From Adineta vaga (taxonomy: Eukaryota; Animalia; Rotifera): a stretch of 64,000 bases of DNA. Numbering within the stretch: the stretch's first letter is position 1; each line of letters opens with the position of its first letter. Below are positions 1 to 64,000 of this stretch, piece after piece. Location: assembly GCA_021613535.1 (NCBI GenBank), contig CP075494.1, positions 806,001 to 870,000 of the forward strand. The letters run 5' to 3'. A program made the translations under genes and the position numbers. The notes beneath the pieces are model-generated. The model saw only the letters and a program-made list of their open reading frames with translations. It made no database searches and was not told where the DNA came from.

Positions 1-3000
1 TGTACCATATCGAATTAAATTTGGTGTTATATCTGATGGAGTTATTTGAATATAAGCAACTGAAGATGAAGCAATATTTGTTGCATTAATCATAGTTACA
101 GTTAATTTCATTTCATATAAACCATAAGATAATATTTGTGATGGAATATATAATTCACTAAATGTTGTTATTATATTTGAATCAGATGGAATCTCTTGTA
201 AACAAGATGGATTACATTTTTTGATTCTCCAACGAGTTATCATTGATGATGAACTATTACATTTTAATTCAATATATGAAACTATTGTAAAATCTTCACT
301 ACGACGAAATTGAGTTGGTGATGATATTGTATTAGTATTGGGAATCAATGTTATTGAAGGTGGAAGACATACTATAGAATATGTACTTTTAGTGTTTTAT
401 TTATAAATTTTGAATGATTAAAATAAAACCTTTGTGAAGACGAAATTTGTTTTTTCGGAATCGAAATTTCTTCTACACAAGACAAATTCCTCAAAACAAA
501 GCTTTTTTTTCTAATACTGTCAGTGCTACGATCCCTATAAATGATTTTCTCTATAAACATTCATTGCTAACAAACCTTTTACAAATACCAGTGTTTTTAT
601 ACTAGTAGTAGTTGTTGTCGTTTGAATTGCAGTTGGTACACTTTGATCTGAAATGAATTAAATATTTTAGTGAGAAGTTTTGAAATAGAAAGATTAGTCA
701 ATTCTAAGCAGTGCCATTGGATTGTCAATGAACATAATATCAAAGATTTACTTACTACATGAATTCATTGATAAATGAAATTTCTGAATGCGATTATTGC
801 TGGTATCCGTAACAAATATGTTTCCATTACTATCAAAACTAAGTGTCGTTGGATAATATAACTGATTCGATAAACTTCCCCCACCAGTGCATCCAACGAT
901 ACATCGAAATCCGTTTGGTCCTGATCCAATGATACGATGATTGTTTCGTTCGACGATGAAAAGATATCCATCAGCATCAAGCGCAACTCCAGTTGGACGT
1001 GCAAGTGAAATTGTAACATTTGAAGATGAAGTGCCCGCTGCTGTAATTCCATTGAGTTGTCCCGATCGAAAGAGTTGAATTCGATTGTTGTAAGAATCTG
1101 CTACATATAAGTCGAAATTGATATCCACAAAGATTCCCCAAGGATAATAAAGCATAGATGAACCACTGCCAGCATAACCTATACCAGCAACAGCCGTCAC
1201 AGTGGATGAAATGTCGTATATCCATCTTTTCACAACTTGATGATAACTATACATTGAACAATAGAGAGTATCAGTAAGATCAACAAAAAGACCATAACAT
1301 ATTGAATTAATATACATGACAGGAACACTGGTATTTGTTAACATTGATCGTTTATCTACTCTTGCAGTCGCCCATACATTATCGATGTAAATATCGCCAT
1401 TTGTTGTGACAAAAAGTGAGTATGCATTCATATAGGTTCCATATATTGATTGTGTTGGAGTAATACTTGCATTCGACCATATTCGAATTCGATAACTGGA
1501 TCGATCAGCAACATAAATTGTGTTATTAGTTGAAACAAATATGCCATAAGGATATGTTCCAATTGTATAACTACTAGCAAAAGTGATTGCATTCGCACTC
1601 CATGTTGCATATGGATCAAGTTTCGGTTGATTATATGAAGCACCTAAATACAGTAAAACAATATAACGATAGAATCTCTATAAATCATATTTTGAATTTC
1701 GTTTGTTTGATACTACGTTTTATGATGTTATATCATGAAATATCGATCATAACTACCTGTTTGAATTCGTGGTACTACTACGACAGTTCGCTGGGTCGTT
1801 ATTGTAACTGAAGTATCAGATGGAAATGTGTTTGACAATGTGATCACTAAAAGAATATTTATTTTAATAAATAAATGAAACAGAATTTTCTCTTATCGTT
1901 ATTCATACTTGATGTGGCAGTTGTTTCTGAACGAAACGGAAAATTTTTAGGAAAAGCTCCATGATTATTTTCATTTTAGCGGACTCACCGTATGAATTTA
2001 TTGATAAATGAAATTTCTGAATGCGATTATTGCTGGTATCCGTAACAAATATGTTTCCATTACTATCAAAACTAAGTGTCGTTGGATAATATAACTGATT
2101 CGATAAACTTCCCCCACCAGTGCATCCAACGATACATCGAAATCCGTTTGGTCCTGATCCAATGATACGATGATTGTTTTGTTCGACGATGAAAAGATAT
2201 CCATCAGCATCAAGCGCAACTCCAGTTGGACGTGCAAGTGAAATTGTAACATTTGAAGATGAAGTGCCCGCTACTGTAATTCCAGTCGATTGTCCTGATG
2301 GAAAGAGTTGAATTCGATTGTTGTAAGAATCTGCTACATATAAGTCGACATTGTCATCAACAAAGATTCCCCAAGGATAATAAAGCATAGATAAACCATT
2401 GCCAGCAGAACCTGTGCCAGCAATTACTTGAAACGCATTTGAAATGGTTTTTAATGACTTCGCAACTATTTGATGCTGATTATACATTGAGCAGTAAATA
2501 TTTTCATTAATATCAACGAAAAGATCAAAGCATTTGGAACATAAATATAATACGGGGGTTCTATTGAATGAATATGATGTGAGTTTATCAATTCGTCCCA
2601 TTGAATTGTCATTATCCACATAAATATCACCTGCTGGTGTTGCAAAGAGACTGTATGGAGATGATATATTACTCGAGATATTTCGTATCGGTATTGCATT
2701 TCCTTCGGTCCATATAACAACACGACTATTTGCTTTATTTGCCACATAGACTGTGTTATTCGTACTGATAAAAATATCGTACGGATAGGTTCCAACGGTT
2801 TTACTATCTGCAAAAGTAATTGCAGAAGAATTCCATACTGAATTAGAATAAAACTTCGGTCGATTATATGAAATAGCTAAATGAAAAAAGTAAATATCGT
2901 AGAGGATGTGACTATTTTATCTTTTTGAACAATTGATACACACTCACTTCCACATTCTCAATTTTATTAATTACTTACTCGACACTTGTCCTATAATCAT

Positions 3001-3025
3001 TGCAATAATGATTAATATTTTCCAC
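1..3025 (-). CDS. 5' part of multi-exon secreted/membrane protein: two NHL beta-propeller modules, Thr-rich linkers, start of REJ-like domain (polycystin-1/PKDREJ-like); continues beyond window start
   Basis: ORFs 1903-2745 and 748-1431 carry NHL motifs (YYPWGIFVD, LYVADSYNNRIQ). Exon 1-370 reads CLPPSITLIP...FRRSEDFTIVSYIELKC...SELYIPSQILSYGLYEMKLTV (REJ-like). Signal-like exon near 2981-3025. Start codon not resolved. Confidence 0.8.
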
Positions 3026-3886
3026 CTATCAATGAATATCATTGTGAATACAATGAAAATATTTTGTTATATCTGATTTGTTCAGTAATAACTTCAAATA
3101 ATAAGAAAATAATTTATTTGATTTCTGAAAACAAGAAAAATCCACTGCAATGAAACTCATAATTGTTTTGTCTTTATATTTCTTCTTCTTCCTAGTTTCC
3201 GTCTCATGACGAATCTTCAGCATCACGGTATAGGAGAACGAGTTCTTTGTTTGTTCTATAATAAGAAAGTTTCTTACAAAAGTTCATTAATGATTTTCCA
3301 CTATTATCTACAAGACGAAAAATAATTTGATTTGTTTGAAGTTGATAAAATCAAATTAAATTCTTGGAAAATCATATATTTGAATATTATTCAATGATTT
3401 TGTTAAACTCATAAAAAAAGGTAAATAATAGCATCGTCAAAACTAAACAAACACATGATTTATATTATAACGATAAATACTAAATATTGACATAAATCGA
3501 ATAGACTTTTTTTTTTGTTCTATTAGTGAACTAGCGGATGTACCAGTTGAAGACAGACTTAATTGAGCTTCTGTATCATCAACATGACTATTCCCACCGT
3601 ACATAAAATGGCATTCACCCTACGATCTGAGAGTTTAGAGGGTACCGTGTGAATCTTCTGCTCTTGCTCTCTACTCATCATCACTTCTGTCACACACGTC
3701 TGTCCCACAGCAAAACACGTAAGACGTAGATGCTGACGAACGTATCTCATACTTAGAAATGTGTAGCGAATGAATAAAATCGCAGTTTAGTAAAGACTGA
3801 GTGAATCGTCATCCGACGCAAGCAGTCATATGGATCTGCCTGTACTTGCCAGTGAATCACGTGAAATTGCATGGCGAGTTAGTCGC

Positions 3887-3990
3887 GCTACCCATGTAAA
3901 AATAAACGGTAAAAAGTCAGATTTTATTGGTTTTCTCGAAAAAGTCGATTTTAATCATATTCTCCATTAGTTTTTTTCTACATGGGTAGC
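3887..3990. mobile_element. Short MITE-like inverted-repeat element
   Basis: GCTACCCATGTA at 3887 and its perfect reverse complement TACATGGGTAGC ending at 3990. Confidence 0.45.
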
Positions 3991-4319
3991 CATCAAAGAA
4001 ATGCAGTATCCACCACCGTGCTGATAGTTCACCTAATTTTCACTATCGCCTATTTCCGTTGGTGGTGCTATTTCACTCTCGATCTTCTTCTTGACCTAGA
4101 GAAGGTTCACGGAAAGTTTGGTGATGTTAGTTATAGCAGGAGCATTTGGGTCAGATTTCAACCACCAACCCTCAAGACATGTTATGATAACTAAACTATG
4201 ATAATTTGTCCTTTTATTTTTCGATAACCAGAATAACTGTAAATGATACTTAAATCATAGAATTGTTATAGTGTTTTACAATGTTTAGAATATTAGTCTG
4301 AGAATTGACACACCAAAGT

Positions 4320-5048
4320 TTATTGTACGGTGACGGGTGATAGAGGATTGACATTGGAGATTGTCTCGTTTGAATGTGCAAGTATGGTTTTTGTTTGATA
4401 ACCTTGCCAGACTAAATCGGCAAGCTTCGCGATGTATTTTGGCACAAGATCTGATGGTACAAGATTTGGTGGCAGAAGAAGAGGATATTCATTGACCTTT
4501 TCCATAACGTATTCGTTCAGATCTCTGGTGAGTCGACCCAACAGATCTTTCTCATGATCAAATATGTTGCCTCTCATTATACAGTCATAATCCTGAGCCC
4601 AGGTGGTGAACTTCATCGGTTCTGCACAGAAGATATAAACGACTGGTTCCATCGATGGTGATATTATTTGTTCAATATCAGGAACAATTTCTTGAGCAAG
4701 ACTACCTTGTATAATACAGAATACTTTTCGATTTTTCACGTTAGATAAAGATTCGTGACAACTCTTCACAGTATCCATTGCTTTGAAACTATTAGTAAGT
4801 CGGCGAAATTCCATTTTGAGATCTCTACAGTTCTCGTCGAGACCAATGTGTTTGTCGAGCCAGAGTATCATCATGCCACATTGGTCGAAGACGTCGATTG
4901 GAAAAATAGGCTGTTCAGAAAAAAAAGACTTTATAACAAATAAAAGAGGTTCATTCTGATTTAAGAATGATTCAAGCTTTAAGGGCAATAGCATCTGAAG
5001 GAACGGGAAATTGTCTACATTCCATTGTTTATCATAAACGAAGAACAC
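4320..5048 (-). CDS. Unknown protein with receiver-like alpha/beta domain of the kind seen in bdelloid ART/TPR proteins
   Basis: ILWLDKHIG...KVFCIIQGSLAQEIVP...VYIFC...WAQDY...IFDHEKDL pattern; true start uncertain. Confidence 0.55.
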   Translation of the reverse strand: MFFVYDKQWNVDNFPFLQMLLPLKLESFLNQNEPLLFVIKSFFSEQPIFPIDVFDQCGMMILWLDKHIGLDENCRDLKMEFRRLTNSFKAMDTVKSCHESLSNVKNRKVFCIIQGSLAQEIVPDIEQIISPSMEPVVYIFCAEPMKFTTWAQDYDCIMRGNIFDHEKDLLGRLTRDLNEYVMEKVNEYPLLLPPNLVPSDLVPKYIAKLADLVWQGYQTKTILAHSNETISNVNPLSPVTVQ

Positions 5049-5063
5049 CCGACGAAGTGATCT

Positions 5064-5124
5064 ATATGGGTGGGTGTGGGCATTGCTGCCTGCTATTTAT
5101 CACTATAACTACACTCACATCTAT
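5064..5124. repeat. Telomeric-repeat palindrome copy (degenerate)
   Basis: ATATGGGTGGGTGTGGG ... ACACTCACATCTAT. Confidence 0.55.
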
Positions 5125-6088
5125 ACAATTTTACTACTGAGGTTGTATTATATCCACTTACCACTGGTTGTTCAGTAAAACCATTTGGTACAGGAATATC
5201 TATGGCAAGTATTTCTTTCTGTTCACAAATCTCAGTACTTTCATCTATAAAGTTGTTTTTTGTATCGAATCTGTCGGAATCTTTTACTGCTCGTTTACAA
5301 TAGGCAAGAAAGAGTTTGTTGTAATGTTTCACTTCATTCTCATCTGAAAAACAATTTTTGTCTATGCATGTCGTTGTTTCAATAAAATTTTGCAGGGAAC
5401 GCTTGGACTCAATAGTGTCTCGAGCATAACGGTGCAATTCATTTTCGTAAGCATCAATGCAATCTGGATCGTCTCTATAGCTTAAGTAAAGAAGCGCTTC
5501 ATCCAGTGAGAAACCATATTTGTCGGCTATTATGGAGAGATCCTTTCTAAACTGTAAATTTGATAAGTGCTGATGTAATCGGTCATATGGCTCGTAATTG
5601 TTCGCATTTTGGACACTTTGTTTACTTTCTAAATGGCGAACATCGTCGTACATAGTATTGAGTAGTTCACTAATAAAACGATGTTTGACGATCAATGATG
5701 GTGTTTTTCTAATGTCGGATAACTTCTCTTTCACAAGAGTCACAATCTTGTTTCCGTATTCTGCCTGAACTGGATCGATAAGACTGATAAATACAGCAGT
5801 CAAGCCAGTGACAAGAAAGCTCAAAGAAATCGGTTTTTGGCCATTGAGTATTTTGGCCAAAACTTCGAGTTGACGATGAAGACGACTTACTGATCGAATT
5901 TCATCAATAGATTTCTGCCGTATTACTTCAAGTTTAGACACCTGCTTGCCAAGTTTATCAGTATCCTCTCCCTTATTACAAGATTTTAGATGTGTGAATA
6001 TTTCATGCAGAGTTGTGTCGTCGGAAAAAATATGTGCATCGATCAGATACTGAACAATAGCTTGAATACGTTCGACGACTGAGTCCAT
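5093..6088 (-). CDS. Hypothetical helical protein (331 aa ORF; 3' end probably spliced at GTAAGT 5161)
   Basis: Long ATG-started ORF with protein-like composition; no family recognised. Confidence 0.6.
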   Translation of the reverse strand: MDSVVERIQAIVQYLIDAHIFSDDTTLHEIFTHLKSCNKGEDTDKLGKQVSKLEVIRQKSIDEIRSVSRLHRQLEVLAKILNGQKPISLSFLVTGLTAVFISLIDPVQAEYGNKIVTLVKEKLSDIRKTPSLIVKHRFISELLNTMYDDVRHLESKQSVQNANNYEPYDRLHQHLSNLQFRKDLSIIADKYGFSLDEALLYLSYRDDPDCIDAYENELHRYARDTIESKRSLQNFIETTTCIDKNCFSDENEVKHYNKLFLAYCKRAVKDSDRFDTKNNFIDESTEICEQKEILAIDIPVPNGFTEQPVVSGYNTTSVVKLYRCECSYSDK

Positions 6089-6613
6089 CGTTCAATTGAT
6101 TATCTAGAAAAAACGATAAATCGCTCCTTAGTTTGATGATATATATATATAACAGATCTCAAAAAGTATGAAACGTAAAATATTGCGAGGTTTACATGGA
6201 TATAGTCAACATTTCAGAAAAAAGATATCTTATGAAAGAAATTCGGTCTTTTAAAAATGCATTCTCATCAAACAACGCAGAAGGGGGATCATTTCTTTTA
6301 CTTCGTATTATATATGTATGTTGCAAGACGATAGAATAGAGGCATGATTACGGTCGTTTCTAAATCAACAAAAGCTACTTTTAGATGCTCACCATCGTTA
6401 AAAAGTGTGCCGGTGAATAATCTGGTGAAAAGAAAAGAAAACAATTCATCAAGGTTGCAGCTAATGCAAAAGAGTCGACTGAGTGAGAAACAAAAAGCAC
6501 AACGAGATTGCTTTGTGAAGAGAAGAACACTCTCATATTTTTAAAAAACACATAAAGTATTCTTTCTTTTATCATTACTACGAAAGTTCTTTAGCTGTTG
6601 CCGCTTCTCAACT

Positions 6614-7453
6614 ATGCTGGACGCTAATATCGTTTCTGATGCCTTTCGTATTACAGAAGAACTCTCTTTGCATGCTACAGATATTGTTGTGGAACATTCA
6701 CGGAATTCATCAATGAATTCGCGTGAGATATCCTTTCTCACGTCATTGGAATTGGGCGACTGCCAAGATGAAGAAGAGTTAACCTTGACAATCAATTTTT
6801 ATATTTTATGCTTTCCGGAAGAAACTGTTGATGCATTTTGCAAGCTGTTTTTGAAAATGTTTCCGATTGTCTATGATTCTCTTAAAAAATTTGAACAAAA
6901 GCATTTAAAAACAAATCTATTCAGTGAATTACTCGAAATACCAGTGGACAACGTACATGGATTTCTTCACGAAAACAAATGGAGTCCTAGACGACACTAC
7001 ACCGCCTCTATGCTGAAAATATTGTTTGAACGTACTGAACCATCCTACCATGATATAACAGCCAAGGAAGAGATGTACCTAATGCAACAATTCAAGATTT
7101 CAGAACCTAATGAATGGAGTGCAAGGGAGAAGTATGAAAGTAGAAGCAAAGTTCGATCGCAACTCTTTGCATTGTTCCGCGTCTTTCGTGACGTAGGTGA
7201 ACGATATGGTTTTACTGATACAAAAGTGTTCATTAAATATTTACTTGATAAAAAGGAACGAAATAAGAAAGTTCATTTGACAGAAGCGTTTCGTAGTGTC
7301 TGGAGAACTACAGACAGTGGGACAAGCATAGTTGGCAGTTTCGATTCATTTCTAAAGGATGTAATAAGCCTACCTATTGAGATCTGTCCCGATCATCTCT
7401 TATTTACTAAATCTTTCAAACATCGTTGCATGTCACAAGCCGACGACTGGTAA
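6614..7453 (+). CDS. Hypothetical protein (279 aa ORF, possibly one exon of a spliced gene)
   Basis: Long ORF divergent from 5093-6088; no family recognised. Confidence 0.55.
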   Translation: MLDANIVSDAFRITEELSLHATDIVVEHSRNSSMNSREISFLTSLELGDCQDEEELTLTINFYILCFPEETVDAFCKLFLKMFPIVYDSLKKFEQKHLKTNLFSELLEIPVDNVHGFLHENKWSPRRHYTASMLKILFERTEPSYHDITAKEEMYLMQQFKISEPNEWSAREKYESRSKVRSQLFALFRVFRDVGERYGFTDTKVFIKYLLDKKERNKKVHLTEAFRSVWRTTDSGTSIVGSFDSFLKDVISLPIEICPDHLLFTKSFKHRCMSQADDW

Positions 7454-8305
7454 TACTTAATAGAAAAACAACCTTAGTTTTTAGATTTTCTATGAGTTAT
7501 TTTCGAAATAGGTTCAAAGCAAATGACGATGTATTAGTAAATATGAGTGCAGTTGGCAACAGTATTACGACTACGCAATCAAACACAGAAGTGAGTTTAC
7601 CGACTGATTTGAATATTTCCAATGTAGCTCAGATATTTTCCCGGTTAGAAAAGATGAAGTGTGTTAATGTAAGTATGGGTTTGAGTTAATGGATATAAAT
7701 GTTTCTTGGCTATAGTAGCATGAAAGTCACAGTCACTCACTTATCCACAACCACATTCGCCTAAGAAAAATATGTTTAATAGTCTCAAAATAATCTCCTA
7801 CTTATGTTATCAGCTCTATAATCAATATCAGGTAAACTTTACGTTGGAATATGACGAACTTAGCTGAGAAAGTCTTTTAGAACTAACTATTGTTAATTCT
7901 TTTGATAAATCAATGCTAATATATTTCAACATCGTTCTTTCTCTATTATAGGATGCCATGGTAGAAGCAAAATTTCTGCGAAAATATCCGAGCACATTCC
8001 AGCCGGACACTTATATAGTTCGACCAAAAAACCAGACAGTAACAAATAAAACAGGCAAAGCGAACATTCACCGACCTCGAAGTCCGCATTCGCCACATTA
8101 GAACTCACATTATACTGTGTGTTTTTGTTTATTGCTTTTACTCCTTTTTCGTAAGAACATTTTAGGCCTCCTTTAGATGAGTAATGAAATAAATTGATGA
8201 TATAAGAGCGGTTCGTTCAAACGGATAACTTTTGTTGAGAGAGCTCTTAGTGATTAGAGACCAGTGCTCGATGGTGATCGAATATGAAGCGATATACATA
8301 TACGT

Positions 8306-8394
8306 CGAGGGTGTGGGTGTGGGTGTGGATGAGTAAGTCAGTGTTTCTATCCATTCACACCCATATACACTCACACACACCCACGCCCTTAAGA
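8306..8394. repeat. Telomeric-repeat palindrome copy
   Basis: GAGGGTGTGGGTGTGGGTGTGG ... CACACACCCACGCCCTTAAGA. Confidence 0.85.
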
Positions 8395-8611
8395 TGGCAC
8401 GGCCTATGTGGCAGACATGGATAATCATCGAATAATGTGCTGGTGTCCGGGAGATAGATGTGGAAGCATTGTTCTTGGAGGAAACGGTCAAGGAAAACAA
8501 GCGAATCAGCTTAATAAGCCAATAGGTTTATCGTTCGATCGATGGGGAAATCTCTACGTGGTCGACTCTGAAAATCATCGGGTGCAACAGTTCCAGCTTC
8601 AAAATTCGTAG
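8393..8611 (+). pseudogene. 5'-truncated NHL-repeat gene fragment
   Basis: DGTAYVADMDNHRI...NQLNKPIGLSFDRWGNLYVVDSENHRVQQF*; begins directly after the palindrome with no upstream NHL sequence. Confidence 0.7.
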
Positions 8612-9196
8612 AAATGAATTAGTCTTTTCGGTTTTCCTTCGAGAAGAACAAATAAATTACGAGAGAAAGTCCAGAATAGAAGTCAAATATTGCTTGGAGA
8701 TAATGACTCGTTATGGCTCTTAGTCGTGCGAGTGCGTACTTAGGGGTATCCAAAAGTAATATCGTCCCTATTCTATTTCCTTATTAAATGGTCGCAACAA
8801 AATTCTTTTTTTACAGAAAGATAGAGAAAATGAAACTGCATTTTTCTAGACCATTTCATCATATTCAACTAAGTATCATAGGAACGAAATTTCGAGCATA
8901 AGTATCTTCGTACGAAACTTAACTTTTGTATTATGTGGTAGTTTCGTCGTTCCTGTGCAATTTTCGCTCATTCTTTGTTTTTTTACTTTTTTTCGTCTGG
9001 TCCGCCGCTTAGACGTCCATCACAGAGTATCCGTCTCGTATAGACATAACTTATTTGTATACTTCTGGCGAAGGCAAAAAGACAAAAGTCGACTTCAAGT
9101 TGAATACCTTATCTGTTTCTGATGAGTAAGGAAAACATTCGGTTTTACATAAAAATGCGCACCGCGCTTAATATCGAGTCACAAATGATTTATGAA

Positions 9197-9246
9197 GAGG
9201 GTGGGTGTGATTGTAAGATAGATGAAGTACCCACACCCACACCCTC
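9197..9246. repeat. Telomeric-repeat palindrome copy (spacer family C)
   Basis: GAGGGTGGGTGTG-ATTGTAAGATAGATGAAGTA-CCCACACCCACACCCTC. Confidence 0.85.
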
Positions 9247-9319
9247 CTGAAAGAAATATAACTTTTATATGTTCGATTTTGAATGTGTATACGTTGTCTT
9301 TATTTAAGACAGAGGGGAG

Positions 9320-9391
9320 AATCGGATAGTTTAATTGGTAGAATAGCCGACCGGTTATCGGAAGATGTAGGTTCGAGTCCTGCTCTGTTTC
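9320..9391 (+). tRNA. tRNA-like gene or pseudogene; nominal anticodon GGT (Thr), identity uncertain
   Basis: Cloverleaf: acceptor AATCGGA/TCTGTTT (1 mismatch), D arm GTTT-AATTGGTA-GAAT, anticodon stem CCGA/TCGG with loop CCGGTTA, T arm GTAGG-TTCGAGT-CCTGC. Confidence 0.65.
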
Positions 9392-9530
9392 TATAATCCT
9401 TCTTCAATAGGTTACTCGTACTTATTGACGCGTATTTGTGGATACATTCTAATCAAACTTTAAAAGAGTTTCATCGTGGACAAGTCTTAAAGATCAATAA
9501 TTAGAAGTCTTTCTACTTTTATTTCAAACA

Positions 9531-9558
9531 CAACCACACCCACACCCACCCACACCCA
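9531..9558 (-). repeat. Single-arm telomeric repeat tract
   Basis: CCACACCCACACCCACCCACACCC; a second degenerate C-rich arm lies at about 9670-9708. Confidence 0.6.
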
Positions 9559-9950
9559 GCTTTTTCGCAGGAGTTCGTAAATACTGTTGTACAAAATATC
9601 GTAACAGAAAAATAGAATACATCTGGCGGGCCAGTTGTGACGGCGATTTAATATGAAAAAATATTCATGCTCACATCCACCCAACCACCATCACACACTC
9701 ACACTCTAAGCTGTGAGTTCTGGTAACAAGAAAAGAAAGAAATGTAAAATATCGCTGTATAAAAATATCTTTTATCTTGTAAAAGAATCTCATTATACAT
9801 CGCAAAAGGTAGAATGATAAATATAGATAAGAAAGTATAGCACGAAAGAGATTTCTACGTCATTTTTAATGTATATATAGTAGACTTTTATTCAGTAACG
9901 ACTAACAAAGTCTTCTTCACAAGTATTGCTACTATTCCAGTATTAAAAAA

Positions 9951-12900
9951 ATGGCCACCAATGAAGTAGTCATTAAACACAAACCTTTACCGGAAGTATC
10001 AGTAGTCACTAACCCAACGTGGAGTGCAAGTAGCGTAACAGTAGCAGGAAATAAAAAACAAGGAATATCTGACATTCAATTAAATATGCCACAAGGAATA
10101 TGCGTCGATCAACATGGTGGAGTTTGTTTCAGAACTGTGTTGAATAGAAAATAAGAATACGGTAGAGCATCATGTTAGCAGCACATCATATTTGAATGGA
10201 CAATTAATCTGTATGTAGCGGATCGTGACAATCATCGTATACAAAGATTCGAACCCGATTCAGTCATAGGAGAAACAATTGCAGGCGAGAACAATGGATT
10301 CGGATTGGCTTCAAACCATCTATATCATCCAGCCGATATATTTGTTGATTCCGCGGGCAATTTATTTGTAGCTGATCAAAGTAACAATCGAATACAGAAA
10401 TTTTCAAGGAACAGTAAACAAGGTATAACAGTTGCTAAATGTACAAGCCCCAGGGCGATTTTTGTTACTAAACATGGTGATCTGTACGTATCTGAGTTTG
10501 ATAAAGTTATGAAATATTCATTATCAAATTCGACACTGGAGACAGTTGTTGCCGAGAATCTTGAAGATGCCAGAGGCATCTTTGTTGTAGAAGGCAAATT
10601 GGATAATGATTCTTTATATGTAGCAGATCGAGCTCATCATTGTATTCAAAAGTTTGTTCTTGGCTCAAATATGAAAGGAGTAATTGTAGCTGGTGTCAAA
10701 GGCGAACAAGGGTTAGATGCGAATTATTTAAATTTCCCAAACGATGTCATATTGGATTCATTTGGCAATCTCTACATCGCAGATCATGGTAATCATCGTA
10801 TTCAACGAGTGAATGTACAAGATGGAACGACAGAAACAATAGCTGGAGTAACTGGTCGAAAAAGTAAAAGCGATCACCATCTCGCCTATCCAAAGAGTCT
10901 TGCATTTGATTCAAAATTAAATCTATACGTTAGTGATACGTACAATCGTGTACAGAAATTTGCTATCGAAGGTGAGTATGTTAGTTATTAATTTGATAGT
11001 GTAAGAAGAAAGTTTTAAACTGATCAACTTTCTGTGTTTTTCTATTAGTGATTACTACTAGTGATGAAATAATTAACAATAAACCTATTGAAGATATATC
11101 TTTATACACGATGCAATTGAAATCTGTTTCTTATGAATCATCCCTGTGGCCTGATCTATTTAATCGATTGACAACTTCAGAAATTGAAGAGAATGAAAAA
11201 CCTAAAATGGTCACTGTTATTCATCCTGATGGTAAATCAATAAATTATCTATGGAAAAAAACCCAAATCTATGAACAATTTCGAAAACTCTTCAACGAGA
11301 AAAGGTATTCGTTTGAAAAATTCATTCCAGTTGATAAACATCAAATTGGTCTTGATCTAACTAACAACAATCAATCTCTACTTCATCCATTTTTGTTAGA
11401 ATATTCTATTCTGGAAAAAACATCTTTGATACAAATCAAAATTAAATATGAAGAAAAAATCAATGATTATTTCACAACATTAGAATGTCCATTCATCAAC
11501 ATTTTTGATCGATGTTTGAATTATTCGAATTTGAATTTAATTTCGAATGAAGACAAAGTCTTTTGTTTCTTTGATGAAAATAGACGATGGATTTATGATG
11601 GAACTGTTGAAGAACAGAAGAAAAAAGAAATTTATATTACTCTCACTGAAATCGATCGATCGACTTCAATAAATGAAATTTGCTATCGAACTGAACAAAA
11701 CAAACAAAACAATTTCAATATTGATTCTCAAATGAATTTAATCGTTTTAGATGAAGAGAAAAAGGTTTTATTTCATCCAGATACAACATGGAAAAATTTA
11801 GATAAATGGTTTCGACAACAATCTATGGGAAAAAATCTTAAAAAAGATCTTTTCAGTTATTATCTTAAAGAGAAAAGAATTGTTGTCAGTGAAAATGAAC
11901 TCATTTTTTCATCTCACGAATTAATAACAATTGATGTGATTAATCAAGATTCAACAATGAATGTAAAGATCTCTTATGAAGATCAATCGAAAGAAATTTG
12001 TGTCTTAAAAGGGATGAAAGTCAATCAATTATTGAACAATGAATATTTGTTATTACAGTTAAATTTAAATGGAACTTCTTTCCAAGATTATGTTTTAGCT
12101 TTTGGAGAAAATAATCATCAAATAATCAGTAAAGAAGATACACACAAATCGATCAGTGAATTTTTTGTTGATGATGAACATATCGTGGAATTTCGTATCG
12201 GTATTCTCATTCAAATTTTCACTTCAAATCATGAAGAAAAACCTCAAGAAATTCCTTTATTTACCAGAAAAATATCAATCGAAGAATTATTTCAAATTTG
12301 CAAAGGATCCGAACGTCGCTTCAAACATATAGCGTCATATAAGACGAAGAAAATCCTCGCCATTTGTCAGTTATTAACTGATATAGATGAAACAAGATTT
12401 CTATTGTTAGAAGAGGATCAAATATGTTCGATTCAGATCCAAAGATCGCCTGATAATCAATTGATTAAAATCGATGACTATTCAACGATAACACAAGATT
12501 TTGCATCTGTTGCTACTATCGCAGATATCTATAAAGTCAATCAAACAGCTATTCAAAATGAATTTCTTTTATTTGAAAATGATTTTCTTCTATCGATGGA
12601 GACTTCCTTGTCAGTACTGAAGTCAACATCGACAATTCAATTCAATGTGAAGAATGAAAAATTACCTATTCATATTTATGTTGAGAATAGTGTCAATAAG
12701 CAAACTATTGATTATTACAGTTCGTTGACGATATCGATCCATCGTTTGTGTTTCGTAGCCTGTCAATTAATGCTTTTGAATCCAATCTTTTATCAATTGA
12801 TGCATGATGAAAAGAAATTAAGTGATGGCGAAATGTGTTTGAAAAATCTTGAAGCGATTTCAAATGAAGTGAAATTTAAATTGATTTGTATAGCTTCAAT

Positions 12901-13159
12901 AGAAGTTTCAATCAAATATCAACAAGTAACAATTTTGATTCCGTGCACAATGCAAACATTAATCTCGGACTTGATCAAAGAAACATTGCTAAAATTAAAT
13001 ATTCCGAATAATGATCTATCTATGTTTGAATTAGTCGCTCTTGGTAATCAACGAACACAAGTGGAGTTTGACTATACAATTGACGATATTCATCAAGAAT
13101 TATTTCCCGAAAATACCAAAACATTGCCATTCGAGTTAGAAACGAAGAACAGCGAGTAA
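9951..13159 (+). CDS. NHL-repeat protein fused to a ~700-aa C-terminal region (possible tandem beta-grasp-like domains)
   Basis: NHL ORFs 9951 and 10305. Phase-1 intron 10972-11048 (GTGAGT...TTAG) joins them in frame to ORF 11048-13159. AATAAA follows. First intron boundaries unresolved. Confidence 0.85.
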
Positions 13160-13248
13160 TCGCTGTCTTCATCATTTCGATTATGATAATTGTCATGCTT
13201 TTGTTTTAATAAAAATGATTTTATATTCTTAATTTACGTAGAAATAAA

Positions 13249-13295
13249 TTGAGGGTATGAGTGGTTATTTATCCTTCACTCACACCCACCCTCAA
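13249..13295. repeat. Telomeric-repeat palindrome copy
   Basis: TTGAGGGTATGAGTGG ... CACTCACACCCACCCTCAA. Confidence 0.75.
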
Positions 13296-13404
13296 CATCT
13301 ATCTACTTTTATTTCATATGCGATAATAATTATTTAATGAAAAAGGAAATATTAAGTTTTCAATTCGTTATAAATTCATCGGTAGTTGTTGTATATTCTT
13401 CATA

Positions 13405-14057
13405 TTAATGTTTAAAACCAAGTATTCGACGAATAATAACACCAATTTTTACGATAATTCTTATCAAAGTTAATGGAAATCCAGATGGATAAGTTTGAGC
13501 ATTATCAAAAAGTAAATAAAATTGCCAAATAAACTTATGTTCATCGCGTGAAATACCAAGATAATTTTCCAAGAATGCTAGTCGAATTCCATTATATCGA
13601 TTAGTTGGTTCAACACGGAAGCGAATAATTAAATCTTCTCTATTATGTTCCATCTAAAATATATGCGCATAGGGTGTGGGTGTAAGTGTGGTTGCAGAAG
13701 AGATGTTTACACCCACAACCACACCCACCCTATCGTATAAATAAATTTAAGAAGATTTTCTCATTTATATGAAATCTCTTTTCACTATGATTGATAATAT
13801 ATAGTAAACAATCATCGTTATCTTACTTTCACTTGTTGTTATTTTCGATATATATCTGGTTCAATGTTTGGATTCTCATTGGTCCGTATCACTATAAATA
13901 GACATTATGAAATATATCATCAATTTTCTCAATGATTCCTATTGACACTCACTCTTCGTATATCGCATAAGAAAGAAACCACCAATCGTTAAAATAACTG
14001 TAAAACAAATGATACATGTAATTAATAATGTTTTTCGTCGTCGAAAAGGTGCTCTCC
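13405..14057 (-). CDS. Small multi-exon protein with one predicted TM segment, unknown function
   Basis: Exons near 13955-14057 (RRRKTLLITCIICFTVILTIGGFFL), 13827-13890 and 13405-13653 with GT-AG borders; start unresolved. Confidence 0.5.
13669..13733. repeat. Telomeric-repeat palindrome copy (intronic)
   Basis: ATAGGGTGTGGGTGTAAGTGTGG ... ACACCCACAACCACACCCACCCTAT. Confidence 0.85.
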
Positions 14058-14810
14058 TAATAATATTCAAAATACATAAGGATGAAAAAAAACTTTAACA
14101 TAAAATCTCTTCTTTCAACAGCGATTATTTGACTAGATAAATATTTTGTTCTTAGAGCATAGACATGAGTATCTCTCTTTTTTATACACATCCTCAGAAA
14201 TCATTATACTATGAAAGATAAAGTGATCATTTCAATCACAGGTACGGAATTTCATTTTTTCCTGCTTTTCAAGTGTGTACACTATATTTGATTATAAAGA
14301 GTGAAAGAGAGATGATAACAAAAAAATGATTACAACGTTTAGTTTGTTTCTAGAATAAAATGTCAAAAAGTTCTTCATTTTAAATTTTAATCTTTCAAAT
14401 CATATATTTTTCAGTTAAAAAAAGGAATAGGGATGATCGTGACTTACTCAATCACTATTAATTCATGTTCAGATTTCATTTCAATTTGATTTAATACATT
14501 AAAAAATTGTTCTGATTATTTTATCGGAGAAAAAAGAAATGTTAGCAGAAGGTTTTTTTGAATATGTTGTTGAAGTTGTTTTTACGACTAAAAAAAATCC
14601 TTTTCTAAGCGTGTAACTATATAGTTTGAGAGTGTGTAAGTATAGTGTTCAAGTCTTCCACATGTGTTATTGATACTATTATTGTAAGAAAAATGTCTGT
14701 ATTTGATTACATTATAAAAGTTCTGATATTCTATGATACTTCTATAAGACTGAAAGACAAATAAAGAAATAAACAAAAGAAATCTGCAATCAATCCAATT
14801 TTTTTATTGA

Positions 14811-15059
14811 TCAATAAAAATGTCGTAAATATTCTCGACTATCTTCATCGTCATAATGATGAAAAGCATAATGTCTATGTCGTCGATGAACACCATGATG
14901 TTTATGGACTACAGCAGGTGATGGATGAATATGATGAAATTGTTGATTAGCAGAATAAAGATAATTTCCATTACGTTGATTAACATAACCACGTAGACGA
15001 GAATTTATATTATACCAATGTGCAGCAGTTCTAGGACCCATTCCTGTCGGAGTACTCAT
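14811..15059 (-). CDS. Small His/Arg-rich protein (82 aa)
   Basis: ATG-started ORF, TATATAA about 60 nt upstream, HHIHP...HKHHGVHRRHRHYAFHH. Confidence 0.55.
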   Translation of the reverse strand: MSTPTGMGPRTAAHWYNINSRLRGYVNQRNGNYLYSANQQFHHIHPSPAVVHKHHGVHRRHRHYAFHHYDDEDSREYLRHFY

Positions 15060-15506
15060 ATTGATGATGAATAAATAGAATGTAAATGAGTTTGGGTGGT
15101 TGATGTTCTATTCTTATATAAATGAGAAAATGTTCTATATGTTAAAAGATTGCTCATCAAAGATGAGTCATAAAAAGCAGTGAACCATGAAAAATAAAAC
15201 ACCTCTGTAGATGACAAAGCAATTTTTCTAATTGAAAAATATATGTCTATGTCATGTCCTACGTATTTCTGTTTAAATGATTGAAAATAAATGTGAATCA
15301 AATATTAGTTAAATATTCTTTTCTTGGTTTAGAATTTCTTATGTAAAATAATAGAAAGTGGCTATGCGCACGCAAATAAAGTATAAATTAAACTCTCCGA
15401 TCACATAAATATAAAAAAATGAAGTTAGACAGATCAACTAATTTAGAAATGTTTCCTCTTTTGGATTTTAAAGGAAATTGTTGAATTTCATTCCTTTGAA
15501 AACAAT

Positions 15507-15577
15507 GAGCGCGTGTGGGTGTGAGTAAGAGTAAGAGAAGAATAGATATAAATATCTAAGCCCACACCCTCAAGATG
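15507..15577. repeat. Telomeric-repeat palindrome copy
   Basis: GCGTGTGGGTGTGAG ... CCCACACCCTCAAGATG. Confidence 0.75.
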
Positions 15578-17216
15578 CGAATCTTTGTCGTAAGATTTAC
15601 AAATGAGAAATATAGTTTGTGAACTATATTAACTGTCAAAGAAGACATGTCTTTTATACTTTAATCTTCTATCGCTAATATGTTTAATCACGTAGAACGA
15701 AAAGAATCATACAGACGATAAGATGATTGAATAAAACTATGAATGATTTCTGTTATAATCATGGGAAATACGATGTAGTTGATTCGAACAAATCGCTTTT
15801 CTTTCCTTGTTTATATTGATAATATAATATAAGTATGAGAAATGTAGTTACTATCGTAATTCCAACAAGAGAAATGAATAAAATACAATATGTTTTGAGT
15901 CTTGTTATATGGTTGAGATCATAATTCCGATCCTTTCCGAGGATAATCACAATGTCGACAACATTTATAAATCTGATCGAATTAAATTATAAAAAATTTC
16001 AAATACTTGGAAAATAAATCATCAAATTCTTTCTGGTGTTTTCTTCTAGCTATTCTTAGAGTCCGTGATGTTGACTGATACGTTTTGTTTAATTTCATAA
16101 TATATTCAGTTACGATAGATCTATCATCAACCTATCGTCTAGAACATTAATTCTTTAAATTAGTATCCATAATCTATTCTTGATACGATCTTCAACATCG
16201 GCCAATAGAACATGACAATGACACATAACACGTGTCATCGATTTTCGTAGAATAATAATTCCAAAGACAAATGACAAAGAACAAATGAAATATAATGTAA
16301 AAATAAGAACCACAGTCGTTGAAATATATCAATCAGGTTTTTCTTCCGAAAGAATTTTTTTAAATAACGACGACATATCGAAAATTTTGTTTGTTTGATT
16401 ATTTTGGATTTACCTTTCGACATCATGAAAAAGAAATGAAAGAAAACATTAGTCATCATATTATTGATATTTCTTTTCCCTTCAATTCATTTTCTATAAA
16501 TCGAATCAAAGAGTTTTTTTCTTTGGATGAAAACTATAGAAATAAATTAATCTTCAAAATATATTATATTTGTTCACCTGTCGATAAAGTCTATATGGGT
16601 TGAGATGATTGTAAATAGATGGATGTTTAATAATGGTTAGTTATACTGACAAGAATATTAATACAAATCATCGGAAGAATTCCGCGATCAGTATTTCGAA
16701 CACGTTTACAGAAACTATCTGTTTTTTTGTAATGTTATTTTTACCGATGACACGTACCATTGTTATTTTATCTTTTCTATTGTGGTATATTCTTTTTCAA
16801 TTAAAAATATAAAATAAGCTAATAAATTTAATAGAAATAGTTGTATTATTTAGTAAATATTTTAAATCTAAAAGATAATCAAAGAAAAATTTCTTTATAA
16901 ATAAACAATGAAAAGAAATATTTTATTATTTTATTGAAAATTATTTAATAAAGAACTAAATAAATATAAAAAAACCAAAAGATTTTATTAAATTTTCTTT
17001 TAAATATTGAAAATTAAATAATCAACAGAATTTTTGTTCTTTTATTCATTAATTTCAATTTGAAATACAGATTTCAAAAACTTCAATAAAAAACTAATTT
17101 TATTGAATAAAGATTTATTTGAATTTATTTTTATTTAAATATTTTCATCTTTCTTCATCAAATGCAAAAATTTATTTTCTTTTTCTTTTAAAAATTATTT
17201 CACTTTTTATCAAGTT

Positions 17217-19203
17217 TTATTCATATAATTCCGAACTGTTGAGAGAACCACCATTGAATCCACCAGTAACTAAAACCGTTCCATTTGATAAAATTGTTGC
17301 TGTATGATAATATCGTCCAACTTTCATATTGTTTGTTATTGTCCAATTACCTGTTGTTGGATCATATAATTCAGCACTGTTGAGAGGACAACAACCACCA
17401 GTAACTAAAACTGTTCCATTTGATAAAATTGTTGCTGTATGATAAAATCGTCCAACACTCATATTCTTTGTTGTTGTCCAATGACCTGTTGTTGGATCAT
17501 ATAATTCAGCACTGTTGAGAGAACCACTATTCAATCCACCAGTAACTAAAACTGTTCCATTTGATAAAATTGTTGCTGTATGTGCATATCGTCCAACACT
17601 CATATTCTTTGTTGTTGTCCAATGACCTGTTGTTGGATCATATAATTCAACACTGTTGAGAGAAAAACTATTCAATCCACCAGTAACTAAGACTGTTCCA
17701 TTTGATAAAATTGTTGCTGCATGAAGATATCGTCCAACTTTCATATTGTTTGTTGTTGTCCAATGAGCTGTTGTTGGATCATATAATTCAGCACTGTTGA
17801 GAGAAAAACTATTCAATCCACCAGTAACTAAAACTTTTCCATTTGATAAAATTGTTGCTGTATGAGAAGATCGTCCAACACTCATATTCTTTGTTGTTAT
17901 CCAATGACCTGTTGTTGGATCATATAATTCAACACTGTTGAGAGAACCAACTCCACCAGTAACTAAGACTGTTCCATTTGATAAAATTGTTGCTGCATGA
18001 AGATATCGTCCAACTTTCATATTGTTTGTTATTGTCCAATTACCTGTTGTTGGATCATATAATTCAGCACTGTTGATAGCACCACCTCCACCAGTAACTA
18101 AAACTTTTCCATTTGATAAAATTGTTGCTGCATGAGAATATCGTCCAACATTCATATTTCCTGTGTTAATCCATCCTAAAAAAGAAAATTGATTTGAATA
18201 AAAATAAATGAATTAAGAAAAGGAAACCTTTCGATTGATAAATAATTAAATCAAATTTAATTAATTGATGATAATTTTGATTAATAATAAAAATATTTCC
18301 AAATGAATCAAATGAAATAGTTGACGGAGAATTTAATTGTGAATTTGTACAACCAATAATACAAAAAAATCCATTTTGTTTTTGTTGAATAATTCTTTGA
18401 TTATTTGAATCAATAATAAATAAAAATTGATTCAAATCTAAAATAATATCCGAAGGACAATTTAAATTAATTGTAAAATCTAATGAATGATTTCCAACAA
18501 TAGTTTGACCAATAAAAGATTCCGATTGAAATAATTGAATTCGATTATTATCACAATCAGCAACAAATAAATTTTGATTAAATTGATCAATAAAAATTCC
18601 TTTTGGATTTGAAAGTGTTGTTGATGTTGAACCTTTTGTTCCTGTTCCTGCAATAATCATTAAAGGATTCCAAGAATAAATTAATGATTTTGAAAGAATT
18701 TGATGTCGAGTTGAAATTGAACAAAAAAGATTTTGATTTTCATCAATAAAAATATCAAAACATTGTTCACATAAATTCATTTGTTTTTTTATTAAATTTG
18801 TTGAATTCAGTTCCATTTGACTAACACCACTATTGAATTCAAATGTATCAAAATATATTTCATTTGTTTCTCCGATAAAAATACTTGATGAACTTATTGA
18901 AGTATTTATTTTTAATATCAAAGTTCCTTGAAGAGAAAGGAGAAGGATTTGTTTTTTTTCTCGATTTGGAATAAAAATTGTATTATTTTTATCAATAAAT
19001 AAATCCGAAGGAAATAAACCAATTAATGTTTCATTTGCAATTATTGTTCCATTTGGATTCCATGATGAATCAAATGAGATTGACGGTTGATTATACGAAA
19101 TTCCTTTTTGAAAAAGAAAAAGATCAAAAATAATAAAAAATTGAAATAAAATTTTACCTTGAATTTGTTGAATTAAGAAAAAGAAAAAGATTGAAGAAAT
19201 CAT
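17217..19203 (-). CDS. Secreted NHL-repeat plus 7x Kelch-repeat protein
   Basis: Signal-like exon MISSIFFFFLIQQIQG, NHL exon, short intron near 18178-18228, then seven GRxxHxATILSNGxVLVTGG...LNSAELYDPTTGxW repeats. Confidence 0.88.
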
Positions 19204-20611
19204 TTTTATTATGAAAGAATTTTTTTGAAAATGTTTTTCTTTTTATATTTTGTTTTATAAAATAAAAATCATTTAACAAATATTCGAAGTTCATTAACCT
19301 TCCAAGAACTTTTCTTATTAAATCACACTTTTTTATTTTCTCAGAATTTCATTTTAAGACAACATTTCTGTTTGTTTAATTGAACAATATAAACATAAGA
19401 TTCATGCATTAAAAAATCTATTTTTATAATTTAATAAATCAAGTTTCATCAATTAAATTTAACAATTTTTCTTTATTCTATCAATATATTTTCAATAAGA
19501 ATTGAAGTCAAAACATTTTCGTCTATCTTAAAGTAATTGAATTGAATCAGATGAAATGTCTTTAAATAGTCGTATATATTTTGTATTTATTCTTCGAAAA
19601 TAAACCTTATCTTTTTTAATCGTAATAATTGAAATTAATTCTTCTTTATTGTCCAACTATGTTATATTCAATATGATACGATTATATTAACTTTTTCTAT
19701 CGTGATGATAATACAAACCATTGGAAATATTCGAAGTTTTATCCTCGCTTATGATGATAATAGTTTGAATTGATGAAACATTCTTGTGTATTTAAAACTT
19801 TCGTGAACATTTTGATAAATTCTAATTTTTATATTGTGTAAATCAAGGTGGAATAATAAATGAGATTCTTTCTTGAAGATCTATTTGAACATCATTAACT
19901 TATTGTAATTCAATTCATTCAATAAAACTTCATTCAAATGCAAAAATTTCTTTACAAATTATTCGAATAATTTAAATAAAAGAGAAACTACAGATGGCAA
20001 CTGACTCACAATTTCTTCCTTGATCTCTATACAACCGAAGATTACAGAAGTAAAATGAATGCATAATTAGATTTATTAATAATTGAAAATTTCCGTACAG
20101 CAAAATACATATCAAAGGATCGAATATAACTTATTATCGAAGAAAATAAATATAAGGTTTTCGTTATAGGGAATATAAAGGTATCTCGAGAATCTTGATC
20201 AACTACTATATCGAGAAATCTCACTATGATAAATCAAGGCTATCGTAACCAAACAATAATGAAGATGACCGTGTTTATTGGGGGTAAACAGGGACAAATC
20301 AAGAACAAGAAACATTGGAGAAAAAGAGAAAAAGGCAACTTTATATGTGTAACAAGCATCTGATGCCTTTTTTGTAACGTTTTCCCGGAAATCACATGTA
20401 TTCAGATGTAAGATGAATTTCTCGGAAATCAAAAAAACATTTTCCAAGAATTCTTGATAGTCGAAGTCGTTACTCTAAACCCAATACAGGAAATTTTTAC
20501 TGAGGTTGCCATGAAGGGTGATGAAATTCATGTTTAGCACAGTCAAAACTATTTTCAAAAAGAGTTAGAAGAACTTCAAAAACTACTGTAACGGAATTTA
20601 TTGTGAAAGAT

Positions 20612-20672
20612 GAGAAGGATGGGTGTTGGTGTTCGTTAAAGGTAGAATGATCACACCCACTGACACCCTCAA
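20612..20672. repeat. Telomeric-repeat palindrome copy (degenerate)
   Basis: GGATGGGTGTTGGTG ... CACACCCACTGACACCCTCAA. Confidence 0.65.
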
Positions 20673-20786
20673 TCTTAATCTTTCTTTTCTCAGTTGATCA
20701 GTTAACATATCCAGTTTTTTTGGTAGCTCTTTGATATAATCGACCAAAGTTTAGTAAGTGTGCATCGTGAAACTCACTAGGTATTA

Positions 20787-20879
20787 CTTGAGGGTGTGGG
20801 TGCGTGTGGCTGTGGCTGTGAGTTAAGTGTATAGCTTGACCGACACTCACACCCCCACACCCACCCACACCCTCACAAG
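20787..20879. repeat. Telomeric-repeat palindrome copy (spacer family A)
   Basis: CTTGAGGGTGTGGGTG...GTTAAGTGTATAGCTTGACCGACAC...CCCACACCCTCACAAG. Confidence 0.85.
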
Positions 20880-21215
20880 GCGATCGTCGTATCAAACAAT
20901 CTCATCTTCAAATCGATGGATACTAAACACGTCTTCTTCGCGTCAAATTGCTGCAAAGACAGGGAAATCGTTCCAATGTTTCGTCAGTTGAAAAATGGGC
21001 AGCTTATTGAAATTAACTGTCGAAACCAATAAAAGATTACAACAAGTATACCCATGGAGTTGAACGATGCACTCAAATGATATTCTGCTATATTTTTCAT
21101 CACAAGTCTAGAAGAAATTAGCTTCGGCTTTTCGTTTTTTTCTTCAATGCATCCATTGCGAACTGATTTATCTGCAACACTCAATTAGCTCAGAAGCAAT
21201 TATTTGGCTGTGCTA

Positions 21216-21423
21216 CCCTCTAAATAAAAAAGGTAAGGTGGCCGAACCCATCAAAAAGGGTTTCGTAGACGATGGTTCGGAGTGTGTACCCGCGGTCAGA
21301 TCCTTTTTAGGTTTCGTAGATTTTGAAAACCATTTCTTTCGATTTTTCAACGCATTCTGAAGCTTTTGAAATCTACGAAACCCTTTTGATGGTTTTGGTA
21401 ATACACCTTTTTTATTTAGAGTG
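21216..21423. mobile_element. MITE with ~55-bp imperfect TIRs flanked by TA
   Basis: CTCTAAATAAAAAAGG...CCATCAAAAAGGGTTTCGTAGA versus TCTACGAAACCCTTTTGATGG...CCTTTTTTATTTAGAG; TA on both sides. Confidence 0.7.
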
Positions 21424-21461
21424 TAGCTAAGTCTCTCTGTTTTGGCGCTGAACGGAAAGAT

Positions 21462-21680
21462 TTGAGGAGGCCACCGTTAGGCAAGAAGCGTAAATTGGTA
21501 AAGTCACAATCTGCTGTTCAACTGGAGAAGGGAATGCATCTGACTGTCAATGGAACACGAAAAGGATGTGCCTCTGGTAGCACAAAAGAAGTGCAAGTTC
21601 GATCAAGCATTGAATGCTCTACTTGCAAATGGGCTTTTTGCGTAACGTAGGAGAGAAGCTGTTTCTTGCAATACCATACG
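21462..21680 (+). pseudogene. piggyBac-like transposase C-terminal cysteine-rich domain remnant
   Basis: MHLTVNGTRKGCASG...RSSIECSTCKWAFCVT*ERSCFLQYH resembles the PGBD C-terminal Cys-rich domain; in-frame stop. Confidence 0.65.
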
Positions 21681-22136
21681 GCTTTTATGTGAGCATTTTG
21701 ATTGAGATTGTAACGATTTTTGAACTGGACTCGAGAGACAGATACTGATACTGTATATATTTTATTCATGAAAGAGCACACACTACTGTCTATTCCTCAT
21801 CTTTTATATAGCAGAAGGAATATCCAGTATCACACTATATCTGGTCAGCTGATCAAAACAAACTAAGTACATAGAAATATGAACTATCTAAGTGCAAGCT
21901 GAGGACAGAAAAAGATACAAACTATCTAAGCGCAAATTAAAAGAACACAGGTGAGGACGTGATAGATCGTCACACAGATCCAATAAAATGATGAAAAGAA
22001 CCAGTTTTTGATACAAAAAACTGTCCTAGAAGAGTTTAAATCTTTTCTTAGATACAGAAGAAGCTCACTAATATACGATGACGAATGTTGATGATTATAC
22101 ATGAAACGAAAGTGTTGTATATTGTCTTAAAAAACA

Positions 22137-22394
22137 TTAAAATTTACCACTAACCGATCCACCCACATCTGCATTAACACCGCATCCTGCATATGAGTCT
22201 GCCTCTCTCTGACGGCAATACTGAACACAGTCTGGTGAAGCCTTGTCTAGGGCGCAAAGCCGCTTGCATTTCATGTAACGGTAACAAGGATCGAACCAAC
22301 TATGCCAACCACCAAAGATGCCATTGACGGAGACTGCACAGAACCATAGACAAATAACCAGAGTGACAAGCAACGTTCGATTAAAAGCCATCAT
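22137..22394 (-). CDS. Small secreted cysteine-rich peptide (85 aa)
   Basis: Hydrophobic signal peptide ending VSVNG; six Cys in the mature part including two CxxxC motifs. Confidence 0.7.
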   Translation of the reverse strand: MMAFNRTLLVTLVICLWFCAVSVNGIFGGWHSWFDPCYRYMKCKRLCALDKASPDCVQYCRQREADSYAGCGVNADVGGSVSGKF

Positions 22395-22761
22395 TTTGTA
22401 TTGCTGGTTGTGTGTAAGGTGAGCTATTATAAGTCAACCCGAAGCCAATGTAATTCACTCAGTCAGTATGTCTGACAAAGCTTGTATTCGAACGAGAGAA
22501 TGAATCAATAAGCGGCGCACCGTTTATTTATACCGTCACACTGATGCTCTTATTGCACGTACTTGAGACCAAGAATATCAAGGTTTGCGATTTTTCTTCG
22601 GTAAAAATCATGCATATGGAAAGGTTAACAGGTTACGAGATAGTGTGAACAAATATTCGCTTGTGTAAGATTGTAAAATTAGTAATCGATGCGAAAATTG
22701 GCGAGCTTACATATATGTTAAAAGAAACTCATAAAACGTTGAAAGGTTACTATATTCAAAT

Positions 22762-23053
22762 TAGATTCTACCAGGACTTGTAAAAAACAAAAAGAGAAGT
22801 GACTTTACATCAGTCATAAATGAAGTACGAATAATAACTGTTTACTATAATTAGTAGTTTCAGAGCTTTCGAGCCGTCATAGGGTAATCTCTAGTGCGAA
22901 TCGGTATTGCCTGTGTGTGCACTCAGATGATACGATATTCAGAGACAAAGTTGTCTGAACTGATTTACAATGATCAGTTATTATTCGTACTTCGTTCGTG
23001 ACTGATGGAAAGTCATTTTTCTTTATGATTTCCGCAAGTCCTAGATGAATCTA
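22762..23053. mobile_element. Foldback/MITE element with ~80-bp TIRs
   Basis: TAGATTC..AGGACTTG...TGACTTTACATCAGTCA...GAAGTACGAATAATAACTG versus CAGTTATTATTCGTACTTC...TGACTGATGGAAAGTCA...CAAGTCCT..GAATCTA. Confidence 0.7.
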
Positions 23054-23337
23054 TTATTAAATCTAATTCTAGTTGCTTTTATTACATTTTTATCATCCTA
23101 TGAGTTCTGCATGTCTTCTTTTCAATTTATTCTACTGCTAATTAACATGATACTTGAAATACTCTGCACCCATGTAGAATATACACGCCAGTTCTCTGCT
23201 TAAAAAACAAGTAGTGCTCATCGGCTTCCGATTTACTTATCCCTACACTGAAAATTGGGACATCACTCTCCGTTTCGTATTTTTGTTAAGAGTGCCAGTA
23301 TATGCCTGTCATATTCACTCACATTTCGACAGAGTAT

Positions 23338-23420
23338 AGGTGGGTGTGGGTGTGAGTGTGGATTCTACATCTATCTAACACCCCACACTCACACCCCTCA
23401 TACCCACACCCACATCCTCG
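23338..23420. repeat. Telomeric-repeat palindrome copy (spacer family C, inverted)
   Basis: GGTGGGTGTGGGTGTGAGTGTGG-ATTCTACATCTATCTAACA-CCCCACAC...CCCACACCCACATCCTC. Confidence 0.85.
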
Positions 23421-23870
23421 AACTGATGATGGTAAATTTTATGGTCATGGATCAACATGTCTAAGAAAGCAGGATATTATTCGAAGAGAAACACAACAAG
23501 AATTCTTTCAATATTTAGTTTCATTCTTACTTACTACTTTAATGATTTTCTTATCGCCAATTTCTTTCCCTACGAATTGGTGGAAAAAATTAGCTATTGA
23601 AGGATTTCTTTGGATCGTTATTTATATTCTTGTTAGAAAAAGCGAACGACACATACGTAATTATAGGAATAAGAAAAATAATGAGCGTTTACAAAAACTG
23701 TGTCCAATGAAGAATTTTCAAATCTGCGATCAGACAGACATGCGAAAATTTTTAAAATATTCCTAAATTTCCATAAAAATTGTCTATTGTTATGGTCAAA
23801 ATCTCCAGCGGATTCGTTGAATAACATTCGTTAATTCTTTTCGATATACTTCCGATGGCAGAATAAATAC

Positions 23871-23938
23871 GGTGGGTGTGGGTGCGTGTCGGTGAGGGTA
23901 TGAATGATAATGGAGAAAAGACCCACACCCACACCCTT
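23871..23938. repeat. Telomeric-repeat palindrome copy
   Basis: GGTGGGTGTGGGTG...GAGGGT ... ACCCACACCCACACCCTT. Confidence 0.85.
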
Positions 23939-24935
23939 ATCTGAAAAATTTCATCAGCTAAGAGTCTAGTCAGTGTTAAAAAAATTTATGTTTAACTTCA
24001 AACATTATTTATTCTACATGTACCATGTCGTAGTAAAAAAAACTCAATTTTTACGAAAGATCTTCGAGAAAAATATAGAGAGTTCATTTGTAACGAGAAC
24101 TTTTGCCCAAATGAATTTGAAAGAATTCATATGTTCAAAAGTCAAATGAAAATATTTGTTTATGATAAAGCTGTCAGAAAGATTTAGATATTAAAAGAAA
24201 GTCAATCAATAGAGTATATTTATTGATATAATGATATATGAAATGTACATTTAATATCAGGAATATTATAGTCAAGCTTATCAAAATATAAGAGAACAGA
24301 TTGTAAATAAGCGGGTAGGAATACATAACAATATTTTGAGGGTGAGAGTGTAGAGTTCACTAGAATATTCCAAGCTGGACTTACGACGCATTTCGACTGA
24401 TGTTTAACCAATGTGTTTGTTGGCCCTAGTAAGACAGTGTATATGTGGGATGAAAAAAGAAAAAAAGTAGGAAATTGTATTTGTGTCTGTTTTTTTGGTT
24501 GGGCAGAAATGGTTATGGAAGTGAATGTAAATGATGAGAGTTATTTTTATCAAATTAAGAAAAAATCTGTATGACAAGAGTGAGGAACAAAAGTAATTGT
24601 CTTCGTATGACTTTGTTACGGAATGTACAACGCGTACGTGTCTATATCTACGATATTGTGGACGAATGTTCAATGAATCAGATCGAGTTGATGGTTGTTG
24701 TGATTGATATTGATTCCATTTTTGTTAACATTTCTCGTGAGGGTTTCTTGTGTGATGTAGAAACATTAACTATTTACCGTTTTCTTTCTATTCTCTCTTC
24801 AGGGTTACCAACTGTGCCCCATTTAGACTTTTAAGTCTGACGCGGATATAACTAATCTTCTAGTGAAAATAATATATGTTTTGTCTTAGATTTTTGTCAT
24901 CTAATAGATGCATCTGTATTAGAATGTCTTTGTAA

Positions 24936-25002
24936 TAGGGATGTAACAATACCAATACCAAAACCAATACTCCAATACCGTATTGGCATCGTTACATCCC
25001 TA
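24936..25002. mobile_element. Mini palindromic element with hAT-like TAGGGATG termini (copy 1)
   Basis: TAGGGATGTAACAATACCAATAC...GTATTGGCATCGTTACATCCCTA; second copy at 61569. Confidence 0.75.
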
Positions 25003-25178
25003 GTTTTCGTTTAATATAAATAAAGAATTCTTGTCACAACTTAATTGTTATTTTCATTGAAATTTAGTTTTGTAACATAACAAAGAAGAAAAACAATTGA
25101 CAAAATGGAATACCTTTCTTTCTCTTTCTAACAATTGTAGAATCATTACAAGAAACTATAACTCCTCTCACATTGCAA

Positions 25179-25236
25179 TCTTGAGGGTGTGGGTGCGAAT
25201 TAAGAATGTAGTCTCACTCAGACCCACCCCTCAAGA
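25179..25236. repeat. Telomeric-repeat palindrome copy with both termini
   Basis: TCTTGAGGGTGTGGGTG ... GACCCACCCCTCAAGA. Confidence 0.85.
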
Positions 25237-25678
25237 ATATTTTCAATAAAGTTTCATTTTGAATTTTAGCAAATAATGATTTAATAAGGTTAAATGTTCT
25301 CTCTTCTACGATATTCCATGATCTTTATCTTAGAATATGATCGTTCTCAAAGAAATGAATATTCTTAACTAAAAATAATTTCGAATTTTTTATAAAATCA
25401 TGAAAGTTAGTTTCTTTTTACTTTATAATTATATACTTTTACACGTCCGTAATAATCAAGTGTTTCTTAATAAAACACGTCTATACTTTCATTTCTTCTT
25501 TTATCTAACAATTAATGACATAAAAATGGATTCATCTTTATTCTTAATGATCAATTATAAAAACAAGTCTCTTCATAATAAAACTATATATCTCGACGGA
25601 GATTCTCTTTTACATTGGTAGAGATATCATTTTTATTAGAGAAAAAAACCCAGACGGGTGCACACATACATTCCAGCT

Positions 25679-26716
25679 ATGTCATCAGCAGTAGTTACAA
25701 CACTAGTTAATGCTTATCAACAAGTATTTATCTATATGGGTATTTCTATCCTTTCACTTGGTCTTATTGGTGGTGTTCTCAATACAATTGTTTTTTTAAG
25801 TCTTCGAACATTTCGTGAAAGTTCTTGTGCTTTTTATTTAATTGTGATGTCAATATTAAATATTGGACAATTATTATCTGGTTTATTAACGCGCATTTTA
25901 ATTAGTGGTTTTAATACTGATTTAACAAGTTTATCATTATTTTATTGTAAATTTCGACTCTACTTTTATCAAGCCTCAGCTTTGAGTTCTATTACATGTA
26001 TCTGTTTAGCAACAATTGATCAATATTTTGCAACATGTACACGTCCTCATTGGCAACAATGGAGTAATATTCGATTAGCACGACGTCTTTTGATCAGCCT
26101 GATTAGCGTCGTTATTATCGAACAAATTCCCTGTCTGATTTATTATGATCAAAAAGTATCAACATCATCTAATCGAACAATGTGTATAAGTACAAGTACT
26201 AAATTTGATCAATTCAATAGTTTTTTTAATACTCTCACTCTTGGAAATTTCATTCCTTTGGTAATTACATTTTCTTTTGGTATTCTTACTTGTCGAAATG
26301 TTCAACAATTAAGTTATCGAACTGTTCCATTAGTTAGACGAGAACTTGACAAACAATTAAGTACAATGGTTCTTGTTCAAATTTTTTATATGCAATTCAC
26401 CAATATAATACAACTAATCGTTTATATGATTGCTGTTTATGGAAATATTCAAGATTCGACTATTCGAGCACAAATAAATTTAGCTTATGCATTTGCTCTT
26501 TGTTTAAGCTATTCGTTTTTTGCTGTAAGTCATCGTTTGTTTAGTCGATCTTACCTAAAGAATTGTTTGTTTTTTCCTTTTTAGTCTTCATTTTATATTT
26601 ATCTAATTGTTTCTGAACGTTTTCGTCGACAATTCATTTATGTTATGTTTGAATTTCATATAAAAAAATGGCGACCGCATCGCATTGTTCCAAATATACC
26701 TCGCAATTCAATATAA
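25679..26716 (+). CDS. Rhodopsin-like 7TM GPCR
   Basis: GVLNTIVF, FYCKFR, CLATIDQY, CLIYY motifs; intron near 26525-26584, then FYIYLIVSERFRRQ. Confidence 0.9.
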
Positions 26717-27106
26717 ATACTAACTGTCTCTATATCGAGTAGCTGTCTAATTCGATTTCGAATATAAATGACGATTTTGAAAAAATGCTCCTAGTCATTA
26801 TTTTTTTATAGATAAAGGTGAAGACTGTGTTACTCAAAAATATAATTTGTAAACAGAGTCATTTATGTGAAGAATTTTGAATTATAATGAATAGCAACCA
26901 AAATAAAACTATTCCTATTCTTGCAGAAAAACATTTTGTGTGAAGTATAATCGTATTCGAAGAAAAAGCTCTAGCTCAAGTTTCATGATTTATTTTCGAA
27001 GTGATATCAAATAGTTGAATGTACATTTATATTCAAATTCAAATCAGATAGCTCATGGAAAATTTAATTACGTTGATGACGCCGTTGAATCATATTTTGA
27101 TAATGA

Positions 27107-27157
27107 AGGGTGTGGGTGTAGGTGTGTGAAAGAACAGGAGATACCCACACCCACCCA
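27107..27157. repeat. Telomeric-repeat palindrome copy (spacer family B)
   Basis: AGGGTGTGGGTGTAGGTGTG-TGAAAGAACAGGAGATA-CCCACACCCACCC. Confidence 0.85.
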
Positions 27158-27537
27158 TGTTCACAAACACTTTGACCTAAACAATCAAATGTTCGATTAT
27201 GATCAAATTCGAAACAATTAGTCAAACGTTTATCATGATGATTATAACAAAAACATAGATGAATCTCATCATGAAAACAAGATAATTTCAAAGATTTATT
27301 AAATATTTCACGAATATGTGGACAACGATCTGTTGAAATGATTGTTTTATTAATTTTTACAGATGGTTTACTACTATTTTGAATAGTATATAAATAATAC
27401 TTTTTCTTTATATCTTCTAAAAATACTAAATTAAAAAATTGTTATTAGATCTTGTTTGATATATTGAATTGATTGAATTGTTGTTGTTCGTAATGGATTC
27501 ATTTCTTTCATCACTGTTATAAAATGAACAAATATAG

Positions 27538-28285
27538 ATTGTGATACAATAATATATTGGCTTGTATTTATCTGAGCAATAATTGAAACATGATTAAGCA
27601 GTAACTTTCGAGCAATAAGAAAATATTGTTTGAGAAATTTTATAATGTTAAATGAGCAATAAATAGTTTAGTACATAAAAGTATTAATTTCATATTTAAG
27701 CAACAAAAAAAAAGAAAAAACTACATTCTTTTTCTTTACAATTGGCAAGAAACAAAAAGAAAAATGGAATATATACAACTGATCATTGAATCAGTAAAGC
27801 TTCTTTTGCTTTCGATGATCTACCTCCTTTTCTTTTTGTACCAATTTCTACATTTTTTGCCTCAGGTGGATGTTTGCAATATTTTAATCTAATGGACATA
27901 CCAATGGTGTGCTTTCAAATATAATTTTTCATGGATGATGAACAGGTGCAGGGTGTGAGTGTCTTTGTTACATTCAGACCCATCCTTACCCTCACACCCA
28001 CTCCTACACGGTCGTCCTCAATATTAATTGAAGGTTGCATTTCCATGTCATTTTCAGAATCAGAAATATAATCTGCTACACGTTTCGATTGAGCCATTTG
28101 TATTAAATGAACGGATTATTATTGCCCTTTTTATACACACATTATTTTATTTAAATTAATTATTGCTCATTTCATCTAATTATCCCTCATTCAGTATAAT
28201 TATCGCTCATTCATTATATATATATTGCTCATTCCAATATTTTTATTGCTCATTTAAATATAAGTCATCCATATCATATCACAAT
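27538..28285 (-). mobile_element. Internally deleted Mutator-like (SWIM zinc finger) transposon
   Basis: Inverted ends with repeated TGAGCAATAA/TTATTGCTCA. Internal ORF remnant 27783-28097: MAQSKRVADY...EDD joined to CTCSSSMKNYI*KHTIGMSIRLKYCKHPPEAK...KRKGGRSSKAKEALLIQ (decayed SWIM CxC...CxH plus AT-hook-like tail). Boundaries approximate. Confidence 0.7.
27950..28009. repeat. Telomeric-repeat palindrome copy at transposase deletion junction
   Basis: AGGGTGTGAGTG ... ACCCATCCTTACCCTCACACCCACTCCTACAC. Confidence 0.75.
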
Positions 28286-28411
28286 AAATAAATAAATATA
28301 TATATATTTATACATAATTGCTTTTCAATACACAAATAACATAACATAAGCAATGCATACAACAAAGATAGTAGTCATAGTGATAAGAAAAATTGATGAA
28401 GTCGAACCATT

Positions 28412-31400
28412 CTATAGACCTACAATATTAACAACTCCTGCACCAACAATGACTATTGTAAAAGATCCGATAATATTTTGTTCATATGTTGTTACAACTA
28501 AAGTATAATTTAATAGAGAATTAAGCATTATAATAAACATGAACTGCGAGTTGCCACCACTCTCATCATCTGCAATAATTAAGTTTGCACTAGGATATAT
28601 GACATTGAATGTATTATTGTATAAATATCCTATTGTATCGAAGGTGCTATTACATGATATAGTATAAACACTTGACATAGATACACTAATTCTAATAGCT
28701 TGATAATAATAATTGGATCTTTGTGTGTCACCTAGAGAATGCCTAAACTTTGCACTAGATTGAGTTAGAGCTGTTGAATATTTTGATTGTACATTCGTCG
28801 AGTTCACTAATGAAAGAAAGAGAATTTATCGGCTTTTACAATTAAATTTTTATTGTTTATTTCTAAGCACTAAGAAGCTACTTAGTTTTCACGTAATAGT
28901 TATTTTCTTTCATATCATACAAAAATTCAATTATTTATTAGAATTATTCAAGCTTTATTCAACTAACAAGATATCAAACAATAATTTGTTTAAATAGAGA
29001 TAATAAAAAGAAAGAAGAAGGTAGTATAGAATAGATCCTAAATCAGAATAAAATATCGTTTGCCTACTGATTTCAAACACAAGCTCGAACTAATTTGTTA
29101 TTTTTCTTTCGATTAATATCGAAACAGAAATAATCTATTGATGCCATGATTTTAAACTCTCATTCTCTCCTTTACTATCTTCTTTCAAACTATAGTTTCA
29201 TATATGGATATACAACAGTACAACAACATGATTCGCATGGAGAAATACACATTGAATTCTATAACAAACAATCAACTATAAATATTGATTTCACAAGACT
29301 TTCTTGTTACAAATTGACTTCTGATAAGAAGCAAGTCTGTCTAAACATTGCAATACATTTTTCGCTCTATAGTATGTGCTTAATATTTCATTTACTTTTC
29401 CAAACATTCTCTTACCTGGTAAAAAACTAATCGGTCCCGGACCAGCTGCAATGATTGCAAATTCTCCGATAGTACTTGCCCAATAAGTTGTTACAACTAA
29501 GATATAGTTCATGAAGGGCGTGAGTATCATTGTAAGCATGAATTGTTCATTATCACCGGCATCTTCATCTTCCTGCAGTAAATGTTCACCCGGAAACGAT
29601 GAATTGAAAGTATTATTGTATATATATCCGTGTGTATCCATGGTACTTTTGGATATTATAGAATAAATTCCTGGTATTCCCACTCTGATTTGAATCGCTT
29701 TGTAAAAGAAGAAAACATTGTCCCAAGGATTTCCTGGACGAACATATAATGGACTCGATATTGTCAATGCTGATGAATAGTTTGATTCCATGTATGATAC
29801 GTTTACTATATTCAAAAATAGAACAGTATACGAAAACATCAAAGAATTGTCAGCAGAACTGGCATTACTCTTACATTAGCGATGAATCGAAAGTTTTTCT
29901 CACTAATGCGCGTCTGTTCTATCTTATACATACTGTCTTTACTCACTTGATGAACAGGTAATCGGCCCCGGACCAGTTGCAATGATTGAATATTCTCCAA
30001 TAGTAGTTGCCCAATATGTTGTTACAACTAAGATATAGTTCATGAAGGGCGTGAGTATCATTGTAAGCATGAATTGTTCATTATCACCGGCATCTTCATC
30101 TTCCTGCAGTAAATGTTCACCCGGAAACGATGAATTGAAAGTATTATTGTATATATATCCGTGTGTATCCATGGTACTTTTGGATATTATAGAATAAATT
30201 CCTGGTATTCCCACTCTGATTTGTATCGCATTGTAAAAGAAGACATGATTGATCCAAGGATTTCCTGGACGAACATATAATGGACTCGATATTGTCAATG
30301 CTGATGAATAGTTTGATTCCATGTGTGATACGTTTACTATAGTCAAAAATAGAACAATATACGAAAACATCAAAGAAGTGTCGGTAGTACTGATATTAGT
30401 CTTACATTAGCGATGAATCGAGAGTTTTTCTCACCAATACGCTTCTGTTCTAATTTATCTTATACATACTGTCTTTACTCACTTGATGAACAGGTAATCG
30501 GTCCCGGACCAGTTGCAATGATTGCAAATTCTCCAATAGTAGTTGCCCAATATGTTGTTACAACTAAGATATAGTTCATGAAGGGCGTGAGTATCATTGT
30601 AAGCATGAATTGTTCATTATCACCGGCATCTTCATCTTCCTGCAGTAAATGTTCACCCGGAAACGATGAATTGAAAGTATTATTGTATATATATCCGTGT
30701 GTATTGATGGTACTTTTGGAACTTATAGAATAAGTTCCTGGTATTCCCACTCTGATTTGAATCGCTTTGTAAAAGAAGAAAACATTGTCCCAAGGATTTC
30801 CTGGACGAACATATAATGGACTCGATATTGTCAATGCTGATGAATAGTTTGATTCCATGTATGATACGTTTACTATATTCAAAAATAGAACAGTATACGA
30901 AAACATCAAAGAATTGTCAGCAGAACTGGCATTACTCTTACATTAGCGATGAATCGAAAGTTTTTCTCACTAATGCGCGTCTGTTCTATCTTATACATAC
31001 TGTCTTTACTCACTTGATGAACAGGTAATCGGCCCCGGACCAGTTGCAATGATTGAATATTCTCCAATAGTAGTTGCCCAATATGTTGTTACAACTAAGA
31101 TATAGTTTATCATTGAACTCAACATCATCATCAACTGAAATTGGTCTTTGCCACCTCCCTGGTTATCTGATATCAGCAGACTTTCATTCGGAAACGATGA
31201 ATTGAAAGTATTATTGTATATATATCCTTGTGTATTCATGGTACTATTGGAACTTATAGAATAAGTTCCTGGTATTCCCACTCTGATTTGTATCGCATTG
31301 TAAAAGAAGACATGATTGTTCCAAGGATTTCCTGGACGAACATATAATGGACTCGAGGATACTAACGCCGCTGAATAATATGATTCTATGTACGATGCAG

Positions 31401-34359
31401 GCACTATTATTAAAAAAAAGCTTTTATTACAATCCATACGATATCAAAAATGTGAAACACGATGAAGCTTGACAAATTTTTTTATATATGGACCAAACCA
31501 CAAGAGTGGTTACCAGGCATCTTAGAGTGGTGCGCAATTACGTTCTTAGTTTCTCTTGGAGATCATCGCATTTGGAAAACAAATTAATCATTCGTCTACC
31601 ATCAGCTTTATTCGGTAACAACTAAAAGAATGCGGTTCTGTCAGAATCTTAGATATTTTTCTCAATGCTTGTCTTTTTTTCTAGTAATATTTAGAACAGT
31701 TGACACAAGCCATTACACAAAACTAATATTCTGAATCGTTCTATTGAAGATCCCAACATTTGTTTTTGTTATTTTTAGATAGTCTTGAATCTAAGGTCAT
31801 CGCTGAATAAGTTTCGCCAAATGCGCTCGAGCTGATCTGCAGAAGACCTGGTTTTGAAATTTTATAGGGGGGAATGATGGAAATCCATATTTAAATAGTT
31901 TTCTTTTAGATCCGCTCGATGATATTCGCAAACTTTTCTCACAAAGAGTAGGGATGGAGTATGATCAGGAAAAAATAGTAAAAATCTAGAATCTCTCAGT
32001 GATCAGGATCAGGCATCACCCTCGTGCAGTGACTCTTATGTGTAATAACTGATGAAATATTTATTCAATTAGTTAAGATGGCGGATCTCATATAATAGAC
32101 TTTTTAATTAAGGAATCGGTTGTCAGAAGTTGTTACGGCAGCTCATCGTGATACGATTCTACAATGGGTTTGTTGAAGTCTATCTTTTAGAGTTCATCGT
32201 CACTAATTAAGTAAATAGTTGATGCATTAAAATGTCGATGATGATCTAAGATGGAGTCATTTACAATCCGTTGGTGTGAATGATGAGGTGACTGAAAGAT
32301 TGCAATTTTATTAACTGCGGAGGAAGGGAAGGAGGCGTTGTAGGTCCAAACTTCACCCTCAAACATTCCAAACTCTTACAGATCGTGTTTTAAAATAGAT
32401 AAATGCGGAAACTTCAGATTTCATCCGAAAGCTATTTGTACTGCAAAAAGTATTGTAGAGAGATGAATCATGCTGGATTATCCGCACGTCAGAATAATCA
32501 CAATTTCTGTTGACTTGTTAGACACGATCATCATTATGTATATACAATTAACGCAACGTGGTCGTTGCTAAGCTCTCTACTCAAAGTTAGGTTTGAACTG
32601 CAACTCGGCCGAGACATTGATGAGACAATGCTGTACACAAAAATATGTGAAAACATCAGAGATGTGTTCACAATACGAGCGCTAATATCATTAGGACGAT
32701 GTCTAGCTAGATTTTTCTTCCGAATGATAATCAGACGAATAGGTGCTTTTCTACTCTACTTTTCGTGACCAGCTTTCCCTCTACAGTGTTCATACTATGT
32801 TCACTTACGTGCTGAAAAAGTAATCAGTCCAGGACCTCGGGCAATGATTGAAAATGCTCCTGTGGTACTTGCCAAATACGTTGTTACAACTAGCGTGTAG
32901 TTTATGGAGGAAGTGAGTATCATTGTAAGCAGGAATTGTTCATTACTAGTGACATTTCCATTTTCCTTCAGTAGATTTTCATTGGGAAATAAAAAATTGA
33001 AAGTACTATTGTATAAATATCCTTTTATACTGTTGATACTACTGAATACTAAAGAATAAGCTCCTGTTGTTCGCACGGTGATTTGAATTGCATCATAAAA
33101 GAAGAGAACGTCGTTCCTAGGGCTTCCTGGACGAACATATACTGGATCGGATATTGCCAATACTGATGAGTAATTTGATTGGATATATGATCCATTCACT
33201 ATTAATGGAAAGCAAACCAAAAATCATCTGTAAATAGAAAAGTGAGTAAGGTATGGAGATAAGGCTCGATCTTTATTCTGAGCGAAACAGATAACTATAT
33301 CTTGCATAACCCTTTCATATATTGTATTGACTTACTTTGAAAGAACTTAATACGTGTAGGACCAAAACCAATTATTGAAAATCTGCCTAACGTATTACCA
33401 AAATATGTCGTTATAAATAAAAGATATTTTCTCTTAGCTTGTAATACAGTTCGTAACTTAAATTGTATATTATCGCCATTATCATCATCAAATAATAGAT
33501 AGTTTTGATCCCACAATGAATTATTGTTAGTATAATCATATAGGTATGCTTGTGTATTCATACTGCTATTTGAGAAAATAGTGTAAGTTCCTGTTATGTT
33601 TACTTCTATTTGAATGCGTTGATAGAAATATACTGATGTTGGAAAAGAACTTTGAGGGCGAAAGTATATTTCGCTAGATTCTGTCAGAGCGGATGTATAA
33701 ATTGATTGAATTTCTGATGGAATAACTATTTAAGAAACACAAAATAAAAATAATATTTTTTTAAATTTATTTTATAAGAGTAACAATTTTTATACTTTAC
33801 CTGGACTATTATAATAAATGTGTGTTAGAATTTCCTCGACAGAAAAAAACTCAAAAGGTTTGTTTGTAGCAAGTCAAATATCACAGGTCCATGAATTAAA
33901 GGTCGAATAAATAGTTCCTCATACCAATACATTTAAGTTCTCAACAACTATATTAGAAAGAGAGTAGTAAACTTTCAAGAGACAACTTTCCCTTGAAGAA
34001 AAGAAATTTATACGAAAAAAAAGAACTAATTTGTATGTATGCTTGTGTGAGAGCTAAAGTAAAATCACACGGTCTTCTAAAAAGTATTCTAAACTAAGAG
34101 ATACACATGAGTTCTATGTTATGAATCACCAGATCAACAAATTGATCAATCAAATATCGAATGAAATCTTCAGAATGTAAATTAGAATATTTCTTTTAAA
34201 TCTGTTTTAATTACATAAGTTGAAACGTGAGAAAATATACCTGATGCAATATCTTGACGTTTTCCTACTCTGGCAACATAGACGACTACTAAAATCGTAA
34301 TTCCCAATATAAATGTCACGCTTATTGGTACCACAACACATTTTACAGCACGCCGCATG
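28412..34359 (-). CDS. Type II membrane protein with seven exon-encoded ~125-aa beta-sandwich repeats (PPC/pre-peptidase C-terminal-like)
   Basis: First exon MRRAVKCVVVPISVTFILGITILVVVYV. Repeat exons near 33338, 32808, 31012, 30481, 29945, 29414 and 28412, each YSSALT..SP.YVRP...AIQI.V...G.Y.I.S.S..DT.GY.Y..F....P...L...DD.....QF......Y.LVVTTY....G.F.I...GPG. Confidence 0.8.
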
Positions 34360-36864
34360 ACTCAACAGAGATTTTTAATAATAAATGATGAATTGTAATT
34401 TTATTGAAGCTATGTAAAATTTCAGTTATTGAGAATATACCATAGTATGAGATATATATATATATATATATTCTGAAATGTGCAAAAGAGTTTCATTAAT
34501 AACCTAGAAAAAAGTTGATCTTGCATAAAAAATAAGATAAGAAAATCATGTTTATTTCATGTCGAAATGTTTCTCTTTTAATTTTTCTATATAATGCATA
34601 TTGAACATTTTCTGTCAGTATTGTTTAAAATTCAAATGTAGAAAAGGATAAATGAATTGATAATAAGAAAATCTATCGATAATTTTTTTTTACTAACGTT
34701 ATTTGTAATATTTATTTCTTTATTCTGTAATTTTCACACTTACCGAAGAGTAAATATCTAATACTGAATAGATGAAGATAGAATATGAGAACATTTTTTT
34801 TGTTTTTAATTTAAAAAAAATAATTGAATAAGAAAGAGAGAGAGAGAGAGCAATAATGAATTATTTCTAAGTTCTTGAACATGGAAATCGCCAAAATTAC
34901 TCATTGTGTTTAAGAAAAACAGTTATAAACATTGATAGAAATAAATTAACTATTCTGAACATACAAATATTTCAAAACCATTTTGTTTACTTATCTTTTT
35001 TTTATAAATACGATGGAAGACAAAAAAAAGTAAATGTGAGCTACGTGGACTTGATTCGTTTCGTTGAAATAACAAAATCATAGCAGTACGATTATGTTAT
35101 TCGATTATCATTCTGATTATTTGTTTTTAATCAAAAAAATAATTTTAGCGTGATGAAATCTGCTCAAATTAATTTCAATCTAATTTTTCTAAGTATTCGA
35201 TGCTTGAATCATTTTCTTTACTCTTCAAAACTAATATAAAAATGATTGAAATATCAATTAAAAAGAAAACTAGTCGTTCTTAGTTCAAAATTTCCACCTT
35301 AGAATCGTCATTTCGATAACGTACACGGTGTTTATGATATGTACTCGGAATTAAAATAAATTCTTATTTTAAAAAATGTATTTAAACTATAAAGATACAA
35401 TAATCTATATGGTGAAATTTTCGATAAGTAAGTTATATTCGGATAAGCATCCCCGTGTTCTGTGTAATAAATTGGAAATAATATTTTTTTAGAGAAGCAC
35501 GATACTGTTATACGCAGCATAATAACGTTGATTTTGATTGTTTGATTTAATTTACTGTATAGGGGAGTACCAAGGCAGGGAAGGTGCAACACTTTTTGTG
35601 TTTAATAAATATAGCACTCAGTGGTGGAGTCAGAATTTCGAGTTCGGGATGTTTAGTCTCCTAAAAATCTAAAATTTTAAAGTAAATCTCATTCCAGAAA
35701 ATGCAAAGTCGAAGACCAAAAAAACTCGTTCACTCGCCACCCTCCCTATCGGTATGTCTCTGTTACTATGTTTAGGAAGCATCTCAGATGCTTTTTTGTT
35801 TTGATATAGCTTAATATCAGAGATGGGTAAGTCAAGTCATAGGTCACTTCATTTGACGTGATTGAACTCGATTTTCCGTCATTGGTTCCGGTTTATCTAT
35901 ATCGTTCTTACCTCAAAATTAATGCTGAAATGCCTAAAACGTTTGAATATATTCACACAATATTACACTTGACCTGTCCATGTATGCCTTCTATCGATTT
36001 TTTATGTTGTTTTCCATGGAACAATAAATAGAAGAAGAGTAGGTAGAAATGGAAACCATGGATTTTTATTTTCTGCAAGGGGGGAAAACAGTGGAATTCT
36101 CAAAGCTGCAACAATGGGTCTAAAGTAAGTGAAATGATTCCGAGTACGGCAACGGCACATTCTCAGCCGCGGTGGACATCTCTGATTCTTACTTGACTAA
36201 AATGTTGTTTTAATTACTTTTTTTTTTCTTTATAATCAAAAAACAAATAACGACTCATTGAACAAAGTCATTTTATCTTTTTCTTTCTTTCTTTCATTTA
36301 AAATAATTGCATTTGCTGTTTATTCTTCATTCTAACAGGTAGTACAAAAATTTGAAAATCAAATAAATACTTAGAAATCACTTTATCGGCAGACGTTATC
36401 ACAGATATCGTTTTATTAAATTTCATAGAATAGATGAAGATAACTCTTTAGTTTCTATAAGATTCGTATGAAAACAGCATACATTGCTTTCTTTACACTT
36501 CAACCTATATGACATATTGGTTACTATATTCACAACTTGATAGTAATTGTTAGATGTTTATCTCTATTCAAACTTGAAATCGAAAATTCATATGAGTCAT
36601 CTACTATTTACTTTAGTGTATTAGTTAAATTCTTTAAAAGATCTTTACTTTCTCAATTTGGAATTCGAGTTATATTCTCCTCCATGATGTGAATGAATTT
36701 CTTAAAGGTATAAGTTGACATTAATATAAAATGATTCTATTTTCTTTTTATTTCAATGAGAAATAAGAAATGAAACAATTAATTATTAATATTTGAAGAA
36801 ACAGAGATGTTTTTTTGTAAATTCAAATTTCTTTTTCTATTTTATATAAGAAAGAAAGAAAGAA

Positions 36865-39800
36865 ATGTCGACTGAAAAGACAAGTAGATTTAATGAAATA
36901 TATGAATTTATGAAAAACTTAAATCTTTATAATGAAAATCAACATTTATCTCAAAGTGATCAATTAAGATCAACAAGAATATTTCTTTGTTTATTTCCAT
37001 ATGCCCTGCTAATTATAATTTTATTTACAAGTTTTACAATTCAACCAAAAATTGCTCTTATTAATTCTCCATCAGAAAATCAATTCAAAGAACTGTCAAT
37101 AACATATTCCACAACATTTTCATGTTTATGTCAACAAAGTTCAATAATTCAAAATGAAATAATATCATTTAATCCTTCATATCATCCGATTTGTTCAAGT
37201 CAATTTATAAATGAAACATTTCTTCTATCATTAATTTCTATAAATATGAGTGAATATTATCCAATTGATTATCGTTTAATGATTTCATCACATATTCAAT
37301 TTCTTCAAATATTTTGTCGAACAATAAAAGAAAAATTTAATATAATTTTACAAGAATTTTCTTCAAAATATTTAATTACAACACAAGTATTATCATATGA
37401 AAATTTTAATGTTCAAATGATTACACTTATCAATCAATTTCAACAACAAATGATTGCTGATTATAAACATATCAATGCTTTTATTTGGTTTAGTATTTTT
37501 TATAATGGAATTCTTTCTGGTTTACGTTGTAATATGTATATTAAAATTAGTTCAGGTTATTCTGTTTTACCAGTTAGATTTGGAAATTCATCCATTTATT
37601 GTGGTTGTAGAAGAGATGATACATGTTCATATCCAGCTTTTATTTATAATGATACAGGAAGAATTGCATTGAATAATGGTGAAATATTTGGTGTAAATAC
37701 AAATGATTTACGTATTATGTTTAGTTTACCAAATATAAAAGCTGGTTGTTTTCCATATAAATCATTACTGGATTCAACATTTGAATGTTTTTATGATCAA
37801 TCATGTTTAGATTCACTTCAAAAATATATTCCAGGATTTTCTTTAGTTGTACCATTAGAATCTTCTCAATATTCTCGTGAAACACAAATCAATGATTTAT
37901 TAAATAATTTATTAATTGAATCATGGAATGAAATCTATAATTTTAGCAGATATTATGAAATCTGTTCACCAAAATTATGTACATATTCATATGATCAATC
38001 ATTTGATAAATTATACATAATTACTTCTCTCATTAGTCTTTTTGGTGGATTGAAAATTATTTTCTTTTTCTCAGCACCATATATTGCTCGATTTCTACAA
38101 CAAATTCTTACAATAGTTTATTGTAAAAATCAAATAAGAAATATTCAAAGAAATGAAAGACAAAGTAAAAAACGAAATCTCATAAATTTTGTTCTATTTA
38201 TATCGTTTTCTCTCGGATTTTTCTAGATTTAAAAAATCGTATGATAAAAATCTATAAAAATATTCGTCAACAAATGGAAGTATATAATATGTTTCCACTT
38301 TTTCATGATATTAAAGATGGAATTTATTCGACACGTTTTTGTATTTTATTTTTAATTCTTGGTTTAATTATTTTAATCTTTTATTCATCAATTTCAACAC
38401 AAATTCGTTCAATAAATATAGAGAAACCATCATTTAATATTTATAAACAATTATTTGAACAATATTCATCAACATTAACTTGTCCATGTTCACAAATTTC
38501 AATAAAATATTCGTCAATTATTGATGTGAATGTTAATTTACATCAAATATGTTCAAGTGATTTTACTAGAACCGATGTATGGCTACTTTATAATTCAGGT
38601 CTTGGGGGAAATTTCTTGTTAAATGATTTTCGTATCGAAGGTATGGCATTATTTCGTCTTCTTCAAAAACTATGTCTCTTATCTAATGAAACAATAACAA
38701 ATGAAATTGCTGTTTTTATGAATTTGGATTTTTTTACAACTGAAGTATTGGCAAATAACACATTTCAAAGACAAACATCATCAATTATCGAACAATTTCA
38801 ACAACAGGTATGTAGTAATATCAAGAGAAATTTCAAGACTTCGGTATTTCAAACGATTCTAATCTGTCAATTCTTTCGCTGTTGTATAACAATGTAAAAC
38901 AAGTAACGCTCGTCGGACCGGCTCACTTAACCCTCGACTGTGGAGGACGGCTATTTTCAGCTTGTCTCAATAGTGAGATGAATTCATATGGCAACTCAAG
39001 ATACGAGAAAACGACTCTCATGTTATTGTTGAAATATGTATTAATCTTCGAAAACAGAATATTTACTCTTTTTTCGTGAATCAATTTCACCCACACCCTC
39101 ACCCTCAAGATGGTTCCATTTTTTGTCGTATATATCCTCCCTTCAGTCGAGGGAAAAAGAATCTTTTTCCTTATTGAGATACACAAAATTATATTCTGTG
39201 TTTATTCATTTAGACAGTTGCTTCTTTTTATGGTTTATATCAAGTTGTTCAAACATCCATTCAAGTGAACCAATTCGTATACCCAGCAAGTTTTGATTCT
39301 GCTTGGATAGGATACAAATTTAATGATAGCATACGCTTTTCTTTTACATCTCAACGTCTTTTTGATGATAATTGTTCATGTGCTATCAATAAGTTTTGTA
39401 AAACTTCTCTCAAATTTTTTTGTCTAGGAACGTGTTCAGGAAATGAAAGTACATATGGAGCAATTGTACCGGATTGGTTTACAGGTTGTTCATCCATCGA
39501 TTCACTTTCCATATCTTCATTAACATGTTTTTATAATTCATCATGTATTCAAATGCTAATTGATGGTTATTCATTAGGAATATCTGGAGTAACGATTAAT
39601 CCACGTGTAGCAAATATTACACCTTTGAATTCAATGATAAAAAGTCGTTTTACACCTTCAACAAGATTAAATGAAATTATTTCGGAATTATTTATTGAAG
39701 AATGGATTTATTCAATTAATTTTCAAAACTATTTTCAAGAATGTTCACCAAATGAATGTGTTTATAGTTATGAAGAACGTTTTAGTCTATCTTATATGAT

Positions 39801-41238
39801 TGCAAAAATAACTGGAATTATTGGTGGATTATCTGTTGCACTTAGAATATTAGTTCCTCTTTTTGTCAAATCAATTCGACGAATCTTTCGTTATTGTTGT
39901 TATTCAAATGAACAAATTGAAGACGAACATAATTATAAAACAAAATTTCTTCGTTTTATTATTCAATTTCCAAATATTCTTCAACAAATGAATTTTTATC
40001 GTACAATACGAACAAATAATGATGAAATCTTATTAACAAAACAACAACGCATTGCAACTCGATTTTATATAATTTTATTTATAATTTCAATTGGAATTCT
40101 TTTACTTTTTCTTAATTTCACTACTCAAATTAATTCAGTGAAAATTTCTTCACCAAATTTATCAACATTTGAAGAATTACAAAAGAAATATTCATCAACA
40201 TTAACATGTCCATGTTCAAACATTGCCATATCTTATTCAACATTTCTTTCTATTTATCCTTCAATTTATCATCAAATTTGTTCAAGTGATTTTATTTCAT
40301 TAGATTTCATTCGATTATTTTGGGGTACTGAAGATCAAGAAGAATATATGTTTAATTATGATAGAAAAATTCTAACTGGTTTATTTCATGCATTATCATC
40401 ATTATGTACATTAACAAAACAAATAATTGATAAAAATATAAACATATTTCTAACAAAACAATTAATTACTTTGAAAACTTTAACACATTATTCATTTGAA
40501 AATCAAATTAATTCAATTCTTGAGAATTTTATTACTCAAACATTAACTAATTTTCAATGGTTACATCATTATATTATCGATATGTTTCATGGAAATCAAT
40601 TACAAAATAAATTTAATTTAAATTGGCAAATGTCTTTATTAGATACTCAAACAGATAATATAGTAAAATCATTCCCGAAAGAATTTAATAATAATAATAA
40701 TAATAATAAATCTTGTTTATGTACAATATCACCATTGAAATGTTTTCGATCTTTACTTACAAGTTTTAATCAAACAATAAAGATACCAGGTATAGTTTTT
40801 GGTTGTTTACCTATTGATGGTCTTCGTCAATCAACACTTGAATGCTTTTATAATTCAACATGTTTAAATCAAATCACGGAATTTTTTAATATAACGAATA
40901 TTCCAAATGTTTTAAATCAATCTATATCAAGTCGGTTTTATCCAGTCACATCGGTAACAATTGGTCAATTGATCGATGAATTATTTATTGAAACATGGGA
41001 AATTTCATATAATTATTCGAATTATTATTCATTTTGTTTACCATCATCATGTGAATATAGTTATACAACAAGGAATAGTATTTCATATATGTTAACAACA
41101 TTTCTTGGTTTATATGGTGGATTAACTGTTGCATTAAAATTATTTGTTTGGTATGGTTTAACTATTTACTGGAAAATATGTCAAAATATTAATAAACATT
41201 ATCGAAAAAATCAAGTTGTATCATTGAATTCAAATTAA
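36865..41238 (+). CDS. 1301-aa membrane protein of three tandem modules, each TM - Cys-rich ectodomain - TM
   Basis: Exons 36865-38164, 38227-38807 and 39214-41238 splice in frame (phase 1, phase 0). Motifs STRxF/ATRFY, TLTCPCS, HQICSS, GCxxxxSLxxSTxECFY, LFIExW, CxPxxCxYSY, GGL recur three times. Confidence 0.88.
38931..39153. mobile_element. Intronic piggyBac-like MITE containing a telomeric half-element
   Basis: TTAA-CCCTCGACTG...CAGTCGAGGG TIRs (right TTAA not conserved); internal CACCCACACCCTCACCCTCAAGATG at 39088-39112. Confidence 0.6.
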
Positions 41239-41582
41239 TTATTAAAAAGGCGAGATACTTATATGAACAGATTTGATTTTTGTTGTGTTGTCTGCTTCTT
41301 GTAAAAATGTTCGATGACAATGTAGATATGAATGAAAGAGTATTTGCATTCTCACTTATACTATCAGGATCGTTTCAACAATCAGGTCCTGCTTTATCAG
41401 CAAATTCATTATTTTAAATACTTAAGAAAGATACATTTACAAAACCTTCGTATTATGATCTTATACAGCATCGATGTTATTAAGCATTGATTTCCAATTA
41501 TCTTAAATATCATCTGTAGTTCTCCGACTATTTCCAGCATCTCTTGCCCAAAAGACCAGGTTGGTCGACAACCCCTTCTAAA

Positions 41583-41624
41583 TGTGTGTGGGTAACAGAA
41601 GATATGAGTACCCACACCCACACC
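41583..41624. repeat. Telomeric-repeat palindrome copy at GH3 truncation point
   Basis: TGTGTGTGGGTA-ACAGAAGATATGAG-TACCCACACCCACACC. Confidence 0.8.
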
Positions 41625-42937
41625 ACGATCTGTAAATGTACGATTAATGGAAATATAATCTTTTTGATTGGTAATATATCGAATTTGAAGATGATTATCT
41701 CGACCTTTTTGCATCAATGCCGTGAGAGGATCTATAGCATAAGCTGGTCGAACAAAACTTGAACCACCACCCTGATATAATGCACTTCCAAAATCTTTAT
41801 TCCATGCTGTTTGCTCAAGGCCACAAGTCGTTTGACCAGCTGCTTGCCCATATATATAAATGTTTGTATCAACGGAAGAATTTAATGGCAATGCATTGTT
41901 GACATTTTTCAGTAATATCATACCAGCGCGACTGGCTTCTCGATTAATTATATAATTATTTTCTATCGCATTGCGATCAAGATCAACTGTTGGATAATTT
42001 TGATCTTGTCTAATAAGATAGTAAGGTGCGATAATGCGTGTAACCATATCATCAATTCTTGATTCAGGAATGCTTCTATTTTGAACAAATGATACCAAAG
42101 TATCACCCATATATCCATCGATACCGGACATATCAATATCTAGTCCTGATAAAACTGGATCAACTGTTGATGTGGATCCCATCCAATCCGTCAATTATTA
42201 ATTTCATTGGCTGAACACATAATAGAACCTACTCCAGCAGCCACACTTGATGCAAATGGCCAAAGATAAATCGCATGCATAGTTTTATCGTCAAGATTGG
42301 CTGAGTAAACTATGTCATCATTAGCATCTTTCATGACACCACTTCGATGCGTATCTTGCTCATTACAGATATAATGTTTTGCTGTAGCAACAACACCGTA
42401 ATCTTGAATACCTTGAGTATAGAAAAATGCATCTTCACCTGAAAGATATGGATCCGAACCAAATCCTTCCCAGTTACGACCATGCCGAGCATTTCGATCC
42501 ATGTTCACCATAGGACCAAGTGCATAATGCACACCTTTGCCACGAAAGTCTTTTCCAATTGCAACAGCACGTCGATAAAACAAATTTCGATGCCATGTCG
42601 CTACAATATGAATACCACTTACGAATGCAGTTGAAGATAAAACACCATCACCAACACCTGATGGTGTATCGAGAAGGCAGAAACCACTAAAATTGACACG
42701 TGGTAACGATGCAATATTGCCAGCGCATGTCCCACCGACATCTGCTGTCAAATGACATTTTTCTTCTAAGGTCAATTGTATAATAAATGATTTGGTCATG
42801 GCAATAGCTTATTTCCATGTTCTTAGTGTCACTTGTGATTGAAGATTTCTTTTGCAATTATCTATCACCGATGACATAGAGGAGAAACAAATTACAACAC
42901 AAACCAACAACAGAGGAGTCGTTAATATTTTATTCAT
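41625..42937 (-). pseudogene. GH3 beta-glucosidase pseudogene (intronless, probably of non-metazoan origin)
   Basis: GRNWEGFGSDPYL, ATAKHYICNEQ, TDW nucleophile, GLDIDM, LLKNVNNALPL. In-frame TAA at 42809-42811, deletion/frameshift near 42192, similarity ends at the palindrome. Confidence 0.88.
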
Positions 42938-43126
42938 AATAATAATGCAAATATATTTTTTGATGTACGTCAAGGTGTATATAAGTAAGCAAGAATTTTA
43001 TCTTTTATTATCAGTTTTTTCGATTTAATGTCTTTGAGGGTTAGAGTGAGAGTAAGTTTGAGGACAGAGAAGGCAAAGAGTCTAAATGGCTTAGTAAACG
43101 TTTCATCTGTCCACGAAAGGATATAG

Positions 43127-44347
43127 CTAATTGTTCAATTTATTCCACGAACTTATTAACGATATTTTCGGTACAGGAACATTAACAAGATTAATAAAAT
43201 ATTGTCTTTTTTGAGTGTCGACTTCGATAGAATTCACTTTGAATAAAGTGAACGGAAGAAGAAGTACTTCTTCTTCTCCAGGAAAAATTGATAGAGCTGG
43301 TAAATGATCATTGATTCTTGTTAAATCAATGGCAGTACAGCATTTGGTTGTAAAATGAAACATAAGTAAAACAGAAGAAAGATCCGATTTTCCTTTCTTT
43401 ATATCAATTTTAGCGAACGATTCAGCAACGTTTTTCTTTTTCGATGTCGATTGGATGGTACGAGTTTCAAGAACATAGACACTTTGTTGTGATTGTGCTG
43501 CCCATCGATAGGCATCAATATCTTTTGATTGCATCTTCGCTCCTCGATATGTTTGACCCATAAACGCCCTGTCACTTAATTCCGAAAGATGAAGAAAAAG
43601 CAATGCAGTGTAAGCATTGGCATTGGATTGTAGCATTCCATACAAAGGCGTCTCGAGGGTGTAGAGAGTAAGAAGTAAATCGATTCGACCTTTTTTCGTA
43701 AATTCATCGTAGAGATGCAAAGCTTCTTCATGACTCTTTCGATCAAGTGTACGATTTAAAAGGGCATTCAGATGTTCTCGACTTTCTATTTCGGTACGAT
43801 ATCTCAATAAATATTTAAGAGCTTTTGGAGCTCGTGCAATTGCGCTCATAAATTGAGATTCAACAGTAGCTGAAAAACCATCGTCGTATCCACATAGCCA
43901 ATCATTTGGAGTCTCAATATTTTCATAATCAGAGTGTGGATCATTACTGACACGTTGTCTTATCCGAAAAATATTATTAGGATGTGTTGTTTCGAGAAAT
44001 CGTGAAACTGATGCATTGGTTCCACAGGGTCGCGCAAATAGTGATCGTATATCTTCGGAAGCTGTCGTTGGTAGTTCCTCAGCAGCAGTTCGTCCTTGAC
44101 GATTAGCGATTGATCGAAAAACAGATGAATTTTGTAAAAGAACTTTGATAATTGCTACATGATTTAAAGAACAGGCAACTTGTAAACTTGTTTTTCCTGA
44201 ATGAGGATCAATTCTATTGATCTCACTGCTAGTCATTGTCGGCAGAAGACTTTCCACAGTTTGTAAATCGTCTGAGAGACATGCTTCATATAATTGACGA
44301 GAACGATGATAAGAAGAGGAGTTGTATTGCGAAACCTGTGAACCCAT
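43127..44347 (-). CDS. Ankyrin-repeat NAD:arginine-type ADP-ribosyltransferase (R-S-ExE), putatively myristoylated
   Basis: MGSQVS start; ankyrin GKTSLQVACSLNHVAIIKVLL; LYTLET; TYRGA; QSTSK; EEEVLLLPFTLFKV. Confidence 0.88.
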   Translation of the reverse strand: MGSQVSQYNSSSYHRSRQLYEACLSDDLQTVESLLPTMTSSEINRIDPHSGKTSLQVACSLNHVAIIKVLLQNSSVFRSIANRQGRTAAEELPTTASEDIRSLFARPCGTNASVSRFLETTHPNNIFRIRQRVSNDPHSDYENIETPNDWLCGYDDGFSATVESQFMSAIARAPKALKYLLRYRTEIESREHLNALLNRTLDRKSHEEALHLYDEFTKKGRIDLLLTLYTLETPLYGMLQSNANAYTALLFLHLSELSDRAFMGQTYRGAKMQSKDIDAYRWAAQSQQSVYVLETRTIQSTSKKKNVAESFAKIDIKKGKSDLSSVLLMFHFTTKCCTAIDLTRINDHLPALSIFPGEEEVLLLPFTLFKVNSIEVDTQKRQYFINLVNVPVPKISLISSWNKLNN

Positions 44348-44495
44348 TTTAGAAATTCTGGCTTTTCTTTTACAGTACACTTTCTTTCTGTTTGCTTTCG
44401 TCTATTTGATTTAAATTTTATTGAATATGAATCAATGTGACGAAAGCAAACAGGTATTGCAATAATTGACTTTTCTTTGCTGAAAGAGAAAACAA

Positions 44496-44519
44496 CTTGA
44501 GGGTGTGGGTGTGGGTGAG
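44496..44519 (+). repeat. Single-arm telomeric element
   Basis: CTTGAGGGTGTGGGTGTGGGTGAG with no nearby C-rich arm. Confidence 0.75.
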
Positions 44520-44822
44520 AAAAAAAATTGAATCTTTTCTTCGTATATGAAGTTGCTAGATCAATTCATCTCACTATTGGCAAACGCAGAAAATACCTGT
44601 CTTCCACAGTTGAGGGTAAAGTGAGTCGACACGACGAGCGTTACTTGTAAGTAGACGTACATGTATGTTTTTCTTCGCTTCTGTTATTTTAACATTATAT
44701 GTTTGTACAGTGCAAAATGAAATTTTTCTCCATACGGCGTCATGACGATTTTGTTTCGTCAAGATGCATGCATATAAAAGAAATGATGTTTTAATCAATT
44801 TCATTACGACAAAAAATCAACT

Positions 44823-45304
44823 ATGGGCGATAATAATGCTAACAAAAATCGAGTATGTAGCGAATTGAAAGAGTCTGCTGCCTTATGTCTTTCATATTAT
44901 AGCGATGAAGGTTTATAAATTGTCGAGAGTTTGTTGTTATATCAGAATTGAAGTATTTATTCAAATTTTATCATTGTATTTCGTGATTATGCTAAAATTG
45001 CAATAGAAACTGCTATTAAAAGAGACTTTTTGATAAATAATGATATAATGAATACAAAATTTTCGTTTATTGGAAAGGAGAAAAGTGTAATTATCTCATT
45101 TAGGTCTATCCTCAACAACCAACAATTACGCAGACATTCTATTCACCCACTCCTATTAATGATTTTCCTCCCGGATATTGGATTCCAGTGAAACAAAGAA
45201 GTCCAGAATCGGTTAAAACAATTATTTTTGTTGATCCTGCTTTCGAGAAAGCATGGATGGGTCCTTCTGATGCAACTTATCAGCAAGTTCGTAAAGTTAT
45301 TTGA
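44823..45304 (+). CDS. Small two-exon Pro-rich protein (76 aa), unknown
   Basis: MGDNNANKNR, intron 44853-45103 (GTATGT...TTTAG), then VYPQQPTITQ...QQVRKVI*; AATAAA follows. Confidence 0.5.
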
Positions 45305-45549
45305 TCAACTAGATCAAAATAAAATGTTTATCTTGCGAATGTTTTGTGACTTATATGTTCTATATTTTTAGTTGGTTACTTCGGGACGAATTCTTCAATC
45401 TCGATATAACGGAGAATACGTATGTTTGATTCTGAACAATCATATGATTACTGTATGACTTAATATAGGATAACAATATGTTCTGTTGTGGTCCTAGGTT
45501 TACGATGGAATGTCTCGATTCCTTGACTATTGAACAAGAATTAATCAAT

Positions 45550-46608
45550 ATGGACAATGATAATCGAACTGGTTCTGTAACAGAATCGATATCTTCTCAT
45601 TTAAATGCATTCAAACGTGCCTTTGTCGGTCTTTTTTTTATTTTTATCTTTTTATTACTTGGTATTGGCACGTTTATACTTGCTATAGTATATCAAGTCC
45701 GATTAAGTCATTGTGTATCTACACCTTTACTACCAATCCTCTTCTTCGTCTCTGGTTCAGGCAACATTGCTTTTTCCACCAGTCTCATTATTGTGGTATG
45801 TTTTCTTATTTTATTTTTATATCTATTCAGCGAATCGTGCAAATAAGATTTTAAAACAAATTTAAATGTTCTTATTTATTAACTCCATTGAATAAGTATT
45901 ATCTTTGTTTGAACTCATGTTTTTATTTAATATAGATTGTTCTTCGAGTCACCTGCTACTATAAAAAAAGGAAGCTGCTTCTGAAAATTGGTGGATATAT
46001 TGTCTGTGCTTACGTTATATTGTCATTGATGACACTCTGTGGAGTAAGTGAAACGCACTAAAAACTTTATTGTTTTCTATGATCTGATATTTTCACTTAA
46101 AAATCTTTCATAATGATCAGCAGATGAGAATGCATCCTACTTCACAACGTTTCGTTAGATTCTAAGAAATTGTTCAACACGCAATATTATAATCCTACTT
46201 ATGATTGTTTTAGTTCTAATCGCTCCGAACATCAATGCAACTCTTACCGATTCTGTAATTTCGTAAAAATCAGTTTCTATGACGAGATCATTCTCCGAAT
46301 TTTGACAAGAAATTTCAAAAAACGATTAGTCAATTCATTATTTTTAATTTTAGGTATCGTTAGTCATCGTTATGTCAAAAGCTGAAATTGATTGTGCGGG
46401 TAGAGTACGAATTTTTGGTTTTATTGTAGCATGTCTACCATATGTCTGGTTACTTGGTTGGAGTTTCTTAAATATTAGTGCATTTTGCTGTCGCCCTATT
46501 TGTGGAACTTCAGCAGAAAGACAAGCATTTCGTATATTGTCGAGTATTCGACGGCAAAAACTCAGAAGAAGCAGAAACTCTTCATTTATACAATGTTGTA
46601 TATCTTGA
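45550..46608 (+). CDS. Multi-exon ~4-TM membrane protein, unknown
   Basis: Hydrophobic exons near 45550-45795, 45936-46044 and 46334-46608 with GT-AG borders. Confidence 0.55.
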
Positions 46609-46777
46609 TATTCAATTCGAAGAATGCGTATATTACCTTGGATGTTTTTCAAAAACATTTTTAATTCAATCAAATAACGAAAACTTTATAATATTTTTCT
46701 AAATGTTTTTAAGTTATTATTTGAATAAATATAAATAGACAAAATTTTAGACTGAATGTAATGAGAACTAAAACAAA

Positions 46778-46820
46778 GAGGGTGTGGGTTAAGAGTATAG
46801 CCTGACGCACACCCACACCC
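46778..46820. repeat. Telomeric-repeat palindrome copy (spacer family A)
   Basis: GAGGGTGTGG-GTTAAGAGTATAGCCTGACGCAC-ACCCACACCC. Confidence 0.85.
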
Positions 46821-46822
46821 AA

Positions 46823-46915
46823 TTTGATAATCGATGGATAGGGAGAGGTGGATCAATTTCATGGGCTCCAAGGTCACCTGATATTACTTGTTTCGGTTTT
46901 TCTGTTTTGAACTAT
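46823..46915 (+). pseudogene. Tc1/mariner (IS630-like) transposase fragment
   Basis: FDNRWIGRGGSISWAPRSPDITCFGFSVLNY matches the WIGRGGxxxWPPRSPDLTPLDFFLWGY motif. Confidence 0.8.
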
Positions 46916-46921
46916 AGGATG

Positions 46922-46984
46922 TGAGGGTGTGGGTGTGGGTGTGGGTATCTCCTCTTCTTTCACACCCATACTCACACCCTCAAG
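46922..46984. repeat. Telomeric-repeat palindrome copy (spacer family B, inverted)
   Basis: TGAGGGTGTGGGTGTGGGTGTGGG-TATCTCCTCTTCTTTCA-CACCCATACTCACACCCTCAAG. Confidence 0.9.
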
Positions 46985-47578
46985 TCAAAAAAATGTTTTT
47001 CTGAGAGGGGCCTTAATCAAGTATGTTTCCGCGAATAGAATCATTTTCTTTTATTTATTTTTAGATTTTTAGATTTACATTGGACAAAGTATTGAGGTAT
47101 TGAAATAATATTTAAACTGACAAATATTTAAGAAATAAAGTTCCTATTTCTAGCACAATAAATCTTTTCTTTACATGCATTTTATGATGAGAATATCGAC
47201 AAAAACAAATCTGGATTTTTTCTCTCATTTGTTCTATAAATTCATCAACTTTTTCTAAAATCGTATAAATTTTGTTGTCTGTTAAAAAAGACTTTTTCCC
47301 GTGGTGTTTTTCACAATTACAGGCAGTTGTCGTGTTCGTATTTAATCGAATGAAAATGTTCTCATGAATAATTCGTTGTGTAAAGAGAAAAATAAATTCA
47401 CAATTATTCGATATTGATAATGGTATTTCTAAAAATACATCGAAGAACTTTATACGATCATCAAAATGCATTGTTGATACACTTGTAAAAATTTATTATA
47501 TCTAACAATTTTCTCTACTAATAAAAACTCTTCTTGATCATATAAACTTGAATTTGAAGATAAAAAAATATCATTGAA

Positions 47579-50500
47579 ATGCCTACTCAATCAAAAGCAA
47601 GTCTACAAACGTTACCAGTTGAACTTGTTTATCGTGTTCTGGATCAACTTGATGTTCTAACTATATTCTGGTCATTACAATGTGTTTGTCAACGTTTAAA
47701 CACAATTCTCGATACTTATAAACGATATAGAGTATGTTTGAAATTTAGAAATATTTCATCCTTTACAAGTCATATGACATAGTTCATTCAATCAGTCTCC
47801 ACTGTCTCTTTAATTTAGACACTTGACACACTTTACTACTGTTGGAGAAACGGCAAGATCAACATTTCCGAGTGTCAGGTAAAGTCTCAGTTAATTAATC
47901 TATTGTTTCTTTTTGTTATTTTTCGAATATATTATAACAGAAATTATATCACAGAGAATATTAAAATTCTATAATTTTAAAATAGTCCTGCGAAGGTCTT
48001 TCTGTGATACGTTATTATCCTATTCCAATTGATGGTTGGCCTCCTCTAATTCGTTATTTGACTATGCCATTTCATCATCTGCATATTCCGATTCGTCACC
48101 TATCAGAAGTGTTACGATATAATACGGTAAGATTGACTAAATTAAATATAACTGTGACATCAGTATAATGAATCTTACAAAATCATCTATTTATAATTTA
48201 TACAGACACTAATTTCATTGAATTTGGTAAATTGTGTTATTGACAAGAAAAATGCACAATATCTAAGATCTGTATTAATACATAATAAAGTAAAATAAAT
48301 TTTTGTATTATTTCTATTGAAAGATTTGTTTTAGACACTGAAAAATCTTTATCTTCATAACAATACAATTGACAAACAAGCAATTCGTCATTTAGTAAAT
48401 GCATTGAAATCGAATTCAGTAAAAAGTTTTCCTTGTATATTTTGCATTTATTTGAGATTTTTTTAATATTTATTTAGACATTAACTAAATTAAGAATCAA
48501 TGCAATTGATACTGATGATGATCGTATGGAATATACTTTATTAGATTGTTTAATCGATGTTTTCGAACATAATTTGGTATATTTACTTTTTTTTCATTCT
48601 CAACTTGATAATATTCATATTATTTCTACTAGACAATCGAAGAATTAAACATTTATCCTTGGTTTCGCAATGATATTGCTGAAAAATTACGACAATTAGT
48701 TCAGATTAAACATGGACAAATAGTAGAAAAGATATTTCGAATCAAAATTTCATATATTATTTTATATTTGATGATAGACATCGACTGAATTGGATCTCAA
48801 TTCAATGCATCTAAGTGGAAGAGCAGTACAAGATATAACCAATGTATTAGAAAAAAAAATCAAATAAACTCTTGCCTTATCTTCTAATTCTCATGTACAT
48901 TGAATTGTCTTTTTATATAGATATTCGTTGATCTAAATCTTGTCTGGAATAAATTTAGTTTTCAAGGTATTAAATATTTAAGCGGTGTATTAGAACGAAA
49001 TCAAGTAAGATGCAATATTAATTCATCTTTTTTTTTCAACAAATCTTTTTTTATCAAATGTAGACACTTGTTACATTGAATTTGGATAATAATAAAATAA
49101 ATGCTGATGATGTATGGTATTTATCGAATGCATTGAAAAGAAATAAAGTAGGGATCATCTATATAAGGTAAATCTTTGTTATAAATCAATTTTAGACACT
49201 TAGTTACTTGAGTCTTAATTATAACGAAATTGGCAATAATGGTGCTCGACATTTAGCAGAATTATTAAAAATAAATAATGTTAGATTAATTAAATTCTCT
49301 GTTATTTTACATTTATATGATTTCTCTTTAGACACTTACTTATTTAAGTCTCTTTTGCAATAATATTACTAATCAAGGTCATTTATATTTAATAAATGCT
49401 CTTCAATATAATAGGGTAAATAGTTTATATGATTTCTTTTGAATTGACATATATCTCATTTAGACATTAACGGAATTATTACTAAATAATGATTCATATT
49501 GTCGTTTGAAAAAGCCATTAATCGATAAAATTCGTCAAATAAACGTATTTGACAATTTCGTTTAATGAACGTATATTCTTCTAGTTGAATCATTTATCTA
49601 GACACTTACTACGATAGATTTGAGTAAAAGTGAAATATCTGATTTCCTTATGGGATTATTTATTATTGCAATGAAAAATAGTTCGGTAAGAGTAATTATT
49701 CGATTAATCGATTTTAAATAAGAACAATAGTTGAAAGAATTTTTGTCTGATATTTTAATAATAGATATTAATTGATTTGAATCTTGAAGGAAATAATATC
49801 GATAATCGTAATGCACAATATTTAAGTAATATGATCAAAGAAAATAAAGTAAAATCGATTTTCTACGTCTTGTTTTTTCTTATTATTGTCTCAATTGAAT
49901 TCAGACACTTCAAATATTAAATCTTCGAAATAATCGGATGTGTAAGATTGGTACAGAATATTTAGCTGAAGCATTAAAAATCAATTCAGTAAAATTAATT
50001 TTCTATTTTGCCTTAATATTTATATATTTTATTGAAAATAGACACTTCAAATATTAAATCTTCAAGAGAATGGAATTGGAGATGATGGTGCAGAATATTT
50101 AGCTGATTCATTAAAAATTAATATAGTATAAAAATCAATTGTTCTATTTCTTCTATTTTCATTTTACTGAAAACAGACGCTTCAAATATTATATCTTCAA
50201 AATAATCGAATCTCTGATAATGGTGCAAAACATTTAGTTGCAGCGTTAGAAATAAATAAAGTAAATGAATTTTTCTCTCGGTCTATATCATATATATATA
50301 TGTCCTTTTCTTGAAAATAGTCACTCATTATATTGAATCTTACAGATAATAAGATTGATAAGGAAAAAGAATATTATTTATTAAATTGTATAATATTTAG
50401 AAACTGAAAGAACTTTATATCAACAACGACAGAAATCTTGTTGAAATATCAAAATTGTTAATTAATGCAAGAAATCAAATGAAAGTAAAATAAACACTTT

Positions 50501-52837
50501 CTAACGACTTTTTTATATTGTTTAATTAAAGACATTTGCATCAGACATCGATCTCAGTAACAAGTCACTTTGCAATACAGATATACGAGTGTTAGCAGAT
50601 GAATTACGAACTAATACTGTAGGATTGACTTATTATATTGATCTAAATAAATCTATGATATATTTAGACACTTGAAATACTTAATCTTTCTAATAATAAA
50701 ATTGATTTGAAAGGTGTAGAATATTTAGGTGATGCATTAAAAACAAATACAGTAAGAGAATTTTCTATTCTATTTCATCATTTTTTATGTTTTACTGGAA
50801 ATAGACACTGAAAATATTGAATCTTACAGCTAATAAGATTGATAACGAAGGAGAATATTATTTATTAAATTGTATACTTCATAATACAGTAAGATAAATA
50901 TGTTATTTAATCTATAGTTTCTGTATCAATAAAATTTAGACATTAAAAAAATTGTTTGTTAATAATGATAGAAATCTTGTTGAAAGATCAAAATTGTTAA
51001 TTAATGCAAGAAATCAAATGAAAGTAAAATAAATACTTTCTAACGACTTTTTCTTATATTGTTCAATTAAAGACATCTACGAGTATCGATCTTAGTAACA
51101 AATCACTTTACAATGCAGATATACGAGTGTTAGCAGATGAATTACGATCTAATACTGTATAATTGACTTATTACATCTTTTTCATTGATTTTTGTTCAAA
51201 TGAATATGTGATAGACACTTACTATCCTAAATCTTGCTCAAAATAAGTTCAGCGAAGGTGGTTTAAGATATCTCTGTTGGGCATTGAAAAAAAATCGAGT
51301 AAAATAAAATTTCATTTTCTAATTTAATATAAATTCATTCAATTCAGACACTTTTAATATTAAATATCGAAGAGAATCAATTCAAGGATTATTATATGGA
51401 GAGTTCTTGGAGATTTTATAAAACAAATAGAGTAATATTATTTAACAATCAATCAAACTCAACATATTGAGATCATTCATTTTAGATATGTACAATATTT
51501 TTCTGGAATTATGATCAACAAAATAATTGTCATTTATTATCATCTATAAATGAATTTGATGTAAGATAGATGCTTTATTTATTATATTTATATTATGAAT
51601 TATTATTATAGAATACATTAGATTTTCCAAATAATCAAATGATGAGTGTCGGTGATATGTACGATATTTGTCATCAATTACCATTTTTAGAAGTAAAATT
51701 TGATTATTTAATTATTTAATTTAAATGGATGTCTGTTTAGAGAGTAACAACATTAAATTTTCAAAATTGTCAAATAACTGATGAAGGATTTAAATATTTA
51801 ATTAATATATTAAGAATTAATCGAGTAATTTTCGTAATAGATTGAATTATTCTTTCTACATAAATCTTTTTAGACAATTCTTACGATTAATTTACAAAAT
51901 AATTTAATAACCGATCGATATACGTGTATCTCACCTTTAGCTTATGCTTTAGCACATAATCAAGTGAGTTTTAATAAGAAAATATCTCAAAATCTTTATT
52001 TATAATGAGATTTAGACATTGAAAACATTAAATTTGGAAGGAAATGATATATCGAATGAAAAGACACATCTTCTCGCTGATTGTATACGACAAACTACAG
52101 TAAATAAAACCAATTATTTACATTTTTTTAATTTAATTTTCCTTGAAATATAGCCACTTATTGGATTAACATTCGAAAGAAATGCTATTATTGATCAAGA
52201 GTTACAAGAATTAATTGATTCATTACAAAATCATAGAACAACATGGAATCTTCAAGATAAAAGAATAGACGTACGGGCTTTACGTATTATAATAAAAGCA
52301 CTTCGCAATAATAAAGTAAGTGAAATATTTTTCTTTCTTTAATTTATATGCTTTAATACAGAGAGTTACTGAATTGAATCTTTCAAACAATGGAATTAGT
52401 AATAAAGGTGCGCAAATGATTGCTCATATGTTACGAAATAATAAAGTATGATTATAGAATGATTCATGTGTATGGATGCATATATAAGATCTCATTTTAG
52501 ACACTTGTGATAATCAATCTTCAACAAAATCGAATTGGTGATATAGGAGTGAAGTGTTTAGCAAAAGTTTTAGAAAAAAATCAAGTAAAGATTAGAATAT
52601 GATAATTATTCATCTTTTTAATATTGAATTCAGATATTAACACGTCTTGATCTTGGATCGAATCGTATTACTGATCAAGGTGAACTAGATTTAGTAAAGA
52701 GTTTACAAAGAAATCAAGTAAAATCTATTTATTTTGTTATTAATCTTATAGTTTTTGTATAGACATGTCAAGTGTTGAATTTAAGTGGAAATAACATTAA
52801 GGATAATGATTTGATCAGACATATTAATCAAATATGA
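47579..52837 (+). CDS. F-box plus ribonuclease-inhibitor-type LRR protein, about 37 exons (some exons defective)
   Basis: F-box LQTLPVELVYRVLDQL, then ~84-nt phase-0 exons TLxxLxLxxNxIxxxGxxxLxxxLxxN separated by 45-65-nt GT-AG introns. Confidence 0.85.
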
Positions 52838-52991
52838 GAACGATAAAACTTTTTTGATCAATTGAAGTTTTATCCAATTCACTTTTGGTTATTAATACAT
52901 TTTTTTATTCTATAGTAAATAAGAAATACAAACAAATAGATATTGAAGAAGTTCTAATTAAATGTCTGTTTGAAATACATGTTGAATATTT

Positions 52992-53617
52992 CTAATCTAT
53001 TAATGTTGCATATTCTTCAAGACGAATTTCTTGAATTTCAGGCATTTGAGTTAAGTCTTCAATAAGAATTTTTGTTGCATTTTTCAGATGTATCAGATTA
53101 CTTATCCAAAAATATTGTGGTTCTCCTTCATAATCTTGAGATCGTTTACGTAGAAAATCACGAATAGGTTTTTGTGATCTATCAGCATGTTGCGTTAAGT
53201 ATTGTACTAAGAGTGTCGCTCGCGTCTCACGATCTAGTTTATCATAATCTTTGGGAAGTTCTTTCAATGGATCTATTGGATCTAAGACTCTAATCATAAT
53301 AGTAGCATGATTATTGTTTTCTAAATAATTTTGTAGTTTATTATTTATTTTCCCATTGCTCTTATCTGGAATAATTAATGATGAACCATTTTGATCTTTC
53401 AAAGAATCTATGAAAATAAACAAATATTTATATTAATTTAATTCATCTTCATCTTATAGAAATTATAGATCAACTCAATAATTCACAATAGTATTCATTA
53501 TTAGTAGAAGTTCTGGTAATAAAAAAGCGACCGAATCATACCATTTAATGTTCGACCATTCGCGACAACAATTTCATATAGAAACATGATCGAGACGATT
53601 GTGTTGATATTGACCAT
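52992..53617 (-). CDS. Secreted stand-alone subtilisin propeptide (I9-like inhibitor) protein
   Basis: Signal exon MVNINTIVSIMFLYEIVVANG; exon 2 LVQYLTQHADRSQKPIRDFL...FWISNLIHLKNATKILIEDLTQMPEIQEIRLEE, then stop. Confidence 0.7.
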
Positions 53618-54342
53618 TTGTTTATAATCACTATTCGATAAATGGAGCTGGATATATATAAATAATCGAGAGAAAATTGACAAATGTGATTTAGAAGTTA
53701 TGCACTGTCATCTATATATACGATACGATCACAATGAAGAAGAAATGTATAACTTTTTCCCTTGTCTGTGTCATGAGTCACTTTTCCCTTGTCTATGTCA
53801 TGAGTCAATTTTTTCGTTCTCTATGTCCCACTTTCCCTTGTTATGAAGGATATATGAGGACCAATAAAAAATCATCCTTTACGCCGATGAGATTTATTAA
53901 TAGAAATTTTAGTCTCAATCTATCTCATATGACATATGAATCAGTAGAAAATTCTACTTCAGATCTATTCCATCCTTGATTTTATTTCAATCTGTTTTTC
54001 TCCTTAAATAACTTGAGGTTGAGAGTATGAATGAGAAAGTAATACTCATTCTTAGAATACAATGAATTTATGATAAAGAAACAATAACTTTTGGTATATT
54101 TTTATTATTTAGAAAAGATATGTGTTCATTAATCGATGACATACATCACAATTTTCTTTCAGAAAGAAAAAGAGAATAACAGCAAATTCAGAAATAATGT
54201 AACACATCATTAATATGTCATGTAATGACATCGTATTGAACTTTCTATGTTTTTTACAATCTTTGCGATAGTCACTTTCGAAACAATAGATAAGCTAGTC
54301 TTTTATTTTTATATATTCTTTTGTTTTAAAAACGAAGGTACG

Positions 54343-54924
54343 ATGACAAAAGAAACTGACCACAAATTACAAGAAGAATCTCGTAGTTATCAACGTATAG
54401 ACTTGGACCATTAAGGATAGTTTCGATTATTCTAACAATTCTTATATTAGCATTAGCTTTTTTCAATCGATTATCAATAAAGTAATCGAAACAATGTATC
54501 ATTGGAAAATCATATTAGTTTTACTTTACAACTTTTATTTCTTGATATTTTTCTGTTGTTTATAGCTATTTGTGCAGTAATTCGACGGCGTACATCGACT
54601 AGTGCTATTAATTCAATGGATCCAAGAGAAGAAATATTAGTTGAACAACGACAACGTATTTTACAAAATACATTAGAACAATTATTAATTCAATTAAGTC
54701 TTTCATTAGTTTTATGTACTATATTAAAATCAAATGAATTTATTCTTTTACCTATTTATACAATTCTATTCATAATCGGTCGATTTACATTTGCTCTTGG
54801 ATATCCAAATTATCGATCATTTGGAATGACAATGAATATTGCTAGTGCTATTCTTATAATAGTATTAATTAATTATTGTTTATTTGTCGAACGAAGTCTT
54901 TTTCAATATATAAAATTCAAATAA
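54343..54924 (+). CDS. MAPEG/TMEM79-like membrane protein
   Basis: AVIRRR...QRILQNTLEQ...FIIGRFTFALGYPNYRSFG; short first exon MTKETDHKLQEESRSYQ. Confidence 0.75.
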
Positions 54925-55355
54925 AAGTTTAGTTTTTCATTTTCATTCATAACAGAAAAAGAATTTATTTCTATTCATTAACCCGTTAAGTTCCATAGTA
55001 GTATTTTTGCTACACATGCTTTATAAAAACTTGCATAAGTTTTGTAGTTAATAAACACAAGAGATAAACTATCAATTGACATATGGTAAAATTCAATGAA
55101 GTTAAACACAGTAAACTAAGAGCATAGTTATCGGAGTTCTTCGTACCATATGCTCTCCGTCTAGAACGAGCTAATTTCGGACTCAAACGATTAAATTGCG
55201 ACGACATTTGCTTTTTCTTTCTATGATAACATTCGCCTTATAGAAATTCATAATTAATTTCAGAAGTTTTTCAGCCAACGATCCAAGACATATCTTAGAC
55301 AATCGAAGCGCTTTTTCATTTTTAAAGGCGAGATGAAAAGCAGATATTTTATATT

Positions 55356-55412
55356 CATCTTGAGGGTGTGAGTGAAGGTGTAAAACGTTCACCGCACCTA
55401 CACCCTCACGAT
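55356..55412. repeat. Telomeric-repeat palindrome copy with both termini
   Basis: CATCTTGAGGGTGTGAGTG ... CACCTACACCCTCACGAT. Confidence 0.8.
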
Positions 55413-55788
55413 CTGGTATTTTCCTTTGATCTTTCGTTCTACACATATATGGTATACTACCTCGATTCTTTTTTGTTCATGAAAGAGAAAAACGAATAAC
55501 ATATAGTATCCACATAATTTTAAATAAATCATCATTTGTTTCTAACTATCAAACTCAATTCTTTCGATCATACAAGAATTGCTGTAACAATATTGCTTCG
55601 TCAAAGGAACGAAACATAAGATTAATTACTGACGATGGCAATGAACGATGAATTTATTATTGAAAAACTAGAAATGTGCAATGTTTTCTTTTTTCATTTG
55701 AGTTTCAGAAAAAAGAGGGAAATACGAAGAATGGGTAGCAAGGTGTCATATGTTATTGTTCTGTGGATGATCTTGTTGGCTTATATCA

Positions 55789-56831
55789 CTATTGAATACG
55801 ATTCATTTGTATATTGTTCTGCAACGATGAATTTTGAAGTGTTTGAACATTAGCTGCATGCACGAGATTTTGATCGTAAGGCAAGCATCGTCTAACAATT
55901 TTCAAGATTTCTTTTCGAAAAATGCTGCCAGTTAATGTAAACATATAAAAGCTAGTTGAATGAGCAAAATATGACAGCACACCTGCTATTCTACCAGCTG
56001 AATTTTCTTGAACAACTCGAAGTGTATCCTTAACCATATTGTTAGTGAATAATACATAAATTTGAAAAACTGAATTCGCTCCACTGCAGATTATAATTAC
56101 AAATACTTGAGCGGATAACATACGTAGAAGTTCAACATTTGTTCGTGAAGTAATTCGATTATGGTTAACATTTTGTGGAATGATACGTTGACGTAAATGA
56201 ATATTTCTCAGTGTGAGACAACCAAAAATAATCATTACCAACGATGGAAAAAATGAATAAAAAAGTAAATGCCATATTGTAATGAATGTTGAATAAGTAC
56301 TATCTTGAATACTACATGAATATACTATAATTCCGGATGGCCGTTGTATTTGTATTAAATTATAGAATATAATCATATGACAATATAAAATAGGAATTAT
56401 AATACAAATGAATCCAACTGATAATTTTGCAACTTTTAATGAACTCATACGACGTATAGATGTATTATGTGAACTATGAAGATATCGATCAATACATGCC
56501 ATAGAAATTAACCAACATGATATTGCACGTGTGAAATAAAAAATAAAAAATTGTATTTTACACTACTCAGCATTGTAAGCAGCTAGATCTATACTAAAAT
56601 TGTTCCAAACTAAGCGAATAGGAAGTATAACCAATATAACAAACAAATTGAAAAATGTTGATGATAAAAAAAAATTGAACATGGTATTCCACGCAATGAT
56701 GGACGAGTAAAAACAAAAATATTGAAAGTAAGACCAATTACACCTAACGTAAAACTAACAAAATACAAAATGCAAACAACGACTGTTGTTATTGTATTTA
56801 TTTGTTGAACAATTTGATCAATAGATGACAT
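55789..56831 (-). pseudogene. Rhodopsin-like GPCR pseudogene
   Basis: 7TM motifs (GLTFNIFVF, MACIDRY, SFYMFTLTGSIFR). Frameshift in a T9 run near 56666-56674 plus in-frame TAG at 56563-56565. Confidence 0.8.
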
Positions 56832-57386
56832 GTTAACTATTGAATAATATGATCTTTTGATTTCAATCTAAATATGAAAAGAAGAGTAACTTAATCAAAA
56901 GTCGTCTCGCCTTTATTTCTAAACTGATCTTCGTAATTCACTTACAACAAGTAAATTAAAATGTGAATATCTTATGAACATACCTAAGAATTATATAATA
57001 AAATTTTTTTTATAATAATTAGCGGAAGAAATTGCGCTGTCTTGAGGATAAATAAGGCTGCGAGCATGTAATAAAGACAACATTAATTGCCATCACAGAT
57101 ATTTATATGGCTTAGATTAATAATCTCTCTTCATGAAAGAACACTCATATCATTGAATTGTTTATCGAAACTATCAGTTAAAATCGTTGTTTTTTTGCTA
57201 ATATATCGCTACTATTCATGAAAGAAATCTGATTCTAACATGTTCTAAGAATTTATACTAAATTTGTCATTATACGGTAATACTATAACGAATGATTAGT
57301 TATTTATAATATCATCTTGAATTGAAAATAACTTATCTGTACATATAATTTCCTTTTCTGAAAGAATAAAGGGTTTTACAGTGTTA

Positions 57387-57436
57387 GAGAGTGTGGATGA
57401 AGATACAGTAAAAACCAACCTCACCCACACCCTCAA
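57387..57436. repeat. Telomeric-repeat palindrome copy (degenerate left arm)
   Basis: GAGAGTGTGGATG ... CCTCACCCACACCCTCAA. Confidence 0.7.
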
Positions 57437-57521
57437 AGAAAAAGCATAAACACCGGTGTCAACAGCATTTGTCAAAAAACATCGACTATATCGAGAATTT
57501 TCATGACAGATTTATGAGATT

Positions 57522-59135
57522 TTATCTTCGACGATAATTTTTCTTTCGATGCCATCGATTATCCACACAAAGTTGAATCGGTGATAACGGTTCAGAGCTT
57601 ACTTTTGATGATTGATTTTTCTTGATATTCTTAGTTTCTTTTCTTATTGTCCATAGGTTAATTAATTTTTCTTCGATCTTATCAATAGGAATTGAATTCG
57701 TCGTTGATTTGTTTTTATTTGTGATCAATAAGTAAATTTTATTGGATTTGTCTTTATCTTATATTTTAGCGAGTTTCTTTTTAATTTTCCTTGCAGAAGA
57801 ATAATTCATAATTTATATATTAATATTATATTGATTCTGTAAATTACGTAAATGTTGACCATTTTTTCCAATGAAATAACCAAGTTTTCTTCGGTATCTT
57901 AGAAAAGGCTTTTTCGATTCGTTTGAAAGAGATACGAGATGAAATAATTCATCATCAATAGGTTCGATATTTGCTTCTTTCCATTTTTCAATTATTTGTT
58001 CTTTGATTTCTTCAATAGGAATTTCATTTGTTATTGATTTGTCTTTTTTTGTAAGAAATAAATAAACAATCTCTGAATTATTTTCTTGAATTTCAATAAG
58101 TTTTTGAAAATATTTTTGATTAGAAGATTGATTATTGATAATATGTAAACGAATATTATATTTATCTTCTAAACTTCGTAAATTTTCTCCTTTTTTTCCG
58201 ATAAAACGACCAATTCTTGCACGACGTTCTCGAAAATCTGTTTCTAGTTCAAATGAAAGCGCCAAATCATAAGAAGATTTCAGTACTTTTGATTGAATTT
58301 CTTCACATATATTAATCAATACATTGATATCGATAATATTCAAACCTAAAATAAGGATAAATGTAATCATTTATTTTCAGAATAGAATATTTACCTGTTT
58401 TTCCATTACATGAACAACATCGTTTAGGTAATTCATAATAAATTTCTTTTGTATAACTCTTTCCACGTCGAATTAAATTAATCGCAGGTATCACTCGCTT
58501 CTCGTACAACTTAAATGTTACTGGATAAAGAGAACATACCTTTTAAGATTTCGTTTAGATCATATTCTTGATTGGCCGATGTATTTTGATAACGTGTACC
58601 TCTCGATGCGATCCGCATGTGAGGAATAGATGTGGTTTTCACGGTAGATGTTGCGTTTTTATTTATATCCTCATTATCACTTGTTGACTCTGAGTTGTGT
58701 GATTCTTCATCATCTGTTGGATCATTTAAATATTGATTATTTTCATTTTTTTCTTCTTCTTCTTCCGTTGACCAAAATCTAAATATGTTTAGATAAAAAA
58801 TATTCGATTGTTAATTTTGATAATTTAACAAACCTGTTCATATTTGATGAAAATCGAAATTTCAATGTGAAATCTATCGACATGACAATATCTTCACACA
58901 TTTCTCGTAGAATATTAAGATTGATAGTTTTGAATCCTTAATATATAAACTATATCAAGATGTTATGAATTAATTAGTTCTATTTACCTGTTTTTCCTTT
59001 ACATGAACAACATCGTTTTGGTAATTCTTGATAAACATTATTAGTAAACTTATTTTCACCACGAAGTCGATTAATAGTCGTATGAAAATTAGATAAATTC
59101 TTACGAGAATGTACAATACAATCGTTAGTTGCCAT
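57522..59135 (-). CDS. Multi-exon KH-domain RNA-binding protein; second KH interrupted by stops
   Basis: IGRFIGKKGENLRSLEDKYNIRLHI and LGYFIGKNGQHLRNLQNQYNINI (GxxG KH); duplicated ELPKRCCSCxGKTG exon. Confidence 0.65.
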
Positions 59136-60463
59136 TCGAATTGTAATATTCACTGAAAAATGACTCGCGAAATCTCTATTTAAATACAAAATATCATCAT
59201 ATAATAAAAGTAAAGAGAAAAATACCATGTATATGAGTAAAAGGAAAAAAAATGTCTTCAGTTGTGTAGTATTTGTTTTGATTCTAAAAAACGAATATTT
59301 AGTATAATATTATAAAACAATCGTTGATTTCTGATTTAAATAATCACATAAACTTGAAAACTAACGTAATAATTATAACCTAAAACAATGAATGTCATTG
59401 ATATACATAATTTAAATGTTCTCATAGTATTAACTTACATTTCGATCATACATAGAGTAAAAAAAGAAGGTCATGAGGGGTTATGGTAATATTATGTTTC
59501 AATGGTTAGAACGAATACAATGTTATGATAAACCATCACTTTCGGACCTCCGTATATTATTTGAAAAGAACTGTATGTTAAGTTGAAATCGAATTGATAT
59601 GGTGCAATAACTATTCGTCAGAGGACGAACGCAAAATTTATCAATATTATATGGGAAAATTTCCACGTAATTACTTTGTGAAATAAAAACGAAGAAAAGA
59701 AATATACTGAAATTGTTTTTCTATAAGTCAGAAAGACTGCGAACGAACAGACATATTAAGAGTGGGAGTGTTTGAATCCAGAAATTGAATTTATTTATTT
59801 ATTTTCTTATACATTAATCTACACCGTCATCTACGTAAATACTATTACAGGTGTTTTAGAAACATGAATTCCATATTGTGCAGAATTCTCATGATTAGGT
59901 CTGCTTCTCATCGTTAGTATTCCCATGAAATTTAAAACATTTCAGCAAATAACTTCATCGCTGATCTCATTCGTCTCCTTCTAACTGTGAAAATCACATG
60001 AATGCTCTTTTTAAGAGTAATGATCTTTCCATTCATCAGTTTTAGAGATACTCCATACTTGATTCGTGAATTTTATTACCCTCAATTTGTCATTGGTCAA
60101 TTTTATCAATTGCATAGTATTTGTTTTTCTACTCGATCTTTGATTTTAAAACAGACCATCACCCATGCTTTTTTCAGTTAAATTGATTTATAAAAAAATG
60201 GTCAAACATCTCAATGAACATTTTGAGTATTGATACAACTCTGTTGGCCAAAGTCAAAGGAAAAACACAATCTGTTGATTATTCAATGCAAATAGAAAGA
60301 CATTTATTTTTCGTTCTTCAACAAATAACTCCGAATAAAACGCTTATCATTTGTTGTCATATGACCATTACAAGTATTTTTATGTGTGTTATAGCTATAC
60401 AAAAACTCGATTTCTATGTCAATATTTTCTCTAACATGTTCCACGAATGTATTTCTAGATATA

Positions 60464-60892
60464 ATGAAGAAATATACGTTTGTCTTCGTCTTTTTCAATG
60501 CTCTTTTCATTTTAATTGCAGTAGGTAGTTCAACCTGTCCTCAACCAATTCCGTTTCCTTCCTGGATGATAGGCCATTTTCAGGCGCAATTTGCAGATGG
60601 TTCAACAGCTAATGAGACTTTTGAATTGTTATTTGCAAATATAACATATTCGAATGGTAACAACGGTACCTTAATAATGACAAAACCTTTGAATAAAAGT
60701 GACCATTTCTTCATTTGTTATGATTGTATTCATATTCAGGGTACAGAACCTCAACAACGCTGCTCACTTTTAGTACCTAATTGTAATGGGTACAAAAAGT
60801 ACGTTCACAAAACACCAGAACTGGTTTCTGTATGCCCTGAATCAACTTCATCGCCTGATGTTGTACCAGAAATCATCGAAAGAAATGGCTAG
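60464..60892 (+). CDS. Secreted cysteine-containing protein (142 aa), unknown
   Basis: Signal peptide MKKYTFVFVFFNALFILIAVG; six Cys; intronless. Confidence 0.7.
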   Translation: MKKYTFVFVFFNALFILIAVGSSTCPQPIPFPSWMIGHFQAQFADGSTANETFELLFANITYSNGNNGTLIMTKPLNKSDHFFICYDCIHIQGTEPQQRCSLLVPNCNGYKKYVHKTPELVSVCPESTSSPDVVPEIIERNG

Positions 60893-61568
60893 ATTGATAT
60901 ATCGACATTTTTCCAAAGAAATTTCCAAGCTTGCATTTTCAAAACATTCATTAGTTTTCATTTTTTACAGATCAATCACGAGAATTTCTTTTCAAATCTT
61001 GGATTATTTTAATTTTTATAAATAAAATGTTCAACATTTCTATCATATTCTTGTATTTAAATGCATTCGTCTATTCTGCTCTGAAAAATGTAATCACCAT
61101 TTTCTGTTTTGAGATATTTTTTTTCTATTAAACTATTCATTTCTGGTGAATTGTATTGATATACATAAAATAAGTTGGTGGACGCACAACGAGAAAATAT
61201 TGCTGAATCATATTCACATAATCATTAGTTTTTTTGAACTCTATATGCCGCTCTTGTTCTTTAAAATATAATTCTAAATAGTGTATGAAAAAGAAAGAAA
61301 AAAAGATCATTCAGAAGCGCTCTTGACAATTGTCTTTTCCTCTTCATAGGTTTTATACAATTTGTCTTTGATCATTATTTGTTAGTAGAGTTTGAAACGA
61401 GAACGGATCTATCTACTAAAAGACAAATGTAAATGCTATGATAGAAACACTAAAGTTCACCAACTTCTACGGAGACATTCAATAATGTTTTTAATATTAA
61501 AGGGTGAATTTCTTGAAATCGTGTGTAAAAATAACGAGCTTGAATTAAATGAACAAGTGACTTCGCAC

Positions 61569-61623
61569 TAGGGATGTAACAATACCAATACTCCAATACC
61601 GTATTGGTATTGTTACATCCCTA
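61569..61623. mobile_element. Mini palindromic element with hAT-like TAGGGATG termini (copy 2)
   Basis: TAGGGATGTAACAATACCAATAC-TCCAATACC-GTATTGGTATTGTTACATCCCTA, near-perfect hairpin. Confidence 0.8.
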
Positions 61624-61869
61624 GAACAAAGGTATTAATCAGTAGAAATCAATGTTTACGTCAGTATTAATGTCGTCGTTATGTTTCGTGCGATGAAAGA
61701 TGATGTCAAATCAGTAAATATACTGGAAGAAATGTACATGATTATATTTACTTGCTTTTTCAATTACTATTTTTATTTAAGTGTCACAATTTGTCGAGGA
61801 TGAGGCCATATTTTCAATTTGAGTTTCTAATAAGTTTTTGAACATGATTATTTTGATTATCAACAACAA

Positions 61870-62430
61870 AAAGATTTCCTGGACGATCGAATGTTAAACC
61901 TCCTAAACGATTGAACTGATTTGAATCTGTTTCTTTTCTATTTCCACCAGCAACTACAGATATTTCTTTTGAATCAATTGACCAACGCATAACTCGATGA
62001 TTTCCACTATCACCATAACATAGATATTTCCTGATAAACTATATCCTTCTGTTGTATCACCAGCGAAATCAGTCCCATACTTAACACCGTTCATCACACG
62101 ATGATTATAATAATCAGCTATATAAACACATTGTTCATTATTATTATTCCCATCATTATCATCTACAACACAAATACCATATGATTGATTTGATTTAATT
62201 GATTACCTTCTCCATTACCTCCAGAAATCGTTATACCATTTCATTTCCATTTTGTATTAAGATTAATATTTGGTAAAATAGATAATTGTTTTAACATCTC
62301 TGTAAATGATATTTCTTCATTATTTTCCTCGATTTGTACTAAATGAACAAGAAATCGACCATCTGGGGATTTATTTACCATAAATAGCTTCAATAAGAAA
62401 AATGTTGAATTCTCTTTGTTCGCAAGAAAA
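61870..62430 (-). pseudogene. Degraded NHL-repeat gene
   Basis: NINLNTKWK*NGITISGGNGEGNQ...PYGICVVD...VYIADYYNHR...GDSGNHRVMRW with stops and frameshifts. Confidence 0.7.
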
Positions 62431-62431
62431 C

Positions 62432-62498
62432 CATCTTGAGGGTGGGTGTGGGTGAGAATCAGATTGATGGGTAAATGTGCTTTCCACACCCTCATAGA
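62432..62498. repeat. Telomeric-repeat palindrome copy
   Basis: CATCTTGAGGGTGGGTGTGGGTGAG ... CCACACCCTCATAGA. Confidence 0.85.
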
Positions 62499-62830
62499 AT
62501 ATCAATTATTCAATTTCGAAGAGAAGAATACTTTAGTTTAGTCAAAATGAATAACTATTCATCAGCATAATATTTTTTCTTTTCATTGATTATATTGTAT
62601 AAAATATCTTTGCATCGAATATGATTACCATTTATTTTAACATTTGGTGATATGCGCAGAAAATATTTAAGTGGTAGAAGAAATACTTCATATTTCTCTC
62701 TCTCTCTCCCTCTCTCTTGTAACCATTTTATTATATCCATAGAGAAGTATATAAGGAACATTTTTATAAGCTATTCAACATATAAACATAAATTATATTT
62801 CAATCTAAAACCGAAGAAAACATATTCTTT

Positions 62831-63130
62831 ATGGCTCGTATTCTTGCTCTTCTCGTTATCATCGTTCTCGTTCTTGGAATTACATTAGGTATGTGAAAAA
62901 TACTGTGAATTGTTTTTCTATAAGTAAATATATTTCTATCATATATATATATAGATGTAGTTTCAGCTGGTACTTGTGGATGTCCATGGAATTCAGCACG
63001 TTGTGAAACCAATTGTATTGGTAAGAATATTGGTGCTGTAACTGGTTCATGTCGTGGATTTGGTTATACATCTTGCAAGTGCAAAGTGAATGGTAGTTGG
63101 AAATCGATTGCTGGCAGTTGCGATAATTGA
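62831..63130 (+). CDS. Secreted CS-alpha-beta defensin-like peptide (77 aa, two exons)
   Basis: Exons 62831-62888 and 62955-63130: MARILALLVIIVLVLGITLDVVSA-GTCGCPWNSARCETNCIGKNIGAVTGSCRGFGYTSCKCKVNGSWKSIAGSCDN; CxxxC, GxC and CxC motifs. Confidence 0.8.
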
Positions 63131-63556
63131 ATGTTTTTCTTTTTCGCTTTCCTATAGTTAGTTCCTTTATCTTGATGATGATGAATTTCTTCTAATAAAG
63201 CGATTCAAGACAACGTTGTCTTTATCAGAGAACAGGATCCAAAAAGATATAAGAAAACAACGAAAAAATATTTTTCAAGTATCAACACTTTGTTTTTCAA
63301 TATCAATGTAAAAGGTTAATGTCCTTGTAAACTGACAGACACATGTACTTTTATAATAAAACAAGGTATTTGGTGCCTCAACCATAATAATACAAATTGA
63401 TATATTGATCAGATGAAAATCAGTAATGCATATGCTTATTAAGTATACATTGATTGAAATATAACTGTCATATATAATATAGTGAAACGTTATTTTCATC
63501 ATTAGTCGACTCACGTTTTCACACAGCAAAAAGGTAAAACGAAGAATAATCAAAGT

Positions 63557-64000
63557 ATGTTAAATACAGATGAACAACAAGATACAGCGATAAAACCCTC
63601 GTAAGATATACCATTTAATACTTTTTGTTTTCAACTATTTAGTCATTTTTTAAACTTTTTCTTTAGAATGATGGGTTCGAAACGAGTCATGATCGGTATT
63701 GGATTATGTATTGGTTTAGTTCTACTATCGGTTGTAGTATTGATCGTAGTTTCTTTAATTCCTGTGTTTTTTGACAATACTGCATCGAGCACTACAACGA
63801 ATACTGCAAAAGGTCAGAAATAGAAAAAATATTTCCTACATCTTATTCTTATCTACTCGTATTTTGTAGAATCGGATGTAATTACAAATACTTACGCTTC
63901 AAATCTTAACATAAGTAGCACAGATGATACAACAGTTTCCAACATGGCTGATGTTGCTCGACAAGTACGTATCTAACAAAATAGTACTTTTAAGACACGT
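63557..64000 (+). CDS. 5' part of type II membrane protein (partial)
   Basis: Short exons; TM VMIGIGLCIGLVLLSVVVLIVVSLIPVF followed by a Ser/Thr-rich stalk; runs off the window. Confidence 0.6.

Follow-up and report, generated by a model that had tools for sequence, protein, structure and literature searches.

The 64-kb stretch of Adineta vaga DNA analysed here (the window) contains a family of short hairpins in which a G-rich telomeric-repeat arm precedes its C-rich mirror image. The hairpins are copied as whole units and sit at junctions of unrelated DNA. With a probability of roughly 0.55, we propose that they derive from a palindromic unit that is non-autonomous and is copied into DNA ends through microhomology-primed synthesis, probably by reverse transcription.

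Abundance, polarity and anatomy of the hairpins

All 22 elements that an earlier note had read from the sequence match their description, 19 as two-armed copies and three as half copies. A seed scan of the window returned 15 G-then-C pairs and one C-then-G pair; 50 dinucleotide shuffles gave on average 0.04 G-then-C pairs and at most 1. The strict pattern GAGGGTG-N10-40-CACCCTC matched twice in the window and never across 100 shuffles; genome-wide, a strict pattern of this kind gave 73 matches and the reversed control 0. The claimed polarity extends to the 264-kb region formed by the window and the 200 kb upstream, where 28 G-then-C pairs stand against one C-then-G pair, and about 20 arms that appear solo in this region have a degenerate partner arm. 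Folding was better than in shuffled sequences for 18 of the 19 two-armed copies (z -2.5 to -9.7). The exception is the weak hairpin at 5064..5135 (z -1.7), with the G arm GGGTGGGTGTGGG and a degenerate C arm. Hairpin density reaches approximately one per 5 kb within the 264-kb stretch, which lies near a chromosome end. The hairpins are enriched toward chromosome ends: a 20-mer representing the end of the unit has 89 genome matches, compared with 0 for the control, and 63% of these fall in the 2 Mb next to contig ends, a zone that makes up 24% of the genome. TGTGGG is the bdelloid telomeric repeat, as the note had stated, and TCACCC-type variants are found in Terminon tails (PMC8494291, PMC6431247).

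The unit has the structure GAAAACCATCTTGAG-GGTG(TGGGTG)n-spacer-(CACCCA)nCACC-CTCAAGATGGTTTTC, with a size of about 45-110 bp and a family-specific spacer of 13-60 nt. The proposed layout of (CATCTT)GAGGGTG(TGGGTG)n, spacer and mirror image is correct except that the conserved end is longer, a 15-nt leader located outside the G arm and mirrored, together with the C arm, on the other side. The leader is usually shortened. Its match in 122 arms forms a nested series of 1 to 15 nt, a length defined as the uninterrupted match and therefore mixing true truncation with point mutation in old copies. Conservation falls to background past GGTTTTC, the leader end of the unit coinciding with a T-run. Flanks past CACCCTCAAGATGG are unrelated among the approximately 100 listed of 177 loci, save for two identical-flank pairs, which are duplicates.

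The longest left leader in the window, the complete GAAAACCATCTTGAG, belongs to the hairpin at 62425..62500, and a near-full leader, CCCTTAAGATGG, is found at the right end of 8306..8398 (z -5.1). The best-folding copy, 46922..46985 (z -9.7), is well preserved and has the spacer TATCTCCTCTTCTTT; 20787..20880 (z -9.3) combines a delta-like spacer, GTTAAGTGTATAGCTTGAC, with the left leader CTTGAG. The copies at 13249..13296 (TTGAGGGTATGAGTGG ... CACCCACCCTCAACATC; z -5.7) and 27107..27157 (purine-rich spacer GAAAGAACAGGAGATA; z -5.5) also fold well. The G arm is degenerate at 20612..20676 (z -3.3) and 57387..57440 (z -4.7). Leaders are absent from both sides of 13669..13733 and from 23871..23936, the latter unchanged in DNA contigs of the 2015 and 2022 runs. 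Intergenic DNA and pseudogene junctions hold most of the copies, and the note had seen none inside a confidently intact exon. A possible exception is the 5064 copy, which overlaps a predicted 65-nt GT-AG intron (5093-5157, - strand) that would join two ORFs; if this intron is real, coding sequence may include one of the arms.

Whole units have been copied

The spacers fall into recurrent families and are not arbitrary. The delta family occurs at 40 or more loci whose flanks are unrelated, and the junctions of recurrent spacers with both arms are conserved at numerous unrelated loci. The delta hairpin at 46778..46820 (TTAAGAGTATAGCCTGACG), whose leader is cut to GAG, is 95% identical over 41 nt to a hairpin at C5:1734456, and the flanks of the two are unrelated. 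A second delta hairpin, 25176..25236, which is unchanged in the DNA contigs that cover it, has the canonical left leader ATCTTGAG and the variant right leader CTCAAGAAT. The same asymmetry is present at C2:720216 and C1:16084057, with the same orientation relative to the spacer and between unrelated flanks; the leader-variant argument comprises these three loci. Spacer families with unrelated flanks and a linked leader variant together mean that whole units were copied.

Simple telomere-telomere fusion, whose polarity the earlier note had recognized in the hairpins, is not supported, given the recurrent spacers and the family-linked leader variant. The human 2q13 locus, a relic of head-to-head telomere fusion, also has G-strand followed by C-strand repeats. 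Such relics, however, record a single historical event between two chromosome ends, consist of long degenerate arrays, and lack the recurrent spacer, constant leader and copy family seen in the hairpins.

Hairpins lie at junctions of unrelated DNA

We called a junction informative when the alternative state is seen in a paralog. Of 11 such junctions, none had a target-site duplication (TSD) or a clean empty site, and 10 showed microhomology of 1-5 nt, including CAT, GAG, AAAAC, CC, CCAC, CCT and AA. At one junction about 85 bp had been replaced by a 72-bp hairpin, and at another 1 kb of additional DNA lay between arm and flank. The ragged ends and missing TSDs described previously are thus borne out.

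At 11 positions of the window (9199, 9245, 9537, 15577, 23421, 27951/28005, 39098, 41582, 41623, 44498 and 55417), a paralog homology block ends exactly at the edge of a hairpin; a rough estimate puts the chance expectation below 1. The suggested location at junctions is supported by these blocks, and the paralogs of a hairpin's two flanks often differ. At 9197..9246, a hairpin whose spacer is of the TAAGATAGATGAAGTA (alpha) type, blocks end at both outer edges: the left-flank paralog (C4:14862204-14862652) stops at 9199 and contributes GAG, and the right-flank paralog (C5:749239) begins at 9245. Homology to C1:744102 begins at 15577, immediately past the leader of 15507..15578, whose right end is CCCTCAAGATG. 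Three right-flank paralogs of 23338..23420 (alpha spacer CTACATCTATCTAA) begin at 23421, with AA common to junction and leader. The hairpin at 41583..41626 connects unrelated DNA with a glycosyl-hydrolase-3 gene that is truncated there; the left block extends to 41582, the right block starts at 41623, and CCAC is shared with the repeat. Homology to C3:1747232 begins at 55417, next to 55356..55416, whose left leader is CATCTTGAG and whose right leader is altered (CTCACGATCTGG). The hairpin at 27950..28005 lies inside a MITE-like repeat of about 690 bp (27573-28266); most of the at least 15 copies of this repeat align through the hairpin, and several alignments break at 27951 or 28005-28009. Comparison of DNA contigs revealed no present/absent alleles or new insertions.

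The end module is shared with Athena/Terminon tails

The three half copies proved to be present, and each has a wider context. The solo C arm at 9531..9557 (+ strand) is a telomeric tail that terminates a duplicated segment of 293 bp with a tRNA in it; the tail is shared with a paralog at C5:749529, where the leader CTCAAGAT is present. The other two are the 3' ends of one family of SINE-like retro-fragments. The first, 38894..39113 (+ strand; half copy 39088), has the tail CACCCACACCCTCACCC followed by the leader TCAAGATGGTT. This fragment and 44518-44650 on the opposite strand are homologous; five paralogs of the fragment end at 39097-39098, and the intron that contains it is shorter in the C4 and C5 paralogs. 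The second, 44493..44650 (- strand; half copy 44496), has a tail and the leader CTTGAG, and approximately 10 paralogs begin at 44498-44516.

Both fragments finish in the same repeat-plus-leader series as Athena/Terminon tails. The 21 Athena/Terminon 3' ends that we found consist of a hammerhead motif, about 13 nt and an (ACACCC)n tail, and finish in the nested series CCCTC / CCCTCAA / CCCTCAAGA that also ends the hairpins. The comparison with Athena ends that the note had advised therefore identified a common end module, but the spacers did not follow: the 13-mers beside the hammerhead in the Athena families found match no hairpin spacer. Hairpins and Athena/Terminon elements further share the reverse-complement telomeric tail, (ACACCC)n or (TCACCC)n (PMC6431247, PMC8557442, PMC3846280), attachment to free DNA ends, and enrichment toward chromosome ends. 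Unlike Athena, the hairpins contain neither a reverse transcriptase gene nor a hammerhead motif, and their second arm is inverted, whereas telomeric repeats in Athena arrays are in direct orientation.

Discussion

Endonuclease-deficient Penelope-like elements prime at chromosome ends or double-strand breaks via reverse-complement telomeric tails (PMC3846280, PMC6431247). We propose that a copy of the hairpin unit is similarly synthesized onto a free DNA 3' end, without cut-and-paste. The 3' end would anneal within the leader or arm through 1-5 nt of microhomology, and the far end of the copy would be joined likewise to a second DNA end. Synthesis onto ends annealed in this way would explain why both ends are usually shortened, TSDs are missing and target DNA is often lost. 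Because two DNA ends would be joined, the flanks would often differ in origin and the unit would act as a linker where DNA has broken or been rearranged. The 3' module common to Athena/Terminon elements and SINE-like fragments points to an endonuclease-deficient Athena-type reverse transcriptase, or telomerase, as the putative copying enzyme, and the template would be an RNA ending at the leader U-run. That a perfectly paired RNA hairpin would bury its own 3' end is awkward for priming and counts against this reading. No RNA contig covers any hairpin in two RNA-like contig sets (6 kb), in which short or structured RNAs show poorly.

That absence suits an RNA-free, DNA-templated route, which we consider unlikely overall. 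Here a broken end would invade an existing hairpin via microhomology or a short telomeric stub, copy through the arm, spacer and opposite arm, and then switch back and be joined, as in microhomology-mediated break-induced replication or gene conversion between hairpins. This route would account for copied units and their microhomology, for truncated ends, for joins between unrelated DNA and for arm-bounded homology blocks, and two paralogs with 95% identity (617.8-618.5 kb and 625.9-627.6 kb) have in common one hairpin together with about 320 bp of one flank, as far as the next hairpin. Chromosomal donors, however, should often yield overshoot into donor flank, while conservation stops sharply past the 15-nt leader at almost all of the approximately 100 listed of 177 loci, and the unit ends in the T-run and 3' module of bona fide retroelements. 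Pure repair scars, in which each arm is an independent telomerase-added stub and two stubs fuse head to head with no unit copying, appear improbable. The G-then-C order is the polarity of two joined healed ends, breaks show microhomology to leader or repeat, and the same leader occurs on solo arms. The leader would be a copy of telomerase RNA just 3' of the template (expected flank CUCAAGAUGG), and an RNA reading CACCCACACCCUCAAG would yield GAGGGTG and then (TGGGTG)n. Random fusion nevertheless predicts an absent or random spacer, not recurrent spacers with conserved junctions to both arms, nor a leader variant tied to one spacer family and orientation; a telomerase RNA gene with the expected sequence was not found among the loci inspected in a non-exhaustive search. 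There is a mammalian precedent, since primate and rodent telomerase inserts short interstitial telomeric sequences (ITS), including TERC-ITS, when double-strand breaks are repaired (Nergadze et al. 2007, PMC2246262). Like the hairpins, these are chromosome-internal repeats without TSDs, with break microhomology to the repeat, modified break sites and a few extra template-adjacent nucleotides. The hairpins differ in having inverted pairs with a recurrent spacer, a constant 15-nt leader, and copied families of dozens of members at the density given above. In A. vaga lines, deletion breakpoints reportedly contain Athena fragments as well as telomeric repeats (PMC13564844).

An ordinary MITE or foldback DNA transposon, with a transposase recognizing the terminal inverted repeat, is very improbable. 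Hairpins and such elements are alike in being small, palindromic, non-coding and numerous, with subfamilies and defined inverted ends (15 nt plus repeats in the hairpins), and low-GC metagenome contigs also carry conserved ATCTTGAG ends. Cut-and-paste is not supported, since the 11 informative junctions have neither a TSD nor a clean empty site and no long or autonomous partner element was found: ends 3.3-3.6 kb apart belong to separate hairpins, and the DNA between these lacks coding capacity. In addition, flank pairs often have different paralogs, one or both ends are missing in most copies, and the same end occurs on solo arms and on the tails of Athena elements and SINE-like fragments. The Oxytricha TBE1 elements, ciliate telomere-bearing transposons, are mobile DNA with telomeric repeats on inverted ends. 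They are kilobase-long, encode a transposase and make target duplications, and their repeats lie at the outermost tip, whereas those of the hairpins lie inside the leader. An introner-like origin, in which hairpins with GGTGAGT-like arms resembling splice donors create or are introns, is extremely improbable; it is favoured by the predicted intron at 5064, the intronic 39088 fragment and the 41583 copy, which is removable as a 49-nt GT-AG intron. Against it, the majority of copies are intergenic or at pseudogene junctions, the 5064 hairpin ends differ from the predicted intron ends, the gene at 41583 is truncated at the hairpin, and no spliced RNA contigs were seen in the two RNA-like sets.

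Of the interpretations offered in the earlier note, a reverse-transcription-templated adaptor captured at breaks fits best, while plain fusion and an ordinary MITE are not supported. Break repair would be the occasion on which the unit is copied, and the hairpins look like copied patches from break repair rather than ordinary jumping genes.

Abundance and distribution of the telomeric hairpins

The assembly that holds the window (G000:C5:806001-870000) comprises six contigs with a total of 100.8 Mb and 30% G+C, and the window lies 0.8 Mb in from the left end of a 16.9-Mb contig. In the chromosome-level haploid assembly of A. vaga, every chromosome end carries (TGTGGG)n, and transposons and foreign genes are concentrated in the subtelomeric regions (PMC8494291). 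We found no terminal repeats at the contig end C5:1-2500.

The layout claimed in the earlier note, a G arm followed by a spacer and a mirror-image C arm, was seen at every one of its sites, and 18 of 19 two-armed copies folded much better than shuffled sequences. A seed-based scan of the window returned 15 G-then-C pairs within 60 nt, compared with a mean of 0.04 in dinucleotide shuffles, and a single pair in the opposite, C-then-G order. Over 264 kb (the window plus 200 kb upstream) the count was 28 G-then-C pairs to 1 C-then-G, bearing out the claimed polarity. About 20 further 'solo' arms in these 264 kb have a decayed yet recognisable partner, and with decayed pairs included the density is approximately one hairpin per 5 kb. 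Among the solo arms in this stretch of the left arm of C5, the contig of the window, the C type outnumbers the G type. The genome-wide pattern scan that the note had proposed gave 73 matches to the strict pattern and 0 to the reversed control; the 20-mer CCATCTTGAGGGTGTGGGTG matched 89 times and its control 0 times. The terminal 2 Mb of the contigs, 24% of the genome, hold 63% of these 89 matches.

Anatomy of the unit

The hairpin is a non-coding unit of 45-110 bp with terminal inverted repeats, each made of a 15-nt leader and a repeat arm. Read inward, the leader, which is constant outside each arm, is GAAAACCATCTTGAG, followed by GGTG(TGGGTG)n. The sequence outside CACCCTCAAGATGG is unrelated among the approximately 100 listed of 177 loci, except in two pairs with identical flanks. 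The excess of T that follows ATGG drops to background past GGTTTTC, and a search outward of GGTTTTC for a consensus that would lengthen the leader found none. The uninterrupted leader matches on 122 arms are nested, with lengths of 1 to 15 nt; true truncation and mutation both contribute. The spacers have one purine-rich strand and can be grouped into recurrent types (for example TAGATAGATGTAGTAC, TAGATATGAGTGAAGAAGATATAC, AAAGAAGAGGAGATAC and TTAAGAGTATAGTCTGAC) that occur in both orientations. Paralogs with 95% identity can differ in the repeat number of an arm, from 2 to 8.

Copying of whole units

Delta is one of the recurrent spacer families. The delta hairpin at C5:1734456, which carries both full leaders, recurs at no fewer than 40 other loci with 84-98% identity over arm, spacer and arm, and with different flanks every time. 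At C2:720216, C1:16084057 and the window hairpin 25179 (25176..25236), the left leader is canonical and the right leader is the variant CTCAAGAAT, in identical orientation to the spacer. Because these unrelated delta members share the variant, it is hard to accept that their arms were made afresh; as judged from three loci only, the asymmetry suggests that they descend from a master copy. Delta spacers lie in plus and minus orientation 14 to 4 at left arms and 12 to 10 at right arms. We estimate that this bias is not significant, and the spacers therefore give no hint that units are added in one direction and strictly at termini.

A MITE-like repeat of approximately 690 bp occupies window positions 27573-28266, with TGAGCAATAA motifs inverted at its two ends and at least 15 copies (87-93% identity) distributed over all contigs. 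It contains a telomeric hairpin, and hairpins can therefore spread passively too.

Insertion junctions

We compared 11 informative hairpin junctions with paralogous DNA, that is, related DNA elsewhere in the genome. The absence of target-site duplications (TSDs) reported in the earlier note held at 11/11 junctions, and the comparison of filled with empty sites that it had suggested, run here on paralogs, yielded a clean empty site at 0/11. At C5:660697, approximately 85 bp of a 91-95% identical paralog is replaced by a 72-bp hairpin, and comparison of C5:618223 with 627280 revealed 1 kb of extra DNA between flank and arm. For the window copies 9197, 15507, 23338, 41583 and 55356, and for C5:1734456, the paralog of one flank carries on with unrelated sequence from the very point at which the hairpin starts. 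Microhomology of 1-5 nt between the end of the flank and the leader or repeat was present at 10/11 junctions, and was 3 nt or longer at 6; the shared nucleotides were CAT, GAG, AAAAC, CC, CCAC, CCT, AA and TTTTC.

When 60 kb of the window was searched against the genome, blocks of paralogous sequence stopped at arm edges in 11 places. Fewer than one such coincidence is expected by chance, on a rough count that takes approximately 90 block ends and 0.8% of the window as lying no more than 5 nt from an arm edge. The proposed siting at rearrangement junctions is thus upheld. The 41583 copy links a truncated glycosyl-hydrolase-3 gene with DNA from elsewhere. This gene (41626-42800, minus strand; Pfam Glyco_hydro_3_C) ends abruptly at the hairpin, is frameshifted beyond, and has paralogs on contigs C2, C3 and C4. 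A Kelch/NHL-repeat gene at 16820-19416 (minus strand) is a member of a large family whose dozens of paralogs lie mainly near contig ends; the duplicated block that holds it begins exactly at a hairpin, at 15577.

In window positions 20500-26499, hairpins 23871 and 25179 were unchanged in DNA contigs from runs of 2015 and 2022, and in none of these contigs was a hairpin cleanly skipped, as it would be in an empty allele. Cross-mapping is seen in this region, where numerous short contigs that derive from other loci terminate at the arms. A short repeat at 21100-21500 has very high contig depth in the DNA runs. RNA-like contigs cover only 21693-22484 and a GPCR gene at 25746-26396.

A 3' module shared with Athena/Terminon and SINE-like fragments

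We located the 3' ends of Athena/Terminon retroelements by searching for the motif of a hammerhead core that precedes telomeric repeats. These ends have the form CTGATGAG, a stem, CGAAAC, a six-base palindrome (ACGCGT or ACCGGT), approximately 13 nt and (ACACCC)n, in agreement with the published description (PMC6431247). One such end, identified by motif only, lies at C5:792080-792139 and has the ACGCGT palindrome at the would-be helix III of its hammerhead core; Rfam gave no score for this minimal Penelope-type hammerhead. In 21 Athena copies the tail that precedes unrelated flank ends in CACCC, CCCTC, CCCTCAA, CCCTCAGAGATG or CCCTCAAGA, the same nested series as in the hairpins. In the comparison with Athena/Terminon ends advised in the earlier note, the C arm and leader of the hairpin equal the tail ends of these 21 copies.

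The hairpins thus resemble Athena/Terminon in bearing a reverse-complement telomeric 3' tail, but differ in other respects. True Athena/Terminon ends have the hammerhead motif, whereas no CTGATGA...GAAA motif adjoins the hairpin arms, and the hairpins lack both a reverse transcriptase ORF and a 5'-truncated body capped by direct telomeric repeats. An Rfam scan of the window returned tRNAs only, and hairpin spacers did not match hammerhead-adjacent Athena sequence.

Three single-arm sites, 9531, 39088 and 44496, had been described as half copies of the hairpin. All three are telomeric tails, but of other sequences. Sites 39088 and 44496 belong to two copies of a SINE-like repeat of 130-200 bp (38894-39113, plus strand; 44493-44650, minus strand) whose core is G+C-rich and whose tail is (ACACCC)n, and they end in tail plus leader as Athena does. 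The genome has at least 5-10 more copies of this repeat, some of them distant from chromosome ends, and it lacks the hammerhead motif. Site 9531 is the tail of a duplicated 293-bp segment (9245-9537) that contains a tRNA gene (9320-9391, plus strand; Rfam 45 bits). The duplicate, at C5:749239-749531, is 95% identical; a telomeric C-strand tail ends both copies, and their tail region is similar to the end of one Athena family (TATTTGTTCAAACACACCC). Since the Athena, SINE-like and 9531 tails share this ending, repeat plus leader is a 3' module common to sequences that become attached to free ends of DNA. A minisatellite at C5:764310-765030 has units of approximately 40 nt, each with CACCCACACCCTCACTTTGCT, a telomere-like block followed by fixed sequence.

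Discussion

We propose that the hairpin is a non-autonomous palindromic unit that would be copied onto DNA ends through microhomology-primed synthesis; its far end would be joined likewise, leaving the unit as a linker. The earlier note had suggested either adaptors captured at breaks, preformed or templated by reverse transcription, or a REP/MITE-like element. Reverse transcription is the favoured mode of copying, because the module is shared with endonuclease-lacking retroelements of the Athena type, for which there is published evidence of priming on breaks (PMC3846280), and because conservation stops sharply at the T-run. A MITE would explain the terminal inverted repeats, but cut-and-paste transposition is contradicted by every one of the 11 junctions. 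In two cases a pair of full ends is spaced 3.3-3.6 kb, as in a possible long partner element, but these proved to be separate hairpins, and the longest ORF in the one pair scanned was 84 aa. Copying from a DNA template is a serious rival to reverse transcription. None of the assembled RNA-like contigs over window positions 20500-26499 spans a hairpin, although such contigs reveal short or structured RNAs poorly.

Telomerase acting at breaks would leave interstitial repeats, and in mammals such repeats provide a precedent for both microhomology and template-adjacent nucleotides (PMC2246262). The microhomology to repeat or leader seen here fits this explanation. However, it does not account for the inverted pairs or the spacer families: the hairpin arms do not form one-directional arrays made anew; they are paired in inverted orientation around recurrent spacers, and whole units are copied. 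Among 57 leader-bearing loci inspected, none was a convincing candidate for the telomerase RNA, which might be recognised by CACCCACACCCUCAAGAUGG. Relics of telomere-telomere fusion would likewise have head-to-head arms, but each would be a unique event with no common internal sequence, and the recurrence of delta and other spacer families argues against this origin. The idea that the hairpins are introners fails because their ends do not coincide with predicted splice sites. Two long ORFs without a Pfam match at 4323-6088 (minus strand) can be joined by a predicted canonical 65-nt GTAAGT...ATAG intron (5157 to 5093) into an open frame of approximately 567 codons, which would place the telomeric G arm of copy 5064 in coding sequence (..MPTPTH..).

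Metagenome contigs of low G+C hold similar hairpins, with an CTTGAGGG or CCCTCAAG leader in 10/54 versus 2/68 of those of high G+C, and some of the low-G+C contigs have AAAGAGAAGAC-type spacers, as in the A. vaga genome. These sequences are only a lead that the unit may predate this A. vaga strain. None of the papers searched describes how the hairpins are organised, their 15-nt leader or their spacer families, though an earlier description may exist. Published values of 'telomeric repeat density' in these genomes should be read with caution, as they largely count hairpin units and not former chromosome ends.

Bdelloid rotifers are textbook survivors of chromosome shattering and are rich in foreign DNA near chromosome ends. 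The hairpins lie exactly at seams of unrelated DNA and share their end with telomere-attaching Athena/Terminon elements, and we therefore consider them a high-copy linker that marks old junctions. We offer the hypothesis that the joining of chromosome pieces may run by microhomology-primed, template-directed patching. A dedicated bdelloid system of RNA-templated end joining, in which a hairpin RNA with telomeric arms and its 3' end at the leader U-run would be copied onto breaks by an Athena-type reverse transcriptase or telomerase, splinting any two ends, is a bolder and rather unlikely version. If true, it would have left thousands of linkers behind, and could help to stitch shattered chromosomes, captured genes and foreign DNA into chromosome-end regions.
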